Below, piece after piece: positions 1-64,000 of a DNA stretch of 64,000 bases. The notes under the pieces were generated by a model. The model made no database searches. It saw only the letters and a list, made by a program, of their open reading frames with translations, and was not told the DNA's origin. A program made the translations under genes and the position numbers. The stretch is taken from positions 455,608 to 519,607 of the forward strand of contig NZ_JAERVO010000003.1 of the NCBI RefSeq assembly GCF_016798325.1, in the 5' to 3' direction. The DNA comes from Marinobacter mangrovi. Its GTDB lineage: Bacteria; Pseudomonadota; Gammaproteobacteria; Pseudomonadales; Oleiphilaceae. The number at the start of each line of letters is the position of its first letter. Position 1 is the first letter of the stretch.

Positions 1-1409
1 CCTACGCGTTGATGCACGAAGCCAATGCGGCCGACCTGGACAGCCAGCGCAGCGACTACGAACACTACGACTACCCGGGCCGCTTCAAGGGCGATGCCTC
101 CGGCCAGCCCTACACCGAAGCGAGACTGGACAGCCTGCGCAAGGACGCCAGCCTCGGAAGTGGCGAGAGCAACCGCCCGGACTTCAGCGCCGGGGCCAAG
201 GTCACCCTCTCCGGCCACAGCACCGACAGCCTCAACCGGGACTGGCTGATCACCACCGTCAAACACACCGGCAAGCAGCCCCAGGCGCTGGAAGAGGAAG
301 GCGGTTCCGAGCCCACCACCTACAGCAACACCTTCAAGAGTGTGCCGGGGGATACCGCCTGGCGGCCGGAGCCGCCCGCCAGACCGATCATGGACGGCCC
401 GCAGATCGCCATCGTCACCGGACCCCAAGGTGAAGAAATCCACTGCGACGAGCACGGCCGGGTCAAGGTCCGGTTCCCCTGGGACCGTTACAGCCAGAAC
501 GACGAACACAGCAGCGCCTGGCTGCGGGTCAGCCAGGGCTGGGCCGGGGGCAGCTACGGCTTCATGGCGTTACCCCGCATCGGCCACGAGGTCATCGTCT
601 CCTTCCTCGATGGCGATCCGGACCAGCCGATCATCACCGGGCGCACCTACCACGCCACCAACACGCCGCCGTATGCGCTGCCGGAGCACAAGACCCGCAC
701 GACCTTAAAGACCCAGACCCACAAGGGCGAGGGCAGCAACGAACTGCGCTTCGAGGACGAGGCGGACAAGGAACAGATCTACGTCCACGCCCAGAAGGAC
801 CTGGACCTGCTGACCGAGAACGACCGCACCGAGGTGGTCCACAACAACAGCCACCTGACCGTCGACAACGACCGCTACGCCCACATCCAGGCCAACGACC
901 ACAGCACCATCGATGGGGAGAAGCGGGAGAAGGTGTGCCAGGACCACAGCTTCGACGTCACCGGAACGATCCACCTCAAAGCCGGCAGCGCCTGGCTCAG
1001 CGAATCCGGACAGGAACTGCACATCAAGGCGGGCCAGAAAGCCGTCATCGAAGCCGGCGCCGAAATCACCCTCAAAGGCGGCGGCAGCTTCGTCAAGATC
1101 GACCCCAGCGGCGTGGCCCTGAGTGGTCCGGCGATTAACCTCAATGCGGGTGGTTCGGCGGGGAGTGGATCGGGGCAGGGCGTTAAGGTGCCGGACGCGC
1201 CCCAGACCCTGGAAGCGCATAAGGGCGAGAAGGTCGAGCCCGAGGTTCTGGCTGAAGTCGGTCAACGCCCTGTGGCCAAGCCCGTGGTCATACACCGCCT
1301 TAAACAGGCGCGAATTCAACGCTCAGCTTTGGTGGAGCAATGCCAGGAGCAGCCCGATGGTACCTGCCCTCTGAGTGACTGCCCTTGCGGCAAGTCTTCA
1401 GTCGTATAG
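1..1409 (+). CDS. vgrG: T6SS spike protein VgrG, C-terminal portion (5' end lies upstream of window)
   Basis: ORF 9..1409 open to window edge; VgrG C-terminal region with 'GRTYHATNTPPYALP', 'LRFEDEADKEQIYVHAQKDLDL' and later VgrG-like repeats; Gly/Ser-rich tail. Confidence 0.85.
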   Translation, partial: YALMHEANAADLDSQRSDYEHYDYPGRFKGDASGQPYTEARLDSLRKDASLGSGESNRPDFSAGAKVTLSGHSTDSLNRDWLITTVKHTGKQPQALEEEGGSEPTTYSNTFKSVPGDTAWRPEPPARPIMDGPQIAIVTGPQGEEIHCDEHGRVKVRFPWDRYSQNDEHSSAWLRVSQGWAGGSYGFMALPRIGHEVIVSFLDGDPDQPIITGRTYHATNTPPYALPEHKTRTTLKTQTHKGEGSNELRFEDEADKEQIYVHAQKDLDLLTENDRTEVVHNNSHLTVDNDRYAHIQANDHSTIDGEKREKVCQDHSFDVTGTIHLKAGSAWLSESGQELHIKAGQKAVIEAGAEITLKGGGSFVKIDPSGVALSGPAINLNAGGSAGSGSGQGVKVPDAPQTLEAHKGEKVEPEVLAEVGQRPVAKPVVIHRLKQARIQRSALVEQCQEQPDGTCPLSDCPCGKSSVV

Positions 1410-1421
1410 GCGAGGGCGATC

Positions 1422-1985
1422 ATGAAACCAAAGCTGAACAGCAAGACTGTATTCGTCATTATCGAGGGTCATCCGAAGCGGCCTGTTCTGCCAGGACTGT
1501 ATGACCTTGAGCCGCAGCCCCATTGGCAGTACCTGTTTGCGGATACGGAGTGGGCCTCCTACCAATCGGAAAGCCCTTTAGTGATAAAGATCGATGCCGG
1601 CTCACCGTTTTTGCGAAGCGTTATAGATGATATGCAAAGCCCGGAAGGCTGGCGTGGTCTGATCCTGGAGTCGCAGGACGATTTCGATACCGTATTGTCC
1701 TGGGCCCGGCAACGACTGACCGTCGTCTTCGACCCACCTCGAACCGGACTGCTGCGCTACTACGACCCACTGATTTGGCACGCTCTCTGTACAACCGGAG
1801 AAAGGATAGGGGAGACCATCCAGCACGGGCACTACTGGGTGGAAGACGTGGAATCAGGGGCATGGCACTCGTTGGAATATCCGGAGCCGGTAGCCGACCC
1901 TACCAGACCCAGCCTGAGTTCGTCGCAGCTTCAGGCGATTACAGTTCTAGCAAGTCGCCGCAACAACGGCCAGCCTCGCAGTTAA
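1422..1985 (+). CDS. DUF4123-family T6SS effector adaptor/chaperone (Tap/Tec-like)
   Basis: 187 aa directly after vgrG; motifs matching DUF4123 ('SPLVIKI', 'WARQRL', 'LRYYDPLIW'); canonical position between vgrG and cargo effector. Confidence 0.7.
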   Translation: MKPKLNSKTVFVIIEGHPKRPVLPGLYDLEPQPHWQYLFADTEWASYQSESPLVIKIDAGSPFLRSVIDDMQSPEGWRGLILESQDDFDTVLSWARQRLTVVFDPPRTGLLRYYDPLIWHALCTTGERIGETIQHGHYWVEDVESGAWHSLEYPEPVADPTRPSLSSSQLQAITVLASRRNNGQPRS

Positions 1986-1997
1986 AGGAAGACAAGG

Positions 1998-4900
1998 ATG
2001 TCAGAAAACCAAACGAACCAAGCTTCAGCCAGCACTGGCCCAGCCTGTGAAGGCGAGAACCTGATCATTGAAGTCATTGGTAAGAACCATCCTGAGGGTC
2101 AGTCATTTCGTCTTTTCGACACCACGAATATGGTTCAGCAGGAGTGGTTAGAGAATCAGGTCAAAACGGAAGAGTTGGACGACAGTATTCTCCATGTCTG
2201 GCCTATGAAAGGCGAAGATGACAAAAACGTCTGGTTGGAAATGGCCGCGGATGAAGGCGATCCAATCCGGGTACCGTTCCTGAAGGAGGAGGGGGCTGTC
2301 GAACGACAGTCTGAGCGCCAGAAGCATGTCATTCTCCCGGTAGTGCCGGCGACGTTGATCCAGGGGGTAACCCTGAAGGAAAGTAACCCGGCCCATCACG
2401 TCATGCTGCGTGCAGGATTTCTTTACATATTTCATGAAGGAAAGCTCTGGAGAGAAATTGAAGTCCGAATCTCTGAAAAAGGTGTGACGACTTACCACGA
2501 TGTACCGGTATCGCAGTATCGAGCAGAAGGCGGGTTTGAGTATGGTTCCCGGAAAGCGACGGGCACCGGTCTGACTGAGATTTGGTTGCCTGCTCGCATA
2601 AATGGTGCTTGGCTGGATATACAGGTGGCCTACAGTGAGTTTCAACTGCCTTCCGCCCGTTTGAGGTACTTCGAAAAATCGGGCCGAAATCGCGAAGACC
2701 GGTTCAACTTCATTCATCTTGAGCTTGAAAGGCCAGATACCGAGGAAGGTGAAACGCGTCTGTTTGGCACCGGACCTGATCATGCTTTCCTCGCCGAGAA
2801 TCTCAAACCCCAGCGCCCTCGCAAACCGGCAGTAGAGTGGCAATGTGACCGTCCTGGTCGCTACCTGTGTGACGTTAATGGTGAATATCCCAAAGCAAGT
2901 TGGAATGACGCCAAAACGATTCATCAACGGCAAGAGTCCCAAGAGCTCGAGGACGAGATATACGAGGACGAGCGTCCGGAAATGGGCGCTTTATCGCTTT
3001 GCCTTGAAAGAACCTTGGAAGAACTGGAAAGCAGCAACGACAACGCAGAGGAAGCAAGGCAAGAGGATCAGAGCGATAACGCCGGGTCTTCGGAGCCCTC
3101 ACTCTGGGAATCAGGCGGTCAGTGTGTTCCTGACGCTTTGCAGGATGCACGGGATCGAGGCATTGGATGCATCTCGGTAGACGATGGCATTTATCGTCTA
3201 CGCTATCTTACCCAGCGAAAGTTGATAGCTGACTGGTTCAACAGTGCGGCGGTAAGAAGGGCCAAATGTCGGCCCTATTTCGATTCGGCATTTCTTGTCC
3301 ATTCCACCATCGTGCCTTCCGACTTCGATGGTAAGCCAAACCCTCTCCACAAGTTTATTTCAGAGCTATCTTCGACGGGCCGCAATGAAATTGATCGTTC
3401 GGTTGCGAACTCTGAACGGACGATGGCGCAACGGTATTTTGAGCATCTCCAGCGTGACTTACTGGTCGCCGTTAACAATATTGGAATACAAAGCGCGTTG
3501 ACCGATATGTTTACGTGCGATGGTTTCGACTACGCCGGAGCGTTTCAGTTCGTCAGCGGTATCATGAAGGATCTGGTAAAAGACTCTCGCGAAGCCGATG
3601 CACTGAACCTGCACAAAGGCGACACCTCAGAAAACGATGCAAAGCAATGGTTTCGAGGCTTTTGTCGGGGCGAGAACAGTGCTTCGCTCTTTAGCATTCT
3701 TTTCCCCAAGGCAACTCCCGAAACGCTCGAATCCCCTTACGTTGTGCCAGATGAGCCGGAAGAAAACGATGGCAGCGGTCTGTTTCGCGGGACCGAACTG
3801 GCGAAGCTGGAGAATGCGGACTTGCCCAAAGTTGAAGACGTCCAAACATTTCACGGTCTCGAACTCGTTGCGGCCGCACATGAGGGCGTTTTTACGTCGA
3901 TGCTGGCATTTTACGTGCGGGCCGGTAGTGGGATTCTGATGAATATCCACGGCGAGCTTTGGTCAGCCATTCATGACGCTGAGAAAAAGCTGACCGATGA
4001 CCCTGAGTTCAAGAAGAAGCGCCAGGAGTTGGTCGATCTCGACAAGCAGCTGAACGAAGTCAATGACGAGCGAGGGAACCTCAGAAAACAAAGAGCGGCC
4101 GCCCGGAATACCGTCGCAAGAGTGGATGAACTGTATGAAGAGCTTGGCGAAAAAAAAAGGAACTTGCAGCAAGCCAGGCAAGTAAAGGCAAGACAACTGA
4201 ATGAGATCAATAGCAAGGCTGTAACCGCAAAGATGCGTTTGTACGCGGCGTCTCTCCAACAAATTCGAGCTTCACTCCCCAATTTTTGGGGTGAAATGAC
4301 TTTTGAGCGTCTGTCCAAAGCTCTACAAAGTGATTACTACGTGATCGGCTGGCTGGATGATTTGGGCGATGAATCGAACACCAATCAAGGTGTTCGGGTT
4401 TTTGGTGACATCTTTGATGAAAGCACCGAAGAACGAACGTCCGTCGCATCGACAAATAGAAGACGGGCAAACGCCCAAGGCATTGACTCGGAAGCGCCAG
4501 AAGAAGCGCGGCTTCTGGTTTTACCGAAGAGCGCCAAGGCGGCAAAGGCTCTGCTCGAACTCAGCAGCAAGGAAAGTGCGGTCATCGCGGCAGAGAAGCA
4601 AGCAGAGGCGGCCAAGAAGGCTTTCGTTGAAGGGGGGCACGCTGGTACCAACGCTCGGCAGCGTCTTCAAACTGCAACTGAACAACTTGATGAGGCAAAT
4701 AAAAAGTTCAAGGAGCTTACATCACGCATGGGGTCGCTGCGGGAGGATGTAGATGCCCCTCAAAAGGTCATTGCCGAGACGAAGGGTGGGGTGGCATATC
4801 GCTCTTTGAACACGCCTGTTTTACCTGCGTTTGTGATGTTGGTAGAAGTTTATAATTTTTCTGCCAACTATAGCAGTTACGACGCCCTAGAAAGGAAGCG

Positions 4901-6062
4901 AGGCGTAATAAGAGCTTTCGGGGGGCTAGGAAGTGCTGCATACGATTTAACTCTTACCGCAAGTATACTCGCAGAGCGATTTCAGAATGCGATACCCAAA
5001 CAGCTTGGCCGAACGAGTCGATTAGTTACTGCGATGTCTGCGAAGCTGGATAAGGAGGTTAGCGGTCGAATAGGCTTATTACTAGCGAGGTTGGCAGGCG
5101 GACCGGTTGTGATGAGAGCGGCGCTTGGTGCAGCAGGTGCTTTGGCTACCGGTTTTATATTTCTGTCCGACGCCTTCCATGCTTTTGATATGGGGAACAC
5201 AGGGGTTGGCATTGGTTACAGTTTGCTTGCAGCAGGCAGTTTTGCGATGGCCATCAGTAGTGTTGGGGCCACTCTTCTGTTTATCGGCCCCTTAGGGTGG
5301 ATGGCGATCGGCATTGCTCTATCCATTGCTGGAGCACTTGGCGTTTGGTGGTTCAGCGAAGACCCCATAGAGACCTGGATGAGTCAGGGGCCGTTTGGCG
5401 ATTCAACGGAGCTGTCTTTTCTTAAAGACCCTGACGAGTCGTACTACCGGTTGATTAGCCTGTTAATGGGCGTGCGAATCTCTTGGGAGTCCAACCAGAA
5501 ACGAGCCGAGGTGCTTAAGGGCACCATTGAGAGCGAAGGCAAGCTGCTGGAAGCGCAACTTGAAGCCGATTCCTGCCTACGGATTGAGAGTCCCATTCCC
5601 GGTTTGTTCGAGGATTCAGAGAAGAAAAGATTGGATGCTTACTTGCGTCTTGTAGAAAAAGTTGATGCGCACGTTGAATCCAGCCCTTCTGAAAAAACTG
5701 GGAGAGGTCGGTTTGAGTTGCCGCCAGGACAACGCCTTATTGAGGGCGAAGAATTGAAAAAGTACGCCTTGTTCAGGGAGAAGATAGATAACGGATGGTT
5801 GGTTTATTTAAAGACTCCCAAGCCTCATAGAGTTGAAAAGAAAAGCTGGTTCGGAGGCACGCGAACAAACTTGTATACCTATGCGTGGAGCGTAAGGGCT
5901 CAGATTCATGTTCAGGACGATGGGCGTGATGTGGTGTTCCCGGCACCGCCACCGGACGATCCGTTGACATATGATAAGGCTGATCCGGAGCATACAACGC
6001 CAGATTTTTCAGAAACAGATAAAGACTTTTGGTTCGATGAACAGGTTAATCAAGATGGATGA
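1998..6062 (+). CDS. Large T6SS cargo effector (1354 aa), VasX-like: MIX-like motif, central coiled coil, C-terminal glycine-zipper transmembrane cluster, conserved about 70-aa tail
   Basis: Follows vgrG + DUF4123; 'LRAGFLYIF' fits the hRxGhhYhh MIX core (nt 2406-2432); Lys/Glu/Gln-rich coiled coil about 3960-4750; hydrophobic Gly/Ala-rich helices about 5064-5355; last 70 aa recur as remnants at 17569-17797 and 43334-43540. Confidence 0.6.
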   Translation: MSENQTNQASASTGPACEGENLIIEVIGKNHPEGQSFRLFDTTNMVQQEWLENQVKTEELDDSILHVWPMKGEDDKNVWLEMAADEGDPIRVPFLKEEGAVERQSERQKHVILPVVPATLIQGVTLKESNPAHHVMLRAGFLYIFHEGKLWREIEVRISEKGVTTYHDVPVSQYRAEGGFEYGSRKATGTGLTEIWLPARINGAWLDIQVAYSEFQLPSARLRYFEKSGRNREDRFNFIHLELERPDTEEGETRLFGTGPDHAFLAENLKPQRPRKPAVEWQCDRPGRYLCDVNGEYPKASWNDAKTIHQRQESQELEDEIYEDERPEMGALSLCLERTLEELESSNDNAEEARQEDQSDNAGSSEPSLWESGGQCVPDALQDARDRGIGCISVDDGIYRLRYLTQRKLIADWFNSAAVRRAKCRPYFDSAFLVHSTIVPSDFDGKPNPLHKFISELSSTGRNEIDRSVANSERTMAQRYFEHLQRDLLVAVNNIGIQSALTDMFTCDGFDYAGAFQFVSGIMKDLVKDSREADALNLHKGDTSENDAKQWFRGFCRGENSASLFSILFPKATPETLESPYVVPDEPEENDGSGLFRGTELAKLENADLPKVEDVQTFHGLELVAAAHEGVFTSMLAFYVRAGSGILMNIHGELWSAIHDAEKKLTDDPEFKKKRQELVDLDKQLNEVNDERGNLRKQRAAARNTVARVDELYEELGEKKRNLQQARQVKARQLNEINSKAVTAKMRLYAASLQQIRASLPNFWGEMTFERLSKALQSDYYVIGWLDDLGDESNTNQGVRVFGDIFDESTEERTSVASTNRRRANAQGIDSEAPEEARLLVLPKSAKAAKALLELSSKESAVIAAEKQAEAAKKAFVEGGHAGTNARQRLQTATEQLDEANKKFKELTSRMGSLREDVDAPQKVIAETKGGVAYRSLNTPVLPAFVMLVEVYNFSANYSSYDALERKRGVIRAFGGLGSAAYDLTLTASILAERFQNAIPKQLGRTSRLVTAMSAKLDKEVSGRIGLLLARLAGGPVVMRAALGAAGALATGFIFLSDAFHAFDMGNTGVGIGYSLLAAGSFAMAISSVGATLLFIGPLGWMAIGIALSIAGALGVWWFSEDPIETWMSQGPFGDSTELSFLKDPDESYYRLISLLMGVRISWESNQKRAEVLKGTIESEGKLLEAQLEADSCLRIESPIPGLFEDSEKKRLDAYLRLVEKVDAHVESSPSEKTGRGRFELPPGQRLIEGEELKKYALFREKIDNGWLVYLKTPKPHRVEKKSWFGGTRTNLYTYAWSVRAQIHVQDDGRDVVFPAPPPDDPLTYDKADPEHTTPDFSETDKDFWFDEQVNQDG

Positions 6063-7110
6063 TGCGCCGGCAATGACAGGTGGGGATGGTCTTTATTATG
6101 GGAATGCAGCCTACCATCCGGAAAAGCTACCAAAGCAGCGACCGCAACTCTTGGATCCCAATCAGTCGGCTTTAAAGCGCATGGCGTCAGCCCGGTTGCC
6201 GTGGGGACATGCCGACAACGTCGTCCCTGACCGAGTCTTCTCAGTCGCTACCCCAAAGGCTCTGCGTGAAATTGAGCGACATGGCAGTCTGTTGGACAAT
6301 ATTGATGATCAAGGGGAAATGGATCATGAGTGCTTTCGCTTTGCGCCGTTAGCGAAAAGGGTTCAGATACTGGATTTGATGGAGGGTCTATCTAAGCTTG
6401 CTGTTAAAATTTTGGTTCCACTTACGATCGTTACGTTGCTATTAGCTTGGTCTGCAACTTCGAACGATGCTTACTGGCAAGATATCATCAATCACTGGTT
6501 TTTTTTCGCGTGTCTGCTTGGGATTCCTGGAGGAATCTGGTTGGTATCGGACTTGCTGATCAAGTACTGTCTCGGCTGGATTCTGAAATCCGGAAAAGGC
6601 CCGATATGGGAGTTCAATCGACGCACGGGCATGGTAACCGTCTGGAAATATCCATTTAAAATCCCGTTTATTCCTCGCGGCAAACCAGAGACCAAGCAGT
6701 TCCCGTTTATAGAGTTCGATGCCTGGGTCAGTGCCCGAGCCGACCGCTACGGCGCTTTGAATCGACTGCGGCTCTTTCATCGGTATAGCCCATGCGAGGT
6801 CGACATCGGAGCGGCTACCGGCGATCACAGCATGCCAGAGTCCTGTTATGCGATGTGGGATTTTATCCAGAACTATATGGACGTCACTCGGCCACTGCCC
6901 GATATCCCCGTGTTGGAACCCCATCGCCACAAGGACCCGGTGACTGTCGAATACGACCGTCGAACCAATCGCCCTGAACGTTATTGGCGTGATATGGACG
7001 ATGAGACATTCAAGGCGTGCGAAAACGAAATGAGCCTCAATGTGCGAATGATGAGCATGCAGAGCCGGGACAATATCATGGCCGGAAAGGTGGTTTACAC
7101 GAGCAGTTAG
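6037..7110 (+). CDS. Cognate immunity protein candidate (family A1), two TM helices + conserved C-terminal domain; start overlaps effector 3' end
   Basis: ATG 6037 inside the last codons of the effector (stop 6060-6062). N-terminal 'AAYHPEKLP' motif, two TM helices, then 'FIEFDAWVS' and 'YAMWDFIQNYMDVTRPLPDIPVLEPHRHKDPVT' shared by 7 paralogs in the window. The track start 5971 is an upstream extension. Confidence 0.55.
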   Translation: MNRLIKMDDAPAMTGGDGLYYGNAAYHPEKLPKQRPQLLDPNQSALKRMASARLPWGHADNVVPDRVFSVATPKALREIERHGSLLDNIDDQGEMDHECFRFAPLAKRVQILDLMEGLSKLAVKILVPLTIVTLLLAWSATSNDAYWQDIINHWFFFACLLGIPGGIWLVSDLLIKYCLGWILKSGKGPIWEFNRRTGMVTVWKYPFKIPFIPRGKPETKQFPFIEFDAWVSARADRYGALNRLRLFHRYSPCEVDIGAATGDHSMPESCYAMWDFIQNYMDVTRPLPDIPVLEPHRHKDPVTVEYDRRTNRPERYWRDMDDETFKACENEMSLNVRMMSMQSRDNIMAGKVVYTSS

Positions 7111-7145
7111 GTCATGAGCTTTTACTGCAAAGGGTAAAGGGCAGG

Positions 7146-7424
7146 TTAGCAGAACCCTGCTACGCCCTTTGGGACTTCGTACAAAACTACATGGATTTGA
7201 CCCAGCCCTTGCCCGATATCCCGATCTGGGAAGCCTACGGCCACCTGGACCCGGTCACAGCAGAGAACGACCGGCAAACCAATCGCCCGGAACGCTACTG
7301 GCGCGATATGGACGACGACACCTTCAAGGCCTGTGAGCGCGAGATGCACTATCGAGTCCACGCACTGCGCACCCTGAGCCGACCGAACATCATGGCCGAG
7401 AAGACGGTTTACGCGAGCTACTAG
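7146..7424 (+). pseudogene. 3' fragment (about 90 codons) of a displaced A1-type immunity gene
   Basis: From 'EPCYALWDFVQNYMD...' to '...KTVYASY*', near-identical to the C-termini of 17772..18848 and 43515..44588; no matching N-terminus; junction with upstream gene at 7111-7150. Confidence 0.6.
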
Positions 7425-7475
7425 CCGTTACACGGTTAATCGTTGAGTGGTTTCCCAGGGAAGGGAAACTGAAAT

Positions 7476-7511
7476 GCAAGCAAACCCTTAATTCACCACA
7501 AGGACCGTGAA
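7476..7511 (+). repeat. Conserved leader 'gcaagcaaacccttaattcaccacaaggaccgtgaaatgcc' preceding ligase gene (copy 1 of 4)
   Basis: Same about 36-40 nt ending at the ligase ATG, also at 10679-10704, 17038-17072 and 44640-44675. Confidence 0.8.
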
Positions 7512-8435
7512 ATGCCCACCCCGCTGTACCAGCGCTGGCTGCCAATTCTGTTTGGCCTCGCCCTGCTATTCCCCGCTTCCGAACTCCACGCCGAAAAACC
7601 ACAACTCACCCTGGCCCAGGTCTACGAAAAGGGCGATGCCCTCAAAGGCTACTGGGTCAGCGAAAAACTCGACGGTGTGCGGGCCTACTGGGACGGTGAG
7701 CACCTGATTTCGCGTCAGGGCCATGCGTTTCATCCGCCGACCTGGTTTACCCGGGATTTTCCGGAGGTACCTCTGGATGGCGAGCTGTGGATGGGACGCG
7801 GGACCTTTTCCGAGCTGTCCGGGGTGGTGCGCAAGCTGGAGCCGGTGGACAGCGAGTGGCGGCAGGTGCATTACGAGATTTTTGATCTGCCCGGGAGTGA
7901 TCGCCCGTTTTCGGAGCGGGTGGCGCGCATGCGGTCGCTGCTCAAGCCTTCGCCATCACCCTACCTCGTTATGATCGAACAGACGCCGGCAACCACGCGG
8001 GCGGCGTTGATGGCGCGTCTGGACGAGGTGGTTGATGAGGGCGGTGAAGGGCTGATGCTACATCGTGGCGGTGCCCTGTATGAAGCCGGTCGCTCGGACG
8101 ATTTGCTGAAGGTGAAGCGGTATCAGGATGCCGAGGCCACGGTGGTGGGCTATTCGCCGGGGCAGGGGAAATACGAGGGCATGCTGGGCGCACTGGTGGT
8201 GGAGCGTTCCGATGGCCGCCGGTTCAAGCTGGGTAGCGGGTTCAGTGATGAGCAGCGTGCGGATCCTCCGGCGATCGGGGCGACGGTGACTTACAAATAT
8301 TATGGGCTGACGTCGACCGGATTACCGCGGTTCGCGAGTTTTATGCGGGTCCGGAATGAAGAGCCGGTCGGAAATGGGGGCAGACTCTGCGCGGCATTCT
8401 GTTCGACAAAGTCGCCACATGATGCTGCTCGATGA
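7512..8435 (+). CDS. Periplasmic ATP-dependent DNA ligase, LigE-like (copy 1, intact)
   Basis: N-terminal signal peptide 'LPILFGLALLFPASELHA'; motif I 'KLDGVRAYWDG' (KxDG adenylation lysine), 'EGLMLH', 'LLKVKR'; about 300 aa, typical of signal-peptide-bearing minimal ligases. Confidence 0.75.
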   Translation: MPTPLYQRWLPILFGLALLFPASELHAEKPQLTLAQVYEKGDALKGYWVSEKLDGVRAYWDGEHLISRQGHAFHPPTWFTRDFPEVPLDGELWMGRGTFSELSGVVRKLEPVDSEWRQVHYEIFDLPGSDRPFSERVARMRSLLKPSPSPYLVMIEQTPATTRAALMARLDEVVDEGGEGLMLHRGGALYEAGRSDDLLKVKRYQDAEATVVGYSPGQGKYEGMLGALVVERSDGRRFKLGSGFSDEQRADPPAIGATVTYKYYGLTSTGLPRFASFMRVRNEEPVGNGGRLCAAFCSTKSPHDAAR

Positions 8436-8486
8436 GAGCAATACATCGCAATTCATGTGTCTGGTCCTGAGTGGTAAAGGAGTTTT

Positions 8487-9485
8487 ATGATGGAGGCATA
8501 CCAGCCAACGGCTTATCGGTTCGATGATATTCCGATTTTACCCAGCGGCGGGCATCCAAAGTTGGATAAGGTATTTGAGCGGCTCTCTTGGGGGCATTAT
8601 CAAACGCCAGTCGTACCTAATGCGGTGGAAGTGCAACTTGCCTATGCAAGTCTTTTCAGTAACGAAAATGACGCTGAGGATGGATTTCCTTGGAATGAAG
8701 AAAGTTTTTCTATAGGTAAAGGGTTTTTAAATGGTTTTCAGTCTTTGTTGTATATGATTCATATATGCGCTGTTCTTTTGTTTTATCTCGCTTTATTTCC
8801 CCTTTTTTTTAGCATTATTTTTTATTTTGTTGATGAATTGAGGTTGTCCGCGCTGTATACTATTGCTCAAAGTTTCACTATTATGTAGGTGGTTATAGCG
8901 GCGCTATACGTCCTAGGGAAGTATGGAAGGCTATTGTTGGCTCAAGTTTCCGAAAAAGCGCAAAGAGCAAATCCAACAGGTCTCTATCGTCGCGAAGGGT
9001 TGGTCCGCATAAAAAACCGGAAAGAGGTTTTTACCGCACCCTTTATCGAGTTCGATGCCTATTGTGTCCATTCCCCTTCCGGCCGTGGTAGTCGCTATTA
9101 CAATCTTGTCCTCCAGCATCGCTACAGCGAGGAACAGCTTTGGATGAAAGGACTGCTAACCAATGCGATGAATCCGCAAGATGTCTACGCCTACTGGGAC
9201 ATGGTCCAGCAGTTCATGGACGTGAGTCACCCTCTGCCGGACGTGCCGGTTTTTGAGCCCTTCCGTCATCGCGATCCAGTAACCGCCGAAGAGGACGCCC
9301 GTACCGGGCGTGATCCATTCCATTGGCGCAAAATCACGCCGGAATCCTGGCGGGAGCATTACGAATCAAAATATCGAGCGCGACTACTCAACGCAAATTG
9401 GAATCGCCCCTGCATTATGGATGCTCGTATTGAAGGCAGGGGGATACCCGCCAATGAACCGCCCCGCGGTAGTATCCTGGCCTGA
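8487..9485 (+). pseudogene. A2-type immunity paralog interrupted by an in-frame TAG (8886-8888)
   Basis: ORFs 8487..8888 and 8889..9485 are in the same frame, split by a single amber codon; together colinear with the intact paralog 42284..43309 ('DIPILPSGGHPKLDKVFERL', 'YAYWDMVQQFMDVSHPLPDVPVFEPFRHRDPVTAEEDARTGRDPFHWRKITPESWREHYESKYRAR'). Confidence 0.55.
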
Positions 9486-9588
9486 TCAATGATGGACGAT
9501 CTGGATGTTGAACAGCGGCAGTTGCGGCCTGTTTCTCTACGACTTTGGGGGGAGCATTCAATTTCAAAGATGATGGAGGATCAGGGGG

Positions 9589-10608
9589 TTGACTGATCCT
9601 GAGAAGAGTGAACATAGCGGGGCTTCATACTCGGAAACGGCCTATCGCTCCGATGCCTTGCCGCGCCAGGCCCCGCTGAGTGATCCGGGTGGTTTTGCTC
9701 GCACCCTGGAAGGGCTGAATTTTGTCGAGCGGCTGCCTACTGGCAGTTACGCTGGTTTAGACGGGGACGTTAGCCCAGACGTTGTGAAGCATTTTCAGGA
9801 TCGGGCACAAGGTGAAATGAACTTGGCTGGCCCTCCCTGGGATCATAAAGGGAAGCCGGCCAATCTCATTAAGACGCGCTGGGAAATTATACTAATGTTT
9901 GCCGGTACTCTTGGAGATAGGTTCGTTTTCGGTTTTTTTTCGTTCGCTTGTTTAGGCAGTTTTCTTATAGGCATATGCGTTGCTGATTTTTTTATTACAT
10001 TGAAACTTATTTCAATATTGTTTTTTGGTTTGGTAATTCTTCATATTACTTTTCGTTATCCCTTCATGTGGCTCTTGGAGCGCTATCCAGAGATCATGGT
10101 TCGCGATCTCGGTTGCGGTTTTTTCCGTACGACGGGAAAAATCAAATTCCGCACCTACTGGGGTAAGGAAACCTTCGAGGCCCCCTTCATCGAGTTCGAT
10201 CCTTATATCGCCTATCACGTCCAACCGAATGGCCCGGTGAGCTATAAGCTGGTTCTTCGACACCGTTATCGGGGGCGTCAGACGGAGGTGGCTACCGTTC
10301 CGCAGGGACGAAAGACCGAGCTCTATGCCGTCTGGGACCAGTTGCAGCGCTACATGGACGTGAGCCAGCCCCTGCCGGATATCCCGGCCCTGGAAGCCTA
10401 CCGGTCCCTCGACCCCACAACCGCGGCCTATGATGCCGCCGGTAAGCGGGGTCGACCTGCGGATTATTGGGTCACACTGGACCTGGACTGGTGGAAACGG
10501 GAAGGGTATCCCGAGCACATGACAAAGATCGCTGAATTCCCGTGGGACAGTCTCGAAGACAAGATGGAACAGAGTGTGCCAAACCTGCGCGAAGCGGCCA
10601 TGGTTTAA
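9589..10608 (+). CDS. Immunity-family paralog A3 (divergent member; TTG start likely)
   Basis: 'YSETAYRSDALP' N-motif, TM segment, 'FIEFDPYIAYH', 'YAVWDQLQRYMDVSQPLPDIPALEAYRSLDPTT'; preceded by the about 170-nt junction also found at 42170-42340. Confidence 0.5.
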   Translation: MTDPEKSEHSGASYSETAYRSDALPRQAPLSDPGGFARTLEGLNFVERLPTGSYAGLDGDVSPDVVKHFQDRAQGEMNLAGPPWDHKGKPANLIKTRWEIILMFAGTLGDRFVFGFFSFACLGSFLIGICVADFFITLKLISILFFGLVILHITFRYPFMWLLERYPEIMVRDLGCGFFRTTGKIKFRTYWGKETFEAPFIEFDPYIAYHVQPNGPVSYKLVLRHRYRGRQTEVATVPQGRKTELYAVWDQLQRYMDVSQPLPDIPALEAYRSLDPTTAAYDAAGKRGRPADYWVTLDLDWWKREGYPEHMTKIAEFPWDSLEDKMEQSVPNLREAAMV

Positions 10609-10678
10609 ACACTGACATCACCGCAAATAGCGTTACTCAATGACGTCCCATGGACGGGACGCTAAGTCGCAAGCAAAC

Positions 10679-10704
10679 CCTTAATTCACCACAAGGACCG
10701 TGAA
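10679..10704 (+). repeat. Ligase leader repeat (copy 2)
   Basis: 'gcaagcaaacccttaattcaccacaaggaccgtgaaatgcc' core. Confidence 0.75.
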
Positions 10705-10953
10705 ATGCCAACCCCGCTGTACCAGCGCTGGCTGCCAATTCTGTTTGGCCTCGCCCTGCTGTTCCCCGCGTCTGAACTCCACGCCGAAAAAACGCAACTC
10801 ACCCTGGCCCAGGTCTACGAAAAGGGCGATGCCCTCAAAGGCTACTGGGTTAGCGAAAAGCTGGACGGTGTGCGGGCCTATTGGGACGGCGAACACCTGA
10901 TTTCCCGCCAGGGCCATGCGTTTCATCCGCCGACCTGGTTTACCCGGGATTTT
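10705..10953 (+). pseudogene. LigE-like ligase copy 2, truncated after codon 83 by the IS21-family remnant
   Basis: Identical N-terminus through 'PPTWFTRDF'; nucleotide identity to copy 1 ends at 10953, where the track ORF (to 11067) runs on into unrelated IS-derived sequence. Confidence 0.7.
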
Positions 10954-11067
10954 GGCGGTGTTCCGGCCAGCGTCCTGGTCGATAACCAGAATGCCGCGGT
11001 GGTTCGACACGACCGGGATGGCAAGATCGTCTTCAACGCCGGCTTCCTGGAACTGGCCAACCATTAA

Positions 11068-11604
11068 GGCTTCGCCGCCCGGGCCTGCCGGCCCAGGACC
11101 AAGGGCAAGACCGAGCGCATGGTGAGCTACGTGAAGCACCACTTCTTCCAGCGCTATCGCAGCTTCGACAGCTACGCGCACCTGAACCAGTTACTGGAAC
11201 AGTGGTTGAGCAGCTATGCCCGTCAGCGGAGATTACGCCAGTTCCAGCAATCTGCGGCTCAGCGCTTCGAGGAAGAGCTCCACCAACTCAGCCCTCGTCC
11301 GGCAACGGACGTCGATACCCGCTATTACGACATCCGCCATGTGGGCTGGGATGCCTACATCGATGTGCGGGGCAAACGTTACAGCGTACCGGCCGAGTGT
11401 TGTGGTCAACGGGTCAACATCCTCATGAGCCTGGACGGTGAACTCACCGTCTACGACCTCCGGGGCCAGGAAGTCGCCCGTCACCGGATGACCGATCGCA
11501 GGCAAGGCTGGCAAACCGTCGCTGAACACCACGAGCCGCTGTGGCAAGAGGTGATGCCCGTGCAGCGCCGAAGCCTGGCGGTGTATGAGGAGGTGCTGCA
11601 ATGA
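11068..11604 (+). pseudogene. istA: IS21 transposase IstA, C-terminal fragment only
   Basis: In-frame region begins right after a stop at 11065-11067 with 'ASPPGPAGPGPRTKGKTERMVSY'; catalytic N-terminal region missing. Confidence 0.65.
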
Positions 11605-12402
11605 ACCTGGACCAACTCCTAGGCCGGCTCAAAATGGACCATCCGCAAGCCTCCCTGGATACCCTGTGCGAACACGCCAGCAAGAAGGACCTGAACTACC
11701 GGGAGTTCCTGGAACAGGCCCTGGCCCAGGAATGGGGTGGCCGCCACCAGAAAGGCCTGGACACGCGCCTCAAGCAGGCCCGGCTGCCCTGGATCAAAAC
11801 CCTGGAGCAGTTTGACTTCAGCTTCCAGCCGAGCATTGACCGCAAGCTGGTGCGGGAACTCTCCGGCCTGGGGTTCGTGGAGCGCAACGAGAGTGTGATC
11901 CTGCTGGGGCCACCGGGTGTGGGCAAAACCCACCTGGCCGTCGCCCTAGGCGTAAAGGCTGCTGAAGCGGGCCATCGCGTCCTGTTCATGACCCTGGATC
12001 GCCTGGTGAGCACACTGGTCAAAGCCCGGCAGGAAAACCGGCTGGACCGACAGCTTCAACAACTGATCTACCCAAAGGTGCTGGTGCTTGACGAGATCGG
12101 TTACCTGCCCATGACCCGGGAGGAGGTCAGCCTGTTCTTCCGTCTGATCAACCGGCGCTATGAGCGAGCCAGCACCATCCTGACCTCGAACAAGAGCTTT
12201 ATGGACTGGGGTGAGGTGTTGGGACCAGGTCATTGCCACCGCCATTCTGGATCGGCTGTTGCACCACTCAACGACTCTGAACATCAAGGGCGAGAGCTAC
12301 CGGCTAAAGGACAAACGGAAGGCCGGCCTTGTTCCCGGTACGAGCCAACAACAGGAGGTCTCTGACGACGCTGAGCCTCAAAAACCGGACACTGAAAACT
12401 GA
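11601..12402 (+). pseudogene. istB: IS21 helper ATPase IstB with a frameshift near codon 205
   Basis: ATG overlaps the istA stop (ATGA). The conserved C-terminus 'VIATAILDRLLHHSTTLNIKGESYRLK' continues in a different frame (ORF 12211..12402) after about nt 12215-12235. Confidence 0.65.
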
Positions 12403-12456
12403 TGAAAACCGGACAATCTAGACTGATAAAAAGCGGTCAAACTTCGCTGTTGTTGA

Positions 12457-13011
12457 CACTACTGGGATGAACAGTCCAGGCCATCGAACACGGAGCTGCT
12501 GGAGGACAGCAGAACCATCGCATCCCCGGACGATGGCGGGAAAGTTCGTAAATATTTTGAAGCGGAGCTGGATGCATTCTATTACATGCTGTTTTCGCCC
12601 ATAGTGCGAATAACCGAACACATGCCCAGGTATTGGGATACGACCCGGCAGGGGGAGCTTAAGGTCCTGTCGGAGTTCACGAGCTTTGCAGTGTACTTTC
12701 CGGGATACAGTGAAGGGACATGTGTCGTTTCTATAAAACTGTTCGAGGCGAATACCCACTGGTTCTCAGATGACGATTCAAATGAAATTAGCCACTTGTT
12801 CGATGACCGAAAGAGACAAGAGTCCGCTTCCCATGGTCTGCTTTACCGGTTTACTCACTACAATCACAACAAGTGGGAACAACTGGAAATGCTGATTGAA
12901 TACGAGAAGGATGGCCGGAAGGTTACCGGTGAAAACGGGCTCAGAATTATTCTGGACGGTAACGACGTGGAGGAACTGGGTGTCGATGAAAGACTCGCCT
13001 TTGAGGTGTGA
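12457..13011 (+). pseudogene. 3' fragment of a second (family-B-associated) effector-like gene, 5' part removed by the IS21 remnant
   Basis: Frame open without a start from 12457 (just after the IS end); first ATG 12586; its last about 35 codons ('...IEYEKDGRKVTGENGLRIILDGNDVEELGVDERLAFEV') recur upstream of each downstream tandem paralog. Confidence 0.4.
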
Positions 13012-13861
13012 TTTTCCGGAAACGGACCTGGAGCAACAGCTGGAAAAGAAGCGGTACCGTACTCATGGTGCACGGCTCGCCAGCCCCCCAGCCAGAAAGG
13101 TGGCGGGAGTGTCCGATTCTTCGGAAGATATGGACCAAGGCGTTGCTTTCATTAGTGAAGGGTTCATGGACATTAGGACTGCCTTCTTGTCTCTTCGAAG
13201 GGCCATACCAGCCATCATAAATCTGTTCATGATCATTGTCCTGCTGTTGGGCTGGGTCGTTAGCTTGTTCTTTTCAAAGGCTTTACTCGGAGTATTGATT
13301 GCTTTTGGTCCTGTCTGGGTGGCCGTCTACCTGTTCGAGATCTTCTTTCCGTACACGCTGCCGGTCCGGATCGACCTTAAGGAGGGGGTCGTCTACATAG
13401 GGCACCGCGGCACCTTCTACAGGATTCCCTGGGACGAGCTGGAAGTGACCTTTTCCTACAACTGGCAGTATCTGGGCTCTGGCGTAGTGTGGGAGCGGCA
13501 GTACTACGCCCACATATTCATGCGGGAAAAGCATTACTTTTGTGGGAAGCGCCCTAAGATGCCTCTGCAGCGCAAGAAGGTTTTTTCCGGGTTTAAGGAG
13601 GAGGATATGTATCGGAAATGGAACTTTATTGTCAGGTATTACAACGACGGGGTTGTTGAAAAAGACATCGATCATCTCGCCGGGATGAATTTTGACTCGC
13701 TTCGTAAGGATCTAGCTTCCAGTTCAATAGGAAAACGCATAGTCGAGTATTCTCTTCTCATTCTGCTTATTCCGACCATAATATGGTCGAAGTATACACC
13801 CTTAAAATACAAGTGGCCGAAAGAGATTGAAGAGATTTTTGGGAAGATTAACTATTACTGA
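12986..13861 (+). CDS. Family-B candidate immunity membrane protein (tandem copy 1 of 4)
   Basis: ATG 12986 overlaps the 3' end of 12457..13011; 'MKDSPLRCDFPETDLEQQLEKK', two TM helices, 'GHRGTFYRIPWDELEVTFSYNWQYLGSGVVWERQYY'. Confidence 0.5.
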   Translation: MKDSPLRCDFPETDLEQQLEKKRYRTHGARLASPPARKVAGVSDSSEDMDQGVAFISEGFMDIRTAFLSLRRAIPAIINLFMIIVLLLGWVVSLFFSKALLGVLIAFGPVWVAVYLFEIFFPYTLPVRIDLKEGVVYIGHRGTFYRIPWDELEVTFSYNWQYLGSGVVWERQYYAHIFMREKHYFCGKRPKMPLQRKKVFSGFKEEDMYRKWNFIVRYYNDGVVEKDIDHLAGMNFDSLRKDLASSSIGKRIVEYSLLILLIPTIIWSKYTPLKYKWPKEIEEIFGKINYY

Positions 13862-14001
13862 TCCAGTAATCGAGGTTTTCCTGACACTGCGTTCTGCCCT
13901 ATTGAACTGACGACTGAGTTAGAAGGATGGCCGGAAAGTCACGGGTGAAGACGGGCTCCGTATCATCCTGGTCGGTAACGATGTGGAGGAACTGGGTGTC
14001 G

Positions 14002-14877
14002 ATGAAAGACTCGCCTTTGAAGTGTGATTTTCCGGAAACAGATCTGGAACAACAGTTGGAAAAGAAGCTGTACCGCACTCATGATGCGCGACTCGCCAGC
14101 CCGCCAGCCAGGAAAGTGGCAGGGGTGTCGGCTTCCTCGGAAGGAATGGAGTATGGTGTCGCCTACATCAACCAACGGTTCATGGACATCCGCACGGCTT
14201 TCTTGATCTTTAGGCGATTCCAATTGGCTATTGTAAATCTGTTCATGATGATTGTCTTGACATTGGGCGGGGGGCTTAGCCTGTTTTTTTCAAAGGCACC
14301 GTTGGCAGTCTTGGTTACTTTTGGGCCTGTCTGGGCGGCCATCTACCTGTTCGAAATTTTCTTCCCGCTCACGCTGCCCGTGCGGATCGACCGCCAGGAA
14401 GGGGTTGTGTACGTAGGGCACCGGGGGACTTTTTACCGGATTCCCTGGGACGAACTGGAAGTGACCTTTTCCTACAACTGGCAGTATCTCGGCTCCGGGG
14501 TTGTATGGGAGCGGCAGTACTATGCCCATCTGTTTATGCGGGAGAAGCATTACTTTTGCGGGAAGTCCCCCAAGATGCCCTTGCAGCGTAAAAAAATCTC
14601 TTCCGGGTTTAAGGAAAAGGATATGTATCGGAAATGGAATTTTATTGTCAGGTATTATAACGAAGGAATGGTTGAGGAGGACGCTGACAATCTTGTTATG
14701 GCTAATTACGATACATACCGTAAATACATAACCCAAAAATCATTGGGGAGGCGTATTTTTAGTTACTTGTTGTTTCTTGTATTTATGCCAACCATGATTT
14801 GGTGGAAATTTACCCCTTTCAAGTACAAGTGGCCGAAAGAGGTTGAGGAGGTTTTTGGGAAGGCTAACAATTACTGA
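14002..14877 (+). CDS. Family-B candidate immunity membrane protein (tandem copy 2)
   Basis: Paralog of copy 1; preceded by the remnant 'KDGRKVTGEDGLRIILVGNDVEELGVDERLAFEV*' (13925-14029). Confidence 0.5.
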   Translation: MKDSPLKCDFPETDLEQQLEKKLYRTHDARLASPPARKVAGVSASSEGMEYGVAYINQRFMDIRTAFLIFRRFQLAIVNLFMMIVLTLGGGLSLFFSKAPLAVLVTFGPVWAAIYLFEIFFPLTLPVRIDRQEGVVYVGHRGTFYRIPWDELEVTFSYNWQYLGSGVVWERQYYAHLFMREKHYFCGKSPKMPLQRKKISSGFKEKDMYRKWNFIVRYYNEGMVEEDADNLVMANYDTYRKYITQKSLGRRIFSYLLFLVFMPTMIWWKFTPFKYKWPKEVEEVFGKANNY

Positions 14878-15018
14878 TTCCGGGTTGAAAATTTCCTGTC
14901 ACCGCGCTCTACCCCATTGGACTGCGGATCGAGTATGAGAAGCATGGCCGGAAAGTCACGGGTGAAGACAGGCTCCGAATTATTCTGGACGGCAACGATG
15001 TGGAGGAACTGGGTGTCG

Positions 15019-15891
15019 ATGAAAGACTCGCCTTTGAGGTGTGATTTTCCGGAAACGGACCTGGAGCAACAGCTGGTAAAGAAGCGGTACCTCACCCATG
15101 GTGCGCGGCTTGCCAGTCCGCCGGCTCGGAAAGTGGCGGGGGTGTCCGATTCCTCGAAAGAGATGGACTATGGAGTCGCCTGCATCAGCGAGAGGTTTAT
15201 GGATATCCGTACCACCTTCTTGTCTTTTAGAAGATCCATTCCAGTGATTGTGAGTATGTTCATGATTATTGCCTTGGCGGTAGGCTGGGTTGTTAGTCTG
15301 CTCTATTCAAAGGCACTGCTTGGGGTGCTGCTCGCCTTCAGCCCAGTCTGGGTAGCCGCCTATCTGTTTGAGTTTCTGTTTCCGTACACTCTGCCGGTCC
15401 GGATCGACCGGCAGGAGGGATTTGTTTACGTGGGGCACCGGGGTACCTTCTACCGGATTCCTTGGGACGAGCTGGAAGTGACTTTTTCTTATAATTGGCA
15501 GTATCTGGGCTCAGGTGTTGTGTGGGAGCGGCAATATTACTCCCACCTATTCATGCGGGAAAAGCATTACTTCTGCGGGAAGCCTCCCAAGATGCCCTTG
15601 CAACGCAAGAAAATTTCTTCCGGGTTTAAGGAAGGAGATATGTATCGAAAATGGAATTTTATTGTCAGATATTACAACGAAGGAGTTGTTGAAGAGGATG
15701 AAGAGAATCTCTATGGAGCAAATTTCGACTCTTACAATCAGCATGTGAAGGGCCAAACGGGACGACGTGTTTTCGGTAATGTACTCTTCTTATTATTTAT
15801 GCCGAGTATCGTATGGTCTAAATATAGTCCGTTTAAATATAGATGGCCGAAGGAAATTGAAAATATATTTGGAGAGTTTGATTATTACTGA
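15019..15891 (+). CDS. Family-B candidate immunity membrane protein (tandem copy 3)
   Basis: Paralog; preceded by the remnant 'IEYEKHGRKVTGEDRLRIILDGNDVEELGVDERLAFEV*'. Confidence 0.5.
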   Translation: MKDSPLRCDFPETDLEQQLVKKRYLTHGARLASPPARKVAGVSDSSKEMDYGVACISERFMDIRTTFLSFRRSIPVIVSMFMIIALAVGWVVSLLYSKALLGVLLAFSPVWVAAYLFEFLFPYTLPVRIDRQEGFVYVGHRGTFYRIPWDELEVTFSYNWQYLGSGVVWERQYYSHLFMREKHYFCGKPPKMPLQRKKISSGFKEGDMYRKWNFIVRYYNEGVVEEDEENLYGANFDSYNQHVKGQTGRRVFGNVLFLLFMPSIVWSKYSPFKYRWPKEIENIFGEFDYY

Positions 15892-16031
15892 TTTAGTAAT
15901 CGAAGTTTTCTTAACATTGCGCTCTGCCCTAGTGAACTGACGGCCGAGTGAGAAGGATAACCGGAAAGTCACGTTTGAAAACGGGCTCCGAATTATTCTG
16001 GATTGAAACGATGTAGAGGAACCGAGTGTCG

Positions 16032-16907
16032 ATGAGCGATTTACCTTTGAGTTGTGATTTTCCAAAAACTGAATTGGAACAGCAACTCGATATCCGTCGG
16101 TTTCGCACTTTCGGTGCCAGGCTTGCGAGTCCGCCAGCTCGAAAAGTGGATGGCATATCTGATTCCTCGGAAGATATGGACCATGCTGTTGCCTATGCGG
16201 ATGAACGATTCATGGATGTCCGGCCCGCTTTCTTAACTCTGAGGAGGGGGCTGCTCCCACTGATTAACTTATTCATGATTTTTGTTCTTTTTGTGATGTG
16301 GATGGTCGGTCAATTTTATTACGGAGTCTTCATGGCCACTGTAGCTTTGGTGGTGCCTCTATGGGTTGCGTTTTTTGTATACGAGATTTTTTTTCCACTG
16401 ACATTACCCATCCGTATTGATCGAAAAGAGGCGTTCGTATACGTAGGATATCGGGGAACTTTTTATCGTATTCCGTGGGAAAAGTTAGAGGTTACTTTTT
16501 CATATAGTCTTCAGTACTTTGGTTCTTGTGTTATGTGGGATCGGCAATATTATTCTCATTTGTATCTAAGAAGTGATTTTTATTTTTGCGGTAAGAAACC
16601 AAAGAGAAAACTGCAAAGATTGAGGTTTTCTTCATACTTTAAAGAAGACCATCTATATAGAAAGTGGAATTTTATAGTCAGATATTTTGATGAAGGTTTG
16701 GTGAGAGAGGACCGAGAAAATCTGGTTGCTGCCAACTACGATTCTTATGTTAAAAGTATGCGCAATAAATCATTGTTTATGTTTGTTGTTGATTATGTGA
16801 GTGTGCTTTTCTTGGTCCCCACTATTATTTGGGGTAAATTTTCACCGTTTAAATTTAAATGGCCCGAAAAAATTGAAGCCGTATTTGGGAAAAATAATTA
16901 TTACTAA
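16032..16907 (+). CDS. Family-B candidate immunity membrane protein (tandem copy 4, most divergent, lower GC)
   Basis: 'MSDLPLSCDFPKTELEQQLD', same architecture; preceded by a degenerate remnant with in-frame stops. Confidence 0.45.
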   Translation: MSDLPLSCDFPKTELEQQLDIRRFRTFGARLASPPARKVDGISDSSEDMDHAVAYADERFMDVRPAFLTLRRGLLPLINLFMIFVLFVMWMVGQFYYGVFMATVALVVPLWVAFFVYEIFFPLTLPIRIDRKEAFVYVGYRGTFYRIPWEKLEVTFSYSLQYFGSCVMWDRQYYSHLYLRSDFYFCGKKPKRKLQRLRFSSYFKEDHLYRKWNFIVRYFDEGLVREDRENLVAANYDSYVKSMRNKSLFMFVVDYVSVLFLVPTIIWGKFSPFKFKWPEKIEAVFGKNNYY

Positions 16908-17037
16908 GTTTGTTAGCAACAGAATGAGAAATATTTTGCGCGATAGACCGGCTATCTGCTCCTGATTTCGGTGCTTGAGTATCTAACCGTTGTAATCAAA
17001 TCTTCCGACATCCTCCCAAGGACGGGAATCCGACACA

Positions 17038-17072
17038 CAAGCAAACCCTTAATTCACCACAAGGACCGTGAA
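17038..17072 (+). repeat. Ligase leader repeat (copy 3)
   Basis: Same core sequence ending at ATG 17073. Confidence 0.75.
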
Positions 17073-17511
17073 ATGCCCACCCCGCTGTACCAGCGCTGGC
17101 TGCCAATTCTGTTTGGCCTTGCCCTGCTGTTCCCCGCGTCTGAACTCCACGCCGAAAAACCACAACTTACCCTGGCCCAGGTCTACGAAAAGGGCGATGC
17201 CCTCAAAGGCTACTGGGTCAGCAAAAAGCTCGACGGTGTGCGGGCCTACTGGGACGGTGAGCACCTGATTTCGCGTCAGGGCCATGCGTTTCATCCGCCG
17301 ACCTGGTTTACCCGGGATTTTCCGGAGGTACCTCTGGATGGCGAGCCGTGGATGGGACGCGGGACCTTTTCCGAGCTGTCTGGCGTAGTGCGCAAGCTGG
17401 ACCCGGTGGACAGCGCCGAGCACATGACAAAGATCGCTGAATTCCCGTGGGACAGTCTCGAAGACAAGATGGAGCAGAGTGTGCCAAACCTGCGCGAAGC
17501 GGCCATGGTTC
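17073..17511 (+). pseudogene. Mosaic fragment: LigE-like ligase codons 1-114 fused in frame to the last 32 codons of an A3-type immunity gene
   Basis: Ligase identity through 'VVRKLDPVDS', then 'AEHMTKIAEFPWDSLEDKMEQSVPNLREAAMV' (the C-terminus of 9589..10608). The track ORF 16971..17630 overextends on both sides. Confidence 0.6.
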
Positions 17512-17568
17512 AAACACTGACATCACCGCAGAAAGGTAGACCCCTTAGGTCTCAGGCAGACCCAGAGC

Positions 17569-17797
17569 TGAAAAGAAAAGCCGGTTCGGAGGCACGCGAA
17601 CAAACTTGTATACCTATGCGTGGAGCGTAAGGGCTCAGATTCATGTTCAGGACGAGGGGCGTGATGTGGTGTTCCCGGCACCGCCACCAGACGATCCGTT
17701 GACATATGATAAGGCGGATCCAGAGCATACAACGCCGGATTTTTCGGAAACGGGTAAAGATTTCTGGTTCGATGAAAAGGTGGTTCAACGTGGGTAG
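17569..17797 (+). pseudogene. Remnant of the last about 75 codons of an effector gene homologous to 1998..6062
   Basis: 'EKKSRFGGTRTNLYTYAWSVRAQIHVQDEGRDVVFPAPPPDDPLTYDKADPEHTTPDFSETGKDFWFDEKVVQRG*' against the effector C-terminus; no upstream effector body. Confidence 0.7.
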
Positions 17798-18848
17798 TGT
17801 TTTCGAGAAGCAGAACCAAGCCGCTGTTCATTACGCGGAAACAGCATACCGGCCAGAGTGCATACCAGAGCAACCTTCACAGCGGGAGGATTATAACCAA
17901 TCAGCTTTGGGGCGCGTCGGCACTGCACGTTTGCCATGGGGATACACCGAAACAGTTATCCCTTTGACCATTTTTTCTCAAGCTTCACCGGGTTTACTTC
18001 GTCGACATGAAAAACATGGAGATCCGTTAGAAGGGACTGGTTACCAGGGAAAAATGGATCATGAATGCTTTCGATATGCGCCTTTGGCCAAGCGATTTCA
18101 GATATTAAATTTAACTGAAATCATTTCCAGATTTATTATTATTATTTTTGGTCCTCTAATGATTTTGGGTTTTATTATAGGATCATTTCTTACATCCAAA
18201 AGTGATTACTGGCATAGTCTAATATACGATGACTGGCGCTCAAATGCTTTAATGTTTGGAGTTCCAATTGGAGTTTGGGTTAGTTCTTGGGTTTTAGGTA
18301 AGCTGTGTTTAGGCTGGTTTTTGAAGGCAGGAAAAGGCCCTCTATGGGAGCTGAAACGCCGCACCGGCATGGTCACCGTGTGGTCCTACCCTCCAAAATT
18401 TCCATTTATTCCCCGTGGCAAGCCTGAGGTTTTTAAAGCCCCCTTTGTGGAATTTGACGCCTGGGTCAGTACCCGTGGTGACCGGGCCGGGATTCTGAAC
18501 CGTCTCCATTTGTTCCATCGTTACAGCAAGTGTGAAGCAGGTGTGGGGGCTGTCGGTGGAGCGACCAGTATGCCTGAGCCCTGCTACGCCCTTTGGGACT
18601 TCGTCCAGAACTACATGGACGTGACCCAGCCCTTGCCCGATATCCCGATCTGGGAAGCCTGCCGCCACCTGGACCCGGTCACGGCCGAGCACGACCGGCA
18701 AACCAACCGCCCGGAACGCTATTGGCGCGATATGGACGACGACACGTTCAAGGCCTGCGAGCGCGAGATGCACTATCGAGTCCACGCACTGCGCACCCTG
18801 AGCCGGCCGAACATCATGGCTGAGAAGACGGTTTACGCGAGCTACTAG
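17772..18848 (+). CDS. A1-type candidate immunity protein (orphan copy), start overlapping the effector-tail remnant
   Basis: Same overlap geometry as 6037..7110; 'YAETAYRPECIP', two TM helices, 'FVEFDAWVSTRGDRAGILNRLHLFHRYS', 'YALWDFVQNYMDVTQPLPDIPIWEACRHLDPVTAEHDRQTNRPERYWRDMDDDTFKACE'. Confidence 0.55.
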   Translation: MKRWFNVGSVFEKQNQAAVHYAETAYRPECIPEQPSQREDYNQSALGRVGTARLPWGYTETVIPLTIFSQASPGLLRRHEKHGDPLEGTGYQGKMDHECFRYAPLAKRFQILNLTEIISRFIIIIFGPLMILGFIIGSFLTSKSDYWHSLIYDDWRSNALMFGVPIGVWVSSWVLGKLCLGWFLKAGKGPLWELKRRTGMVTVWSYPPKFPFIPRGKPEVFKAPFVEFDAWVSTRGDRAGILNRLHLFHRYSKCEAGVGAVGGATSMPEPCYALWDFVQNYMDVTQPLPDIPIWEACRHLDPVTAEHDRQTNRPERYWRDMDDDTFKACEREMHYRVHALRTLSRPNIMAEKTVYASY

Positions 18849-18940
18849 CTGGGGAGTCGTCGTTGTATAGTCGGAACGTTCATCAAGGAAATGGAACAAA
18901 CAACCACAGGGATTGAGAGGTGGTTTCCCCATTGCGTAGT

Positions 18941-19747
18941 CTAAGTTCGCTGCCGATCCTCTGCGATTGGGGCATGATCGCTGGCCTCCAGTGGAAGCTC
19001 CATCGGGACGCTCCACGTTCGGGCCAGCCTGTGCCTTCCAACCTGTCCCTCAAGTTCAAGCGACCAGCGAAATTCAAACATGTCGTTGGGAGGGAGGTCG
19101 GCAGGGACGTCAAAGCTGAAGAAGAATGCCTGCTTGCTCTGGTCGTTCTGGAGGCGGGTGCTGTAATCGGCACGCCAGTACTCGACATAATCCGTTCTTG
19201 AGCCAGAGGTGGTGTTGCGTTTGACGCCCTCGTAACAGATGAGCTTGAGTTTGATCGGCTGGTTCTTTGGGAGATCCCTCACGAATGCAATGCGACCAGA
19301 AAGTTTCTTTCCAATGACGGGGGCGGCTTCCAGTCTAAGTCGGGTAGCGCCGAACCGGTGCAAGCCCAGGCTGTTTCTGAGCGATTTCACAAGGAAAATA
19401 GAGCCGATAAAGGTGCCGAACCAAAGGTTGGGGTTTGTATATTCGCCCATCGAGAAGACATAGACGATCCCGGGCAATAACAGCAGTAGCAGCGAAACGA
19501 CGTAGTTGAAATCGGAAGACCTTGTCTGGGAGCTGAGCTCTCCTTCCCCCTGATAGAGGCTGTTGCCGTTCTCGTCTGGATCAAGTCGCTGCTTCAGGAA
19601 CGGTATTGGAATACTCCAAGAGTAAGATACAGAGCGATCAATGCGTCCACCAGGGGCGCCGTGGGAAACCATTCGGTAGCCGCTGGGCGCGTCTGCACCG
19701 TTTGTGTGGTCTGGTGAGTCATCGTTCTGAGCTGATTCTGGCATCAT
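18941..19747 (-). CDS. Hypothetical membrane protein
   Basis: 268-aa ORF with central hydrophobic segment 'VVSLLLLLLPGIVYVF'; no recognisable family. Confidence 0.4.
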   Translation of the reverse strand: MMPESAQNDDSPDHTNGADAPSGYRMVSHGAPGGRIDRSVSYSWSIPIPFLKQRLDPDENGNSLYQGEGELSSQTRSSDFNYVVSLLLLLLPGIVYVFSMGEYTNPNLWFGTFIGSIFLVKSLRNSLGLHRFGATRLRLEAAPVIGKKLSGRIAFVRDLPKNQPIKLKLICYEGVKRNTTSGSRTDYVEYWRADYSTRLQNDQSKQAFFFSFDVPADLPPNDMFEFRWSLELEGQVGRHRLARTWSVPMELPLEASDHAPIAEDRQRT

Positions 19748-19890
19748 TCCTTACCTTCGCTGGCAAGCTTGTATACACGAGCTATGAGGCTGTTTTAACT
19801 GAAAATTGAAGCGATTTCCTGATTTGAAAACCAGAGTGCGAAACGTTATAGCCACTGCAAAGGTCTTTCTTGCACCCAGGTTCGAGACGG

Positions 19891-20382
19891 CTACGACGGT
19901 TTCGTGGTTTCTGCTTCCGCCCCGGAGGGATCTTCGGTTTGAGGCGCTGTATCAGTCAGGGGGATACGATGTAGGATGAGGCCGCCATCGGGGCGCATCT
20001 CGCCGGCGAGGATGGCATCCGTTGCCGTATTCCCGTCTTCATCGCAGAGCACATAGTGCTCTTTGATGTGGTTTTCCACTTTTGATGGGCCGTCGGCACC
20101 GATGTGAGAGCTTATGAAGACAATCAGGAAGCCGACGGAGGTGATCGGGCCTGGATACAGAAGAATGAACTGGGAAAAGGTCGGTCCGGAATAGCTGACC
20201 CGTACCGAATCAGGACCGAGGAGTAGCGTCAGGCCGCCGATGGCGAGAACAATGTAGCCGATGGCCGCGATGACCGCTGAGGCGCTCTTCTGACTTTGAT
20301 ACGTCTTGACGACGTCGACCCGGTCTATTTCGTAGGGGCAGTCTGACGGTGTCAGCTGTTTGGAGGAGTAAGACATACGCAA
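19891..20382 (-). CDS. Hypothetical membrane protein
   Basis: 163 aa, two predicted TM helices; no family recognised. Confidence 0.4.
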   Translation of the reverse strand: MRMSYSSKQLTPSDCPYEIDRVDVVKTYQSQKSASAVIAAIGYIVLAIGGLTLLLGPDSVRVSYSGPTFSQFILLYPGPITSVGFLIVFISSHIGADGPSKVENHIKEHYVLCDEDGNTATDAILAGEMRPDGGLILHRIPLTDTAPQTEDPSGAEAETTKPS

Positions 20383-20542
20383 TCCTTGGCAGAGAAATCT
20401 TGGCGGCCCTTCCTGGGCGCATCTAGAGCGCGACAGTTTAGCGCTTGATGTATCGTCATGGAAGTCAGTTTAATGCCGCATTGACTTATGGCGGGTCGAT
20501 CAATAAATTGCCACCTGATTTCCAGATTGAACAGGGACGTTC

Positions 20543-21268
20543 ATGACACCTTCCAAGAATGAGCATTCAACGCTTGTTTCGACGTCGCGTCGGCAAAAAA
20601 GAGCCAGCCAACTCGCTCTGGTTTTGATGGGGGCGACGCCTTTTGTCATTTTCAATTGGGATCCGCTTTATTCAGAGTTCCGTGTATTACGCAGTGTAGC
20701 TGATTGCAGTGAACAAACGGATCTGAAGCCTGACGTGTGCCAGGCTTTGTGGGCAGAGGCACGAAGCCGGCATAAGGCCGTATCTCCTCAATACAAGAAG
20801 ATGGAAGCATGCGAGTCCGACTTTGGACACTTTGTCGATCGGAAGAGTTGCGACGGGAGTTGGTGCCCTGCAGACAGCTTTTCCGGATGTGAGTGGGACG
20901 GAGAGGGCGTGGCGCACCCAGAAATGGCTGGCCTGCTGGTCGATACCGCGGTTCTGAAGCGTTTGGCTGATGGGGAAACACTGACCCTGGCCCAAGTGAG
21001 TGAGGATGACTTGCAGCCGGTGTACGGGATGTCCGACGAGGCACTGGAGTCGTCGTCGGATTCCGGTAATGGTCATTATTATTCCTCATACGGCTGGCAC
21101 TTCTTTACGGCAGGCGGCGGCTATGTGGGGCGGTCGAATGTTAAGGGGGCCTTGCGCCGGTCCACGTCAATGGTCGCCGGGCGCACAACGCCTCTTTCCG
21201 GGTTGTCGGCGCAGCGGGGCGGCTTTGGGGCAACAGCGCGAACCTACATGGCCAGGGCCACGGGATAA
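20543..21268 (+). CDS. DUF1190-family protein (YgiB/YjfM-like)
   Basis: Cys pattern 'ADCS...CQALW...ACESDFG...C' and C-terminal 'RGGFGATART' as in E. coli YgiB/YjfM. Confidence 0.6.
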   Translation: MTPSKNEHSTLVSTSRRQKRASQLALVLMGATPFVIFNWDPLYSEFRVLRSVADCSEQTDLKPDVCQALWAEARSRHKAVSPQYKKMEACESDFGHFVDRKSCDGSWCPADSFSGCEWDGEGVAHPEMAGLLVDTAVLKRLADGETLTLAQVSEDDLQPVYGMSDEALESSSDSGNGHYYSSYGWHFFTAGGGYVGRSNVKGALRRSTSMVAGRTTPLSGLSAQRGGFGATARTYMARATG

Positions 21269-21600
21269 TGGGGTGTCTCTTTGATCGATTGACCGCGTTG
21301 ATGTCATCCGGCGACATGTTGGTTGAAAGCGGCGGTATGGCGGGTATGTATGCGTTTCGCAAGGCCTTCTCTGAACTTCCGTTGCCCCCTGTCGCTCAAG
21401 GTATTGCCAAGCTTCGCTGGCAGCGCTACGAAGATAAAGAGCGAGCACCGATCACAACGCTTTTGCTGGAACATTTCTCGAACCCCAGTGGCCACCACGC
21501 TATCGTTGCACTGCCCGCTGGGGCGCCGGAACGGCAATATCTCGATGAAACACTCCTGAAGGACGCGTCCATGGAGGTTCGCTTTGTCAGACTCAAATGA
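21268..21600 (+). CDS. Hypothetical protein
   Basis: 110-aa ORF, start overlaps previous stop (TGATG... arrangement); no family recognised. Confidence 0.35.
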   Translation: MGCLFDRLTALMSSGDMLVESGGMAGMYAFRKAFSELPLPPVAQGIAKLRWQRYEDKERAPITTLLLEHFSNPSGHHAIVALPAGAPERQYLDETLLKDASMEVRFVRLK

Positions 21601-22471
21601 AGGAGGCAGCCTCATGGATGGGAAGGCATCCGGTTCGGGGTCGAAGGCGCGGTCGGCACGCCAGGTTCCGCCCGACAATTTGATCATCGTCGATCAGCGT
21701 CCGGTCGAGATAAAGGCGGAAGATCAACGGGCAAACGTCCGGGATATTGCGAAAGAGCAAGCGAAAAAGATGGCGTACTTTGCCCATGCGCCGGAAACTG
21801 GCGAATATTGGTACCTGGGAAAGTGCTTCGCAAGCTACTATTGGATACTGCTGGCCTGTCCCATCATTGCCTCGATGATCATCGCGTTCAATTACCTGTT
21901 GTGGGCCTCCATACTGCCTGTCGGTAACCTGTTGTTGTCCCTCGCCGTCATGGCCGTCATCTGGTTCGGGCTCGTTCTATGGACCCGATGGACAGGTATC
22001 TACGCCCATGTCTATAGGTTTAATGTCAGGGAGCGAACACTCTGGCACCTCAACTCCAGTACGTATTCTGCCTTGCCTAGCCAGGAAGAGGTGGGAGCCA
22101 TGACGGGAACCGAAATCAACGACGACGTGACCGCCAACTCCCTTGATCATCATTCATCGATTGGCACGGCGGTGCTGTCCGTCATGACGGAAGAGGATCT
22201 GGCTGCGAAGGCTTCGCGGTGGAAACCAAGAACGTTAAAGCAGCAGTTTACAGATCTTTTTGGCGACGGCGGCGGTTGGTGGGCTATTGGCTTCCTTCAG
22301 CTTTTTCTTTTGCCGGGCCTGTTCGCAACGGGTCAATTCGTGGGGTATTTGCTCGCCAACCTGTCCCTGCTGGTGGGTTGGGGCCTCTCACGCCTGGTGG
22401 CTTACTGGTTGGAAACCGGGTTGGCGTCGGCGCTTTCCCGGCTTCCGGAAACCGAAGGGGTCACCCGATAA
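21584..22471 (+). CDS. Hypothetical polytopic membrane protein
   Basis: 295 aa with at least 4 hydrophobic helices; no family recognised. Confidence 0.4.
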   Translation: MSDSNEGGSLMDGKASGSGSKARSARQVPPDNLIIVDQRPVEIKAEDQRANVRDIAKEQAKKMAYFAHAPETGEYWYLGKCFASYYWILLACPIIASMIIAFNYLLWASILPVGNLLLSLAVMAVIWFGLVLWTRWTGIYAHVYRFNVRERTLWHLNSSTYSALPSQEEVGAMTGTEINDDVTANSLDHHSSIGTAVLSVMTEEDLAAKASRWKPRTLKQQFTDLFGDGGGWWAIGFLQLFLLPGLFATGQFVGYLLANLSLLVGWGLSRLVAYWLETGLASALSRLPETEGVTR

Positions 22472-23612
22472 TACAGTGTGGCACAAAGCGTGAACTGTCG
22501 CGGGTAATGGCTGTATCGTCCTCGCGGATGCTCATACCAACGGCGTCCCTGCCAACGAGCCAGCTTCCAATCAGCGTAAAATGGCCGGCAAACTGTGTGG
22601 GTGGGTGCCACGCTTGAAAAATGTGCGGTCCCGAATCGTAGGGGCCCTCGACGGAAGTCTCCACGCCCTGGGGTGTTTCCACCTGTATGTTGGCACCTTC
22701 CCGGGAAAAGAAGGGCTTTCTCACCCATCGTGTTGCTTGCTGGCGGGTGCCCATCTCGTCTGTGGTGAACCAGGCGGGCAGGAGATTCGGATGCCCGCGA
22801 TGGCGCTCCCATAACAAGGGAAGGATGCCTTTATTGGAGAGAATCGCTTTCCAGGGCGGCTCTATGAACTGGGTGCCCGCCGTGGCGATCGATGTCGCGA
22901 ATGCCTCTTCCCAGATCCATTCCCAAGGGTACAGCTTGAACAGCTGATCGATCGGTTTGTCCTCCAAGTCAACGAAGCGTCCGGCACCGGACAGGCCGAT
23001 ATCGTCCATATAGAGCTCCACCGGCGAAAGCCCGGCCTGGGTCGCCAAATCGGCCAGGTACGAAATGGTTCCCCGGTCTTCGTCATGTCCGCGTGTGCAG
23101 GCAATGTGCAAGGGCTTTCCCGCGACTCCAAGATAAGCTAACCGCTCAATCAGGGCTTCCTGCAGGCTGTTGAATTGATCCGCTTCAGGTGGCAACTGCC
23201 CCAGGGATTTACACTCTTCCAGCCAGATCCACTGGAAAAAGCCGGTTTCATAAAGCGATGTTGGCGTGTCGGCGTTGTATTCGTAGAGCTTGGCTGGATT
23301 AACGCCGTCATAGGCCAGGTCGATCCGGCCGTAGAGACTGGGTTCGCCATCGCGCCAGCTGGTTCGGATCAGATCCCAGTGGGCTTCCGGCAGGGCAAGC
23401 TTTCTCATGAGCCTATCGCTTTTGACGACCTCATCGACCAGTTCCAGGCACATGCCATGAATCTCGGCGGTTGGGTCTTCGATATCCCGTTCAATCTGCT
23501 GCAGGGTGAAGCGGTAGCAGGCGGATTCGTCCCAATAGGGTTCGCCGTCTATCGTATGGAAATGGAATCCGAGCTCCTTGGCCCGTGAACACCAATTATG
23601 GCGAGGTTGCAT
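22461..23612 (-). CDS. Glutathionylspermidine-synthase-like ATP-grasp protein (YgiC/YjfC family)
   Basis: 'ELGFHFHTIDGEPYWDESACYRFTLQQIE', 'YEYNADTPTSLYE', 'LWERHRGHPNLLPAWF' match the E. coli YgiC family. Start placed at ATG 23612 ('MQPRHNW'); the track ORF extends to 23843. Confidence 0.75.
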   Translation of the reverse strand: MQPRHNWCSRAKELGFHFHTIDGEPYWDESACYRFTLQQIERDIEDPTAEIHGMCLELVDEVVKSDRLMRKLALPEAHWDLIRTSWRDGEPSLYGRIDLAYDGVNPAKLYEYNADTPTSLYETGFFQWIWLEECKSLGQLPPEADQFNSLQEALIERLAYLGVAGKPLHIACTRGHDEDRGTISYLADLATQAGLSPVELYMDDIGLSGAGRFVDLEDKPIDQLFKLYPWEWIWEEAFATSIATAGTQFIEPPWKAILSNKGILPLLWERHRGHPNLLPAWFTTDEMGTRQQATRWVRKPFFSREGANIQVETPQGVETSVEGPYDSGPHIFQAWHPPTQFAGHFTLIGSWLVGRDAVGMSIREDDTAITRDSSRFVPHCIIG

Positions 23613-23997
23613 CCTGTTGCGTTGCACGATGTTCCTTTCCTGGAGGGCTTCAACGAGGTTGTCCGATCCGGTAATGCCGGACGATTGCAAAACTTTACCG
23701 GTTCTGCGGCTGAACTGAAATACGGACGACACGGACTGTATAAAATGGACGCGTCTCGATAGACTATCCGCCTTCAATGGCAGGGTTCCAGGCTTCTTCA
23801 GGGAGAGGATGCATGATGAACGACAGCAGGCGGCTCTGGGCATACGCTCGGAATCACCTATGCCGCTCTGGCTTACCCGTCTTCCGGTTTTTCCATACCC
23901 AGTTGTTCGCCTGTCCTATGATGTTTGAATCCAGATGTTTGGAAATCAATGCTCGTCGGGCTCCGGTGCCCGGCCCGTTCAGTTCAGGTGAGGTGGT

Positions 23998-24438
23998 ATG
24001 TCATTCTTCATCCAGCGACCTATGAGTCTCGCTGTTAATCCGTTTGCCGCGGCATTCCTTGCCATTCTCATTCCAACGGGCCTGTCTGCCCAAGAGCAGG
24101 ACCCCTGCAAGGTCACCAATGGAGGCGCCATGGCCGGCGCTATGTGTGTGAGCAAGAAAATCGAAGTGGCGGACAGGGAGCTCAATCGAACTTACCAGGC
24201 GGCGTTGAAGCGAATAAGGGCCGAAGAGGCGTTCGAGCAGGCACACGTTTCCGGCGTGGAATACGAAGAGCCATTTCGTGCGGCCCAGCGAGCCTGGCTT
24301 AAATTCAAGGACGCCGAATGCGAATTTCGCGGGGGTATAACGACCTCGTCCCCCTGGCAAACCGTGCAGATCGAGCAATGTAAGCTCGAGATGATCCTTG
24401 AGCGAATCGAATACTTCAAAACCGTGTTCGTTGGTTGA
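23998..24438 (+). CDS. DUF1311/LprI-family (lysozyme-inhibitor-like) periplasmic protein
   Basis: Signal peptide; 'LNRTYQAALKRI...AQRAWLKFKDAECEF' as in DUF1311. Confidence 0.55.
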   Translation: MSFFIQRPMSLAVNPFAAAFLAILIPTGLSAQEQDPCKVTNGGAMAGAMCVSKKIEVADRELNRTYQAALKRIRAEEAFEQAHVSGVEYEEPFRAAQRAWLKFKDAECEFRGGITTSSPWQTVQIEQCKLEMILERIEYFKTVFVG

Positions 24439-24572
24439 GCTGATCTGTGGGCGCCGGTTGTTGGGAGGGCACACGGACCGGCGACGGGTGTTCAATGGAA
24501 CAGGAAAGGCCGGTCGCCGTGGGCCAGTCTCTCCCGAGCTAGATGCTCAGCGATTCTGCGCGCTTCTCGCTT

Positions 24573-27500
24573 CTAGAAGGTGACTCCTTTGTCCAGCAGC
24601 CAGCGAACGACTCGCTCATTATTTTGAGACAAGGCGCGATCAAGGTAAGGCGATCGGGAAAATCCGGGCCATTCTTTATGGTTCTCGAGGTAATGGGTGA
24701 TGGCCCGGTTTTCACCCACATAGGCCGACTTGATCAAGTTCCTGTCCACCCATGTATAGTCCAACGAGGCGCCCGCATCCAGAAGTCGTTCTAAAACGCG
24801 GACTCCGGCATAAGTTGCCGCAGTCAGGATGGTATGGGCTTTCATGTGTGCACTGACGCCACTCGGGTCAGCACCGGCATTGAGTAGTACATCCACCATA
24901 TCCTCGTCGTTGTTTTTGACTGCCATGTACAGAGGACTTGAATGATCCTCATCATAAACATCTACCCAGGCGCCTTGTGCCAACAACGCACGTGCCATGG
25001 TGGCGTCGCCACTCATGACAGCCACCATCAGGGGAGTGCGGCCTTTGGCGTTTCTGGGATTAATATCGAGCAGATGTCCCTGGAGTGATTTGAAGCGGTC
25101 TGTATTGCCTGATGACACCGCAATAAACAATGCTCGGTTGCTGACCCGGGCATCATGGTCGAGCAGGAACCGCAGTGCTGGATCGTTATCGGATAGGATC
25201 GCAGCCTCCACCGCGCTCATTTGAGTGTTTTCATCGGTGGCATTGATCTTTTCAGGCGTGGTATCCGTTGGCAGGCTTCCCTCCAGGACCCCAGCAACGA
25301 CGGGGTTGACGATCTTGCCACTCTTCAGGAGCAGCTGCGCCAATGCTTTTCTGACGGCAAACGGCGTCGACGCTGCGTCGTTTTCGAGAGCGAGATCTGC
25401 CGGTGTCTTGCCATCGTTGTTGGTCGTATCCAGGTCTGTGCCTGCATCGAGCAGTAGTTGGATCAGCGTGCCATCCGTGTTGGCTTTGATGGCTCTGTGC
25501 AGGAGGGTGTCTCCCAAAAGCCCACGATCGTTGATGTCCAGGTCGTCGATCACCCCTGCCAGCCAGAGGGCCGGTGCGTCAGCTGCAATGCCCTCGATGT
25601 GCTCCTCCAGGTAGTCATCACGATCCCACCAGCCGATCGAGTCAATCAACCGATCGGCCAGGGCCGTGTCGCCATTGCGTAGGGCCACAGAAACGGGTTC
25701 CACGCCATTGAATAGATCATCGTCTACCTTGACCTCCACATCGGCCTCGAGCAGCGTGCGCATGGCTTTCAGGTTGTTGTACTGATCGGCGATGGATAGG
25801 AGTCCCTGATTCATATAGCCCTTGTTGAGGTCCAGGTTCTGCCCGATCAGGGTCTCTAAACGGGATTGGTCGTGGGTGGCGAGGGCAGCAACGAGCATAC
25901 CCATGACGGGGTCCTGATTCAGGTTTCTCTGGCTAACCGCCTGGCGATGCTCTGAAAGATAGGCTTTCACGCCGTCCAGCCTGTACAGCTCGCTTAGCAG
26001 GCCCGCCCGTATCGGGGGGTGTATGCCCCGCTGAATCAAAGCCAGTGCATTGTTGTCATTGGTGTGAAGCGCAATGTCGAGAGCGGTTTTTCCTGACGCA
26101 TCTTTTGCGTCTGTGTTTGCGCCCATGTCGATCACTTTGTCGAGCAGCTGCGGTGTTCCATAGGCTGCGGCGAGATGAATGATCTGCCGTCCCCGACTGT
26201 CCGCCTTTTTTATGATCGCAGGTACCACGAGTTTAGAGGCGATCTCGGCATCACCCGCACGAAGCGCAATATGAGCCGCCGTCTCGCCATTGTTGTTTGT
26301 CAGGGTCGGATCTGCACCGGCCTTGAGCAGCGCACCAACAACCGGGTCTTTCTGATGCTTGGCAGCGAGCATCAACGCGGTATTGCCAAGCTCATCGGTG
26401 GAATCCAGCGAAACAGGATCACCGATGAATGACTGAACTTGATTGAGGTCGCCTTGGGCGGCTGCCGCTCGAAATCGCATAGCGCCTGACTTGGTCTCAC
26501 TGTCCCTTTTAAGGGACGGTTGCGTTCCGTTGTTATCAGCCGATGTCCCCGATGCCGAGGCAAGAACATCGTGTATAAACTGGAAATCCTCTCTTTCCGA
26601 GATGAGTAGAGGTGAGCGGTCCGCCGAATGGCCGATTCTGGAGGGCGACGCTCCATGCTTTAACAGCAGCCGGACCGTGCGAATATCGGCATGTTCCACC
26701 GCAGTCGACAGGGGGCTCTCATAATCCCGGGGACCGCCTTCCGGGAGGGCTCCGTTCTCAAGTAGGATCCTGGCAACCTCGGAATCCCCCTTTTCGACAG
26801 CCTTGGCAAGCAGGCTGTAACCGCCCGGGGCCAGGGGGGCGCCGGCCTCGATCATTGTTTTCAGAAGATCTGGATTAGAATGAGTGATCGCTAGGGCGGG
26901 AGCCGAGCAGAGGGGGGTGTTCACGTTGGCTCCCAATTCAAGAAGATCCACAGCCAGAGACGTATTACCTGCAAAAAGGGCTGCACACAGTAGCGGATCT
27001 TTCTTTGCTCCGTAGGATTTCGCCAAGTCCAGCGTTGTCTGGTTCCAGGCTGGCATTTCCGCAGCGGCCTTCAGAACAGCGGCATGTCGTGATGCGATTT
27101 CCTTGCCGGGCCAAACCTGCTTGGCCAGTTCAACGTTGCCTTCCTGCGCGGCCTCTTCAAAGGGAGTGGTTCCGTATTCGCCGGTTTCGGAAACGGATAG
27201 ACCCTGCTGGATGGCCCACTCGCCAGCCTCTTGGTTGCCGGCATCCGCGGCGTACTTAAAAAATTTGGATAAGGGAACACCTTGGGCGTGAAGCCAATCC
27301 AATAACTTTAGGTGATGGCTGTTGACGGCCGCACGAGCAACCTCGGACGGATCGAAGTAGCCGCGCTGAATGGCTGCCCTGACGATGTCGGGCTGTCCTG
27401 CATCAAGCAGCCAGACGGCTTTATCGTAGGTTCTGAACTGCCATGACTGTTGCGGGTTGGCGCGAGCCAACAGAAGGGCATTTGCATCGTGTTGACCGTG

Positions 27501-28415
27501 GTGAAAGCCGTTGGCCAGGACTGTGCCATCTATTTCGGCGCCGGCATCCAGCAGGGCTTTTACAGTCTGAGCGTCGTTACCTCGAGCGGCCAGCCTTAGT
27601 GGTGTCCACCACTCCTGGCAGGAACGAGTCGCGGCTTCGTCTACGTTGAGCGAGAGCAGCTTTATGACGGCTTGGGTCTGTTTACCAATGAGCGCCCAGT
27701 GCAGCGCATTACAGTTCTTCGTCTGCAAATTGGTGCGCAACGCCTCATTCGTCAGCGGGGACAGGTTCCCCGTATAGGCGAGCCAGTTTGTCAAGCCGAG
27801 CACGGGCGGGGGCGTCCAGTTGCCTTGGGCCTTCCAGTACTCGACCAGTTTGATCTGGTGTAGCAGCTTGTCTTTGGCTGACAGAAATGCTGTGCCCTCA
27901 GTTCCATGATCAAGGGGGTTGGCGCCGAGTGTCAGCAGTAACTCGGTGGTGGCCGGTTCGGCATAATTGATTGCAATCTGCAAGACGCTGTGGGTAGCCG
28001 ATGGCGGCCTGGCATTGAGGTTCATTCCCTGTGCCTGGAACCACCGGATGGCATCGGTCCTGTTCGAGGCGACGGCATGGAAAAGAGGCGACCAGCCTGT
28101 TCCATCGAACTCGTTCAGGGCGACCCCTTCTTCGGATAACAACTCAAGGACGTCAATGTGACCTGAGTCGACGGCTGCGGAGACCAGCCGACTGGCATCG
28201 GCGCCGACTTTGGGTAGAGGCAGTCCCTCATGAACCAAAGCCTTCAGGCCCTCGACGTCACCATTGCGTGCGAGCGTGAATAAGGCCGTTTCCGCCGAGG
28301 CGGGCGCACCCTGCAGAAGCAGGGATAGCAGCAGAGCCTGTCGTAACAGGGCGTTGCTCTTGGCGGCGAGTTTCTGTCCGATCGAAGAAAAAGAGGGGCA
28401 GTTACTTGGTCCCAT
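24573..28415 (-). CDS. Giant ankyrin-repeat protein (1280 aa) with N-terminal signal peptide
   Basis: Signal peptide 'LLLSLLLQGAPASA'; more than 25 ANK-type repeats throughout ('GNTALMLAAKHQKDPVVGALLKAGADP', 'GRTPLMVAVMSGDATMARALLAQGAWVDVYDEDHSSPLYMAV'). Confidence 0.8.
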   Translation of the reverse strand: MGPSNCPSFSSIGQKLAAKSNALLRQALLLSLLLQGAPASAETALFTLARNGDVEGLKALVHEGLPLPKVGADASRLVSAAVDSGHIDVLELLSEEGVALNEFDGTGWSPLFHAVASNRTDAIRWFQAQGMNLNARPPSATHSVLQIAINYAEPATTELLLTLGANPLDHGTEGTAFLSAKDKLLHQIKLVEYWKAQGNWTPPPVLGLTNWLAYTGNLSPLTNEALRTNLQTKNCNALHWALIGKQTQAVIKLLSLNVDEAATRSCQEWWTPLRLAARGNDAQTVKALLDAGAEIDGTVLANGFHHGQHDANALLLARANPQQSWQFRTYDKAVWLLDAGQPDIVRAAIQRGYFDPSEVARAAVNSHHLKLLDWLHAQGVPLSKFFKYAADAGNQEAGEWAIQQGLSVSETGEYGTTPFEEAAQEGNVELAKQVWPGKEIASRHAAVLKAAAEMPAWNQTTLDLAKSYGAKKDPLLCAALFAGNTSLAVDLLELGANVNTPLCSAPALAITHSNPDLLKTMIEAGAPLAPGGYSLLAKAVEKGDSEVARILLENGALPEGGPRDYESPLSTAVEHADIRTVRLLLKHGASPSRIGHSADRSPLLISEREDFQFIHDVLASASGTSADNNGTQPSLKRDSETKSGAMRFRAAAAQGDLNQVQSFIGDPVSLDSTDELGNTALMLAAKHQKDPVVGALLKAGADPTLTNNNGETAAHIALRAGDAEIASKLVVPAIIKKADSRGRQIIHLAAAYGTPQLLDKVIDMGANTDAKDASGKTALDIALHTNDNNALALIQRGIHPPIRAGLLSELYRLDGVKAYLSEHRQAVSQRNLNQDPVMGMLVAALATHDQSRLETLIGQNLDLNKGYMNQGLLSIADQYNNLKAMRTLLEADVEVKVDDDLFNGVEPVSVALRNGDTALADRLIDSIGWWDRDDYLEEHIEGIAADAPALWLAGVIDDLDINDRGLLGDTLLHRAIKANTDGTLIQLLLDAGTDLDTTNNDGKTPADLALENDAASTPFAVRKALAQLLLKSGKIVNPVVAGVLEGSLPTDTTPEKINATDENTQMSAVEAAILSDNDPALRFLLDHDARVSNRALFIAVSSGNTDRFKSLQGHLLDINPRNAKGRTPLMVAVMSGDATMARALLAQGAWVDVYDEDHSSPLYMAVKNNDEDMVDVLLNAGADPSGVSAHMKAHTILTAATYAGVRVLERLLDAGASLDYTWVDRNLIKSAYVGENRAITHYLENHKEWPGFSRSPYLDRALSQNNERVVRWLLDKGVTF

Positions 28416-28621
28416 AGAAACAGACTATCCTTGTCAAATTGAGCCGTCTTTTCGGTTACCGGGAATGTGTCCCCATTGCGCGGGCGTGATGCCGACCTGG
28501 CTGTCCATTCGTGATGGCGTCGTCCGTTCAAAACCATGGCCGTGCTGTCAGGGACAGCAACCTCGGATCGCGATCAGGTGTTGGGGAATTTACCCGAAGA
28601 TCCTGAGCCCGGGAAGACGGG

Positions 28622-28954
28622 TTAATCCCCATGATCCGGAAGGAAGGTTTTGGCAAACGTGCCCAATTCTTTGGAAACTCTCTCGCGAATCGCCGCGCGG
28701 TCTTCCGGAGACAGGTCGTACCTTTCTGCCAAAGCGACGAAATCGTCTTCATGCAGCGTAACGGTCAGGCGGGGTCTGGCGCGTTTTTTGCGGTAGGACA
28801 GGCCAAGCACCTTGCGAACCATGTCCGACGGGTTGAGGTCCTGCATGACGGCAGCAACCCTGAAGGCCCGCTGGATATCGCTGGAAAGGTCAAAGGCCAT
28901 TTGGACAGCCCTGACGGCTTTATATTCACGCGACCAGTCGGATTGCTTCTTCAT
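28622..28954 (-). CDS. Hypothetical small protein
   Basis: 110-aa ORF; no family recognised. Confidence 0.3.
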   Translation of the reverse strand: MKKQSDWSREYKAVRAVQMAFDLSSDIQRAFRVAAVMQDLNPSDMVRKVLGLSYRKKRARPRLTVTLHEDDFVALAERYDLSPEDRAAIRERVSKELGTFAKTFLPDHGD

Positions 28955-29017
28955 CTTGACTCCGAAGGGAAAGCACCGGCTGCAGAGGCAGCCGGATAGA
29001 AGTAGAGCGATAACAGG

Positions 29018-29707
29018 TTATTGAGATTGCTTCAGACGTGCCAGCACGTTGTCGACAGCTTCGTTGCCGCCATCGATCCCGGCGGCCTGCAGTTTTTCGT
29101 CCAGATCTTCGCCAGTCATTTCTTTTTCCAGCTGACTCCGGGCGGATTGCCGGTCTTCCTCGCGGGCCTGCCTCTCACGAATGCGTTCAAGCGTTTCCTT
29201 GGCGGTGCTGAGGGAGGATTGGTTGCTGTTGATGTTGGTATCGATTTGGGCCGTTGTCCGAAGCACCCGCTCATTGGTCTTAACGACCTGCAGCTCTCGC
29301 CGATATTCGCCCAATTGCTTTTCAGCTCGCTTAACGCGTTCTTTCAAACCGTTGATGCGCTCTCTAAGCAGGCTGTGGGCTTTAGTGAGTTCTTGCTTGC
29401 GCTGCTCGTGGCCGACGATACGTTCGGCCACTTCCCGTGCAAGTGCCTCCTGGCCGGCTGAGAGGGCCTTGCGGGCGTCTTCTTCCCGTCTTTCGGAGTT
29501 GGTCTGTTCCGTATCGATCTGACGTGACAGGGAGGCGGCTTCAGCCATCAGGGCGGCGAGTTCCTGTTTTGCCTGCTTGAGCTCGTGCTCACCGTCTCGC
29601 AGTTCCTGCTCCAGGATGCGGCTACCCTGGCTGTCCACAACAGCCTCGCCCACTTCGTTGACGCTTCCGCGAACGGCGGTCAGCAATTTCTTGAGTACGG
29701 CTTTCAT
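29018..29707 (-). CDS. PspA/IM30-family protein (YjfJ-like)
   Basis: All-coiled-coil 229-aa protein with PspA-like N-terminus and heptad-rich body. Confidence 0.7.
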   Translation of the reverse strand: MKAVLKKLLTAVRGSVNEVGEAVVDSQGSRILEQELRDGEHELKQAKQELAALMAEAASLSRQIDTEQTNSERREEDARKALSAGQEALAREVAERIVGHEQRKQELTKAHSLLRERINGLKERVKRAEKQLGEYRRELQVVKTNERVLRTTAQIDTNINSNQSSLSTAKETLERIRERQAREEDRQSARSQLEKEMTGEDLDEKLQAAGIDGGNEAVDNVLARLKQSQ

Positions 29708-29722
29708 GTCATCGTCCCCTGA

Positions 29723-30178
29723 TCAGTCCAGAAAGTCTTCAAATGTCTGTAACAGGTCAATTGCATTGTCGGCGAGGGTGACCAACTCCTGCATCACCTC
29801 GGCTTCACTCGAGGTTGGTGTCAGCGCGCCGTAAACGACGTAGTGCTGGTCGACCTTGCCGAGAGAGCTGAGGGGCATGGGCACGCTCAGTCGCAGCATG
29901 TTCTCGTGCAGGTCGGCCAGCTGGCCACTGCGAATTTCACGCTCTTCGAAGAGGTAGACAAGGCACAGTATCTGGGTGTCGGTGATTGTGAGGTAGACAG
30001 GTGTCTCTTCAGCACCGGAAACGACAATTTGCAGCACGGGCTCTTCCCCGGCAACGAGCATGACGTTGAAAGTCCGCCCCGCATGGGAGGCTTCGCCCAG
30101 GGCAAGAATGAGGGATTGGGTGTCCACATTAAGCTCCTTTTTCCGTGGCTCGTACAACTGCGGCTCCGGCTGAAGCAT
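29723..30178 (-). CDS. DUF2170-family protein (YjfI-like)
   Basis: About 150 aa immediately upstream of the PspA-like gene, as in E. coli yjfIJ. Start set at 'MLQPEPQL'; the track ORF extends to 30286. Confidence 0.45.
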   Translation of the reverse strand: MLQPEPQLYEPRKKELNVDTQSLILALGEASHAGRTFNVMLVAGEEPVLQIVVSGAEETPVYLTITDTQILCLVYLFEEREIRSGQLADLHENMLRLSVPMPLSSLGKVDQHYVVYGALTPTSSEAEVMQELVTLADNAIDLLQTFEDFLD

Positions 30179-30374
30179 GCCAAATCGCGGTTGTAACTGA
30201 ATGACATAAAATGTCACAAAGCTGAGTCTATACCTTAAAATTAATTTCTTGCAATAAAATATTTTGTTGCGGTATAACGTCTCCACCGTGACAGATTATG
30301 TCGTGTTTGTGTGTCGCGACCGCTTCAGGAAGGAGCGAAGCTGTCGTCGCCAGAGCCAGGGACGCCAAGAAAAC

Positions 30375-31001
30375 ATGGAAGCCTTTCTTTCAATCACTTT
30401 TTCCTTCCCGACTGCGATTTTTACTGTTCTTCTGATTGTGGCGGTCGCCTACTGGCTTATTTCGATGGTGGGGTTGCTCGATATCGATACGGTCGACGCG
30501 GATGTTGATGGTTCGGTCGACCTGGGGGGGCTGATGGTTACTCTGGGACTTCAGGGCGTCCCCCTGCCACTTGTTCTGACCGTGTTGTTTCTCGTCTGCT
30601 GGTTGTTTACCTATTTCTGTGACCTGTTCCTCGGGCCGGTCGTTGGTGATGGTTGGCCGCACATCCTGTTCGGTGTGATCGTCATTTCTATTGCCCTGGT
30701 GATCAGCCTCCTGATTACGGCCGTGCTCGTCCGCCCCCTGCGACCTCTGTTTCGACGGGCTTATCGCCGCCCACAGCAAAAGCAGCTGGTTGGAGCACCC
30801 TGCGTGGTCCTGGCCTTCAATTCGAAAAAGGGGCGAGGGCGTGCTGAAGTCGTTCGTGATGGCGCCCACCTCATTCTTCAGATTCGAAGCGATGCTCGAT
30901 TCGGTCGTCGCGAACGTGCGGTTCTGGTGGAATACCTGCCTGACCAGCAAGCCTACTGGGTGGTCCCAGAGGTTGATTTTCAAACCGGCGACGCCGGTTA
31001 A
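30375..31001 (+). CDS. NfeD-like/YqiJ-family (DUF1449) inner-membrane protein
   Basis: Three TM helices then a C-terminal OB-like soluble domain; directly upstream of a flotillin gene (yqiJK-like pair). Start at 'MEAFLS'. Confidence 0.55.
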   Translation: MEAFLSITFSFPTAIFTVLLIVAVAYWLISMVGLLDIDTVDADVDGSVDLGGLMVTLGLQGVPLPLVLTVLFLVCWLFTYFCDLFLGPVVGDGWPHILFGVIVISIALVISLLITAVLVRPLRPLFRRAYRRPQQKQLVGAPCVVLAFNSKKGRGRAEVVRDGAHLILQIRSDARFGRRERAVLVEYLPDQQAYWVVPEVDFQTGDAG

Positions 31002-31027
31002 CTTGCCCAGCAACTCAGGAGAGAATC

Positions 31028-32968
31028 GTGGATATGGACTTGTCTTGGATCATGCCGGTGCTGGTATCTGCCGGGATACTGGTGGTCGTGCTACTGGCGA
31101 TTTTGACGCTGTTCAAGGCGTTCTATCGAAAGGTGGATCAGGGAGAGGCGCTAATCGTCAACGACCTGTCCGCCACACCGAAGGTGTACTTTACCGGCGC
31201 GATGGTGCTGCCAGTCATCCACCGCTCGGAAACCATGAAAATTTCCGTGATTACGTTGGAGCTGAACCGGACCGGCAATGAAGGCCTGATTTGTAAGGAC
31301 AACCTGCGAGCGGACATCACCGTTGCCTTCTACCTGCGGGTGAATGAGACAGCGGAAGATGTCCTCCGGGTTGCCAAATCGGTGGGAGTGGGGCGCGCCT
31401 CGGACCGTACGGCAGTCAATGAGCTGTTCAACGCGAAGTTCAGCGAAGCATTAAAAACCGTCGGTAAGAAGATGGAATTCATGCAGCTCTTTGAGGAGCG
31501 GCAGCGGTTTCGGGATGCCATCGTCGAGACCATTGGCGAGGATCTTAACGGCTATATCCTGGAAGACGTGGCCATCGACTACCTGGAGCAAACGCCGAAG
31601 AGCGCGCTGGATCCGAACAATATCCTGGATTCCGAAGGCATTCGCCGGATCACCGAAATTACGGCGATGCATAATGTGGAAACCAATCGCTTGGAGCGGG
31701 ATCAGCAGCTTGAGATCCAGCGGAAGAATGTATCGGCCCGGGAAGCGTCGCTGGAACTGGAGCGTACCCAGGCGGATGCCGAGGCTCGCCAGCAGCGCGA
31801 GATTGAAACCCTGAAAGCCCGTGAGGCTTCCGAGACGGAGCAGGTGCGTCAACAGGAGCGTGCTAAAGCTGAGGCCGCACGGATCAAAACCGACGAAGAA
31901 GTCGAGATTGCCGAAGAGAACAAGCGTCGCCAGACCGAAATGGCCGTCAAGGCGCGTGAGCGTGCGGTGCAGATTGAAGAGGTCCGTATCCAGCAGGCGC
32001 GTGAACTGGAGGACGTGAACCGCGAACGCGCGGTGGAAATCGAGCGCATCGGTATGGAGAAATCGCTGGAGGAAGAGCGTAAGGAGATTGCGGTCATTAC
32101 CAGCGAACGCATTGCGGTTGAGCGCGGTGTGGCTGAGGAAGAAGAGAACATCAAGGATGTTCGTAACCGTTCCGAGGCTGAGCGCCTGAAAGTGCAGAGC
32201 GTGATTGCGGCGGAAGCGGATGCCGAAGAGAACAAGCTCAAAGAGGTCAAAGCTGCAGAAGCCGCCTATGAGCGGGCTAAGCTGGAAGCTGACGAAGTCG
32301 TGATACGCGCTCAGTCGGATCTGGATTCGGCGGAGAAGAAAGCCGCTGCGGACGAGAAGTCGGCCCGTGGTCGGCAGGCACTGGCAGCCGCCGACGGTCT
32401 TGCCCAGGCTCAGGTCATGGAGGCCCGTGCGACAGCTCAGCGGGCTGAAGGCTTGGCCCAGGCGGAAGTCAAAACCGCGACCGCCAAGGCTGACGAAGAG
32501 GCTGGCATGGCCGAGGTCCGCGTACTGGATCATCGCCTGGATACTGAAGCCCAAGGCGAAGAGAAGATGGGGCTGGCCAAGGCCCAGGCGCGCGAAGCCA
32601 TGGCCCGCGCCGAGGCCAATGGTCTGGTTGAGAAGCTCAAGGCCTACGACAACATGTCCGAAGAGGCTCGCCACTTCGAGCAGTTCCGCATGAACCTCGA
32701 GGTCCACGAAAAAGAAACCATGGCCACGATCGAAGCGCAGCGCATCGGCATGCTGGAGAATGGCAAGGTGATGTCGGCGGCCCTGAAGGACGCCAAGTTC
32801 GAGATGATCGGTGGCGATGGCGACATCTTCGAGAAATTCGCCAAGGGCCTGGGCTATGGCAAGACCGTACAAGGGGTTCTGGACAAGTCACCGGCACTAC
32901 AGGCCGCTCTGGCGGGAATTTCCGACCGTGCCCTGAACGGCAAGTCGAATTCCACCGAAAACGCCTGA
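31028..32968 (+). CDS. Flotillin-like SPFH/band-7 protein (YqiK-like)
   Basis: N-terminal TM, SPFH domain ('DNLRADITVAFYLRV'), long Glu/Ala/Arg-rich coiled-coil tail. Confidence 0.8.
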   Translation: MDMDLSWIMPVLVSAGILVVVLLAILTLFKAFYRKVDQGEALIVNDLSATPKVYFTGAMVLPVIHRSETMKISVITLELNRTGNEGLICKDNLRADITVAFYLRVNETAEDVLRVAKSVGVGRASDRTAVNELFNAKFSEALKTVGKKMEFMQLFEERQRFRDAIVETIGEDLNGYILEDVAIDYLEQTPKSALDPNNILDSEGIRRITEITAMHNVETNRLERDQQLEIQRKNVSAREASLELERTQADAEARQQREIETLKAREASETEQVRQQERAKAEAARIKTDEEVEIAEENKRRQTEMAVKARERAVQIEEVRIQQARELEDVNRERAVEIERIGMEKSLEEERKEIAVITSERIAVERGVAEEEENIKDVRNRSEAERLKVQSVIAAEADAEENKLKEVKAAEAAYERAKLEADEVVIRAQSDLDSAEKKAAADEKSARGRQALAAADGLAQAQVMEARATAQRAEGLAQAEVKTATAKADEEAGMAEVRVLDHRLDTEAQGEEKMGLAKAQAREAMARAEANGLVEKLKAYDNMSEEARHFEQFRMNLEVHEKETMATIEAQRIGMLENGKVMSAALKDAKFEMIGGDGDIFEKFAKGLGYGKTVQGVLDKSPALQAALAGISDRALNGKSNSTENA

Positions 32969-32986
32969 TCCACGCCTCGGACCCGT

Positions 32987-33013
32987 GTGCCGGCCTGTCT
33001 GACCGGCCGGCAC
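32987..33013 (+). terminator. Perfect 9-bp GC stem-loop (gtgccggcc-N9-ggccggcac) between flotillin and the downstream giant gene; no U tract
   Basis: Inverted repeat read directly; lies 18 nt after the flotillin stop and 42 nt before ATG 33055. Confidence 0.3.
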
Positions 33014-33054
33014 CGGGCCCACTCCCTTCTTCGATTTCGTATCCAGGATGATCC

Positions 33055-36000
33055 ATGTCGACGGACCGCAGCGAGCTTGAATCCATAGTCAGGGAAGGAA
33101 CCGCCTTTGAAACCATTCAGAAGCGACTGAAAGAACAGGGCCGCCAGCTCCGCTCATCGGTCGAATCCTTGAACACCACACGGTCGGAGCTTTTTGGCAG
33201 CGCCGGTATGCAGGTGCTAGGGCGTGGGCGTATCCGGACAGAGAACAACTCGGTGGCGCGGGATGTTGTGCGCATCGGGGATCGTCTGCTGTTCGGGTTC
33301 AATGTTCAGCTTGGGCTTCGCAAAGCCCTCGCGATTGGGGACGTCTTCCGCCTCTATGGTCTGAAGGACTCCGAGGACGGTTTCGAGGTGACCGAAGCGC
33401 CCATTGAGGGCAGCTTCCTGGAAGACCGTCGCTTCCAGACGGATTTCCGGGAACTACAGCAGTATTACAGCTACGCCACGCTGTCCCAGTTGGCGATCAT
33501 GAGCGGCATGCTGCTGATGTCCTTCCGTATTGGAGAGAAACTGAGCGATCGTCGGGTCTTTCGTTGGGAATTGGCGGCGAATGGGGAAGTCAGCCGCTAT
33601 GTGGACAATCGCGGCGAGCGTGATCTGGTGTTTCCCGGCCGGTTCAGCTTCCCGTGGGTGACCGCGGGGCGCGACAATCAGGTCCAGGGCCGGGCCCCGC
33701 ACCTCAACATCGCGGATACCCTTTTCATCGATAACCTGCGCGGCGACATTACCTTCAAGGTTGAAAACAACACCAAAACCGGCGAAGGCATCTTCTCTGA
33801 TCCGGTCGACTCTGACTCCCAGTCACTCGACGATGCGACTTTCGAGTATGCGGACCTCGGGGAGGTCATTCTGGTTCGCATCCTGCCATTCGGCGAAGAT
33901 CATTGGCGCTACTATCTGTTCAACCGCGTCACGAAACTGGTGGAGCGTAACGATGCCATGGGAGGATCCGTCGTGACCCTGCCGGAGAACCATGGCCTTA
34001 TTTTCCCGACCGGCTATTACCTGTCCAGCGGCGAGCTAAAGACGTTTGCCGTCCCCGATGTGGATCTCCGTTTCGAACGTGCGATCCGTTCGCCGAACGG
34101 CGAAGACGTTCTCTACGTGTTCTACGGGGAAGATGCGGGCGAGGTGGTGCTCTATCGCTACAACCTCATCCGAAAGGAAGCTGATGCGCCGATGATCGGG
34201 CATGGTTTTGCCCTGTTCGAAAATGGCCATCTCGCCATTTTCAACGCGGACAGCGAACCAACCCTCGTTCATCCGCTTCAGCTCTGGACGACGCCGTTCA
34301 TGTCCGAGAGCTATCACGCCCAGGACGCCGTGGGTAATGACACCCTCATGGGTCGTATTGGGAACCCGGAACTGGTCAGAGGCATCGCCGAGATTAATTC
34401 CATCGTCACTCTGGTGGAAAAGTCGACGGCTTCCGAACAGCACTACACCACACTGATCCGGACGTCCGACCGGGTACTCAATCAGTTCTACTGGATCGGA
34501 GAGCTTGGTGACGAGGTGCAGGGCAATGACCTTGCCGGTCAGTTGGCCCAGGTACGAAAGACCGCCGAGCTGATGCTGGACGAGTACGAAAAAGTCCAGA
34601 GCATTCGCAGCCAGACCGCTATGGCCGTCAGCGAAGCGGGTGAAGTCCAGGGAAAGCTGTTGCGGAGCCTCAAGCCTGACAGCTGGAAAACCCCCGACCA
34701 GTTCGTGGCGCACCTCAAGCAGGTGCGTGATCATCGCGGGGTCGTACGGACCTTGCGGGATCGTCGTTACATCGACGAATCGGCCATCGAGGCACTGGAG
34801 CAGGAACTGGACCAGGCCGAGCAGCGACTGACGGACCGTACGTTTAACTTCCTGGCGACGCCGGCGGCGCTGGATGGGTACCGCAAGACCCTGGCGGATC
34901 TCGCCCAGTCCGTGAACGACGCCTCGTCAAGGGACGAACTGGCCAAGTGCGTCGAACAGTACCGCGAACTTACCGCCGGGTTGGATATGATCCAGGGCAT
35001 GCTGGCTTCCCTGTCCGGCGACAATGCGAGCCTGGAAACCCAGATTACCGAGAACATCTCGGGCATCTACGCCCGGATCAACCAGCAGCGGTCCGAGGCC
35101 GAGATTCGCCTTAAGGAGCAAGGCAGCCAGGAGGCCAAGGCGCAGTTTGCGGCCCGTATGCGGCTGTTTGAGCAGAGTCTGTCCAACGGTGTCGGGGCGC
35201 TGACAGAACCGGACGCCTGCGATGGCCTGATGACCCGGATGCTGGATCAGCTTCAGGAACTGGAAAGCCAGTTCGGTGAGTATGATGAGTTCCTGGCCGC
35301 CATCCTGGAACAGCGGGAGGCTGCCCACGAGAGCATCGAGGCGCGCCGCCAGCAGTTGCAGGACCAGCGCCAACGTCGCATTAACACGCTGAACGATGCG
35401 GCGGATCGCATACTTCGCAACATCGCGCGCCGCACTGAGCGTTTCGAAAGTCAGGAAGAACTGCACGCCTTCTTTGCCTCCGACGCCATGGTGGCCAAGG
35501 TCCGCAGCATGGCCCAGGAGCTGCGCGATATGGGCGCCAGCATGGAGGCCGATGACTGCGAGGGGCGGTTGGCGTCGGAACGGGATTCGGCGTTACGCAG
35601 CGTTCGTGATCGTGCCGACATCTACGAGGATGGCGGGCAGGTCATACGCCTGGGGCCGCGTCACCGGTTTTCCGTCAATCGCCAGGAGGTGGACCTGACG
35701 CTGGTCCCCCGGGACGATCGGGTCTTGCTCCATATGACCGGTACGCAGTATTACGAGCCCATCGAGGACGCCGAGTTGGAATCCCTGAAGTCATACTGGG
35801 ACATGAGCCAGCCGTCGGAGTCGGAAGCCGTATACCGGGCGGAGTACCTGGCCTTTCTGGTGATGGGCGCCTTGCAGGAAGAGACCGAGGAATCCGTCAA
35901 CGTCGCCAACCGCGACGAACTTGCCGACTATATCCGGCGGTTCGCGTCGCCGAGGTACCGAGAAGGCTATGAGAAAGGCATCCACGATCACGACGCGGCA

Positions 36001-38292
36001 CTGATCGTCAGCACCCTGTGGCCGGCGATGCAGAGCGCAGGCCTACTTCGCTTTGGGCCGTTGCCGCGGGCGCTGGCGATGCTTTATTGGGCTCGGATTG
36101 AACCGGATCAGGGTGCTGCCCGGGTGTTGCGTTCGCGTTGCCTGTCGGCGGGCATCCTCAATCGCCTGATGAACGCGACCGAACTGATGACCACACTGGT
36201 CGAGGAAGTTCGCCCAGACCTCGCGGCGTTCGCCGCGCAGCATGACCTGCCGGCTGACGATGTGATTCTGGACAGTGCGGCGGAATACCTGGTCGTTCAA
36301 TTGGCTGATGAGACCGGTGACTTCGAGGTGACCCAGTACGCCAGCAGTCTGGCCAACGGGTTCGCGGAGGGCATGAAACAGAAGGGTCAGTACAGTCAGT
36401 TCGAGGAAGCGCTGGCCGTGGTGGCCGATCAGCCGGGCCCACGCTGGCGTATTACATCGCACTGGCTGACGGCCTGGGCAAAACAGTTTGGTGATGCCGC
36501 CACATTGCATTATCTGCCAGAAGCAATCGCTATGCTCAATGTGGGCGCTCGTCTGTCATTTCACGCCCGCAACGTAGAGTTGGCGTTTACGATTGAGGGG
36601 TTGCTGGGTCAGCACCCGCGCATTCAGGACCGCACGCTATCCCTGCAGCTTGATGAAGTCGATCAGCGCCTCCGCCATCACCGCGATGTGGTCATTCCTG
36701 GATGGAATCGATTGCAGGAAGTTCGTCAGGATGTGTTGGCCCGCTGGCGGGATCGCCTCCGACTGGAGGAATTCAAGCCGCGTCCACTGTCCTCGTTCGT
36801 GCGCAACAAGCTGATCAGCGAGAGTTATTTGCCCTTGATTGGTGACAACCTGGCCAAGCAGATGGGCACGGTGGGCGAGGATCGCCGCACCGACCTGATG
36901 GGCCTGCTGATGATGATCTCCCCGCCGGGCTACGGTAAGACCACTCTGATGGAATACGTCGCCAGCCGGCTGGGCCTGATCTTCATGAAGATCAACTGCC
37001 CGAGCCTGGGCCATGACGTTATCTCTCTGGACCCGGAAAAGGCTCCGCATTCCACCGCGGAAGCCGAGCTGATCAAGCTAAATTTGGCGCTGGAGATGGG
37101 CAACAACGTCATGCTGTACCTGGACGATATCCAGCACACGCATCCTGAGTTCCTGCAAAAATTCATCTCTCTCTGCGATGGCAGTCGACGAATTGAAGGG
37201 GTCTGGCGCGGGCGCACTCGAACGTACGATATGCGTGGAAAACGCTTCTGTGTGGTCATGGCCGGTAATCCCTACACCGAGAGCGGTGACGTATTCCAGG
37301 TGCCGGATATGCTTGCCAACCGGGCGGATATCTACAACCTCGGTGATGTGCTCAGCGGTATGGAAGATGTATTCGCCCTGTCCTATATCGAGAACAGTCT
37401 CAGCTCCAATAAGGTTCTGGCGCCGCTGGCCACGCGGGGTATGGACGACTTCTACCGATTTGCCGATCTGGCCGGGGGCCGGGAGGTGCCCAGTTCTGAG
37501 TTCGAACATGATTACAGCGGCGCTGAGCGAGAGGAAATTGTCAGTCTGTTGCAGAAAATGATTCGGGTGCGTGAAGTCGTCTTGAAAGTGAACCAGGCGT
37601 ATATCGCGTCCAGCGCGCAGGCAGAGGCCTATCGAACCGAGCCGCCATTCCGGCTTCAGGGCAGTTACCGCAATATGAACAAACTGGCTGAGAAGCTCTC
37701 CCCGGTCATGAGTGACGATGAGCTGGAAGACCTCATTGACGATCACTATCTCGGGGAAGCGCAGTTGCTGACTCAGGGCGCCGAGGAAAACCTGCTCAAG
37801 CTGAAGCACTTGCGGGGCACTCTGACAGAAGAAGAAAGCGGGCGCTGGCTCTCGATCTGCGAGGAATTCCAGCGCCGCCAGATGGCCGGTGGTGACGAGG
37901 AGACCGGCGCCAAGGTTGTGCGGCAACTTGGGCTGATCGTCGAAACTCTGGCTAAGCTGCGTGACTCGATTCCCGGCCAGGAAGGGGCGTCGAATGTCAT
38001 CCGGGACATCCTGTCGGCACAGCAGGCCGACTTTGGTCGTTTTGCAGAGACGCTTCGGGATGGCCTAAAGGGGGTTAACGTCGAGCCCGCAGTCACGGTC
38101 AATGTCGCCAGCCCGGCCGGATTGGGCGAAGCCCTGCAGGCGTTCGCCGACGTTTTTGAGCAGACTGTAGTGCCGCTTGTGCAACTCATGGACGGCAAGC
38201 TGGGCCTGGATCTCAAAACCCAGACGGAGATGAGCCGGGTATTGCGCACTGTGGAGGCCCTGCAGGCTCAGATCGAGGCGCGTGCGGAGTAA
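33055..38292 (+). CDS. Giant protein (1745 aa) with C-terminal MoxR/AAA_5-like ATPase domain
   Basis: Walker A 'SPPGYGKTTLMEY', Walker B 'VMLYLDDIQH', 'VVMAGNPYTESGDVFQVPDMLANRADIY' (MoxR-like sensor region); long helical N-terminal 1200 aa. Confidence 0.6.
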   Translation: MSTDRSELESIVREGTAFETIQKRLKEQGRQLRSSVESLNTTRSELFGSAGMQVLGRGRIRTENNSVARDVVRIGDRLLFGFNVQLGLRKALAIGDVFRLYGLKDSEDGFEVTEAPIEGSFLEDRRFQTDFRELQQYYSYATLSQLAIMSGMLLMSFRIGEKLSDRRVFRWELAANGEVSRYVDNRGERDLVFPGRFSFPWVTAGRDNQVQGRAPHLNIADTLFIDNLRGDITFKVENNTKTGEGIFSDPVDSDSQSLDDATFEYADLGEVILVRILPFGEDHWRYYLFNRVTKLVERNDAMGGSVVTLPENHGLIFPTGYYLSSGELKTFAVPDVDLRFERAIRSPNGEDVLYVFYGEDAGEVVLYRYNLIRKEADAPMIGHGFALFENGHLAIFNADSEPTLVHPLQLWTTPFMSESYHAQDAVGNDTLMGRIGNPELVRGIAEINSIVTLVEKSTASEQHYTTLIRTSDRVLNQFYWIGELGDEVQGNDLAGQLAQVRKTAELMLDEYEKVQSIRSQTAMAVSEAGEVQGKLLRSLKPDSWKTPDQFVAHLKQVRDHRGVVRTLRDRRYIDESAIEALEQELDQAEQRLTDRTFNFLATPAALDGYRKTLADLAQSVNDASSRDELAKCVEQYRELTAGLDMIQGMLASLSGDNASLETQITENISGIYARINQQRSEAEIRLKEQGSQEAKAQFAARMRLFEQSLSNGVGALTEPDACDGLMTRMLDQLQELESQFGEYDEFLAAILEQREAAHESIEARRQQLQDQRQRRINTLNDAADRILRNIARRTERFESQEELHAFFASDAMVAKVRSMAQELRDMGASMEADDCEGRLASERDSALRSVRDRADIYEDGGQVIRLGPRHRFSVNRQEVDLTLVPRDDRVLLHMTGTQYYEPIEDAELESLKSYWDMSQPSESEAVYRAEYLAFLVMGALQEETEESVNVANRDELADYIRRFASPRYREGYEKGIHDHDAALIVSTLWPAMQSAGLLRFGPLPRALAMLYWARIEPDQGAARVLRSRCLSAGILNRLMNATELMTTLVEEVRPDLAAFAAQHDLPADDVILDSAAEYLVVQLADETGDFEVTQYASSLANGFAEGMKQKGQYSQFEEALAVVADQPGPRWRITSHWLTAWAKQFGDAATLHYLPEAIAMLNVGARLSFHARNVELAFTIEGLLGQHPRIQDRTLSLQLDEVDQRLRHHRDVVIPGWNRLQEVRQDVLARWRDRLRLEEFKPRPLSSFVRNKLISESYLPLIGDNLAKQMGTVGEDRRTDLMGLLMMISPPGYGKTTLMEYVASRLGLIFMKINCPSLGHDVISLDPEKAPHSTAEAELIKLNLALEMGNNVMLYLDDIQHTHPEFLQKFISLCDGSRRIEGVWRGRTRTYDMRGKRFCVVMAGNPYTESGDVFQVPDMLANRADIYNLGDVLSGMEDVFALSYIENSLSSNKVLAPLATRGMDDFYRFADLAGGREVPSSEFEHDYSGAEREEIVSLLQKMIRVREVVLKVNQAYIASSAQAEAYRTEPPFRLQGSYRNMNKLAEKLSPVMSDDELEDLIDDHYLGEAQLLTQGAEENLLKLKHLRGTLTEEESGRWLSICEEFQRRQMAGGDEETGAKVVRQLGLIVETLAKLRDSIPGQEGASNVIRDILSAQQADFGRFAETLRDGLKGVNVEPAVTVNVASPAGLGEALQAFADVFEQTVVPLVQLMDGKLGLDLKTQTEMSRVLRTVEALQAQIEARAE

Positions 38293-38331
38293 ATTCGTCC
38301 CTCAGAGATCAGGGGCGACAATTAACAAGGA

Positions 38332-38535
38332 GTGTTTGTGAGCACATTGGAAGTGTTTCTCGAGAGCCGGGAGAAAGATGGCGTTTGGCTATTCAATCGC
38401 CGCTGGCGGGATTGCCCGTTCTACGGGATCTATGATGACGAACGCGGCGACGACGTATGGCAGTCGTCTTCGGATTTTTATCTGCAAAATGCCAGTTCTT
38501 GGGTGACTCTCAGCCGTTGCGATGCTGACGACTGA
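38332..38535 (+). CDS. Small hypothetical ORF
   Basis: 67-aa ORF right after the giant gene; weak support. Confidence 0.2.
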   Translation: MFVSTLEVFLESREKDGVWLFNRRWRDCPFYGIYDDERGDDVWQSSSDFYLQNASSWVTLSRCDADD

Positions 38536-38640
38536 AGGGTTGCTGCGTAGCATCCGGATATAGCGGAAGTGTTTTGATGAGCAGGCCCGTGCCTTTTGAA
38601 CACCATGGAATGGAAAAATAACCCAAAGGAGTGTGGCTGA

Positions 38641-39354
38641 ATGTACTTGGAGTACGTGCCGGCTGAGCAACAGTATGATTATTATGCGAAAGAGTGTTAT
38701 GCAAACTCAATGTCTGGGTCGAGTTTTCATGTTTTCCAGAAAAGCGTGCGGCTGGTTGATGATAAAGTCATTGCGGCCTCTTTCATTAAAGGCATAACGG
38801 TACTTCGACTTAAAGATATAAAATTCATCGAGTTGAGAGTCGACCATTCTGACGCTTCGGTCTGCTGTAATATATGGGGGCATTCCGGAACAGGTTATAT
38901 CACGCTTTGTGATTACAGCCTCGTTAATGGGTTAAATGCCGTCGCGGAGGTCAAAAGAAAGGAGTTCGTATCGTTCATCGAGACTTTGCTTGGACGTTTG
39001 AAGGAATTGGATCTGGCACAGCAAGTGGAATGCAAATATGTTGGACCAGAAACGATAAAAATTGAACTGATCGAGATGTTTTGGTCTTTTCTCTTTGCGC
39101 CAATCGTTATGACTATTCTTATGACGCTCATGATAGTGGTAGGCGTTCCAAGTTCTTCGACCGTAATGACGACAATATGCGTTGTACTCGTTTTCCCGCT
39201 CATGTTTTTGGGATGGTATATCAGCCCCCGCGTTGTGGATTCTCTGTGTGAAACGTGTGTGATTACTTATCCGGTGCTTCCGGAACGGCTATTCGAACTG
39301 GCCGACGGCGTCATCACCAGAGATTTATCGAAAGAAGACGAGGATAAAAAGTGA
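38641..39354 (+). CDS. Hypothetical membrane protein (low-GC gene)
   Basis: 237 aa, two C-terminal TM helices, AT-rich codon usage unlike neighbours. Confidence 0.4.
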   Translation: MYLEYVPAEQQYDYYAKECYANSMSGSSFHVFQKSVRLVDDKVIAASFIKGITVLRLKDIKFIELRVDHSDASVCCNIWGHSGTGYITLCDYSLVNGLNAVAEVKRKEFVSFIETLLGRLKELDLAQQVECKYVGPETIKIELIEMFWSFLFAPIVMTILMTLMIVVGVPSSSTVMTTICVVLVFPLMFLGWYISPRVVDSLCETCVITYPVLPERLFELADGVITRDLSKEDEDKK

Positions 39355-40586
39355 GGGGTTGCGCCTAGTCGGCGAGTCGATACGGCGCTGGCCCCTGTCG
39401 TTCGGTGGATGATGTGCGGCTTTTGGGCTGATTTTCGAAGTTTCATATTTAGCGAGAGATTATATCTCAAACTATTCATGAGAGTTCATCGGGTGGCGTG
39501 CTCACCCTGTTGTTATCGCTGCTCATAGGCATTTCTTTGTTTCCGTTGTGCGCGATGGACAAGGATTAACGGTAGGCTCTGCGTCTGACCCGAACCTTGC
39601 CATTCCGTTCTGTTCGTCACCAAGCTGGCTCTTCGTAGAATGAAGGTTCGAATCAAAGCGCGGTATTAAAGTTCAGCTTGATCTCCAGAGAATGCAAGCA
39701 TGACACCCATGCTGGGAAAAGCGTCGTCGTCCGACTCATCGAAAGAGGTGTTTGGGGCGTCGGCCTTGCAGCTGGAAACCGCCAAGCGACGGGATAACCG
39801 TTGGTACTTGGTGGGGCTCAGAGCCGCCAGCGAAGATCGTCTTGGGTCGGATAACGAGAATCCGGGACGACTCGTTAAGAGGCCTTTTGCCCCGAGCTAG
39901 ACCCAATTTGGAGCCGATGCGAGGTGATGTCTCTGTTGTAGGCGAGCCAGTGACTGACTTGCCAGCTGCGCCCACTGTGATTTCACGGTTCCATTCCGTA
40001 TAGTCACGGCTGTCTGAAAGCCCGTGTGGTATTATGGCAAGCGCGTAAGCATACAGCGCCTGGCGGAATTCTGCGTTCTTGGTCTCTTCGTCGGCATGCG
40101 AGATCCGCGACTGGTCCAGCGACACCGTCCTGCGGACCGAAACGTCTTCGTCCGCCTCCAATGTCTGTTCTTCAATCTGTTCGTACCCTTAGGCGGAGAT
40201 CACTCTTCTGCGAGTCGATATTTGCGGACGCTAACGAGTCGGCCATCGGGAAAAATGGGCGCTACGATGGCGCCAGTCAGGGATTCCAACTGATCAAACG
40301 TGATGGCCTCTATATCCCGGTACAGATGTCCGTCAACGAAACCGGAGAGACCTACGCGGCAATCAGGTGTCCAAGCGGGCGTTTTTCAGTCGCTGGGTGA
40401 GTAAGAGTAAAAGAGTTCCCACAATCGTGGTCGGGCACCGATGCCGTATCGGTTGGCCGAGCGATCGCTACATCGTTTAGGCAGCGAAATCGGAAAAAGC
40501 TGCAAAACGCGTACTTGATGCGGGAGCCAGTTGGCGTAAGGGCGGCCTGAGCTTTTGCCACTTGCAGACGATTTCAGTTTTGTAAT

Positions 40587-41291
40587 GTGTGTTGTATCAT
40601 TTGTCCCGCAGTCATCCTGCAGGAGGCAGGGTGTGGAAACCATGGAAAGGATTCGATGTTATTACCCCCCGAAATTTGCTTCGCGGCTATGTCCCTCGAA
40701 GTGCTCGAAGACCTGTCTTACGATGTAGTGCGTAAAAATCCAACGGCAACGGTGACGCCGATAAACGCTCGAGGGCGTCCAGCCGACTGGTCGTCTGGAA
40801 AGGTTTTTGCGTTTAAGGTCCAGGAGGATGGCCAGAACAAACCCTTCATGATCGTTACGACCAAGTCCGCGATGCTCATGCCGGAAAGAGCCTCTCCCGA
40901 CGTGTTTGACGTATCGGTCCGTATAGTGCGTGCCCGTGTCAACTACACGGAGCCTCAGCCCGAAATCGCCGTGGGCTTGTTGGCGACGGCCGGTTTTGCA
41001 GCTTTGTTTTACTACACGCTAATTCATCAAATCGTCCCACGTGGGCCTTTGATTACCTGCATCGTGCTGGTGGCGGTGTGCTTGCTCTTGGCTGGGCTGA
41101 TTCTGCTTGTGATGCGGTTGTATAAGGCTCCAGAGCGCGGCCGCAGTAAGTTGGGTGTAGTCTTGCTGCTCCCGGGCCTGTTTGCGGTTATGCCAATAGG
41201 CCTCCTTAACCTCCCGTTGCTCCATTACATCCGTCGCAAGCACGGTGAGCAATTGTTGCCCACTCGGGTTGTTTCGACGGAGATCAACTGA
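40587..41291 (+). CDS. Hypothetical membrane protein
   Basis: 234 aa, TM helices in C-terminal half; start uncertain. Confidence 0.35.
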   Translation: MCCIICPAVILQEAGCGNHGKDSMLLPPEICFAAMSLEVLEDLSYDVVRKNPTATVTPINARGRPADWSSGKVFAFKVQEDGQNKPFMIVTTKSAMLMPERASPDVFDVSVRIVRARVNYTEPQPEIAVGLLATAGFAALFYYTLIHQIVPRGPLITCIVLVAVCLLLAGLILLVMRLYKAPERGRSKLGVVLLLPGLFAVMPIGLLNLPLLHYIRRKHGEQLLPTRVVSTEIN

Positions 41292-41529
41292 GAGCGATCC
41301 TAAACCAGACCTGGCAGTCGCGCTGTGACTCGGTGTGATGAATCCGGCCGAGCACGGCAGCGCACTCCGGAATAGTCTGCAATGTGTAGACAGGGCGCAT
41401 CAAAAGGATCAGCTGTCCCGTGTGCCCGAGACATTAAATGTGATTGATTCCAGAAATCATAACCGGGAATTTGCTGCCCCAACTCTGATGAGGCTTGGGT
41501 TCAAGAGATAAGCCATCAAGGATGAAATA

Positions 41530-41868
41530 GTGAGTGACGAAACTAAAGCCATGTGTATGTCGTGCCAAGGTCCTAATCAGCTTTCCCAGGAAGATCTGGC
41601 GCAACTCGGTAAGTCCGAACCGATCGCCTGCGGTGAATGCGGCGCAATGGTAAAAATCAAGCCTGACCCGGATGGAGAGCGGAAGGCGATGTTGTCGGTT
41701 TTGACCTTGACCGCCGGAGCTTTGATCGTTTGCGTCGTGGCCTTGATCAATCTATTTGGTGATGCCGGTTTCCCGACTTACTTTGTGGCCATTCCATTCA
41801 TTTTGATTTCAACGCTTTTGGTGTCGATCCAGAGCGCTAATGTGATCAAACTGCAGCCCGTCGACTGA
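41530..41868 (+). CDS. Zinc-ribbon (CxxC...CxxC) membrane protein
   Basis: 'CMSCQG' and 'CGECG' pairs followed by two TM helices. Confidence 0.4.
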   Translation: MSDETKAMCMSCQGPNQLSQEDLAQLGKSEPIACGECGAMVKIKPDPDGERKAMLSVLTLTAGALIVCVVALINLFGDAGFPTYFVAIPFILISTLLVSIQSANVIKLQPVD

Positions 41869-42034
41869 GGTCACCGGCCTAAGAGGAGGGTGGCCCGCAT
41901 GTTTGGGACCTCAAGGAGAAACCATCAGTCTTTCAAACCTGCACCTTAATTCCCTTGATATCCGCTCAATTCTGGCCCTTTAAAACTTAACTTGACCTAG
42001 GATTTTTCATGTTCAAGTTTTTGCTTCTTTCAAG

Positions 42035-42217
42035 TTGTACTCGAAGGTTTATAAAGGCTGGCTTCTCCAAGGTGACAATAATACTGACTATGCTGTTTCC
42101 GCGGATGGCCAGTGGCTGGCAGGTCATAACGTAAAGGCTTGGGACCGTTCCCGCGAAGCGTATGTGGATCAAAAGGTTTCACACACGATGGACGATCTGG
42201 ATGTTGAGCAGCGGTAG
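42035..42217 (+). pseudogene. Remnant of the 3' end of an A2-cognate effector gene (tail '...SHTMDDLDVEQR*')
   Basis: The same tail 'MMDDLDVEQRQ' and the following about 170 nt recur at 9486-9660 upstream of the other A2/A3 paralogs. Confidence 0.45.
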
Positions 42218-42283
42218 TCGCGGCCTGTTTCTCTAGGACTTTGGGGGAACATTCAATTTCAAAGATGGTGGAGGAGCAGGGGG

Positions 42284-43309
42284 TTGACTGATCTTGAGAA
42301 GAGTGAACATAGCGGGGCTCCATACTCGGAAACGGCCTATCGCTCCGATGATATTCCCGTTCTGCCCACCGGTGGGCACCCCAAGTTGGATAAGGTATTT
42401 GAACGGCTCCCTTGGGGGAATTATCAAACACCGGTCGTTCCCAATACAGTAGAGACTCAACTTGCCTATGCCAGTCTTTTCAAAGATGAAAAGGACACTG
42501 AAGATGGGTTTCCGTGGGGTGAAGAAAAGATAGCCATTGGGAAAGGTTTTCTGAACGGGTTTCAGGCATTTTTGTACATTACGTATATGTGTGCTTGGTT
42601 GGCTTCGTTAGTTGCTTTGATACCGCTAACAATTAGCTTTTTCTCACTATTTTTACATGGATTCAGCGTCGCCAGCCTTTATAATATTCTATCCGCTTAT
42701 GGGGTTATGTATGCAATCATAGGGGGGCTTTTTTTCGGAGGAAAATACGGTCGCTTGATGTTGGCTTATCTTACCGAAAAACGCCAAAGAGCAAACCCAA
42801 CCGGCCTCTATCGCCGCGAAGGGTTGGTCCGCATAAAAACCCGAAAAGAGGTTTTTTCCGCACCCTTTATTGAGTTCGATGCGTATTGTGTCCATTCCCC
42901 TTCCGGTCGTGGTGGCCGTTATTACAACCTTGTCCTCCAGCATCGCTACAGCGACGAACAGCTCTGGATGAAGGGGATGGTGGCCGATGTGATGAATCGG
43001 CAAGACGTCTACGCGTACTGGGACATGGTCCAGCAGTTCATGGACGTGAGTCACCCTCTGCCGGACGTACCGGTCTTTGAGCCCTTCCGTCATCGCGATC
43101 CAGTGACCGCCGAAGAGGACGCCCGTACCGGGCGTGATCCATTCCATTGGCGCAAAATCACGCCGGAATCTTGGCGGGAGCATTACGAATCAAAATATCG
43201 AGCGCGGCTACACAATGCGAACTGGAATCGCCCCTGCATTATGGACGCTCGTATTGAAGGGCGCGGGATACCGATCAAGGATGAACCTCAGGGCCGCATG
43301 TTGGCTTAG
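42284..43309 (+). CDS. A2-type candidate immunity protein (intact copy)
   Basis: 341 aa; colinear with the pseudogene 8487..9485; 'FIEFDAYCVHSPSGRGGRYYNLVLQHRYS', 'YAYWDMVQQFMDVSHPLPDVPVFEPFRHRDPVT'. Confidence 0.55.
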   Translation: MTDLEKSEHSGAPYSETAYRSDDIPVLPTGGHPKLDKVFERLPWGNYQTPVVPNTVETQLAYASLFKDEKDTEDGFPWGEEKIAIGKGFLNGFQAFLYITYMCAWLASLVALIPLTISFFSLFLHGFSVASLYNILSAYGVMYAIIGGLFFGGKYGRLMLAYLTEKRQRANPTGLYRREGLVRIKTRKEVFSAPFIEFDAYCVHSPSGRGGRYYNLVLQHRYSDEQLWMKGMVADVMNRQDVYAYWDMVQQFMDVSHPLPDVPVFEPFRHRDPVTAEEDARTGRDPFHWRKITPESWREHYESKYRARLHNANWNRPCIMDARIEGRGIPIKDEPQGRMLA

Positions 43310-43333
43310 GAGCAAAAGGGCCTGTTCGGAAAC

Positions 43334-43540
43334 GTGGTCAGTCGGGAGATCGTGAAGTACTCGTGGAGCGCCCGTGTCCAGATCCGCATTGGCAAGAAGG
43401 ACGACCTGATGGTTTTCCCTGCGCCCTTGCCGGACTCTTCATTAACGTACGATAAAAACAATGAAGAACACACCAAGCCGGATTTCTCCGAAACGGACAG
43501 GGTTTTCTGGTTCGATGAAAAGGTGGTTCAACGTGGATAG
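43334..43540 (+). pseudogene. Remnant of the last about 68 codons of an effector gene (divergent homolog of the 1998..6062 tail)
   Basis: 'VKYSWSARVQIRIGKKDDLMVFPAPLPDSSLTYDKNNEEHTKPDFSETDRVFWFDEKVVQRG*'. Confidence 0.6.
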
Positions 43541-44588
43541 TGTTGTAGAAATGCCGAGGCAGACAACTGGTTATTATGCCGATACCGCCTATCGACCGGA
43601 TCGCATACCGGAGCAACCTCCCCAGCATGAGGACCACAACCAATCCGCGCTGGGGCGTTTTGGCACCGCGCGCTTGCCGTGGGGGCATACGGAACCGGTT
43701 GTACCGATTATTGTTTTCGCGAAGGCCCCCCCAAAACTACTGCGTTGGCATGAAGAGCAGGGGGATCCCCTCGAGGGCACTGGCTATCAGGGGCGGATGG
43801 ATCATGAGTGCTTTCGGTATGCACCGCTGGCTAGGCGTTTTCAGGTTTTAAATTTGTCCGAGATTTTTTCCAGATTAACGGTCCTTATTTTTGGCCCTTT
43901 GATGATATTGACGCTGATTATTGGATCGTTTATTTCGTCAGACAAGAATTACTGGCATAGCTTAATTGACGAGTGGCAATCCTTTGCCATGATGTTTGGA
44001 ATTCCAATCGGAATCTGGGTTGTTTCCCGGGTTTTGGGGAAGTTATTTTTAGGTTGGTTCTTGAAAGCAGGAAAAGGCCCTCTATGGGAGCTGAACCGCC
44101 GCACCGGCATGGTCACCGTATGGACCTACCCTCCAAAATTCCCCTTCATTCCGCGCGGCAAGCCAGAGGTCTTCAAGGTGCCATTTGTGGAGTTTGACGC
44201 CTGGGTCAGTACCCGTGGTGACCGGGCCGGGATCCTGAACCGTCTCCATCTGTTCCATCGTTACAGCAAGTGCGATGCGGGCGTTGGTGCCATCGGTGGT
44301 AACACCAGCATGCCCGAACCCTGCTATGCCCTTTGGGACTTCGTACAAAACTACATGGACGTGACCCAGCCCTTGCCCGATATCCCGATCTGGGAAGCCC
44401 ACCGCCACCTGGACCCGGTCACGGCCGAGCACGACCGGCAAACCAACCGCCCGGAACGCTACTGGCGCGATATGGACGACGACACCTTCAAGGCCTGTGA
44501 GCGCGAGATGCACTATCGAGTCCACGCACTGCGCATCCTGAGCCGGCCGAACATTATGGCCGAGAAGACGGTTTACGCGAGCTACTAG
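43515..44588 (+). CDS. A1-type candidate immunity protein (orphan copy)
   Basis: Overlaps the remnant as in the other A1 cassettes; the 3' half is nearly identical in nucleotide sequence to 18330-18848 and 7146-7424. Confidence 0.55.
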   Translation: MKRWFNVDSVVEMPRQTTGYYADTAYRPDRIPEQPPQHEDHNQSALGRFGTARLPWGHTEPVVPIIVFAKAPPKLLRWHEEQGDPLEGTGYQGRMDHECFRYAPLARRFQVLNLSEIFSRLTVLIFGPLMILTLIIGSFISSDKNYWHSLIDEWQSFAMMFGIPIGIWVVSRVLGKLFLGWFLKAGKGPLWELNRRTGMVTVWTYPPKFPFIPRGKPEVFKVPFVEFDAWVSTRGDRAGILNRLHLFHRYSKCDAGVGAIGGNTSMPEPCYALWDFVQNYMDVTQPLPDIPIWEAHRHLDPVTAEHDRQTNRPERYWRDMDDDTFKACEREMHYRVHALRILSRPNIMAEKTVYASY

Positions 44589-44639
44589 CCGGTACACGGT
44601 TCATCGTTGAGTGGTTTCCCAGGGAAGGGAAGCTGAAAT

Positions 44640-44675
44640 GCAAGCAAACCCTTAATTCACCACAAGGACTGTGAA
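44640..44675 (+). repeat. Ligase leader repeat (copy 4)
   Basis: Same core; the wider match 44585-44675 equals 7425-7511. Confidence 0.75.
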
Positions 44676-45542
44676 ATGCCCACCCCGCTGTACCAGCGCT
44701 GGCTGCCATTCCTGTGCAGCCTCGCCCTGCTATTCCCCGCGTCTGAACTCCACGCCGAAAAACCACAACTCACCCTGGCCCAGGTCTACGAAAAGGGCGA
44801 TGCCCTCAAAGGCTACTGGGTCAGCGAAAAACTCGACGGTGTGCGGGCCTATTGGGACGGTGAGCACCTGATTTCGCGTCAGGGCCATGCGTTTCATCCG
44901 CCGACCTGGTTTACCCGGGATTTTCCGGAGGTACCTCTGGATGGCGAATTGTGGATGGGACGCGGGACGTTTTCCGAGCTGTCCGGGGTGGTGCGCAAGC
45001 TCGAGCCGGTGGACAGCGAGTGGCGGCAGGTGCATTACGAGATTTTTGATCTGCCCGGGCGTGATCGCCCGTTTTCGGAGCGGGTGGCTCGCATGCGGTC
45101 GATGCTCAAGCCTTCGCCGTCACCCTACCTCGTTATGATCGAACAGACGCCGGCAACCACGCGGGAGGCGTTGATGGCGCGTCTGGACGAGGTGGTTGAT
45201 GAGGGCGGTGAAGGGCTGATGCTACATCGGGGCGGCGCCCTGTATGAAGCCGGTCGCTCGGACGATTTGCTGAAGGTGAAGCGGTATCAGGATGCCGAGG
45301 CCACGGTGGTGGGCTATTCGCCGGGGCAGGGGAAATACGAGGGCATGCTGGGGGCGCTGGTGGTGGAGCGTTCCGATGGCCGCCGGTTCAAGCTGGGTAG
45401 CGGGTTCAGTGATGAGCAGCGTGCGGATCCTCCGGCGATCGGGGCGACGGTGACCTACAAATATTATGGGCTGACGTCGACCGGGTTGCCTCGGTTCGCG
45501 AGTTTTATGCGGGTTCGGGATGAGGAGCCGGTGGCGGAATAG
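44676..45542 (+). CDS. Periplasmic ATP-dependent DNA ligase, LigE-like (copy 4, intact, 288 aa)
   Basis: Near-identical to copy 1 up to 'MRVRDEEPVAE*'; signal peptide, KxDG motif. Confidence 0.75.
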   Translation: MPTPLYQRWLPFLCSLALLFPASELHAEKPQLTLAQVYEKGDALKGYWVSEKLDGVRAYWDGEHLISRQGHAFHPPTWFTRDFPEVPLDGELWMGRGTFSELSGVVRKLEPVDSEWRQVHYEIFDLPGRDRPFSERVARMRSMLKPSPSPYLVMIEQTPATTREALMARLDEVVDEGGEGLMLHRGGALYEAGRSDDLLKVKRYQDAEATVVGYSPGQGKYEGMLGALVVERSDGRRFKLGSGFSDEQRADPPAIGATVTYKYYGLTSTGLPRFASFMRVRDEEPVAE

Positions 45543-45594
45543 GAGACGGGGCCCGATGCGGTTCGCTGGGTTCACCGGCATCCTGCGTGTTGCT

Positions 45595-46302
45595 TTATTT
45601 GAGCCCTTCCAGGGTTTTAAGCCATTGCTGGCCGCGGTTGGAGGCCAGGCCATCCGCCCAGCGGGTGGTTTCCGGGAGCCGGTATCGGGTAATGCAGGCC
45701 ATGACGTGGTCGATGGCGGTGGGCAGGCTGATGCGGTGGCCGGGTGAGATGAAGAGCGGCTTCACACCCGAGCGAGTGCGCAGGACCGCGCCGATGGTTT
45801 CGTCGCCATCAACCAGTGGCGTCCATTCGCCTTTGGTGTCGGGCACGGGGCCGTGGGTGCCGGTCAGGCGGCTCTTGCCGACGCCGATGCTGGGTAATCC
45901 GGTGAGCAGGCCGATGTGGGTGGCGATGCCGAGCCGTCGGGGATGGGCGATGCCCTGGCCGTCGCAGAGCAGCAGATCGGGCATGGTCTTCAACTGCCTT
46001 AACGCGTCCAGAATGACCGGGCACTCCCGGAAGGAGAGCAGGCCCGGCACGTAGGGAAACCGCGTCGGCAACCGGGCCAGTGCGTAATCGACCGGCGTCA
46101 GGTCTTCCCGATCCAGCACGACGATGGCTGCCCGTGCCGTCTGGCCATGGTCCTCGAACCCCACATCCACACCCGCCACGGTCCGGACCTCGGGGAGGTC
46201 GTCGTCCGTGTTGACTCGGGCACGCAACGACCGCTGCAAAGCAATCGCATCCTTGGGCGTGAGATCGGCCCACTCGGCGCTGAGGTCCGGCAGCATGACC
46301 AC
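45595..46302 (-). CDS. nfi: Endonuclease V (deoxyinosine 3' endonuclease)
   Basis: '[10 protein letters not shown]', '[11 protein letters not shown]', '[25 protein letters not shown]', '[10 protein letters not shown]', '[15 protein letters not shown]' match E. coli Nfi throughout. Confidence 0.85.
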
Positions 46303-46374
46303 TCCTTGACGATTCGTTAATGGCGCGTTGATCGAAAATCCGACAGAGTATCAGCCTCTTGCCCGGTTTCGATC

Positions 46375-47520
46375 GTGTCGGAGCCGGGGAATCCCGATCA
46401 GCAATCAAAGGAGTGTGCCGCGATGGCGGATGCTGGCGCAATCAGAAAGACAGGCCAACGGTTTGTTTTGATCCTGCTGGGCCTGTTCGTCTTGAATTCA
46501 ATGGCCTGGGCCGACAGCCGGAATGCGTGCAGCCGCAGAGTGACGACGGGCGAGGATCTCCAGGTCGCCCTGGACGGTTTGCCGGAAAACGGCAGTCACC
46601 AAATCGTCTGTCTCGATGCGGGCACGTTTCACCTGCAGGACATGGTGGTCCTGGAGCGCAACAACCTGACGCTTCGCGGGGCCGGCCCCGACAAGACGAT
46701 CCTGCAGATGGCCTCCGGGGTCTCCAGTCCAGTGCTGGTCCTGGGCGATGCCCATCACCAGGAACCCCAGCGCCCGATTCGTCAGGTAATCGTCGAAGGC
46801 CTGGGCATTCACGGCGGCGGCCACAGCGACAGTGAATTCCGGCCGGACCTGCCATACCTGAGCAACAGTGGCCTGATTGTCCGTCGCGGTGAGCAGATCA
46901 CGCTGCGTAACCTCGAGCTGAATGACTGCCGCAGCGCCTGCCTGCTGACGGAATACCACAGCAAGGACGTGCTGATGGAAAACAATCACGTCAGTGGTGC
47001 GGAATGGGACGGCATCTCCCTCAACCGGGCCGGTCCGACGCGGATTATCGGCAACACCATCGAGAACAACACGGCGGCCGGGATTACTGTGGAATTCATG
47101 GAAGGCAGTGAGATCCGCAACAATGTGATTGCCAACAACGGCTCCCATGGCCTCTATCTGGCGGATGCCGAGCACAACCGGTTTGAGAAGAACATGATCC
47201 GGACCAATGCCGGGGCCGGGGTGTTCCTGACCTGTTCGGTTCGCGATCGCGATCCGGTGCTGTGCTGGGACAACAGTTTCAGCCGGGACAACACGTTTGT
47301 GGATAACCGCTTCGAGCACAACCGCTTCGGCTACCAGGTGGCGGTGGACAAGGCGGCGAACTGTCTGGATTTCCCATCGCCTCCAAACGTCTCCCGGGGC
47401 GATACCTTTGTGGACAGCCCCAATCACGAGCCGGCCTGGGAGGAGTACGGGCATTGTCTCGCTTACGACGGCAGCAAGGCGGTGGAAACGGTCAGTCAAA
47501 AGGAAGCCGGGGCCCGGTAG
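46375..47520 (+). CDS. Secreted right-handed parallel beta-helix repeat protein
   Basis: Signal peptide; repeated 'N..I..N...G' turns ('IIGNTIENNTAAGITV', 'NNVIANNGSHGLYL'). Confidence 0.55.
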   Translation: MSEPGNPDQQSKECAAMADAGAIRKTGQRFVLILLGLFVLNSMAWADSRNACSRRVTTGEDLQVALDGLPENGSHQIVCLDAGTFHLQDMVVLERNNLTLRGAGPDKTILQMASGVSSPVLVLGDAHHQEPQRPIRQVIVEGLGIHGGGHSDSEFRPDLPYLSNSGLIVRRGEQITLRNLELNDCRSACLLTEYHSKDVLMENNHVSGAEWDGISLNRAGPTRIIGNTIENNTAAGITVEFMEGSEIRNNVIANNGSHGLYLADAEHNRFEKNMIRTNAGAGVFLTCSVRDRDPVLCWDNSFSRDNTFVDNRFEHNRFGYQVAVDKAANCLDFPSPPNVSRGDTFVDSPNHEPAWEEYGHCLAYDGSKAVETVSQKEAGAR

Positions 47521-47553
47521 TCCAACAGCTCCAGACTCCGGCTCGACACGTGT

Positions 47554-47958
47554 TCAGTGGTGGACGGCCCGCGGTAGCGCCTTGGCCTGTTTAATCCAGT
47601 CTTCCACCTGACTCATTCCGGGCAGTTGGCGGACCAGATTCCGTTCTTCGTTCACCTCGGCCATTTTGGCGTGCAGGTTGTCGGCCTTTCGCTGGGCCAG
47701 TTCCGGGACGGTATCGACACCGGCGTATTCGAGAAGGTCGGCATACTGGGTGCTGATGCCGTTGATCCGCGCCAGGTCCGCCCGGTTCACCCAGCCCAGG
47801 ATAAGTTTTTCGCTGATGCCGGTTTGCTCGGCGGTGGCCCGGCGCCCCTTGGGATCGCCGCAGGTCTTCAGCAGATCGGCCAGGGAATGGATATCGACCC
47901 GTTCCAGCTTGCCGGCGTAGGTCTCGCCGATGCCCTCGATTTCGGAAAGTTTGCTCAT
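47554..47958 (-). CDS. DUF4332-like helix-hairpin-helix protein
   Basis: 'LSEIEGIGETYAGKL', 'LARINGISTQYADLLEYAGVDT'. Start at ATG 47958 ('MSKLSE'); the longer track ORF to 48267 lacks a plausible start context. Confidence 0.45.
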   Translation of the reverse strand: MSKLSEIEGIGETYAGKLERVDIHSLADLLKTCGDPKGRRATAEQTGISEKLILGWVNRADLARINGISTQYADLLEYAGVDTVPELAQRKADNLHAKMAEVNEERNLVRQLPGMSQVEDWIKQAKALPRAVHH

Positions 47959-48232
47959 GGTATTGCTCCCGTAGCAGTCGCTGGACTGTTCTGACAGTCC
48001 GCAAACCGGCTGCAACGGGCGGGTATCCGCGACGGGGCGTCCACCAGGCAGCCGAGTGACCGCGAAGCCAAGTGTCCCATCTGGCCTAATACCGCATTTT
48101 AAATTTAGCCGACGCCAGCCAAAGTGAAAGGCCGTGATCACGCCGTAACCAGACGGTAACTGGCCGGGGGTATCGGCCAGTGCTAATCTCCTGAAAACCT
48201 TTTGATAATCGACGCACCGCCAGGGAATTGCG

Positions 48233-49543
48233 ATGCCATCCGAAGCCAGTCCGACTGCAGTACCCACCGCCGGGAGTCGGCGCGCCCTCTGGTCCTGGGC
48301 CTTCTACGATTGGGCCAACAGCGCCTTCTTTACCATTATCCTCACCTTCGTGTTTGCCCGTTATTTCAGTCAGTCCGTGGTTCAGGACGATGTGGCCGGC
48401 ACCGAGGCATGGGGCAACATCATAGGGATTTCCGGCCTGTTTATAGCGGTCCTGGCGCCGATTCTCGGGGCCATAGCGGACCAGTCCGGCCGTCTCAAAC
48501 CCTGGCTGGTGACGTTTACCCTGCTGTGTGTGTTCGCCAGCGGTATGCTCTGGTTCATCACTCCGAGTGCCGATCAGTTCTGGCCGGCGGCGATCTGGGT
48601 GGGCCTGGGTGTCCTCGGCGCCGAGTTTGCCTTTATCTTCTACAACGCCATGCTGCCCGAACTGGCGCCGCCGGATCATGTCGGGCGCTGGTCCGGTTGG
48701 GGCTGGGGCCTGGGTTATGTGGGCGGCGTGCTCAGTCTGGTGGTGGCCCTTTACGCCTTCATCGAGCCGGAAGGGGCCTGGCTGGGGCTGGATGCAGCGC
48801 AGGCGGAGCCGGTCCGGGCTACGTTCGTGTTGGTCGCGATCTGGTATCTGGTGTTTTCACTGCCCATTTTCTTCCTCACACCGGATCGTCCGCCGACCGG
48901 AATACCGGCGGGTCAGGCCGTGCGCGGGGGGCTGCGCCAGATTGCCGAGTCCATCCGGCACGTGCGCCAGTACCGGCACATCCTGCGCTTTCTGATCGCG
49001 CGCATGATCTATACCGACGGCCTGGCGACGGTCTTCACGTTTGGCGGCGTCTATGCCGCGGGCACCTTCGGGATGGAGCAGACCCAGGTGCTGCAGTTCG
49101 CCATCGCCCTGAACATCACGGCCGGGCTGGGCGCCGTGGGCTTTGCCTGGGTCGACGATGCCATTGGCGGGCGCAACACCGTGCTGCTGTCCCTGGTGGG
49201 CCTGGGGGCCAGCGCGCTGGCGATCCTGGTGGTGGAGTCCGTGGCCGGCTTCTGGACCTGGGGGATGATTCTGGGGATTTTTGTGGGGCCGCTGCAATCC
49301 GCCAGCCGCTCGTTCCTGGCGCGCATCGCGCCGGAACATCTGCAGACGGAAATGTTTGGCCTGTTTGCCTTCTCCGGCAAGGCGACGGCGTTCGCCGGGC
49401 CGCTGCTGGTAGGCGCGGTGACCGCTGCAACGGGCAGTCAACGCTGGGGTATGGCGACGATCCTGGCTTTCCTGCTGATCGGTTTCCTGCTGATGCTGAC
49501 CGTCCCGCCGGCCGACCGCGTGAAGGCGGAAGCGGCGGCTTGA
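48233..49543 (+). CDS. MFS transporter (UMF1/Atg22-like)
   Basis: 'WAFYDWANSAF' signature and about 12 TM helices. Confidence 0.7.
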   Translation: MPSEASPTAVPTAGSRRALWSWAFYDWANSAFFTIILTFVFARYFSQSVVQDDVAGTEAWGNIIGISGLFIAVLAPILGAIADQSGRLKPWLVTFTLLCVFASGMLWFITPSADQFWPAAIWVGLGVLGAEFAFIFYNAMLPELAPPDHVGRWSGWGWGLGYVGGVLSLVVALYAFIEPEGAWLGLDAAQAEPVRATFVLVAIWYLVFSLPIFFLTPDRPPTGIPAGQAVRGGLRQIAESIRHVRQYRHILRFLIARMIYTDGLATVFTFGGVYAAGTFGMEQTQVLQFAIALNITAGLGAVGFAWVDDAIGGRNTVLLSLVGLGASALAILVVESVAGFWTWGMILGIFVGPLQSASRSFLARIAPEHLQTEMFGLFAFSGKATAFAGPLLVGAVTAATGSQRWGMATILAFLLIGFLLMLTVPPADRVKAEAAA

Positions 49544-49597
49544 TACCCGCCTGCCGAGCGTTCACTCTGGAGGTGTGCACGATTCCGGAGGGCCCAC

Positions 49598-50566
49598 ATG
49601 ACTCAGACCCCGATACCGGATGCGCAGGCCATCCACGATGCCGAGGCCCGTATCCGGCCTTACCTGTCCGAAACGCCCCTGCTCCGGGTGCCCGACCTGG
49701 ACGCCATGATGGGCGTGCCGCTCCACCTCAAACTGGAAACCCTGCAGCGAACCGGCAGCTTCAAGGCTCGCGGCGCCCTCAACTGGGTTCTAACGGCCGA
49801 ACCGGAAGAGTTGCGACGGGGGCTGGTGACGGTCTCCGCCGGCAACCACGCTCTCGCACTGGCCTGGGCCGCGGCGAAGCGTGAGGTACCTGTGACGGTG
49901 GTGATGCCCGAAGGCTCCAGCCCGCTGAAAGTCCGCGGTACGGAATCGCTGGGGGCGACGGTGATTGTCCAGGGCACGATCCAGGAGGCGGTGTCTCATT
50001 GCCATCGCCTGCGCGACGAGTCCGGGCTGACGCTGGTCCACCCCTATAACGATCCGCGTGTGATGGCCGGGCAGGGCACCGTGGGTCTGGAGCTGCTGCG
50101 TCAGTGCCCGGACATGCGGCGTGTGCTGTGCCCGATTGGTGGCGGCGGCCTGATTTCCGGGCTGGGTTTGGCGTTGAAAGCGGCCCGGCCAGAGCTTGAG
50201 TTGATCGGTGTGGAGCCGGCGGGTGCGCCGACCATGCGCCATGCCTGGGATTGCCAGGATGCCGCCGCCGCACTGGATCAGGTCGACACCTGGGCGGCCA
50301 GCCTGGCGCCGGCGGTGGTGGGCGAAAACACCTACGCCGTGAGCCGGCGAGTGGTGGATGACATCCTGACGGTCAGCGAGGCGTCGATCCGGCAGGCGAC
50401 GCGATACCTGCTCTCCTGCGGCCACCTGATGGTGGAGCCGGGGGCCGCCGTTGGCCTGGCGGCGTTGATCGAGCATCGTCTGCCGTCGGTCGACGGCGAT
50501 ACCGTGCTGGTGCTGACCGGCGCGAATCTGGACCTGGAGCAGGTCGAGCGCTGCCTGGATGACTGA
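49598..50566 (+). CDS. PLP-dependent threonine/serine dehydratase family (fold-type II)
   Basis: PLP lysine motif 'TGSFKARGALN'; Gly-rich 'IGGGGLISG' loop. Confidence 0.7.
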   Translation: MTQTPIPDAQAIHDAEARIRPYLSETPLLRVPDLDAMMGVPLHLKLETLQRTGSFKARGALNWVLTAEPEELRRGLVTVSAGNHALALAWAAAKREVPVTVVMPEGSSPLKVRGTESLGATVIVQGTIQEAVSHCHRLRDESGLTLVHPYNDPRVMAGQGTVGLELLRQCPDMRRVLCPIGGGGLISGLGLALKAARPELELIGVEPAGAPTMRHAWDCQDAAAALDQVDTWAASLAPAVVGENTYAVSRRVVDDILTVSEASIRQATRYLLSCGHLMVEPGAAVGLAALIEHRLPSVDGDTVLVLTGANLDLEQVERCLDD

Positions 50567-51889
50567 TCACTGCTGACGGGCCATCTTCAGGAAACGGTGA
50601 TGGATCCGTCGAACCCCCAGGAAGACACCGCCCAGTACAACCGGTATGGCGATTCCCAGCACCAGCGATTTGTTGAACGTCCAGCCGTTGTCGTGGGCCG
50701 CATCCAGGCCCAGCTTCAACAGGCCGATCAGGTAGTAGCTGATTGCCACCACCGACAGCCCTTCCACCGTGTGCTGCATCATCAACTGGATTTTCGAACG
50801 CCGGTCCATGGAGCTCAGCAGTTCCTGGTTCTGGCTCTGGATGGCCAGCTCGACCCGGGTCCGCATCATCTCCGACGCCCGATCGACACGACGAGACAGA
50901 TCCTCCAACCGGTCGCCCACGGACTGGCAGGTTTCCACCGCCGGGGTCAGGCGCCGCGTCATGAATTCGGTGAGGGTCAGGTGGCCGCTCAACTCGTCTT
51001 CCCGCAGGGCTGCGAGTCGGGACAGCACCAACTGGTGATAGGCCCGTGTTGCCGTAAACCGGAACGTGGAGCGGGCGCGGAAGGCCTCGATGCGGGCGGC
51101 GATGTCGGTCAGTCGGGCCAGAATCGCCGGTTCGTCCACGTCCGCGTTGTCGGCCAGTGTCTGGGTGATGGCCGCCAGGGTCTGATCCATATCCGCCAGG
51201 CCGGGCGATATGTCCCGGGCCAGGGGCAGCGCCAGAAGCGCCATCAGCCGATAAGTCTCGATTTCCATGACCCGTTGGGTCAGCCGCCCCAACTGGCTGT
51301 CGGACATGTGGTGGTTGAGGATCATGAAACGGCCGAAGCCATCGCTGTGCAGCCGGAACGTCCCCCAGATCCGGGCCGCACCTTCCTGCGGGCTGCTGCC
51401 CACCAGGCGCAGCTCTTCAAACCAGGGCCGCACCCGCGCCAGGTCGACGTCCGGGCCGCCGGCCACCTGCTGCACGTCCAGGTGAAACGCCGCAACAACG
51501 GTTCCCTGTAATTGTTCCAGCCAGCCTTTGGGCAGATGGGTGATGCCGGTCGACGTAAACGGATCGGCCTCGGGATCGGCCCGACTGGTGAAGGTGTAGG
51601 AGGCAAATTCAAGGTGCATTTCCCGCCGGATGCGCAGGGTGCCGAAGTCCTTCTCGTAGCAGCTGACTTCATGGACGGGCGCCTCGAACCCCAACAGGCG
51701 GTGCAGGTGCTGCAGGTGTCGGAACTGTTCGCGACGCTGGCCCGGTGTGGTTAACAGCGCGATATGAGTTACCCGGGCCGGACAGGACAACACCTGGAAC
51801 GGCCGTGAATGCAGCTCGTTGTAGAGCTCATCGCGCAGCGGGTGCAAATCGAGACGGCCAAGTGACGGGTGCAAGGCAATGTTCCTCAA
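50567..51889 (-). CDS. Hypothetical protein with C-terminal TM helices (possibly DUF3422-like)
   Basis: 440 aa; family assignment from memory only. Confidence 0.35.
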   Translation of the reverse strand: MRNIALHPSLGRLDLHPLRDELYNELHSRPFQVLSCPARVTHIALLTTPGQRREQFRHLQHLHRLLGFEAPVHEVSCYEKDFGTLRIRREMHLEFASYTFTSRADPEADPFTSTGITHLPKGWLEQLQGTVVAAFHLDVQQVAGGPDVDLARVRPWFEELRLVGSSPQEGAARIWGTFRLHSDGFGRFMILNHHMSDSQLGRLTQRVMEIETYRLMALLALPLARDISPGLADMDQTLAAITQTLADNADVDEPAILARLTDIAARIEAFRARSTFRFTATRAYHQLVLSRLAALREDELSGHLTLTEFMTRRLTPAVETCQSVGDRLEDLSRRVDRASEMMRTRVELAIQSQNQELLSSMDRRSKIQLMMQHTVEGLSVVAISYYLIGLLKLGLDAAHDNGWTFNKSLVLGIAIPVVLGGVFLGVRRIHHRFLKMARQQ

Positions 51890-52151
51890 CGGGTTTTATG
51901 ACGGTCCTGTGATGACCATAGGCCAAAGCGGTGTTACCGGGAAGGCGACGATGGGAGGAGGTTGATCATCATGAATATGTGTCGAAAAAATTCACACACC
52001 TTGTTCATGCTTCTGAATAACCAGTGATTTTTTCACCTAAAGCGACTGATTTAGGGCATGAATTCCGTTTGTGGATCGCATATTGCTGCTGTCGGCGTCG
52101 GCCCGGATGGGCCCATGGATATGGACAGGATTCTAACGATAAGGAGTTGTT

Positions 52152-52739
52152 ATGAAGACGGGAGCAGTGTTGTTGGCTGGATGCCTGATGGCGGCGAATG
52201 CCGGCGCCGCAACGATTCACTTCACCGGTAACATCGAGTACCACAACGATGTCGTCTACACCTACTTCACCCTGGATAACGACGCGGACAACGTGCGTAT
52301 CTGGACGGATTCGTATCAGGATGGGACCAACTTTGATCCGATCACGGCCCTCTGGAATGCAGACGGATCACTGATTGATGAAAACGACGACAACAGTGGC
52401 ATCAACCCGTCGACCCAGACCCGTTATGACTCAGGGTTTTCACTGAGCAGCCTGGCGGCGGGGAATTACATCTTTACCATCGCCACCTTTAACAACGCGG
52501 CGCAAGGCAACATGCTGTCCGACGGGTTCGCATACGACGGCCTGGATCCGATTCCCCTGGCCGAATGGGATCAGCCCGCCAGTCACGAGGGCATGGGGCC
52601 GAACTGGAGCCTTTGGCTGGACGGCGTCGACAGCGCTTCCAACCCGGACGATGCGGCGTCCGTCCCCGAGCCGTCCTCCGTCGCCCTGTTGGGGCTGGGT
52701 CTGCTGGGCCTGGGACTGCGTCGCGCCCGTCGCGGTTGA
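52152..52739 (+). CDS. PEP-CTERM sorting-domain secreted protein
   Basis: Signal peptide; C-terminal 'VPEPSSVALLGLGLLGLGLRRARRG'. Confidence 0.7.
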   Translation: MKTGAVLLAGCLMAANAGAATIHFTGNIEYHNDVVYTYFTLDNDADNVRIWTDSYQDGTNFDPITALWNADGSLIDENDDNSGINPSTQTRYDSGFSLSSLAAGNYIFTIATFNNAAQGNMLSDGFAYDGLDPIPLAEWDQPASHEGMGPNWSLWLDGVDSASNPDDAASVPEPSSVALLGLGLLGLGLRRARRG

Positions 52740-52745
52740 GTCCCT

Positions 52746-52775
52746 GCGAGCTGGCGTGACAGAACGCCAGCTCGC
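52746..52775. terminator. 11-bp stem hairpin (gcgagctggcg-N8-cgccagctcgc) between convergent genes
   Basis: Perfect inverted repeat read directly; lies 7 nt after the PEP-CTERM gene stop and before the 3' end of the minus-strand gene; weak U tract. Confidence 0.4.
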
Positions 52776-52788
52776 TCAGAGCATCTTC

Positions 52789-53493
52789 CTAGATATACTC
52801 CCAAAGCCACTGCTCGACCTGTCGCTTGTCCTTGCGCGAGGTCAGGCGCTCGGTATCCAGTGACATCGGCTGGATCTGTGGGCATTGCACATCGCTGCAG
52901 TCCAGGCTGAAGGTCCGTGCCGCACCGAACGGGTGGTCTTCCGGTCCGTAGATGGAGATGATGGTCAGCCGCAGTGACAGGAAGTCCACCTCCCGGTCCC
53001 GGGGTAAGCCGTCATCCACCTGGACACCGCCGGCAACCGCAGCCCGCTCGATCAACTCCCGGAAACTCTTCACCTCGATACAGGCGCCACTGTGCAGCGG
53101 CCCCTGCCGCGTGCGTTCGCGGACGGGTTTGCGGTTCTCGTCATCGTCCAGGCTTTCGTCCGGGTCGGTGGCGGTGGTGCAGAAAACCCCTTCCGACGTT
53201 TCCAGCTCCACCACCAGGCACTGGATGAAGATGGGCTCCTTGCTCATGTTGCAGATCAGGCAGGGGGAATCCAGGTCGTCCTTGCCCACGCCCTTGTTGA
53301 TCAGCAGGCGCGGCCGGGTATCCCGCCGGTAGGTTGTGTAGAGGAGTTGCGCGTAGAACAGCCAGATGGCCAGCGTGCAGACGCTGGTGATGACCTGTAA
53401 TACGCCACTGTGTTGGTTGAGCCAGTCAATCAAAGACGCTCTCCTTGTCCTGATGGGCCCCGCGCGGGCGTTGCCTTCGAAACCGTCCAGCAT
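52789..53493 (-). CDS. Hypothetical membrane protein
   Basis: 234-aa ORF with one N-terminal TM helix. Confidence 0.35.
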   Translation of the reverse strand: MLDGFEGNARAGPIRTRRASLIDWLNQHSGVLQVITSVCTLAIWLFYAQLLYTTYRRDTRPRLLINKGVGKDDLDSPCLICNMSKEPIFIQCLVVELETSEGVFCTTATDPDESLDDDENRKPVRERTRQGPLHSGACIEVKSFRELIERAAVAGGVQVDDGLPRDREVDFLSLRLTIISIYGPEDHPFGAARTFSLDCSDVQCPQIQPMSLDTERLTSRKDKRQVEQWLWEYI

Positions 53494-53588
53494 GAACTTT
53501 CATCGATTCGACGACAAGCAAGGCCGGCCGAAGGGCTTTCCTGGTCTACGAATGATAGTCTGTACGGCTATTTAACGGGGACATCGAG

Positions 53589-54308
53589 ATGGGCGTACTC
53601 TTCGAAGAGATTGATAGCCAGCCGTCCGACATCGGCGAGATCACACTCCGGCGGCGACGCATTCCGGCGTTGGGCGACCGCGATATCTACGAAGTGAAAC
53701 TGGGCGAGGAATTCCTCATGTCCAGCATGTTCGTGGACGCCGAAATGGCGCTGGCGGACCTGGGCCTGGGTGCGTTGACCGGCGATGACTTTGCAGTGGT
53801 TGTGGGCGGTCTGGGGCTGGGTTATACCGCCGACGCCGCGCTGCGCGACAAGCGCGTGGGTGAGCTGCTGGTGGTGGAAATGCTGGAACCGGTCATCCGC
53901 TGGCACCAGCAGGAAAAAGTCCCGCTGGGCGCCGTGTTCAACCGGGACGATCGCTGCCGCTTCGTGAACGGCAGTTTCTTCGACCTGGCCGTCGAGGGTG
54001 GGTTTGATCCGTCGCAACCCGGGCGCCAGTTCGACGCCATCCTGCTGGACATCGACCATTCCCCGAGCGATTTCCTGGACGAGGGCAACGCCAGCTTCTA
54101 CCAGCCGGACAGCCTGCGCCTGATGAGCCGGCAGCTCAAGCCGGGTGGCATTTTCGCGGTCTGGTCCAATGAGCCGCCGGCAGACGCCTTCATGGCGGAT
54201 CTGGGGGCCGTCTTCACGGGTGTCGAGGCGAAGGTCGTCAGCTTCTTCAATCCGTTCCAGAACGGCGAATCGTCGAACACCGTCTACCTGGCCCGCCAGC
54301 CGGCCTGA
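53589..54308 (+). CDS. Spermidine-synthase-like (class I SAM-dependent fold) protein
   Basis: 'VVGGLGLGYTA', 'ILLDIDHSP' resemble aminopropyltransferase-like Rossmann motifs; tentative. Confidence 0.4.
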   Translation: MGVLFEEIDSQPSDIGEITLRRRRIPALGDRDIYEVKLGEEFLMSSMFVDAEMALADLGLGALTGDDFAVVVGGLGLGYTADAALRDKRVGELLVVEMLEPVIRWHQQEKVPLGAVFNRDDRCRFVNGSFFDLAVEGGFDPSQPGRQFDAILLDIDHSPSDFLDEGNASFYQPDSLRLMSRQLKPGGIFAVWSNEPPADAFMADLGAVFTGVEAKVVSFFNPFQNGESSNTVYLARQPA

Positions 54309-54317
54309 GCGATCGGT

Positions 54318-54761
54318 TCAGCGCCAGCTCACCAGGCAGCCACCGCGCACCCTGTAGCGCCCGGTTTCCTTGCCGCGGCGCTCGTAGACCCACCACTGGC
54401 CTTCCTTGTGGTCTGGATCCCCCAGCACGTAATTGAGTTGTTGAGCGCTCATGCCCGTCTTGACTTGCCGCCGCGCTCGCCAGGTGCGCAGCTGCGTTGA
54501 CTGGATGTAACCGAGATCGCAGCCATCGGTTGATGTCTTGCGGCTGGCGTGGTGGGCGGGTTGCCAGACGTCGACGTCGGTGCCGGTATCCAGTCGACCG
54601 CCGGTGGTCACCGGATGGACCTCGACCTCTTTTGCATGCTTCGAGCAAGCCGAGTCGGAAAAGATCACCTGGCCGTTGGGACCCTGACATTGATAGATGG
54701 CGGCGGACACCGCCGGACAGACACCCATGCCGAGCATGAGTATCAGTAGGGACGTGCGCAT
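54318..54761 (-). CDS. DUF4124-domain periplasmic protein
   Basis: Signal peptide then 'IYQCQGPNGQVIFSDSAC'. Confidence 0.55.
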   Translation of the reverse strand: MRTSLLILMLGMGVCPAVSAAIYQCQGPNGQVIFSDSACSKHAKEVEVHPVTTGGRLDTGTDVDVWQPAHHASRKTSTDGCDLGYIQSTQLRTWRARRQVKTGMSAQQLNYVLGDPDHKEGQWWVYERRGKETGRYRVRGGCLVSWR

Positions 54762-54842
54762 CCTGCGTTCTCCTGCCCGATCCGTGGGCGTTGGTTGTTC
54801 TCTTAACGCATCAGCCTACCAGAAAGGACCGATGGCTGCCCG

Positions 54843-56897
54843 TCAGCTCTGGGGTGGATGGGGCCGGTGACGCGGCAGGAGCAGGTCGAACACCACACCG
54901 TCGGGATCGCTGACGTTGCGGGCGCTGATGTGCCCGCCGTGGTAGTCGGTAATCAGCCGCACGATCTGCAGCCCCTGGCCCAGGTGGCCATCCTGTTGGC
55001 CTTCGCGCAGGGAGACAAACGGGCTGAAGATTTCGCTGGTCAGGTGAGCGGGCAGCGGCGCTCCCGCATTGAACACCTGCAGGTGCCAGACCGCGTCCCG
55101 ATCCTCCAGCCGCACTTCGATCAGGCCGCCGGTCGGGGTGAAATCCCGGGCATTGTCCACCAGCTTGTCCAGCAACTGGACCAGCAGTTCCGGTGAGCCC
55201 TCAAACGGACAGCCCGATGTCGGTCCCTCGTAACGAATCGTGTGGTCCGGATCCAGGCTCTGGTAGGCCGCGGTGGCCTGGGCGGCCACGTCGGCCAGGT
55301 CGAAGGATTCCCGCTCGGCCTGCTCGAAACTCTTTTCCAGCCGCGCGGCCTCGCTCATGCCCTGCAGGATCTGGCTGAGGCGGTCGGTGGCCTGGTTAGC
55401 CCGGTCGATGTAGGGCGAGTTGGCCACCTCCGGGTTATCGTGGCGCAGGTTTTCCAGCGACGAGCGCACCACCGCCACCGGTGTTTTCAGCTCGTGGGAC
55501 AGGCGACGGGCAAAACTCTCGAGATAGTCCGTATAGCCGTGCAGGTTGTCGATCAGCCGGCTGAACTGGCGGGACAGTTCTCCCAGTTCATCGCCGGCAC
55601 GGCTCTCCGGAATCCGCTTGAGCAGGCGTCCATCGGCGTCCACCGTCGCCGCCACGCTGCGTTGCAGCCGCGTGATCCGCCAGGACAGCCAACTGGCGTA
55701 GCCAAGCAGCGTCAGCACCAGCAGACCCACGAACAGCACGCTGCGGACGATCACCCGGCCCAGCGTATCGCCGGACAGGGCCAGGATGTCCTTCAGCGAT
55801 TGTTCGAGCACCAGCGTGACCGGCGCGCCGGACGGTGTCGTCAGGGTGCGTCGATACACCAGTGCAGACTCTTCGTCACCGTGACGCACCAGTCCCTGCT
55901 CGGGGATGGTGGGCACCGCGTAACGTGGCGACGCCTCCGGAAGCGGTGCCGGATCGGGTTGGAAGCGACGCAGCAGGGCGCGCAGGCCATTGAGGGCGAT
56001 CTGTTCGACGATCTGCCCCGGCCCCAGGCTGTCGAAATCCGTAGTGTCTTCCTGCAGCGGTCCGTGGCTGTCCACCAGGACCCAGCCCTTGTCGTGCAGC
56101 AAGAGCACCCGCTGGCCCGAGCCCAGCAATGGCTGGATCTCGCCGCCCAGAACGGTCAGCGGATACAGCAGGTGGGGCAGGTGGTGGCCGGCGTCGTAAC
56201 CCATATGCCCAAGGAGGCGGTAGCCGCCGCTCAGGCTCGGGTCCGGGTGCCAGACTTCGAAGCCGATTTCGCTGTTCAGGGCGGGGCGGGGCATTCGCAG
56301 CTCCACCTGATAACCCTGCGCCGTGGCCTGCCAGACGCCGGTGACCCGGTAGTCGCCGGGGCCGCCACCGGGTGCGGCGCCCACCACCGGGCCGGGCGCC
56401 GGCGTGCGGATTTCCCGGGTGATGGCGTGGCCGTTGTCGTTGAGGTAGAGGCGCAGGTGAGCGTGTGGCGCCTCGGGATCACCCGGATCGAAATAGCGGC
56501 CCGGCGCCTGGCGTACGCGGATCAGCAGATACAGGGACTGGCCGTCCACGGCCGCGCGCCACTGCACCGGATCGTCTGCCGAGATCGGGCTGGCGTAGGC
56601 GGAATCCGTGTCCTCGTCCCAACTGGGCCAGTCGTCGCCGTAACCGTCGATGAACAGGTGCCGGGTCAACGGTTGGGCGTACAGCAGCCGTTGGTCCGGG
56701 GCGGGCAGGACGTTGAGGCTGGCGCGGTCGTTCTCGATCAGGTGCTGCAGCCGGGCGGACTGCCGGGCCAGCTGCTCGGTGGCCTGGGCACGCAGCGCCG
56801 AGTCGAGCTCCAGCACGAACTGCAGGCCCGCCCAGGGAATCAGCAACACCAGCAGGCAGGCGATCAGCAGCTGGCGTTTGAGGGTCAGGCGGACCAT
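54843..56897 (-). CDS. Sensor histidine kinase with large periplasmic domain
   Basis: TM1, periplasmic region, TM2, H-box 'SHELKTPVAVV', HATPase region with 'DNARDF', 'GHLGQGLQIV'. Confidence 0.8.
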   Translation of the reverse strand: MVRLTLKRQLLIACLLVLLIPWAGLQFVLELDSALRAQATEQLARQSARLQHLIENDRASLNVLPAPDQRLLYAQPLTRHLFIDGYGDDWPSWDEDTDSAYASPISADDPVQWRAAVDGQSLYLLIRVRQAPGRYFDPGDPEAPHAHLRLYLNDNGHAITREIRTPAPGPVVGAAPGGGPGDYRVTGVWQATAQGYQVELRMPRPALNSEIGFEVWHPDPSLSGGYRLLGHMGYDAGHHLPHLLYPLTVLGGEIQPLLGSGQRVLLLHDKGWVLVDSHGPLQEDTTDFDSLGPGQIVEQIALNGLRALLRRFQPDPAPLPEASPRYAVPTIPEQGLVRHGDEESALVYRRTLTTPSGAPVTLVLEQSLKDILALSGDTLGRVIVRSVLFVGLLVLTLLGYASWLSWRITRLQRSVAATVDADGRLLKRIPESRAGDELGELSRQFSRLIDNLHGYTDYLESFARRLSHELKTPVAVVRSSLENLRHDNPEVANSPYIDRANQATDRLSQILQGMSEAARLEKSFEQAERESFDLADVAAQATAAYQSLDPDHTIRYEGPTSGCPFEGSPELLVQLLDKLVDNARDFTPTGGLIEVRLEDRDAVWHLQVFNAGAPLPAHLTSEIFSPFVSLREGQQDGHLGQGLQIVRLITDYHGGHISARNVSDPDGVVFDLLLPRHRPHPPQS

Positions 56898-56903
56898 GCA
56901 GAC

Positions 56904-57605
56904 TCAGGATTCATGGGCGTTCCAGCGGTAGCCGAAGCCGTAGGCCGTCTGCACGGCGTCGAACGCCGGATCGGTCTGCTGGAATTTGCGCCGGATGCGT
57001 TTGATGTGGGAGGTCACCGTGTTGTCGTCGAGGACGGTGTTGGCCGCCTCCATCAGTTGGGTGCGGCTGCGAACGTGGCCCGGGTGCTGGACCAGCGAGT
57101 GCAGCATCCAGAATTCGGTGACGGTCAGCTCCACGGCCTGGCCGTCCCATTCCGCGGTCATGCGATCGACATTCAGCGCCAGGCGGCCCCGTTGCAGTTT
57201 CTCATCGGCCTGCTGGCTGCTCTGGGACCAGGCGTCCGCCCGACGCAGCAAGGCGGCGATACGGGCGAACAGATGGTCCAGGCTCATGTCCTTGGTGACG
57301 TAGTCGTCCGCGCCCAGGCGCAGGCCGGCAACCGAGTCCGCGTCGCTGTCGCGGGCGGTCAGGAAAATGATGGGCAGCAGCGCCGAACGCTGGCGCAGGG
57401 CCTGGCAGAGGTCGAAACCGCCCTCGATTTCTTCACCCAGGCCCACGTCGATGATGGCCAGGTCGGGCAGCGGGCCTTTCAGACCCTCCAGGGCTTCCGG
57501 GCGGCCGGCGTAGACCGTCACCTCGTACCCCCGTCGTTGCAGGGCGTCCCGGTAATTTTCCCGGATCGCGGGTTCGTCCTCGACTAGCACGATATGGCGT
57601 TTCAT
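56904..57605 (-). CDS. OmpR-family response regulator
   Basis: Receiver 'IVLVEDEP...DLAIIDVGL' plus winged-helix C-terminus 'YGFGYRW'. Confidence 0.85.
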   Translation of the reverse strand: MKRHIVLVEDEPAIRENYRDALQRRGYEVTVYAGRPEALEGLKGPLPDLAIIDVGLGEEIEGGFDLCQALRQRSALLPIIFLTARDSDADSVAGLRLGADDYVTKDMSLDHLFARIAALLRRADAWSQSSQQADEKLQRGRLALNVDRMTAEWDGQAVELTVTEFWMLHSLVQHPGHVRSRTQLMEAANTVLDDNTVTSHIKRIRRKFQQTDPAFDAVQTAYGFGYRWNAHES

Positions 57606-57792
57606 ACATCCGGCTCACAGCTTCCCTAAAGACTGACGGCTATTTAAACATGCCGGGGGCCCCTCGCAAGCATTGACGGTCCATTTGCCACAATTGATCA
57701 CGATTGACCCGCAATCCCGACAGGTTCTCCCACGGCTTTGCCTTTCCCGGACGGTGTAATAGCCAAAAATCGAATGGCAAAGAGGACATGCT

Positions 57793-59904
57793 GTGCAAAA
57801 CCTGACCCTGTCTCGGCCCTGTGGCCTGCGCTCGAAAACGACCTCCCGGCCCCGTTTATTGCGGGTGATGGAAGGCATCAGTCTGTGGCTGGCGGTGGCG
57901 TTGTTTTTCGTCCTGCAATCGGCGGCTGCGCGGGCGAGTGAGTCGCCCGGTACCGGCGAACTGCGCCTGATGACGCCGTCAGGGCAAATCGAAACGGCGC
58001 TGGCGCTGAACACCGATTACCGCGTCAACGTCAGCGCATTACTGGCCGATACCCGCCTCAAACAGACCTTCCGCAACACCAGCGACGACTGGCGCGAGGG
58101 TACCTATGTCTTCCCCCTGCCGGAGAAGGCCAGCGTGTACGCCATGCGCCTGCATATCGGTGAGCGGGTCATCGTGGGCGAGATCAAGACCCGGGAGGAC
58201 GCCCGCAAGACCTACGAAAAGGCCAAGTCCGAAGGCAAGCAGGCCGCCCAGGTGGAACAGCAACGGCCCAACCTGTTCACCACGCGCGTGGCCAATATCC
58301 CGCCGGGCGAAACGGTCACCGTGGAACTGCGCTACCAGCAGCGGGTGACCTACCGGGATGGCGAATTCAGCCTGCGCCTGCCCACCACCCTGACGCCCCG
58401 TTACATGCCGGGCGAACCGCTGGTGGATGATCCCAAACCGGTCGCCTGGCAACAGGGCTGGGCGGTGCCCACCACCGAGGTGCCGGATGCCGACGCCATC
58501 AGTCCCTACACCGTCACTCCCGGCGATGTGCCGGCGGGGAGTCATCGGGCCCAGGTGCACCTGACCCTGAACGCCGGCCTGCCGATCGAGCAGGTGGTCA
58601 GCCCCAGTCACGCGCTGGATTCGGTCTGGCGCGGCCAGCAGGTGGAGGTGAGCCCCAAGGGCGACGGCGTCACCATGGACCGGGACGTGGTGGTGCGTTG
58701 GCGCCCGAAGCGGGAGCAGACGCCTTCCGCGGCCGTCTTCCACGAACAGTACGACGGCGAAGACTATCTGTTGGCGATGGTCGTCCCCGGCCTGAACGGC
58801 GGACAGTCGTTATCGCGGGAGCTGATCTTTGTGGTGGACACTTCCGGCTCCATGGCGGGTGAATCCATCCGCCAGGCGCGTGAGGCCCTGCTGGCCGGGC
58901 TGGAAACACTGAAACCCGGGGACCGCTTCAACATCATCCAGTTCAACAGCACCACGTCGGCCCTGTTCGGCAGCGCTCGCGATGTGAGTGCTGACTCACT
59001 GCGGGCGGCGCGTCAGTATGCGGCCAACCTGTCGGCCAACGGCGGAACGGAAATGTCACCGGCCCTGGACCGGGCCTTGCGCCAGCAGGGGCCCGCCAGT
59101 GAAAAACCGTCCACCCAGGTACGTCAGGTGCTGTTCATGACCGACGGTGCCGTCGGTAACGAGCAGGCGCTGTTCCAGCAGATTCACGACCAGTTGGGCG
59201 GCACTCGACTGTTCACCGTGGGCATCGGTTCGGCCCCCAATATGCACTTTATGCGCGAGGCGGCCCGCTTCGGCCGGGGGACGTTCACCGCGGTGGGCAG
59301 TGGCGCTGAAATCGGCAGCCAGTTGGGGAGCCTGCTGGATCGCATGGCCGCTCCGGTGCTGGGCCATCTCTCGGCGAGCTGGCCGGACCAGCCGACGGCG
59401 TTTCCCGAACGTCCCGGCGATCTGTTCCAGGGGGAGCCCTTGGTACTGGTGGCCCGTGGTCAGGCGCCGGCCGGTGAACTCAGGCTGAGCGGCGAGTTGC
59501 CGGACGGCACGCCCTGGCAACGCGCCCTGAATCTGGACGCTGCGGCACCCGGCCAGGGCCTGCATCGCTACTGGGCGCGTCAGCAGATCGACCAGATCAG
59601 TGACCAGCGCATCTACGGAGCCTCCGAAGCGGATATCCGTGCCGAAGTCACGCCGCTGGCGCTCGCCCACGGTCTGGTGACGCCCTATACCAGTTTCGTG
59701 GCCGTGGATCAGACACCGGTCCGGACCCGGGAAGACAAGCTCAAAGCGGAGTCGGTTCCGACCCTGCTGCCGGCGGGCAGCACTCCGGGCATGCTGCGCT
59801 ACCCGCAAACCGCCACGCCCTCGTCGCTGCTGATCCTGATCGGCCTGGCGGGCCTGATGCCGGCGTTTGGCGTGTTCCTGGCCCGGCGGAGGGTCTTCGG
59901 ATGA
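57793..59904 (+). CDS. VIT + von Willebrand A domain protein with C-terminal sortase-sorting signal (marine proteobacterial sortase target type)
   Basis: MIDAS 'VVDTSGSM'; C-terminal 'LPAGSTPG...' then hydrophobic helix then 'RRRVFG'; sortase gene overlaps the 3' end. Confidence 0.7.
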   Translation: MQNLTLSRPCGLRSKTTSRPRLLRVMEGISLWLAVALFFVLQSAAARASESPGTGELRLMTPSGQIETALALNTDYRVNVSALLADTRLKQTFRNTSDDWREGTYVFPLPEKASVYAMRLHIGERVIVGEIKTREDARKTYEKAKSEGKQAAQVEQQRPNLFTTRVANIPPGETVTVELRYQQRVTYRDGEFSLRLPTTLTPRYMPGEPLVDDPKPVAWQQGWAVPTTEVPDADAISPYTVTPGDVPAGSHRAQVHLTLNAGLPIEQVVSPSHALDSVWRGQQVEVSPKGDGVTMDRDVVVRWRPKREQTPSAAVFHEQYDGEDYLLAMVVPGLNGGQSLSRELIFVVDTSGSMAGESIRQAREALLAGLETLKPGDRFNIIQFNSTTSALFGSARDVSADSLRAARQYAANLSANGGTEMSPALDRALRQQGPASEKPSTQVRQVLFMTDGAVGNEQALFQQIHDQLGGTRLFTVGIGSAPNMHFMREAARFGRGTFTAVGSGAEIGSQLGSLLDRMAAPVLGHLSASWPDQPTAFPERPGDLFQGEPLVLVARGQAPAGELRLSGELPDGTPWQRALNLDAAAPGQGLHRYWARQQIDQISDQRIYGASEADIRAEVTPLALAHGLVTPYTSFVAVDQTPVRTREDKLKAESVPTLLPAGSTPGMLRYPQTATPSSLLILIGLAGLMPAFGVFLARRRVFG

Positions 59905-60560
59905 TGCGCGCGCTGATGACGCTGACCGTCGCCGCCGCCATCACCCTGGTGGCCGGCCTTTGGATTCCCCTGAAAGCGCAGCTGGCCCAGGAGCTGCTCA
60001 ACATGGCCTGGGCCCAGAGCCAGGCCGAACAGGCCCGCAACCGTCCCTGGCCCTGGGCGGATACCTGGCCCGTGGGACGGCTGCGGTTGCCGGATGGGAA
60101 CGACCCCATGGTGGTGCTGGCGGGCACCAGCGGCGAAAGCCTGGCCTTCGGGCCGGGCCACGTCACCGCTTCGGCGCTGCCAGGCCATGCCGGCACTGTG
60201 ATTCTGGCCGGCCACCGCGATACCCATTTCAGTGTGCTGCAGGAAATCCGGGTGGGAGATCGGTTGGCGCTGCAGGGCCTCGACGGCGATTGGCATCGCT
60301 ATCAGGTGGTGAACGAACGGGTGGTGGATTCCCGGCAGTCACGCCTGGATTACCGGCCGGACGGCACCAATCGGCTGATCCTGGTGACTTGCTACCCATT
60401 CGACGCACTCGATCCCCACGGACCGCTGCGTTATGTCATTGAAGCTGAGGATCTGGAGGGGTTGAAAACAGACAGCCAGATCGCCGTCAGGCCGGCCCAA
60501 AAGCAGGCAACGAACCCGCCCGGAAGTGATCTATTGACCTCTGCCAACGTAGGACTTTGA
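59901..60560 (+). CDS. Class GN (marine proteobacterial type) sortase
   Basis: N-terminal TM, 'LAGHRDTHF' (His), 'LVTCYPF' (catalytic Cys). Confidence 0.8.
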   Translation: MMRALMTLTVAAAITLVAGLWIPLKAQLAQELLNMAWAQSQAEQARNRPWPWADTWPVGRLRLPDGNDPMVVLAGTSGESLAFGPGHVTASALPGHAGTVILAGHRDTHFSVLQEIRVGDRLALQGLDGDWHRYQVVNERVVDSRQSRLDYRPDGTNRLILVTCYPFDALDPHGPLRYVIEAEDLEGLKTDSQIAVRPAQKQATNPPGSDLLTSANVGL

Positions 60561-60622
60561 CATTGTTTGACAAAAGTCAGATTCCGGCGCACATTTGATG
60601 CACACTAATCGGAGACAGTGTC

Positions 60623-60913
60623 ATGTTCCTGCAGAAACGGCAAGGAGAGCACGGGCCATTGCCGCCCCGGTCAAGCCGCTATTTCGCGGCAGGGCGGCGT
60701 TGGTATTTCACGACGCGGGAAAAAACCACGCTGGGGCCTTTCGAGTCTTTCGAACAGGCGGAGCAATCGGTGAAGGCCTACATCGAGGATGTGGACGCCC
60801 ATCGCCGGGGGGCTTCCGTGGATTACAGCTACGGCGTCGTGCTGCACGACTATGAAACCTGCACCGCCGCCCATTGTCAGCAGTGCCGGGAAATGGCCCG
60901 ACTCCTGTCCTGA
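60623..60913 (+). CDS. Hypothetical small protein
   Basis: 96-aa ORF; no family recognised. Confidence 0.3.
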   Translation: MFLQKRQGEHGPLPPRSSRYFAAGRRWYFTTREKTTLGPFESFEQAEQSVKAYIEDVDAHRRGASVDYSYGVVLHDYETCTAAHCQQCREMARLLS

Positions 60914-61006
60914 CGGGCTACTGGCCTGTTTATCACGGTTCCAATAAACGACCCGGATCGATATCCTATGCGGTCCGGCGCACAGGTGTGCGCCGTTTGG
61001 TGAGCT

Positions 61007-61738
61007 GTGGAGTCTGTCCCGATGCGTTTTTTACGAGCACTGCTGGCGTGGCTGTCGGTGCCTGTCCTCTGCCTGCTGGGCCTGTTTCTTTGCCTGGCGC
61101 GGCCTTTCAATCCCGATAACACCCGTATCCTGGGCTGGGCGATCGCCCACACCGGCCGCTGTCTGCTGGGGCTGGAGCGCCCTCTGGATGGTTACGACAA
61201 CATGCCCCTGAACCGGCCGACCGTGATCATTGCCAACCACCAGCACAACGACGACCTGTTCCTGATGGGCGATCTGCTGCCGCCGCGCACCGTGGCGATC
61301 GGTAAGGCGTCCCTGCGCTGGATTCCCTTCTTCGGGCAGGTGTTCTGGCTGGGCGGCAATGTCCTGATCGACCGCAAGCGCTCCAGCCGCGCTGTCGCCG
61401 TGATCCAGACCACGGCGGAGGCGATGACCCGGGAACGCAAGAGCCTGTGGATCTTTCCCGAAGGCACACGCAGCCACGGTGAAAACCTGCAGCCGTTCAA
61501 GAAAGGGGCCTTCTACGCGGCCATCGCCGCCAATACGCCCATCACCATGGTCTGTGCCGAGGCTTACCGCTCGGAAGCCCGGGGACGGCTCGGCCGACGC
61601 CGCCCGGTGCGGTTACGGGTGCTGCCGCCCGTCGAAACCCGCGACCTGTCCTCCGACGATGTTCCCGAGCTGATGGCCCGTTGCCATCGAGAGATGAGCC
61701 AGGCCATCCACGAGATGGGAACCGGGGAATGGGCGTGA
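61007..61738 (+). CDS. plsC: Lysophospholipid (1-acyl-sn-glycerol-3-phosphate) acyltransferase family
   Basis: HX4D 'NHQHNDD' and 'FPEGTRS' motifs. Confidence 0.75.
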   Translation: MESVPMRFLRALLAWLSVPVLCLLGLFLCLARPFNPDNTRILGWAIAHTGRCLLGLERPLDGYDNMPLNRPTVIIANHQHNDDLFLMGDLLPPRTVAIGKASLRWIPFFGQVFWLGGNVLIDRKRSSRAVAVIQTTAEAMTRERKSLWIFPEGTRSHGENLQPFKKGAFYAAIAANTPITMVCAEAYRSEARGRLGRRRPVRLRVLPPVETRDLSSDDVPELMARCHREMSQAIHEMGTGEWA

Positions 61739-61871
61739 GGTCTTTACCTTCGTCGTGACTGCTTGACTTCGCAGCGCTTTTCCTTCGGTATGTGGGGGAT
61801 TGTCGCATGGGGCGGCAAGGTGCAGCCGGGCCACGGTGTCCGGCTTCAGAGTGGCGAAAGGGAGTGATGCG

Positions 61872-62114
61872 ATGAATCTGATTCTGTTTCTGATCATTGG
61901 CGGCGTCGCCGGATGGCTGGCCGGTTTGATCATGAAAGGGCGTGGTTTTGGCGTACTCGCCAATATCGGCATTGGTATTGTCGGCTCGTTGATCGGTGGC
62001 TTCCTGTTCAGTCTGTTGGGGCTGTCTTCCCACGGCACCATCGGCTCGCTGGTGACCGCAACCGTGGGTGCCATCGTATTGTTATGGATCGTGAGCGCCA
62101 TCAAGAAGGCGTGA
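61872..62114 (+). CDS. GlsB/YeaQ/YmgE-family small membrane protein
   Basis: 'LIIGGVAGWLAGLIMKG...GIVGSLIGGF'. Start about 61872 ('MNLILF'); the track ORF begins at 61800. Confidence 0.65.
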   Translation: MNLILFLIIGGVAGWLAGLIMKGRGFGVLANIGIGIVGSLIGGFLFSLLGLSSHGTIGSLVTATVGAIVLLWIVSAIKKA

Positions 62115-62181
62115 ACGCCGCCATGGAGCCTCCGGGAATGTCCCGGGGCTCCCTCACTGCCGTTGTGGAGATTCCTGGAGA

Positions 62182-62583
62182 ATGATCGTACCGGTTACCG
62201 CCGTCTTTGCCGCCATCACGGCCATCCTGATGCTGTTCCTCGCCCTGCGGGTGTCGCTGTTCCGTCGCAAGCTCAATGTGGGTATGGGCGATGGTGGTCA
62301 GAAGGATATCCAGGTGGCGATCCGTGCCCACGCCAATCTGGTGGAATACGCCCCGATCACACTGATCCTGATGGGGTTGGGCGAGCTGAACGGGGTCTAC
62401 GTGATTTACGTTTACGCCATCGGCATGCTGTTTATCGTAGGGCGCTTGCTGCACGCCTGGGGCTTTATCCGCAGTCGCGGTGGCTATGCGCTGAGCCGCA
62501 TGTTCGGCACGCTGTTCACCTGGCTGTCGATCCTGGTCATGGCGGCACTGACGCTGCTTAACGTGGTCCAGGTTTCCCTCTAA
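62182..62583 (+). CDS. MAPEG-family membrane protein (YecN-like)
   Basis: 133 aa, 3-4 TM helices, 'RAHANLVEYAPI' motif. Confidence 0.6.
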   Translation: MIVPVTAVFAAITAILMLFLALRVSLFRRKLNVGMGDGGQKDIQVAIRAHANLVEYAPITLILMGLGELNGVYVIYVYAIGMLFIVGRLLHAWGFIRSRGGYALSRMFGTLFTWLSILVMAALTLLNVVQVSL

Positions 62584-62593
62584 CCCGGTATCC

Positions 62594-63004
62594 TCAGAGC
62601 CGTTTGCGGCGGAGGGTGTAGTTCAGCTTCGACTGGATGCGCTCGCCGTCGCGGTTCAGCATTTCCAGATCCCCTTCCGGAAGCCGCCGGTACATCCGGA
62701 CGACCTTGCCATTGTCACCCTGCAGGCTGATGCGCCCCAGATCCATCGGATCGGTGGGCGTCAGGACCTGCCACTGACCTTCCCGTTCCGTGACATCGCC
62801 GTTGCGCTCCTGATAGGTCTCGGTCAGTTTGTAGGTGTCCGGTTCCCGGTAGAGGGTCAGGCGGGTCTCGATCCCCGGGCAATCCGCGCAGGGCAGGGTG
62901 CCTTCCCAGACGCCGTACGGTGAGCGTTCCGTTTCCGGTGTCTGACTGGCACACCCGGTCAGCAGAACCGCGGTCATCAGGGCACTGAGCGTCATTGGGC
63001 GCAT
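62594..63004 (-). CDS. NlpE-N-domain (copper-resistance/CutF-like) lipoprotein
   Basis: Lipobox 'LLTGC'; 'CADCPGIETRLTL' motif. Confidence 0.55.
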   Translation of the reverse strand: MRPMTLSALMTAVLLTGCASQTPETERSPYGVWEGTLPCADCPGIETRLTLYREPDTYKLTETYQERNGDVTEREGQWQVLTPTDPMDLGRISLQGDNGKVVRMYRRLPEGDLEMLNRDGERIQSKLNYTLRRKRL

Positions 63005-63126
63005 GGGTCGCCTCCTTGGCAAGGGGTAGCGGGTCAGGAAAGGGGAAAGAATCGCAGGTTCGCTGGGCGGGTTCAATCCGGCGTATCAGGCGACACGCCG
63101 GATTGAGAGGAGGCAGGGAGAATCGA

Positions 63127-63852
63127 TTACTGGGCCTTCGCCATCTGCTCACTGTGGTAGTCCAGATCCAGGCGGCGGTTGGCGGCGCTGTCTTCCGGGT
63201 TGGTCAGCGGCTTGTGACTGCCCCAGCCGACCACCTCGATGCGGCTCTCGTCGATGCCTTCGCTCTTGAGGATCTTGGCCGCGCTGTTGGCCCGCAGGCG
63301 GGACAGGAAGGCGTTGTACTCTTCCGGACCGTGGCTGTCGGTATGGCCGTTGATGCTGACGGTCACTTCCGGGTGGGCCTTCATGTAGGCGGCGTGCTTG
63401 CGCAGGATGGCCTGGTCTTCCTCCGACAGACGATGCTTGTCGAAGCCGAAGTAGAACTTCATCTGGTGCGGCTTGCGGGGGCTGTCATCCATCGCATTCA
63501 CCTGTGCGTTGCTGGCTTGTACCTGGGCCGCATGGGCCATCAGTTCCGGGTTGTCCAGGACGAGAACGGTCATATCTTTTTCCTCAGGTGCATCGGCGAT
63601 GCGATCATCCGTTTTGGGCTCACTATTGTCGGCTGCTGCCTGTGTCGCAATTGGCCGTTGGTCGATGTGTTGCCGGGTGTCGGCGACGGCCGGCTGGGCC
63701 GAAGTCGCCGTGGTCGCCTCGTTTTCCGGTCCGCCGCTGGAGGCGCAGCCGCTGATAACGCCCAGCAGCAGGGCGCCTGCGGCGAACCGCCATCGGCCCG
63801 CCTCAGATTGAATGCGGACTGTGTGAAAGGGGTGTGACAAACGCTGTGGCAT
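63127..63852 (-). CDS. OmpA-family peptidoglycan-binding lipoprotein
   Basis: C-terminal OmpA domain 'VSINGHTDSHGPEEYNAFLSRLRANSAAKIL'. Lipobox 'ISGCAS' after ATG 63852; the track ORF extends to 63933. Confidence 0.7.
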   Translation of the reverse strand: MPQRLSHPFHTVRIQSEAGRWRFAAGALLLGVISGCASSGGPENEATTATSAQPAVADTRQHIDQRPIATQAAADNSEPKTDDRIADAPEEKDMTVLVLDNPELMAHAAQVQASNAQVNAMDDSPRKPHQMKFYFGFDKHRLSEEDQAILRKHAAYMKAHPEVTVSINGHTDSHGPEEYNAFLSRLRANSAAKILKSEGIDESRIEVVGWGSHKPLTNPEDSAANRRLDLDYHSEQMAKAQ

Positions 63853-64000
63853 GGAAAAACTCCTGATCGTCGGTTGGGGGCGCCGGCCCCGTCTCTGTCT
63901 CTCAGGATCTATTTCAGCGCGATAATCTGGCACCGCTGTGGTAAAAAGCAGACCGGATCGGATGAAATGTGATGAAATCGGGCAGGACCTGCGACGGCTG

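What the first reader, a model, noticed from the sequence alone, without database searches (positions are those of the whole stretch)
7512..45542. Four copies or fragments of a periplasmic LigE-like ATP-dependent DNA ligase interleaved with the immunity cassettes
Intact copies are at 7512..8435 and 44676..45542, and truncated copies at 10705..10953 and 17073..17415. All start with the same signal peptide and KxDG motif and sit behind the same leader. Signal-peptide-bearing minimal ligases are normally single-copy accessory genes. Multiple copies embedded in a T6SS effector/immunity orphan array are unusual. Either the ligase is part of the ancestral cassette (effector-immunity-ligase), possibly a second line of defence or repair function linked to intoxication, or it is simply the conserved 3' homology arm of the cassette.
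Basis: partly seen in the sequence, partly recalled or inferred. Interest (0 to 1): 0.75.

Follow-up and report, generated by a model that had tools for sequence, protein, structure and literature searches.

The report
Ligase gene scars in toxin-immunity array
Each time this marine bacterium took in a new toxin/antidote gene set for its type VI secretion weapon, it also took in a piece of the periplasmic DNA ligase gene that lies next to that weapon cluster in its relatives, so the four ligase copies are mostly recombination scars, not a ligase expansion.

Summary
The window, which is from Marinobacter mangrovi, holds one native LigE ligase (44676-45542) and one almost complete second copy (7512-8435). 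It also holds two 5' stumps (10705-10953, 17073-17415). All four sit behind the same leader.

Comparative loci explain the pattern. In at least seven other Marinobacter lineages the order is vgrG, DUF4123 adaptor, effector, immunity gene(s), then LigE on the same strand. LigE is therefore the conserved right-hand border of the variable effector/immunity region. It is not linked to T6SS genes in about 45 LigE loci of other genera.

The copies differ mostly at synonymous sites (dS 0.10-0.33, dN/dS 0.02-0.14). This is as much as alleles of different strains differ. Each copy follows a different immunity gene and ends at a different point.

The best explanation is serial effector displacement. Incoming DNA was anchored by homology at vgrG and joined illegitimately at its far end, which sometimes lay inside the donor's ligase gene. 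The stumps are pseudogenes. The second copy is probably functional, and the native copy is clearly so.

This is a new variant of the known orphan-immunity array. The genus-wide T6SS-LigE linkage is a side lead and I found no report of it.

The parts
9..1409 (+). vgrG (5'-truncated by the window edge). It is the left, homologous anchor of the variable region.
   Evidence: Pfam Phage_GPD, Phage_base_V and Gp5_trimer_C. It is 77-89% identical to the vgrG of L063, L026 and L057.
1422..1985 (+). DUF4123 adaptor/chaperone
   Evidence: Pfam PF13503
1998..6062 (+). The active effector (1354 aa), with a weak VasX_N / BTH_I2691-family match
   Evidence: It is 87.5% aa identical to the M. bohaiensis effector in L026.
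5971..7110 (+). imm-b0, the cognate immunity gene of the active effector. It belongs to the newest cassette.
   Evidence: The M. mangrovi protein P0005 is an exact substring. It has 2 predicted TM segments. It is orthologous to L026 5716-6771.
7152..7425 (+). 3' fragment (274 nt) of a displaced imm-b gene
   Evidence: 94-96% identical to 44316-44590 and 18576-18849. The junction with the newer cassette lies at about 7125-7151.
7446..8435 (+). Leader hairpin plus lig1. This is a LigE copy complete through about codon 286, followed by a 21-residue foreign tail.
   Evidence: All motifs I-VI are present. dN/dS against lig4 is 0.10.
8487..9485 (+). imm-a', an orphan immunity pseudogene with an in-frame stop at 8886-8888
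   Evidence: 81% nt identity to 42331-43272. It is listed as two ORFs in one frame.
9491..10608 (+). Short effector-end remnant plus the orphan immunity gene imm-c
   Evidence: 9491-9655 = 42187-42350 at 94%. 56% aa identity to an orphan in L027. One predicted TM segment.
10646..10953 (+). Leader plus ligase stump frag2 (codons 1-83, motif I only)
   Evidence: It is fused at 10953/10954 to the middle of an IS21 istA.
10954..12365 (+). 5'-truncated IS21-family element (istA C-terminal part plus istB). It erased the original right junction of frag2.
   Evidence: Pfam Mu-transpos_C_2 and IstB_IS21
12896..16907 (+). Four tandem, diverged DUF6708-like membrane-protein genes. They are probably immunity genes of a displaced VasX_N-type effector.
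   Evidence: Units of about 1016 bp at 72-74% identity. Weak DUF6708 matches. A VasX_N effector is followed by a DUF6708 gene in L027.
17014..17415 (+). Leader plus ligase stump frag3 (codons 1-114, motifs I and III only)
   Evidence: It has private changes E51K, L92P and E110D.
17416..17530 (+). 3' end of a second, displaced imm-c gene, fused in frame to frag3
   Evidence: 98% identical to 10511-10625. The junction has 0-1 nt of microhomology.
17564..17719 (+). Remnant (52 codons) of a displaced effector's 3' end
   Evidence: blastx gives 94% identity to residues 1278-1329 of the window effector.
17706..18848 (+). imm-b'', an orphan immunity gene and the last gene of the left part of the array
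   Evidence: 81% nt identity to 43465-44592. Homology stops 2 nt after its stop codon.
18849..42039 (.). A 23-kb block of ordinary-looking genes that splits the array. It includes DUF1190, GspS, LprI, a 1280-aa ankyrin protein, PspA, DUF2170 and a 1745-aa DUF3686 ATPase.
   Evidence: The block is absent between effector and ligase in NFXS9 and L055. Parts are syntenic with L001, L028 and L057. GC is 51-62% against 59-69% in the core flank.
42040..42216 (+). Remnant (58 codons) of the 3' end of an unidentified effector
   Evidence: Read directly from the sequence. Its last 30 nt recur upstream of imm-c. It has no match to the sampled effectors.
42284..43309 (+). imm-a, an orphan immunity gene
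   Evidence: Two predicted TM segments.
43310..43537 (+). Remnant (76 codons) of the 3' end of the clade's resident effector
   Evidence: 98.7% aa identity to the effector C-termini of L055 and L025.
43461..44588 (+). imm-b, an orphan of the clade's resident effector/immunity pair. The true start is probably 43515.
   Evidence: P0001 is an exact substring. It is syntenic with L055 and L063.
44610..45542 (+). Leader hairpin plus lig4, the native, intact LigE gene (288 aa)
   Evidence: It is syntenic with lig-nfi in M. halodurans, NFXS9 and L055.
45595..46302 (-). nfi (endonuclease V), the first conserved core gene to the right of the array
   Evidence: Pfam Endonuclease_5. 89-91% aa identity in L001 and L002.

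Best explanation
The ligase copies are hitch-hiked flank DNA. In Marinobacter the LigE gene lies directly downstream of the last immunity gene of the T6SS vgrG module. It therefore marks the right border of the region where effector/immunity (E-I) modules are exchanged.

In this M. mangrovi genome new E-I modules were added repeatedly, about six times by position. The proposed route is one-sided recombination, also called homology-facilitated illegitimate recombination. The incoming DNA paired with the resident vgrG, adaptor or effector 5' region. Its other end was joined without homology inside the resident effector or immunity gene.

Each event displaced the old effector. It left the old immunity gene, often with a stub of the old effector, further downstream. 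When the incoming fragment ran past the donor's immunity gene into its ligase, that ligase piece was trapped. The trapped pieces are codons 1-83, 1-114 and 1 to about 286.

Only lig4, next to nfi, is the resident gene. lig1 is a near-complete second allele and is probably still a working periplasmic ligase. frag2 and frag3 are dead stumps.

What is shown: the copies, their borders, the effector stubs, the allelic level of divergence and the genus-wide immunity-ligase adjacency. What is inferred: the order of events, the recombination route and the mode of DNA entry.
For: 1. LigE directly follows vgrG-DUF4123-effector-immunity on the same strand in several loci.
- L026 and L027, the M. bohaiensis clade.
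- L055 and L056, 97% nt identical to the window over 11 kb.
- L063, sp. NFXS9, with tssM-PAAR-vgrG-A-E-I-lig-nfi.
- L057, L058, L060 and L061, whose ligases are only 60-64% identical.

2. Between the same anchor points NFXS9 has 1.9 kb and the window has 39.3 kb, at 3992-43307.

3. The copies differ at dS 0.10-0.33 with dN/dS 0.02-0.14. Alleles of different strains and species differ by the same amount. The copies therefore diverged as working genes in separate lineages.

4. Each copy follows a different upstream gene: imm-b, imm-c or DUF6708. Shared sequence begins only at the leader hairpin.

5. The copies end at different points. The one clean junction (17415/17416) joins ligase codon 114 to the last 115 nt of imm-c with 0-1 nt of microhomology.

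6. Effector 3' stubs lie upstream of orphan immunity genes at 17564-17719, 42040-42216 and 43310-43537. The V. cholerae displacement model predicts this (PMC5361080).

7. Frag3 alone carries replacements next to the catalytic lysine and in motif III. This fits decay after truncation.

8. The array has lower GC than the core flank.
Against: - Donor genomes with imm-c-ligase or DUF6708-ligase adjacency were not found. Only imm-b-ligase is documented, so two of the three donors are inferred.
- The right junction of frag2 was destroyed by the IS21 remnant.
- Natural transformation, or any other entry route, has not been shown for this organism.
- lig1 with its upstream imm-b stub is as close to lig4 (96.2%) as to the NFXS9 allele (96.1%). 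An old duplication within the genome cannot be excluded for that copy.
- The sample of Marinobacter loci is partly biased. Several loci were reached through immunity-gene homologues or through matching contig lengths.
Confidence: 0.72

Rival explanations
1. Functional module. LigE is a working part of the T6SS accessory operon in Marinobacter. For example, it could repair DNA released from T6SS-killed neighbours so that the DNA can be taken up. Extra copies would then be kept because they are useful.
For: - Immunity-ligase adjacency is kept across Marinobacter lineages whose ligases are only 60-97% identical, while the genes downstream of the ligase differ at least four ways: nfi, nasS/nasT, TPM-LemA-GDPD and GDPD-PGAP1.
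- The genes are on the same strand with gaps of 50-90 nt, or overlap as in L060, and no terminator was found in the gap scanned here (imm-b to lig4).
- In V. cholerae the LigE gene ligA2 is in the QstR regulon together with competence and T6SS genes (PMC6237807).
- LigE raises transformation with nicked DNA in N. gonorrhoeae (bioRxiv 10.64898/2026.03.22.713542).
- lig1 keeps all motifs.
Against: - Two of the four copies are stumps without a complete catalytic core or an OB domain. Usefulness therefore cannot explain the copy number.
- No other Marinobacter locus examined has more than one copy.
- M. halodurans has LigE without an adjacent module.
- M. hydrocarbonoclasticus and M. apostichopi have the module without LigE next to it.
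- About 45 LigE loci of other taxa have no vgrG, adaptor, effector or immunity homologue within reach.
- Deleting ligA2 in V. cholerae changed neither killing nor transformation.
Confidence: 0.12
2. Duplication in place. The pieces were copied from the resident lig4 region by ectopic recombination, unequal crossing-over or gene conversion between the two parts of the array. They then diverged within this genome.
For: - The two parts lie about 25 kb apart in direct orientation and share imm-a, imm-b and ligase sequence.
- 7152-8373 matches 44316-45539 over both the imm-b end and the ligase.
Against: - Divergence is almost all synonymous (dN/dS 0.02-0.14) and is as large as between species. Copies decaying in one genome, two of them truncated, should not show such constraint.
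- frag2 and frag3 follow immunity genes that are absent from the lig4 region.
- lig1 is no closer to lig4 than to the NFXS9 allele.
Confidence: 0.1
3. Site-specific cassette insertion. The conserved hairpin at the start of the leader acts like an integron attC or another recombination site, so immunity-plus-leader units are inserted by a recombinase.
For: - The shared sequence of all four copies starts exactly at the hairpin CCCANGGANGGG.
- The stems covary between copies.
Against: - No integrase or other recombinase was found among the ORFs scanned in the array. The only mobile-element genes are a truncated IS21 next to frag2.
- The right ends fall at unrelated points inside the ligase ORF.
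- The hairpin also precedes single-copy ligases, including that of M. bohaiensis, which has a different stem. A transcript-level role fits this better.
Confidence: 0.03

Closest known systems
Orphan immunity gene arrays of Vibrio cholerae T6SS clusters (Kirchberger et al. 2017, PMC5361080)
   Same: Both arrays lie 3' of vgrG-adaptor-effector. In both, the orphan immunity genes resemble those of bona fide pairs in other strains. Stubs of displaced effectors remain. The proposed route is the same: homology at the upstream end and an illegitimate join downstream.
   Different: Here the incoming DNA also carried pieces of the gene beyond the cassette, the LigE ligase. These pieces serve as dated markers of separate events. 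One event appears to have brought in about 23 kb of ordinary genes. The organism, the effector families and the immunity families also differ.
Lig E, the periplasmic minimal ATP-dependent DNA ligase (Psychromonas 4D05, Alteromonas 6GDR, N. gonorrhoeae 8U6X)
   Same: lig4 and lig1 have the two-domain core with motifs I-VI and no extra DNA-binding domain. They have an N-terminal signal peptide. They score well above the NCBIfam equivalog cut-off.
   Different: Lig E is described as lacking informative synteny. In Marinobacter it is fixed next to the T6SS immunity genes. This genome has a second near-complete copy and two stumps.
Rhs / CDI orphan toxin-immunity strings formed by C-terminal displacement
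   Same: Both show serial displacement that leaves strings of orphaned 3' modules downstream of an active gene.
   Different: There the homology anchor lies inside the toxin gene's conserved core, and the orphans keep toxin tips. Here the effectors are separate VgrG-loaded proteins, and the trapped extra DNA is a housekeeping-type neighbour gene.

Membership tests
Lig E (NCBIfam NF006592 / PRK09125) | Nucleotidyltransferase domain with motifs I (KxDG), III, IIIa, IV and V | tested here: met
   Met for lig1 and lig4: PF01068 and residue-by-residue alignment to 4D05, including SEKLDGVRAYW, LDGELW, IFDLP, GEGLMLH and LLKVK. frag2 has motif I only. frag3 has motif I and a mutated motif III, DGEPW.
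Lig E (NCBIfam NF006592 / PRK09125) | OB-fold domain with motif VI, and no further DNA-binding domain | tested here: met
   PF14743 at residues 216-281 with E about 6e-32 in lig1 and lig4. Their lengths are 288 and 307 aa. The OB domain is absent from frag2 and frag3, so those two are not members in any functional sense.
Lig E (NCBIfam NF006592 / PRK09125) | Score above the curated equivalog cut-off | tested here: met
   381.4 bits against a cut-off of 200 for lig4.
Lig E (NCBIfam NF006592 / PRK09125) | N-terminal periplasmic signal peptide | tested here: met
   Hydrophobic segment at residues 10-22 after the positively charged MPTPLYQRW, with LHA-EK as a likely cleavage site. Alignments to the crystallised ligase chains start at residues 29-31. 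No dedicated signal-peptide predictor was available.
Lig E (NCBIfam NF006592 / PRK09125) | ATP-dependent nick-sealing activity and periplasmic location | not testable with these tools
   This needs enzyme assays and fractionation.
T6SS orphan immunity array formed by serial effector displacement | Array lies directly 3' of vgrG-adaptor-effector | tested here: met
   The left end is orthologous to tssM-PAAR-vgrG modules in L063 and L029.
T6SS orphan immunity array formed by serial effector displacement | Orphans are homologues of immunity genes that sit in complete effector-immunity pairs elsewhere | tested here: met
   imm-b matches the immunity genes of L055, L063 and L025. imm-b0 matches L026. 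imm-c matches an orphan in L027.
T6SS orphan immunity array formed by serial effector displacement | Stubs of displaced effector 3' ends upstream of orphans | tested here: met
   52-codon and 76-codon stubs were found by blastx. A 58-codon stub was read directly from the sequence.
T6SS orphan immunity array formed by serial effector displacement | Downstream junctions without homology (illegitimate joins) | tested here: inconclusive
   One junction (17415/17416) is clean with 0-1 nt of microhomology. For the others one parent sequence is missing or was erased by IS21.
T6SS orphan immunity array formed by serial effector displacement | Proteins actually confer immunity | not testable with these tools
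   Only position, array structure and 1-3 predicted TM segments support this.
Integron-like site-specific cassette system | A tyrosine recombinase and a common recombination site at cassette borders | tested here: not met
   No recombinase domain in the array ORFs scanned. The right borders of the ligase pieces share no motif.
Csr/Rsm-controlled leader (noticed, not claimed) | GGA in a hairpin loop (CANGGANG) plus a second GGA at the ribosome-binding site | tested here: met
   The sequence features are present at -56 and -10 in all four window copies, L055, L063, L026 and L027. Protein binding is not testable here. The consensus is recalled from my own knowledge.

The most novel reading that the evidence does not exclude
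LigE is a conserved terminal gene of the Marinobacter T6SS vgrG operon and works with it. The weapon kills neighbours and their DNA is released. The periplasmic ligase mends nicked or fragmented DNA so that longer pieces can be taken up. This in turn feeds the acquisition of new effector/immunity cassettes at the very locus the ligase borders. The shared Csr/Rsm-type leader hairpin would place the ligase under the same post-transcriptional control as T6SS genes in related bacteria.
Probability: 0.13. Interest if true: 0.8.

Novelty: new variant of a known kind. Interest (0 to 1): 0.5.

Why it matters
Orphan immunity arrays are thought to grow by one-sided recombination, but the far end of the incoming DNA is usually invisible. 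Here that end is preserved three times as ligase pieces of different length and different allelic origin. The array can therefore be read like a layered record of about six acquisitions.

The analysis also shows that LigE, an enzyme whose role is still debated, has a fixed neighbour in one genus, namely the T6SS immunity genes. The literature describes it as having no informative synteny. LigE has recently been tied to transformation with damaged DNA, and T6SS killing is known to supply such DNA in Vibrio. The linkage therefore gives a concrete organism and locus in which to test that connection.

Tried and rejected
- **Exact-sequence look-ups.** Look-ups of lig4 and of P0001 found nothing on record.
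- **T6SS genes near LigE in other genera.** I searched the ligase-selected genome loci (L001-L024) and the 24 metagenome loci (L031-L054), about 45 of them outside Marinobacter, by tblastn with vgrG, adaptor, effector and all immunity proteins. There were no hits beyond nfi and one fragment in M. halodurans. A general LigE-T6SS link was rejected.
- **The 19-42 kb interval as a mobile island.** It holds no integrase, no tRNA and no Rfam hit. PADLOC matched only the ankyrin protein. An insertion-element origin for the block was not supported. Its origin remains open.
- **IS21 as the vehicle for the ligase pieces.** This was rejected. There is a single truncated copy, and it touches frag2 only.
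- **Homology beyond the lig1 stop.** I looked in the downstream regions of lig4, L063, L001, L055, L026 and L057 and found none.
- **Effector stubs next to frag2, frag3 and after istB.** None were found.
- **Promoter and terminator scan around lig4.** Nothing was found in the immunity-ligase gap.
- **Published reports of LigE next to T6SS.** The library holds none.

Full report

Yes. Self-BLASTN gives three matches.
- 7152-8373 = 44316-45539 at 96.2%.
- 7453-7760 = 10646-10953 at 92.9%.
- 7453-7854 = 17014-17415 at 95.3%.

Both long copies carry the ATP-dependent ligase adenylation domain and the small OB domain. lig4 scores 381 bits on the NCBIfam LigE equivalog, whose cut-off is 200. The best solved relatives are the Lig E structures 4D05, 6GDR and 8U6X, and the alignment covers motifs I to VI.

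The signal-peptide region and the KLDG motif are present in all four copies. The shared leader begins at a small hairpin. Its core, CCCANGGANGGG, occurs four times in the window against 0.29 expected by chance. No further ligase pieces exist in the window.

- The copy at 7512-8435 loses homology at about 8373-8379. Its last two codons and stop are replaced by a 21-residue tail.
- The copies are 4-8% different from one another, not identical.

**2. What surrounds the copies?**

The window is from Marinobacter mangrovi. Two database proteins from a 715,535-bp contig, one of them named M. mangrovi, are exact substrings of two window ORFs.

From the left the order is as follows.
- A partial vgrG, a DUF4123 adaptor and a 1354-aa VasX-like effector.
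- The effector's immunity gene imm-b0.
- A 274-nt tail of another imm-b gene, then lig1.
- The imm-a' pseudogene, then imm-c, then frag2.
- A 5'-truncated IS21 element.
- Four tandem DUF6708-like genes, then frag3.
- The last 115 nt of a second imm-c, a 52-codon effector stub, and imm-b''.

Next comes a 23-kb block of ordinary-looking genes. It includes DUF1190, GspS, LprI, a 1280-aa ankyrin protein, PspA, DUF2170 and a 1745-aa DUF3686 ATPase.

After the block the order is a 58-codon effector stub, imm-a, a 76-codon effector stub, imm-b, lig4 and a convergent nfi. The immunity-like proteins have one to three predicted membrane segments.

**3. Comparative evidence**

A ligase-first scan of one genome per species returned 24 loci. 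M. halodurans (L001) is syntenic with the window on both sides of lig4. It lacks the immunity genes upstream.

None of the 24 loci contains a homologue of the window's vgrG, adaptor, effector or immunity proteins. The same is true of 24 metagenome loci. LigE is therefore not generally linked to T6SS.

Within Marinobacter the picture is different.
- M. bohaiensis has vgrG, DUF4123, a 1354-aa effector, an immunity gene, a 42-aa ORF, a 4HBT gene and then LigE. Window 358-7124 is 84% identical to that cluster.
- Marinobacter sp. JSM 1782161 has a different effector with a DUF6708 gene, two orphans, 4HBT and then LigE.
- Two contigs that are 97% identical to the window downstream of lig4 carry DUF4123, a 1372-aa effector, imm-b, LigE and nfi.
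- Marinobacter sp. NFXS9 carries tssM, PAAR, vgrG, DUF4123, effector, immunity gene, LigE and nfi without interruption.
- Three more distant lineages, with ligases 60-64% identical, also place LigE directly after the immunity genes. Their downstream neighbours are different.
- M. hydrocarbonoclasticus and M. apostichopi have the module without LigE next to it.
- No other locus has a second ligase piece.

Between the same two anchor points NFXS9 has 1.9 kb and the window has 39.3 kb.

**4. Are the copies duplicates or alleles?**

They behave as alleles. Differences between copies are mostly synonymous, with dS 0.10-0.33 and dN/dS 0.02-0.14. This is as large as between lig4 and the alleles of L055, NFXS9 and M. 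halodurans. lig1 is no closer to lig4 than to the NFXS9 allele.

The copies therefore diverged while each was a working gene in a separate lineage. frag3 alone carries E51K, next to the catalytic lysine, and L92P in motif III. This fits decay after truncation.

Each copy follows a different upstream gene, and the shared sequence starts only at the leader hairpin.

**5. Junctions**
- frag3 is joined at 17415/17416 to the last 115 nt of imm-c with 0-1 nt of microhomology, and the join is in frame.
- frag2 is joined to the middle of istA, so its original junction is lost.
- lig1 ends at its native stop region and is followed by about 130 nt of unknown origin before imm-a'.
- The newest cassette ends a few codons into the 42-aa ORF that follows the immunity gene in M. 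bohaiensis. It is joined inside an imm-b gene.
- The left part of the array ends 2 nt after the stop of imm-b''.

**6. Explanation**

These facts fit the displacement model proposed for V. cholerae arrays (PMC5361080). In that model homology at the upstream end anchors the incoming DNA and the downstream end is joined illegitimately. The old effector is lost and the old immunity gene is kept.

In Marinobacter the gene beyond the immunity gene is LigE. Fragments that ran past the immunity gene therefore brought ligase pieces of arbitrary length.

Reading the array from right to left gives the following layers.
- The clade's resident pair, seen as an effector stub, imm-b and lig4.
- An older imm-a layer.
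- An insertion that brought imm-b'' together with the 23-kb block. Donors of the M. hydrocarbonoclasticus type have the module followed by PspA, DUF2170 and DUF3686.
- Layers carrying imm-c, then DUF6708 x4 with ligase codons 1-114, then imm-c with at least ligase codons 1-83.
- Layers carrying imm-a', then imm-b with about ligase codons 1-286.
- Finally the active M. bohaiensis-like module.

The order, the route and the origin of the block are inferences. The lower GC of the array and block fits foreign origin.

A further inference explains why this genome alone collected ligase scars. Once the block separated vgrG from the resident ligase, a two-armed replacement would have deleted 23 kb of genes. 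Only one-sided additions would then have survived.

**7. Rivals**

A functional effector-immunity-ligase cassette cannot explain the truncated stumps or the single copy seen everywhere else. A looser functional tie is not excluded, for three reasons.
- The immunity-ligase adjacency is kept while the downstream genes change at least four times.
- The V. cholerae LigE gene is co-regulated with competence and T6SS genes.
- LigE aids transformation with nicked DNA in N. gonorrhoeae.

Duplication in place is disfavoured by the allelic pattern of divergence. Site-specific cassette insertion lacks a recombinase and a common right border.

**8. Novelty and score**

The array is a new variant of a known kind of structure. 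The trapped flank pieces are unusual and make the mechanism visible. The genus-wide LigE-T6SS adjacency does not appear in the searchable literature, and it stands beside a published statement that lig E lacks informative synteny.

The ligase copies themselves are mostly scars.

Noticed in passing
window 7446-7470, 10640-10662, 17008-17030, 44610-44634; L026 about 7505-7530: Every ligase leader has a small hairpin whose hexaloop and closing pair read CANGGANG exactly 56 nt before the ATG. A second GGA lies in the ribosome-binding site at -10. The stems differ between copies but stay complementary (GTTTCCC/GGGAAAC, CGTCCC/GGGACG, CGGCCTC/GGGGCCG in M. bohaiensis). This looks like a Csr/Rsm-type binding site, a consensus I recall from memory. 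It would put LigE under post-transcriptional control.
   Followed up: partly
window 18849-42039: A 23-kb block of ordinary-looking genes sits inside the immunity array, between imm-b'' and an effector stub. It is absent from the same interval in NFXS9 and in the same-species contig L055. In M. halodurans part of it lies directly upstream of LigE, at 92% identity against 88% for the flank. In more distant species its PspA-DUF2170 part lies downstream of LigE. How it got there is unresolved. Capture on one long incoming fragment is my guess.
   Followed up: partly
window 24573-28415 (-): A 1280-aa protein made largely of ankyrin repeats. It matches a PADLOC candidate defence model strongly (PDC-M72A, E 1.7e-67) and MzaA weakly. 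It lies inside the 23-kb block.
   Followed up: no
window 31028-38292 (+): A 646-aa protein with no family match, followed by a 1745-aa DUF3686 / DUF7902 / AAA ATPase. This gene pair, together with DUF2170 and PspA, is conserved near the T6SS end in several Marinobacter species (L028, L057, L061). PADLOC gave no hit.
   Followed up: partly
window 44676-45542 versus L001, L055: lig4 is a small-scale mosaic. Its leader is identical to L055. Its first 249 nt are closer to M. halodurans (9 differences against 14). Its 3' 519 nt are closer to L055 (17 against 30). The ligase gene itself seems to be a frequent crossover site.
   Followed up: partly
L025 (M. halodurans contig SJDL01000078, 5067 bp): The contig reads effector 3' part, imm-b, effector stub, second imm-b, and then breaks inside the second gene. 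M. halodurans therefore also has an orphan array, but on a contig that the assembly could not join to anything.
   Followed up: no
window 17073-17630: frag3 is fused in frame to the tail of imm-c. The imm-c stop codon is changed to a sense codon, which gives a 185-residue chimeric ORF that still starts with a signal peptide. It is probably a meaningless pseudogene product, but it could be exported if it is expressed.
   Followed up: no
window 12896-16907: Four tandem DUF6708-like genes with a unit length of about 1016 bp, only 72-74% identical to each other. GC falls from 0.52 to 0.40 along the run. No cognate effector remains.
   Followed up: no

Follow-up and report, generated by a model that had tools for sequence, protein, structure and literature searches.

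The window, a 64,000-nucleotide stretch of the Marinobacter mangrovi genome, carries a resident T6SS auxiliary cluster and, downstream of it, four related membrane-protein genes that follow the stump of another toxin gene. The features discussed here are the following:

9..7110, forward strand: resident T6SS auxiliary cluster (this and its four genes from Pfam and NCBIfam matches)
9-1409, forward: vgrG, partial
1422-1985, forward: DUF4123 adaptor
1998-6062, forward: toxin A, 1354 aa
5971-7110, forward: putative immunity gene A1, overlapping toxin A
10646..10955, forward: left-flank copy of the promoter-proximal/5' part of a LigE-like ATP-dependent DNA ligase, 93% identical to 7453-7752
10956..12458, forward: IS21-family remnant with the 3' part of istA, istB and the right terminus (Pfam, identity to plasmid IS21)
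12457..13011, forward: last 184 codons of toxin B, a T6SS toxin of the VasX_N/BTH_I2691 type; truncated pseudogene (homology to 955-aa toxins)
12986..13861, forward: B1, 291-aa DUF6708-like membrane protein, putative immunity allele 1 (identical to P0013, M. mangrovi)
13920..14027, forward: decayed toxin tail 2, with 2 nt deleted and the toxin frame interrupted by a TAG; holds the B2 RBS GGAGGA
14002..14877, forward: B2, 291 aa, putative immunity allele 2 (identical to P0017)
14925..15044, forward: toxin tail 3, about 38 open codons without a toxin body upstream
15019..15891, forward: B3, 290 aa, putative immunity allele 3 (identical to P0020)
15950..16057, forward: decayed toxin tail 4, with a TGA in frame
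16032..16907, forward: B4, 291 aa, divergent AT-rich putative immunity allele 4 (identical to P0038)
17014..17415, forward: second extra ligase 5' copy, right flank of the B sub-array, 95% identical to 7453-7752

Repeat search and MAFFT alignment recovered the predicted four-copy tandem array of roughly 1-kb units. Between 12890 and 16908, four units of about 1016 bp lie head to tail, with start-to-start steps of 1016, 1017 and 1013 nt and a mean column identity of 80%. One intact membrane-protein ORF (290-291 aa) is present in each of the four, and B1-B4 match NCBI proteins of M. mangrovi at 100%, all on a single 715,535-bp contig. The stop codon of frame 12457-13011 sits 26 nt within the B ORF that follows it. 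Upstream of B2, B3 and B4 come, in order, a spacer of about 45 nt and a stretch of about 105 nt that is homologous to the 35 terminal codons of that frame. The original prediction had a copied toxin 3' end leading every unit, which is true of units 2-4, whereas unit 1 is led by the 12457-13011 fragment itself.

That fragment had been taken for the C-terminal end of an effector, and the search for full-length homologues agrees: it is the tail of 955-aa VasX_N toxins encoded behind vgrG and a DUF4123 adaptor, which rules out a small standalone non-toxin protein. It is 55-79% identical to the last 184 residues of these proteins (L002-L027, about 20 Marinobacter loci), for which the NCBI name is "toxin VasX". 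Gene order in those loci is vgrG, DUF4123 adaptor, intact 955-aa toxin and a single B-family gene that begins before the toxin stop, always with the same 26-nt overlap. The full-length toxin at L012:7111-10020 matches VasX_N above the Pfam threshold (68.9 bits) and BTH_I2691_fam with E 1.3e-32 (113 bits, below the NCBIfam curated cutoff of 150), and the toxin B N terminus matches the PDB Ptx2 toxin (E 6.6e-6). Toxin B belongs to the VasX_N/BTH_I2691 effectors, is loaded through VgrG and a DUF4123 adaptor, and comes in many variants across Marinobacter species. BLASTP found no similarity between toxin B and the resident 1354-aa toxin; the "second toxin family" originally proposed is indeed distinct from the resident toxin, as a second subfamily within the VasX_N/BTH_I2691 superfamily that both belong to. 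Longer metagenomic homologues of the stump run N-terminally into glycine-rich transmembrane helices, which occupy L012 residues 685-750 of the full-length toxin. Since the stump begins at about toxin residue 772, against the IS21 right terminus, neither the N-terminal loading domain nor the glycine-rich membrane region is left in it. None of 56 homologues among the matches listed by a word-indexed protein search was a full-length toxin B attributed to M. mangrovi, a weak negative.

The IS21 remnant comprises the 3' part of istA (ORF 11119-11604), istB (11601-12365, with a frameshift near 12210 and the frame going on to 12402) and the right terminus ...TTGTTGACA, whose last base, 12458, directly adjoins the stump. 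Two AAAACCGGACA repeats and the terminus are legible in it, and the terminal 24-mer occurs once in the window. Pfam matches (Mu-transpos_C_2, E 2.6e-13; IstB_IS21, 220.9 bits) and 72% nucleotide identity to annotated plasmid IS21 istA/istB identify the element, and its position against the cut toxin fits the earlier proposal that the effector body was lost through it. To the left, the ligase copy is fused to the truncated element, and the ligase frame is lost after ...PPTWFTRDF. To the right, the other ligase copy is joined at 17416 to a family-A 3' fragment, 17416-17535 being 97% identical to 10511-10630. In other Marinobacter genomes the ligase is the conserved right flank of such effector-immunity loci, and the same vgrG locus holds a type A or a type B module depending on the species.

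An AlphaFold2 model of the B protein (B1, pLDDT 82.8) contains a transmembrane hairpin (residues 68-93 and 99-120), in keeping with the two-helix protein expected, and adds a further hydrophobic helix near the C terminus. DUF6708 was matched at E<=1e-3 by 18 of 37 family members; the B2 match is weak (25.4 bits, threshold 27) and B1 gave no match to the DUF6708 model. A profile built from the B family recovers proteins above the DUF6708 threshold. By these profile comparisons the B proteins are a divergent Marinobacter branch of Pfam DUF6708; they are not a housekeeping family. DUF6708 proteins are reported in arrays in Stenotrophomonas rhizophila, as immunity proteins to a BTH_I2691 pore-forming effector (PMC13340143); this assignment is by genomic position, and protection by B proteins is likewise putative.

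The original description of copies 1-3 as highly similar was not borne out, as they share only 73-76% protein and 76-84% DNA identity. Copy 4 is the divergent, AT-richer one, as described: it is 56-58% identical to the others, with GC of 0.39 (0.48 in B1-B3) and GC3 of 0.38 (0.55-0.62 in B1-B3). Across all pairs identity spans 56-76%. Each copy falls in a separate clade, with nearest relatives that include genes beside intact toxins of other genomes. The nearest relatives of B1 are 84-89% identical, among them the L002 gene that adjoins an intact toxin; those of B2 are 82-86% identical, among them toxin-adjacent genes of L010 and L006; B3 is 84-85% identical to toxin-adjacent genes of L003, L005, L007 and L008; and the best outside relatives of B4 reach 66-69%. 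Between window copies dS is 1.1-1.6, and saturated for B4, while dN/dS is 0.08-0.13 overall (0.12 for B1 vs L002, 0.10 for B2, 0.08 for B3). Distances between toxins track those between their adjacent B genes (r 0.88, Mantel p 5e-4), a relationship confounded by physical linkage and shared phylogeny, and the correlation peaks (r 0.89) in the toxin segment that varies most, columns 641-720 in alignment numbering, not residues. These columns lie about where the glycine-rich membrane helices do, a correspondence that is only approximate between alignment columns and L012 residues.

Alongside decaying toxin tails, all four B genes show purifying selection, although much of the low dN/dS may predate loss of the toxin partner. 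The B ORFs (4 x 873 nt) contain no disabling lesion, whereas the orphan tails have at least 3 in their 315 nt. The tails are decayed as originally stated: beside the deletion and stops of tails 2 and 4, tail 3 keeps its frame and carries amino-acid changes. The orphan tails match the intact consensus at an identity of 0.86-0.94 only over their last 45 nt. Junctions 1-2, 2-3 and 3-4 have a common breakpoint, running from the B 3' end through the spacer of about 45 nt to the tail.

The region is very probably an orphan T6SS immunity-gene array beside the stump of an IS21-cut VasX-type toxin. The toxin synteny, the placement and overlap of B and the DUF6708 link support this reading, the one originally predicted, with immunity itself being what we infer. 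Characterised VasX_N/BTH_I2691-class toxins enter the inner membrane from its periplasmic side, dissipating the membrane potential. The family B gene just downstream of toxin B would encode its immunity protein, which would most likely neutralise the toxin by binding its membrane region inside the inner membrane, by analogy with Tke5/Tki5. Insertion of an IS21-family element at about codon 772 would have destroyed the toxin B gene, and a later deletion would have removed all sequence upstream of the cut toxin, leaving four immunity alleles kept intact by selection. The tails before copies 2-4 would be decaying remnants of former toxin genes, their RBS-bearing last 45 nt or so being the sole part to stay conserved. 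B1-B4 would presumably guard the cell against toxin-B variants fired by neighbouring Marinobacter, perhaps with specificity differing between alleles. Read in this way, the bacterium would be stockpiling antidotes to the toxins of its neighbours.

It is unlikely that the B proteins are instead membrane accessory factors for export or insertion of the toxin, or unrelated hitch-hiking membrane proteins. The immunity role of DUF6708 proteins is assigned by genomic position, but the loading role is already filled by the upstream DUF4123 adaptor, and the B genes resemble TsiV2 and Tki5, validated immunity proteins of this toxin class, in where they lie, in their start/stop overlap, in membrane topology and in forming multi-allele arrays. 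Moreover, B genes remain intact and show purifying selection where only a truncated toxin, or none, is left, in the window and in L004, L021 and L025, a persistence that fits protection and not a helper of an adjacent toxin. For the array to be a non-functional relic of IS21-mediated decay of an old toxin locus is very unlikely. The destroyed toxin, the frameshifted istB and the mosaic of fragments around them speak for a relic. A search of the tails, the IS end and the ligase fragment revealed no promoter-like site either, which leaves expression of B1-B4 putative. Nevertheless, four full-length lesion-free ORFs stand against stops and an indel in the adjacent 105-nt tails, the dN/dS values are low and the RBS region is conserved.

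As for how an orphan immunity array of this kind grew, the regular spacing and common unit boundaries might suggest recent in-place tandem amplification of one immunity gene, for example for gene dosage. This is extremely unlikely and contradicted by the divergence data: the copies are too dissimilar, with dS above 1 or saturated, every one has far closer relatives in other species, and neighbouring copies show no more similarity in their junction blocks than core divergence predicts, lying within about 1 SD of between-genome pairs. The array is a collection of old, distinct alleles. A possible but rather doubtful origin is duplication within the Marinobacter lineage, by unequal crossing-over between tail/B repeats and vertical birth-and-death, and not serial capture of foreign modules. 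The shared breakpoint lines up over its whole length with junctions in L003, L004, L007, L009, L011, L002 and L006; it therefore arose a single time and was then propagated. Furthermore, some second-position orphans are sisters across genomes (L003_6167 and L011_11034). Against this, each copy is nearer to genes of other genomes, many beside intact toxins, than to its array neighbours; the base composition of B4 is very different; at least 5 different toxin truncation points exist across the genus (about 20, 35, 62, 74, 107 and 184 codons); and the vgrG locus carries type A modules in some species and type B modules in others. The two histories are compatible, as an old repeat scaffold could have been reloaded by homologous recombination.

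Orphan immunity arrays are already known, and the M. mangrovi locus is a clear example. The vgrG3 cluster of S. rhizophila CFBP13503 contains vgrG3, tap3 (DUF4123), tse3 and tsi3a (DUF6708) (PMC13340143; bioRxiv 10.1101/2023.07.21.549874). Tse3 is a DUF4123-loaded MIX-III + BTH_I2691 pore-forming effector, and tsi3a directly follows tse3 and precedes 12 homologous immunity genes (PMC13340143). On that account the two loci have in common the toxin class, the adaptor family, a downstream DUF6708-type membrane protein and a multi-copy array. They differ in that the S. rhizophila effector is intact, whereas that of M. mangrovi is cut by IS21 and all four copies stand without an intact toxin alongside, and in that the B family is a Marinobacter-restricted, divergent branch with a borderline Pfam match. 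Toxin-tail remnants ahead of the copies are a feature of M. mangrovi, unmentioned for the S. rhizophila array in the part of PMC13340143 used.

VasX dissipates membrane potential from the periplasmic side, and the V. cholerae tsiV2 promoter lies within the last 253 bp of vasX (PMC3857813); in the M. mangrovi tails, by contrast, no promoter-like consensus was found. In P. putida, Tki5 binds the membrane region of Tke5 within the membrane (PMC13133200). VasX/TsiV2 and Tke5/Tki5 resemble our system in the VasX_N/MIX N terminus, the DUF4123 adaptor and the C-terminal membrane region, and, by position and topology, in an inner-membrane immunity protein encoded directly downstream. With the solved relative Ptx2, toxin B detectably shares the N-terminal domain alone.

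Rhs/CDI loci carry strings of immunity genes, each led by a toxin 3' fragment, downstream of a full-length toxin. The fragment retained there encodes the entire toxic tip, and recombination can bring it back into use, whereas in M. mangrovi just 20-45 non-toxic terminal codons are left, and they are decaying. The comparison with Rhs/CDI C-terminal displacement is discussed in PMC5361080.

That work (Kirchberger et al. 2017, PMC5361080) traces the orphan T6SS immunity arrays of Vibrio cholerae to effector genes being displaced one after another. As in M. mangrovi, the immunity genes lie 3' of a vgrG/adaptor/effector cluster, the genes most similar to the orphans are immunity genes that sit beside a toxin in other strains, a single locus carries alternating module types, and the proposed benefit is protection against neighbours retaining the old effector (PMC5361080). 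Unlike the V. cholerae orphans, which belong to different families, those of M. mangrovi are alleles of one immunity family; their array has a common junction conserved across species, and its last toxin loss would have been IS-mediated.

The repeat search of the window resolved four units within 12890-16908, with start-to-start spacings of 1016, 1017 and 1013 nt, and their alignment (MAFFT) had a mean column identity of 80%. The four-unit repeat is real and far exceeds chance. Every unit carries one intact ORF, in agreement with the original prediction of a tandem array of four membrane protein genes of one family (family B):

Family-B genes, putative immunity alleles (one per unit)
12986-13861, + strand: B1, intact ORF
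14002-14877, + strand: B2, intact ORF
15019-15891, + strand: B3, intact ORF
16032-16907, + strand: B4, intact ORF

The four proteins (290-291 aa) are identical to four NCBI Marinobacter mangrovi proteins, all encoded on one 715,535-bp contig. The array (12986-16907) lies downstream of vgrG (9-1409), a DUF4123 gene (1422-1985) and the gene for a resident toxin, toxin A (1998-6062), all on the + strand. Ahead of B1 is a truncated frame, 12457-13011, and before each of B2, B3 and B4 there is a spacer of about 45 nt followed by a tail of about 105 nt homologous to the final 35 codons of that frame, whose stop codon sits 26 nt within every B ORF. These tails had been described as decayed, and this is so for tail 2 (a 2-nt deletion and a TAG in the toxin frame) and tail 4 (an in-frame TGA), whereas the toxin frame of tail 3 is still open, yet has no gene body upstream. 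The copies had also been described as three highly similar ones and a divergent, AT-richer fourth. B4 is indeed divergent (56-58% protein identity to B1-B3) and AT-rich (its GC is 0.39 and its GC3 0.38, in a window with a GC of 0.57), but B1-B3 share 73-76% protein identity, which is less than the wording implied.

A protein search with the 184-aa fragment encoded by 12457-13011 returned only 11 short fragments, the longer of which reach N-terminally into glycine-rich hydrophobic helices. Full-length homologues, missed by this search, were found through contig context and a genome scan. One match is located on a 55-kb metagenomic contig where the genes follow one another as vgrG, DUF4123, a VasX_N protein (broken by assembly frameshifts) and a B homologue. 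The scan of one genome per species gave 26 loci, nearly all from Marinobacter, and in about 20 of them vgrG is followed by a DUF4123 adaptor gene (288 aa), a gene for a 955-aa protein and a 291-aa B gene that overlaps its neighbor as in the window. Position after vgrG and the DUF4123 adaptor is characteristic of the homologues in this set (loci L001-L027), and the search for full-length relatives led to large proteins of T6SS loci, not to small standalone ones.

The 955-aa protein (full-length homologue L012:7111-10020), named "toxin VasX" by NCBI, matches the N-terminal, MIX-type Pfam domain VasX_N at 68.9 bits (threshold 27), a domain that the fragment 12457-13011 has lost. It matches NCBIfam BTH_I2691_fam at 113.3 bits (E 1.3e-32), below the curated cutoff of 150 bits and with coverage mainly of the N-terminal third, and its N terminus resembles that of the solved Ptx2 toxin in the PDB (E 6.6e-6). 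Judged by these profile matches, toxin B is a relative of BTH_I2691_fam outside the curated subfamily. Synteny of the homologues and 55-79% identity to the last 184 residues of the 955-aa protein establish the window frame as the last 184 of 955 codons of a VasX-type toxin, and thus confirm that it is an effector C-terminal fragment. In the homologues, the part equivalent to this stump is preceded by glycine-rich hydrophobic helices, and toxin B is a predicted pore-forming or membrane-depolarizing toxin. Because the stump begins just past this membrane region, at ...RYWDEQ, it would be non-toxic.

Directly upstream of the stump is the remnant of an IS21-family element, in which istA is reduced to its C-terminal part and istB has a frameshift. 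The remnant gave an IstB_IS21 match of 220.9 bits and a match to the IstA C-terminal domain, and has 72% nucleotide identity to annotated IS21 elements. Although incomplete, it shows the features by which we assigned it to the family, namely an istA transposase, an istB helper ATPase and terminal repeats ending in CA. Its right terminus, ...TTGTTGACA, ends at 12458, the first codon of toxin homology, and the remnant also carries two AAAACCGGACA repeats. The left part is missing, and at the break, at about 10955, the remnant is fused to duplicated 5' sequence of a ligase gene. No near-identical copies of this IS were found in plasmids. With only the last 184 of 955 toxin codons left beside the array and the IS terminus abutting them, the proposed removal of the effector body through the adjacent IS21 remnant is supported, and the order of events can be sketched as a minimal history: the IS would have inserted into toxin B near codon 772, and a later deletion would have taken the left half of the IS and everything upstream. 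Among the 56 homologues listed in a protein search, no full-length toxin B was attributed to M. mangrovi, a weak indication that the genome has no intact copy elsewhere.

An array of this kind could have arisen by amplification of one gene or by accumulation of different alleles. In a neighbor-joining tree of 121 B sequences, B1-B4 fall in four different clades. Identity to their nearest relatives elsewhere is 84-89% for B1, 82-86% for B2, 84-85% for B3 and 66-69% for B4, and in L002, L003, L005-L008, L010 and L019 the related gene comes right after an intact toxin, as is the case for many of these relatives. Each window copy clusters with B genes in the toxin-adjacent, cognate position of other genomes: B1 with those of M. 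algicola DG893 and L002, B2 with L010 and L006, B3 with L003, L005 and L007, and B4 with L019. Between window copies, dS is 1.1-1.6 (saturated for B4) and dN/dS is 0.08-0.13. On these sequence relationships, we regard the B array as a collection of alleles and not as an amplification. As B homologues follow intact toxin B in about 20 loci and the toxin is truncated here, the prediction of an orphan immunity array holds, the immunity role itself being putative. The low GC3 of B4 (0.38) and the 66-69% identity to its closest relatives suggest that it was acquired from a donor of lower GC or has long evolved apart.

No disabling lesion is present in the approximately 3.5 kb of the four B ORFs, compared to at least three in the 315 nt of orphan tails. 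That the lesions are confined to the tails speaks for selection still acting on the B genes but not on the tails. When orphan tails of different genomes are compared with the intact-toxin consensus, identity is high (0.86-0.94) only over the last 45 nt ahead of the B start, GGAGGA included, and falls to 0.6-0.7 further upstream.

Toxin distances and adjacent-B distances are correlated (r 0.88, Mantel p 5e-4). The strongest correlation (r 0.89) was obtained with alignment columns 641-720, where the toxins vary most, at about the position of the glycine-rich membrane helices (L012 residues 685-750), a correspondence that is approximate. In the B proteins, the variable segments are residues 41-120 and 221-260. 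This co-divergence fits recognition within the membrane, a reading that is confounded by linkage and shared phylogeny. As to a pairing of the stump with B1, the toxin nearest to the stump is that of L012 (79%), and the B protein encoded beside it is only 76% identical to B1; the most variable region, around the membrane segment, is missing from the stump.

Against Pfam DUF6708 (PF20455; gathering threshold 27 bits), B2, B3 and B4 scored 25.4, 22.9 and 16.1 bits and B1 gave no match, so that none of the window proteins reached the threshold. Within the B family, 18 of 37 members matched DUF6708 at E<=1e-3 (best 3.3e-8). A B-family profile run against 1.8 billion representative proteins retrieved only 33, among them six full-length distant relatives (P0176, P0180, P0181, P0186, P0188, P0196; E 7e-26 to 1e-5) that score 31-38 bits on DUF6708, over the threshold. 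Since profile matches are few and the distant full-length ones pass the DUF6708 threshold, B is best described as a divergent branch of DUF6708 that is small and mostly confined to Marinobacter. The AlphaFold2 model of B (pLDDT 82.8, pTM 0.81) predicts a transmembrane hairpin (68-93, 99-120), a beta domain (127-202) and C-terminal helices; no solved structural relative of this model was found. One candidate relative was discarded: P0179, a highly repetitive, arginine/proline-rich protein of 4625 aa, in which 25 repeats containing ...ERLASCPAEKAPGVS... match B profile positions 22-58 (...RLASPPARKVAGVS...), a match we judged to be due to chance and composition.

The B sub-array is nested within the immunity island of toxin A (1354 aa, with weak VasX_N and BTH_I2691 matches), which contains the following features:

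Features of the surrounding island
5971-7110, + strand: A1, putative immunity gene directly downstream of toxin A, overlapping it
7512-8435: LigE-like ligase gene, the only complete copy of three
10646-10955 and 17014-17415: 5' fragments of the ligase gene, bracketing the B sub-array

Family A, the A1-like genes, follows the same pattern as family B, with a copy of the toxin end before an orphan gene: 230 nt of the toxin A 3' end (17564-17793, 92% identical to 5829-6058) precede and overlap the orphan A gene 17706-18848. Additional full or truncated family-A copies are found at 7152-7425, 8889-9485 and 9589-10608. As called, A1 overlaps toxin A by 92 nt (5971-6062), compared to 26 nt in the B family, and its true start may be an internal ATG. 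BLASTP found no similarity between toxins A and B. For families A and B, hhalign gave a topologically sensible alignment (probability 12.5%, E 0.0023) and reciprocal hmmsearch nothing significant, and we do not consider them reliably homologous.

The ligase, an ATP-dependent DNA ligase with a signal peptide, consistently borders such toxin-immunity loci on the right in other Marinobacter genomes. Its upstream and 5' region is present in three copies that are 93-95% identical (7453-7752, 10646-10945, 17014-17313). Given this conserved flanking position, the fragments may be traces of successive integrations for which the ligase gene served as anchor. A chimeric 219-aa ORF at 16971-17630 joins the ligase N terminus at 17416 to the last family-A codons (97% identical to 10511-10630) and extends in the direction of the toxin-A tail. 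This ORF is probably no gene but a scar of recombination.

Several neighbors of the island are worth recording. Directly after it are two membrane-protein ORFs with no Pfam/NCBIfam match (18941-19747, - strand, 268 aa; 19891-20382, - strand, 163 aa). A 1280-aa protein composed largely of ankyrin repeats, a size unusual for a bacterium (24573-28415, - strand), adjoins a group comprising PspA, DUF2170 and glutathionylspermidine synthase (22461-30286). At 31028-38292 (+ strand), a 646-aa ORF that has no match in Pfam precedes the gene for a 1745-aa protein, in which DUF3686 ("ATPase involved in DNA repair"), DUF7902 and AAA domains were recognized; the pair could be a defense-type or repair-type module.

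With regard to how such arrays form, the window junction (B 3' end, spacer and tail) aligns end to end with junctions of at least seven other genomes, which makes its breakpoint an old one that these genomes have in common. Breakpoints differ in other arrays, with tails of about 20 (L018/L021), 62 (L011), 74 (L025) and 107 codons (L004), so that toxins have been truncated repeatedly while immunity was kept. Conservation of the toxin tail and first 25 B codons generally exceeds that of the gene core by about 10 points, with half as many synonymous differences. Gene conversion within the array was considered as a strong effect and rejected, as junction blocks of neighbors are only marginally closer than those of between-genome pairs of equal core divergence; clear homogenization of neighboring copies was not seen in this comparison. 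We conclude that such arrays go back both to a scaffold of old repeats and to exchange, by recombination or horizontally, in shares that we do not apportion. A bolder scheme, to which we give little credence, would make the conserved junction (the last ~35 toxin codons, first ~25 B codons, conserved B 3' end and spacer) a portable homology boundary of cassettes, at which recombination swaps immunity alleles in an integron-like manner without an integrase, the ligase 5' repeats being marks of serial integration anchored in the right flank.

Many single-copy loci (L002, L005, L006, L009, L022; also P0011) have a decayed toxin tail some 60-130 nt after their sole B gene. In some cases this tail is fused with the ORF of a DUF4124 protein, or the initial codons of a further B gene come after it. 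It appears that arrays can lose units and do not only gain them.

Two kinds of regulatory element were considered and discarded. A promoter within the toxin tails, as for vasX/tsiV2, was not supported by a consensus scan, which found none in tails, IS end or ligase fragment and gave overall counts near shuffled expectation. Terminator-like hairpins at 12996 and 15029, with 5-bp stems that lie inside the start of the B genes, are no more than chance would give.

Both the observation and the interpretation in the original prediction hold, with immunity function, allele specificity and expression of the B genes putative, as is the absence of an intact toxin B from the rest of the genome. The locus is a clean natural example of bacteria retaining antidotes to toxins they no longer make, and extends this picture to marine Marinobacter and to the pairing of DUF6708 with VasX_N/BTH_I2691 proteins. 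In practice it is useful because it offers a series of alleles, with four diverged putative immunity alleles in one strain and about 20 matched pairs in relatives, in which the most variable toxin segment, around the membrane region, follows immunity divergence most closely. This is material for studying how membrane immunity proteins recognize pore-forming T6SS toxins, a question described as unresolved in the work on Tke5/Tki5 (PMC13133200).

Comparable systems are known. For the toxin class there is experimental work: VasX acts from the periplasm to dissipate the membrane potential, with TsiV2 as the protecting protein (PMC3857813), and Tki5, a membrane protein, was purified from the membrane along with Tke5 and prevents depolarization (PMC13133200). 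In S. rhizophila, DUF6708 proteins are placed, by genomic position and without an assay, as immunity to a DUF4123-loaded BTH_I2691 pore-forming effector, and tse3/tsi3a are followed by 12 homologous genes (PMC13340143), a count given as 8 in an earlier preprint. At one vgrG locus, type A and type B modules alternate across Marinobacter species (L021, L025, L026), a pattern resembling that of module types in the auxiliary clusters of V. cholerae (PMC5361080). Rather than a new kind of system, the B array is a well-resolved, ordinary case of a known phenomenon.

Follow-up and report, generated by a model that had tools for sequence, protein, structure and literature searches.

In the window, a stretch of 64,000 nucleotides from Marinobacter mangrovi, two predicted immunity genes stand behind the last codons of a T6SS effector whose body is absent. 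The locus raises the question of how such effector-tail remnants came to be fused to the front of intact genes, and whether the missing toxins were displaced, duplicated in part or simply broken. The complete effector–immunity pair that serves as the reference for both remnants lies at the left end of the window:

9..1409, + strand: 3' part of vgrG (Pfam Phage_GPD, Phage_base_V, Gp5_trimer_C); the gene runs past the window start.
1422..1985, + strand: DUF4123 (Tap-type) adaptor gene (PF13503, E 1.4e-12).
1998..6062, + strand: resident VasX/BTH_I2691-like effector, 1354 aa; the reference tail is its last 77 codons, 5829-6062.
6037..7110, + strand: cognate immunity gene A1a, 357 aa; its ATG lies 26 nt inside the effector 3' end.

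These genes are best explained as a T6SS auxiliary cluster, composed of a vgrG, a DUF4123 adaptor, a predicted membrane toxin and a predicted inner-membrane immunity gene, and this order is the layout of BTH_I2691/VasX loci. The BTH_I2691 toxins are pore formers that are recruited and loaded by DUF4123 adaptors and neutralised by inner-membrane immunity proteins binding the toxin transmembrane region, and pore-forming or membrane-depolarising activity is known for Tke5 and VasX (PMC13133200). As in the pairs Tke5-Tki5 and VasX-TsiV2, the M. mangrovi effector is encoded after a vgrG and a DUF4123 adaptor (PMC13133200). It also shares with the family an N-terminal MIX/VasX_N-like region, C-terminal hydrophobic helices that match the family profile, and a membrane protein of ~35-40 kDa encoded directly downstream. 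However, its profile scores fall far under the curated cut-offs: 54.9 bits on NF041559 (E 5.8e-15, profile positions 544-841) against a cut-off of 150 bits, and 21.6 bits on PF20249 (MIX/VasX_N) against 27 bits. Seven relatives of the effector score 38-70 bits on NF041559, likewise under the cut-off, and PF20249 is listed in the precomputed Pfam annotation for the relatives P0034, P0042 and P0044. The resident effector further differs from the family profile by an extra conserved C-terminal tail, which extends ~200 aa past it, and the immunity family has no match in Pfam, NCBIfam or PDB sequence searches. A PDB sequence search with the effector itself also gives no match. The effector is 100% identical to the M. 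mangrovi protein P0001, and A1a shares 80% aa identity with the gene behind an effector of M. bohaiensis. The position and context of the gene family behind the effector suggest that it confers immunity, and two hydrophobic helices are visible in its alignment.

The two remnants and their partners are arranged as follows:

17564..17797, + strand: orphan-1 effector stub, last 77 codons, with a P0001-type tail (91% aa, E 1e-38) and in-frame stops upstream.
17772..18848, + strand: orphan immunity gene A1b, intact, 358 aa, 56% aa identity to A1a.
43308..43540, + strand: orphan-2 effector stub, last 76 codons, with a P0003-type tail (76/76 aa identical to P0003).
43515..44588, + strand: orphan immunity gene A1b', intact, 357 aa, 90% aa identity to the immunity gene of locus L001.

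When the effector is compared with the window by tblastn, exactly two further matches appear besides 1998..6062. Residues 1278-1354 match 17564-17794 with 91% aa identity (E 1e-38), and residues 1280-1354 match 43310-43537 with 53% aa identity (E 1e-17); nucleotide identity to the resident tail is 92-94% for orphan 1 and 55-58% for orphan 2. Queries with 45 + 36 tails of the family reveal no additional effector-tail site in the window, and the same queries together with three B-type effectors reveal no stub before the immunity genes of type B and type C described below. The sites and the ends are thus those of the sequence-only reading, which had been made before any database search, and only the starts move: the homology covers 77 codons from 17564 onwards in one case and 76 codons from 43308-43310 onwards in the other, while the start that had been placed at 43334 is the first GTG of the open reading frame and not the start of the homology. 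Its claim that each tail overlaps the immunity gene exactly as the full effector does is accurate: at all three sites the tail stop (6062, 17797 and 43540) falls 26 nt past the immunity ATG (6037, 17772 and 43515, respectively). Survival of the stubs would follow from this overlap of 26 nt, the joins that removed the toxin body having happened to fall upstream of the immunity ATG.

A pool of allelic effectors had also been proposed, and with it a search for full-length effectors ending in the variant tail at 43.3 kb. The pool is confirmed by 45 homologues of the resident effector, and one of these, the metagenomic protein P0003 (1367 aa, 55% identical overall to the resident effector), has a C-terminus identical to that tail in 76/76 residues. 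Its locus, L001, has the order vgrG, DUF4123 adaptor, effector, immunity, ligase. Window positions 43308-45535 align with L001 positions 4987-7214 at 90% nt identity, and this homology begins abruptly at 43308. The two tails show 2 nt differences in 228, and A1b' shares 90% aa and 88.7% nt identity with the immunity gene behind P0003. A1b has an orthologue in M. halodurans (locus L003; 98% aa, about 95.4-95.5% nt), preceded there by a P0003-type effector gene that the contig start truncates on its 5' side. A1b and A1b' share 81% nt identity, and each is closer to its orthologue in another genome than to the other. Both orphan immunity genes are under purifying selection, with a dN/dS of 0.05 for A1b (against the M. 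halodurans orthologue) and of 0.15 for A1b' (against L001). Their orphan status is supported: both are intact, neither has an adjacent cognate effector, and close orthologues stand behind effectors elsewhere. A metagenome scan with an exact 21-mer of the P0003-type tail returned two chance matches, both in unrelated genes.

The remainder of the island consists largely of further immunity genes and of fragments, which we refer to as scars:

7150..7425, + strand: 3' fragment of an A1b-type immunity gene (scar), 274 nt, 94-96% nt identity to 18576-18849 and 44316-44590, directly behind A1a.
7512..8435, + strand: ATP-dependent DNA ligase copy 1, nearly complete (Pfam DNA_ligase_OB_2, NCBIfam PRK09125), 96% nt identity to 44316-45539.
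8487..9485, + strand: type B immunity gene, interrupted internally by a stop codon (8886-8888), 75% aa and 81% nt identity to 42284..43309.
9589..10608, + strand: immunity gene of type C, of the same superfamily by alignment, with homologues in L015 and L025.
10646..10953, + strand: ligase 5' fragment (scar), 93% nt identity to 7453-7760, found by tblastn.
11119..12365, + strand: IS21-family remnant, C-terminal part of istA and istB (PF22483, PF01695).
12457..13011, + strand: 3' remnant of a D-type VasX_N effector, 184 codons, 52-53% aa identity to the ends of the D-type effectors of L012 and L018.
12986..16907, + strand: four D-type immunity paralogues, with ATGs at 12986, 14002, 15019 and 16032.
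17014..17415, + strand: ligase 5' fragment (scar), 402 nt, 95% nt identity to 7453-7854.
17416..17530, + strand: scar made up of a type C immunity 3' end and 17 further nt, 98% nt identity to 10511-10625.
42284..43309, + strand: intact type B orphan immunity gene, in frame with the orphan-2 stub and directly adjoining it through its TAG stop.
44676..45542, + strand: DNA ligase copy 2, the conserved right flank of the cluster, placed by the alignment of L001 4987-7214 with window 43308-45535.

Comparison of the window with itself recovers the ligase as two copies and a further pair of 5' fragments, together with a pair of immunity 3' fragments. Ligase copy 1 has an N-terminal hydrophobic, signal-peptide-like leader, and its 3' end is altered past 8373. 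The ligase also flanks the cluster in the Marinobacter loci L001, L002, L008, L009, L015 and L016. The intact type B gene shares 55-63% aa identity with genes in six Marinobacter loci and lies behind a B-type effector in L007, L008 and L029. The D-type effectors used for comparison are the full-length one of L012 (955 aa, 61 bits on PF20249) and that of L018, which is cut by the locus start. Each of the last three D-type paralogues stands behind a D-type tail stub of 34-40 codons, with its ATG 26 nt inside the stub open reading frame. GC content is 47-60% in the interval from 2 to 44 kb, compared with 62-66% in the flanks on either side. Cassette 1 lies 11.5 kb past the effector on the same strand, and only immunity genes, scars and the IS remnant stand between them. 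Cassette 2 lies 37 kb past the effector, also on the same strand, at the edge of the low-GC island and beside the conserved ligase flank; non-T6SS genes, encoding an ankyrin protein, PspA and a DUF3686 ATPase, separate the two. Its assignment to the same cluster as the effector is thus the weaker link, suggested by GC content and the comparison with L001. A second T6SS cluster at cassette 2 was considered and rejected: 33055..38292 encodes a DUF3686/AAA ATPase, and 31028..32968 is without VgrG domains.

Similar stubs occur in other genomes. A scan of one genome per species gave 312 relatives of the immunity family, from which 78 loci were kept. In at least 13 of these other loci, belonging to Marinobacter, Pseudomonas, Stutzerimonas and Halopseudomonas, stubs of 33-359 codons stand directly before immunity homologues; many of these loci have a full-length effector–immunity pair ahead of the stub. 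In L012, where a D-type effector–immunity pair lies ahead of a 186-codon A-type stub and its immunity gene, the displacement of one effector type by another is seen directly. M. halodurans carries at least seven tandem units, each corresponding to L001 4780-6268 (a 146-codon tail plus the immunity gene), and these share one common junction; thus, amplification of the unit occurs too. The M. halodurans array is split across small contigs, and short repeats such as these can mislead assemblies. In L007 and L029, an A1-like immunity gene stands behind another immunity gene without any stub.

The orphan-1 stub (from 17564) is preceded by a 33-nt filler and, further upstream, by a 115-nt 3' copy of 9589..10608 (98%) and the 402-nt ligase 5' fragment; the orphan-2 stub (from 43308) is preceded by the stop codon of the intact immunity gene 42284..43309. 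This DNA has been identified as other genes; therefore, no effector body is recoverable by frameshift correction, and the absence of a body upstream of either tail was read correctly from the sequence. The counter-case that had been raised at the same time, in which frameshifts or assembly errors had broken effector genes that end in the stubs, is exceedingly improbable, since the upstream DNA shows effector similarity in no frame and the one point in its favour is that short repeats may confuse assemblies. In-situ tandem duplication is a more serious competitor, in which a unit of tail and immunity gene would have been doubled by unequal crossing-over and the copies would have diverged, with no foreign module displacing an effector. 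The M. halodurans units with their single junction, the D2-D4 units of the window with stubs of near-equal length (34-40 codons), and the agreement in length of the two A-type stubs to within one codon all argue for such a process. However, the two cassettes are 25 kb apart and their upstream junctions are unlike, their tails come from two classes with 58% nt identity, and each immunity gene is nearer to a gene of another genome than to the other copy. The intervening ligase and immunity fragments would moreover need imports or rearrangements, and we regard duplication as an improbable origin of the two cassettes.

A different explanation is that the stub is needed in cis, as a promoter, a ribosome-loading site, an upstream open reading frame coupled to the immunity gene, or a homologous handle for cassette exchange. 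The 26-nt overlap is the same at the three A-type sites and in the D family, and the immunity ATGs at the three sites have no obvious Shine-Dalgarno sequence ahead of them. The tail is also a conserved island flanked by two hypervariable regions. Sliding comparisons place a hypervariable effector stretch at ~aa 950-1100 of the resident, overlapping the hydrophobic helices, and the order along the genes is a conserved effector body, this hypervariable stretch, the conserved tail, a hypervariable immunity 5' half and a conserved immunity 3' half. Units of the P0003 class with adjoining immunity genes of 78-88% identity have tails that agree at 95-100% over their last 207 nt; between orphan 2 and L001, dS is ~10-fold lower in the tail than in the adjoining immunity gene (0.04 against 0.40). 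Orphan 1 is a mosaic, with a tail of 94% nt identity to the resident over ~210 nt and an immunity gene of 95.5% identity to the M. halodurans gene behind a P0003-type tail, and the change of partner falls at about 17740-17765, shortly before the immunity ATG. These patterns would fit recombination or gene conversion bounded by the tail. Against a need in cis stand the stub length, which ranges from 33 to 359 codons across genomes, the stubless A1-like genes of L007 and L029, and the left edges of both stubs, which are illegitimate (non-homologous) joins. Promoter and terminator scans around both cassettes likewise give no signal in or ahead of the stubs that rises above shuffled sequence, and no sigma-70-like promoter. 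We consider such a role in cis somewhat unlikely, though not negligible.

The proposal of the sequence-only reading that the shared tail is a recombination handle survives in part. It accords with the within-class identity of the tails and with the switch in orphan 1, but the P0001 and P0003 tail classes (55-58% nt) are too diverged to recombine with each other. Considering this divergence together with the non-homologous left joins and the stubless loci L007 and L029, a handle is plausible within a class and not as the origin of these stubs. The broader notion, that the conserved tail is a built-in homologous handle making immunity genes exchangeable cassettes without a recombinase, is a speculative one that we hold to be rather unlikely. 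If it were true, the toxin need not accompany an immunity gene that is captured, added to a stack such as the M. halodurans tandem array, or re-assorted. The near-equal stub starts, of 76 and 77 codons, would then reflect a site where breaks or crossovers preferentially fall and would be no coincidence.

Displacement remains the reading that we favour: very probably, the two orphan immunity cassettes were left by successive displacement of effectors at the vgrG side, with the pieces joined non-homologously. This agrees with the origin given in the sequence-only reading, and it fits the layered scars of ligase, immunity genes and IS21, the arrangement in L012 and the D-type array of the window, which repeats the pattern. 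Each cassette would be an intact immunity gene minus its toxin gene, save the last 76-77 codons of the latter. Cassette 2 (43308-44588) would be the remainder of a P0003-type effector–immunity pair like that of L001 and is probably the oldest layer, with cassette 1 (17564-18848) as a later one. Cassette 1 appears to be a recombinant itself, in which a P0001-type tail was joined just upstream of the ATG to a P0003-associated immunity gene. New effector–immunity modules would have been inserted at the vgrG side, and their distal ends may have brought along pieces of the donor flank (ligase 5' fragments and immunity 3' ends) that were joined non-homologously. Such a process would correspond to homology-facilitated illegitimate recombination, or an equivalent, and by its repetition the variable 3' region of the cluster could have grown to ~42 kb. 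The retained immunity genes, presumably expressed, most likely guard against neighbours that still fire the old toxins, and the purifying selection on both (dN/dS 0.05-0.15) speaks indirectly for this.

One feature of the cassettes is left unexplained by displacement. The start points of the two stubs, R1278 of the resident effector and the equivalent E in the P0003 type, differ by no more than one codon despite different upstream partners, and two independent joins would coincide so closely with a chance of roughly 1%, given the spread of 33-359 codons. The coincidence may reflect common descent from one unit of a 76-codon tail and an immunity gene followed by replacement of the tail, a fragile or preferred site, or chance. 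A search for a motif common to both left junctions gave weak resemblances only, for example AGCTGAAA.G.AAGC near the ligase upstream region, and we do not rely on them.

The closest precedent is found in Vibrio cholerae, in which T6SS clusters carry arrays of orphan immunity genes, modules are proposed to enter at the vgrG side by homology-facilitated illegitimate recombination, and the effector 3' end is now and then carried along (Kirchberger et al. 2017, PMC5361080; this paper also cites Koskiniemi 2014 and Jackson 2009). As in V. cholerae, intact immunity genes without effectors lie 3' of a vgrG–adaptor–effector cluster in M. mangrovi, and they are closely related to immunity genes of complete effector–immunity pairs in other strains (PMC5361080). 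The differences lie in the genus and in the effector and immunity families, in the preserved scars of the donor flank (ligase fragments), and in the position of one orphan 37 kb off, at the far edge of a 42-kb island. In addition, a stub is present at every A-type and D-type orphan in the window, since the effector end contains the immunity ATG.

Likeness to Rhs/CdiA-CT systems, which the sequence-only reading had also drawn, holds to a lesser extent. Poole 2011 and Koskiniemi 2014 are said to deal with orphan toxin/immunity modules of that kind. Displaced 3' modules are strung behind the main gene in M. mangrovi as well, and orphan 1 keeps a stretch recombinable with the main gene (94% nt, ~210 nt), whereas orphan 2 does not (55% nt). 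Orphans of the Rhs and CdiA type keep the variable toxin domain together with the immunity gene and can thus be re-activated. In contrast, the M. mangrovi stubs hold just the conserved last 76-77 codons and lack the variable region at aa ~950-1100, and Pfam finds no YD-repeat or FHA core in 1998..6062. The comparison is therefore apt for the homologous stretch of orphan 1 and fails for the toxin domain accompanying the immunity gene and for the Rhs/YD-repeat or CdiA core. Because the part that persists comes after the variable toxin region, the cassettes are immunity-only and cannot re-arm an effector, and recombination with the resident tail could swap only the immunity gene. Effector switching or re-arming by the orphans as in Rhs was rejected on this ground. 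A crossover of the resident tail with that of orphan 1 would delete the cognate immunity gene.

Lastly, Ross et al. 2019 reportedly described acquired interbacterial defence islands in Bacteroidales, which carry orphan immunity genes and are mobile, integrase-associated and unattached to a T6SS effector locus. Immunity genes pile up without effectors in both cases, presumably for defence against non-kin; however, those of M. mangrovi belong to the 3' region of the effector cluster itself and come with effector stubs.

In summary, the phenomenon is an ordinary one, sequential effector displacement as in V. cholerae, and what is new is its occurrence in an undescribed effector/immunity family and in this genus, with a clean scar record. 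Nothing in the current understanding is overturned. The preserved scars make the assembly of such an island unusually easy to read, and the layout of conserved and variable blocks points to the seat of toxin–immunity specificity. The picture of sequential displacement is thereby extended to Marinobacter and to a widespread immunity family without database annotation.

The GC content of the interval from vgrG to the second ligase copy (2000-44000) is 47-60%, compared with 62-66% in the flanks, and genes unrelated to the T6SS are also carried here. The features that concern us are as follows.

7512-8435 and 44676-45542, two copies of an ATP-dependent DNA ligase (96% nucleotide identity)
10646-10953 and 17014-17415, two 5' fragments of the DNA ligase
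11119-12365, remains of an IS21-family element, comprising a C-terminal piece of istA together with istB
12457-16907, array whose first element is a D-type VasX_N effector stub of 184 codons
24573..28415, ankyrin-repeat protein (1280 aa)
33055..38292, DUF3686/AAA ATPase (1745 aa)
38641-41868, three short proteins predicted to reside in the membrane (237, 234 and 112 aa)
within 2000-44000, genes for PspA, DUF2170 and glutathionylspermidine synthase

The ligase begins with a hydrophobic, signal-peptide-like leader, and it forms the conserved right flank of the T6SS cluster in several Marinobacter loci. The 3' end of the first copy is changed beyond 8373. A 646-aa ORF in front of the DUF3686/AAA ATPase gene has no Pfam match. 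The three small membrane proteins match no family, the 112-aa protein having a zinc-ribbon-like N-terminus; their genes sit a short distance 5' of the type B orphan immunity gene and might themselves be additional orphan immunity genes.

The array at 12457-16907 is a second orphan array, of a family different from that of the A-type cassettes. Its effector stub, the remaining last codons of a lost effector gene, is followed by four immunity paralogues, and paralogues 2-4 are each fronted by their own stub of 34-40 codons. As in the A family, the immunity gene starts within the stub ORF, with its ATG placed 26 nt in from the stub's 3' end (GTCGATGAA in the D type and TTCGATGAA in the A family). 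A full-length homologue of the D-type effector (955 aa) is encoded at a locus of another genome, L012. The D-type effector stub lies directly 3' of the IS21-family remnant, the element that probably truncated the effector; the istB product of this remnant departs from the IstB profile across its last ~45 residues.

Elsewhere, a third effector type (B-type, 1266-1275 aa) is found at L007, L008 and L029. Its N-terminal 680 aa share 23-25% identity with the resident effector, and the C-terminus is different. At all three loci a type B immunity gene follows the effector, and at L007 and L029 an A1-like immunity gene without a stub is next in line. The M. halodurans contigs L003-L006 hold at least seven tandem units of ~1.5 kb, each a 146-codon tail plus immunity gene with an identical junction. 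This array is scattered across small contigs; its repeats have evidently caused it to collapse or break. Two or more P0003-type effector genes (P0003 being the metagenomic effector that ends in the orphan-2 tail) are also present, each truncated where its contig begins.

The scars have also given rise to a chimeric ORF of 219 aa (16971-17630), an in-frame fusion of the ligase N-terminus with the C-terminal end of a type C immunity protein that continues as far as the stub region. This ORF would probably be mis-annotated as a gene. At 43307-43312, the TAG of the type B immunity gene 42284..43309 touches the orphan-2 stub in the same frame. This abutment is probably coincidental; read-through of the TAG would yield an immunity-tail fusion.
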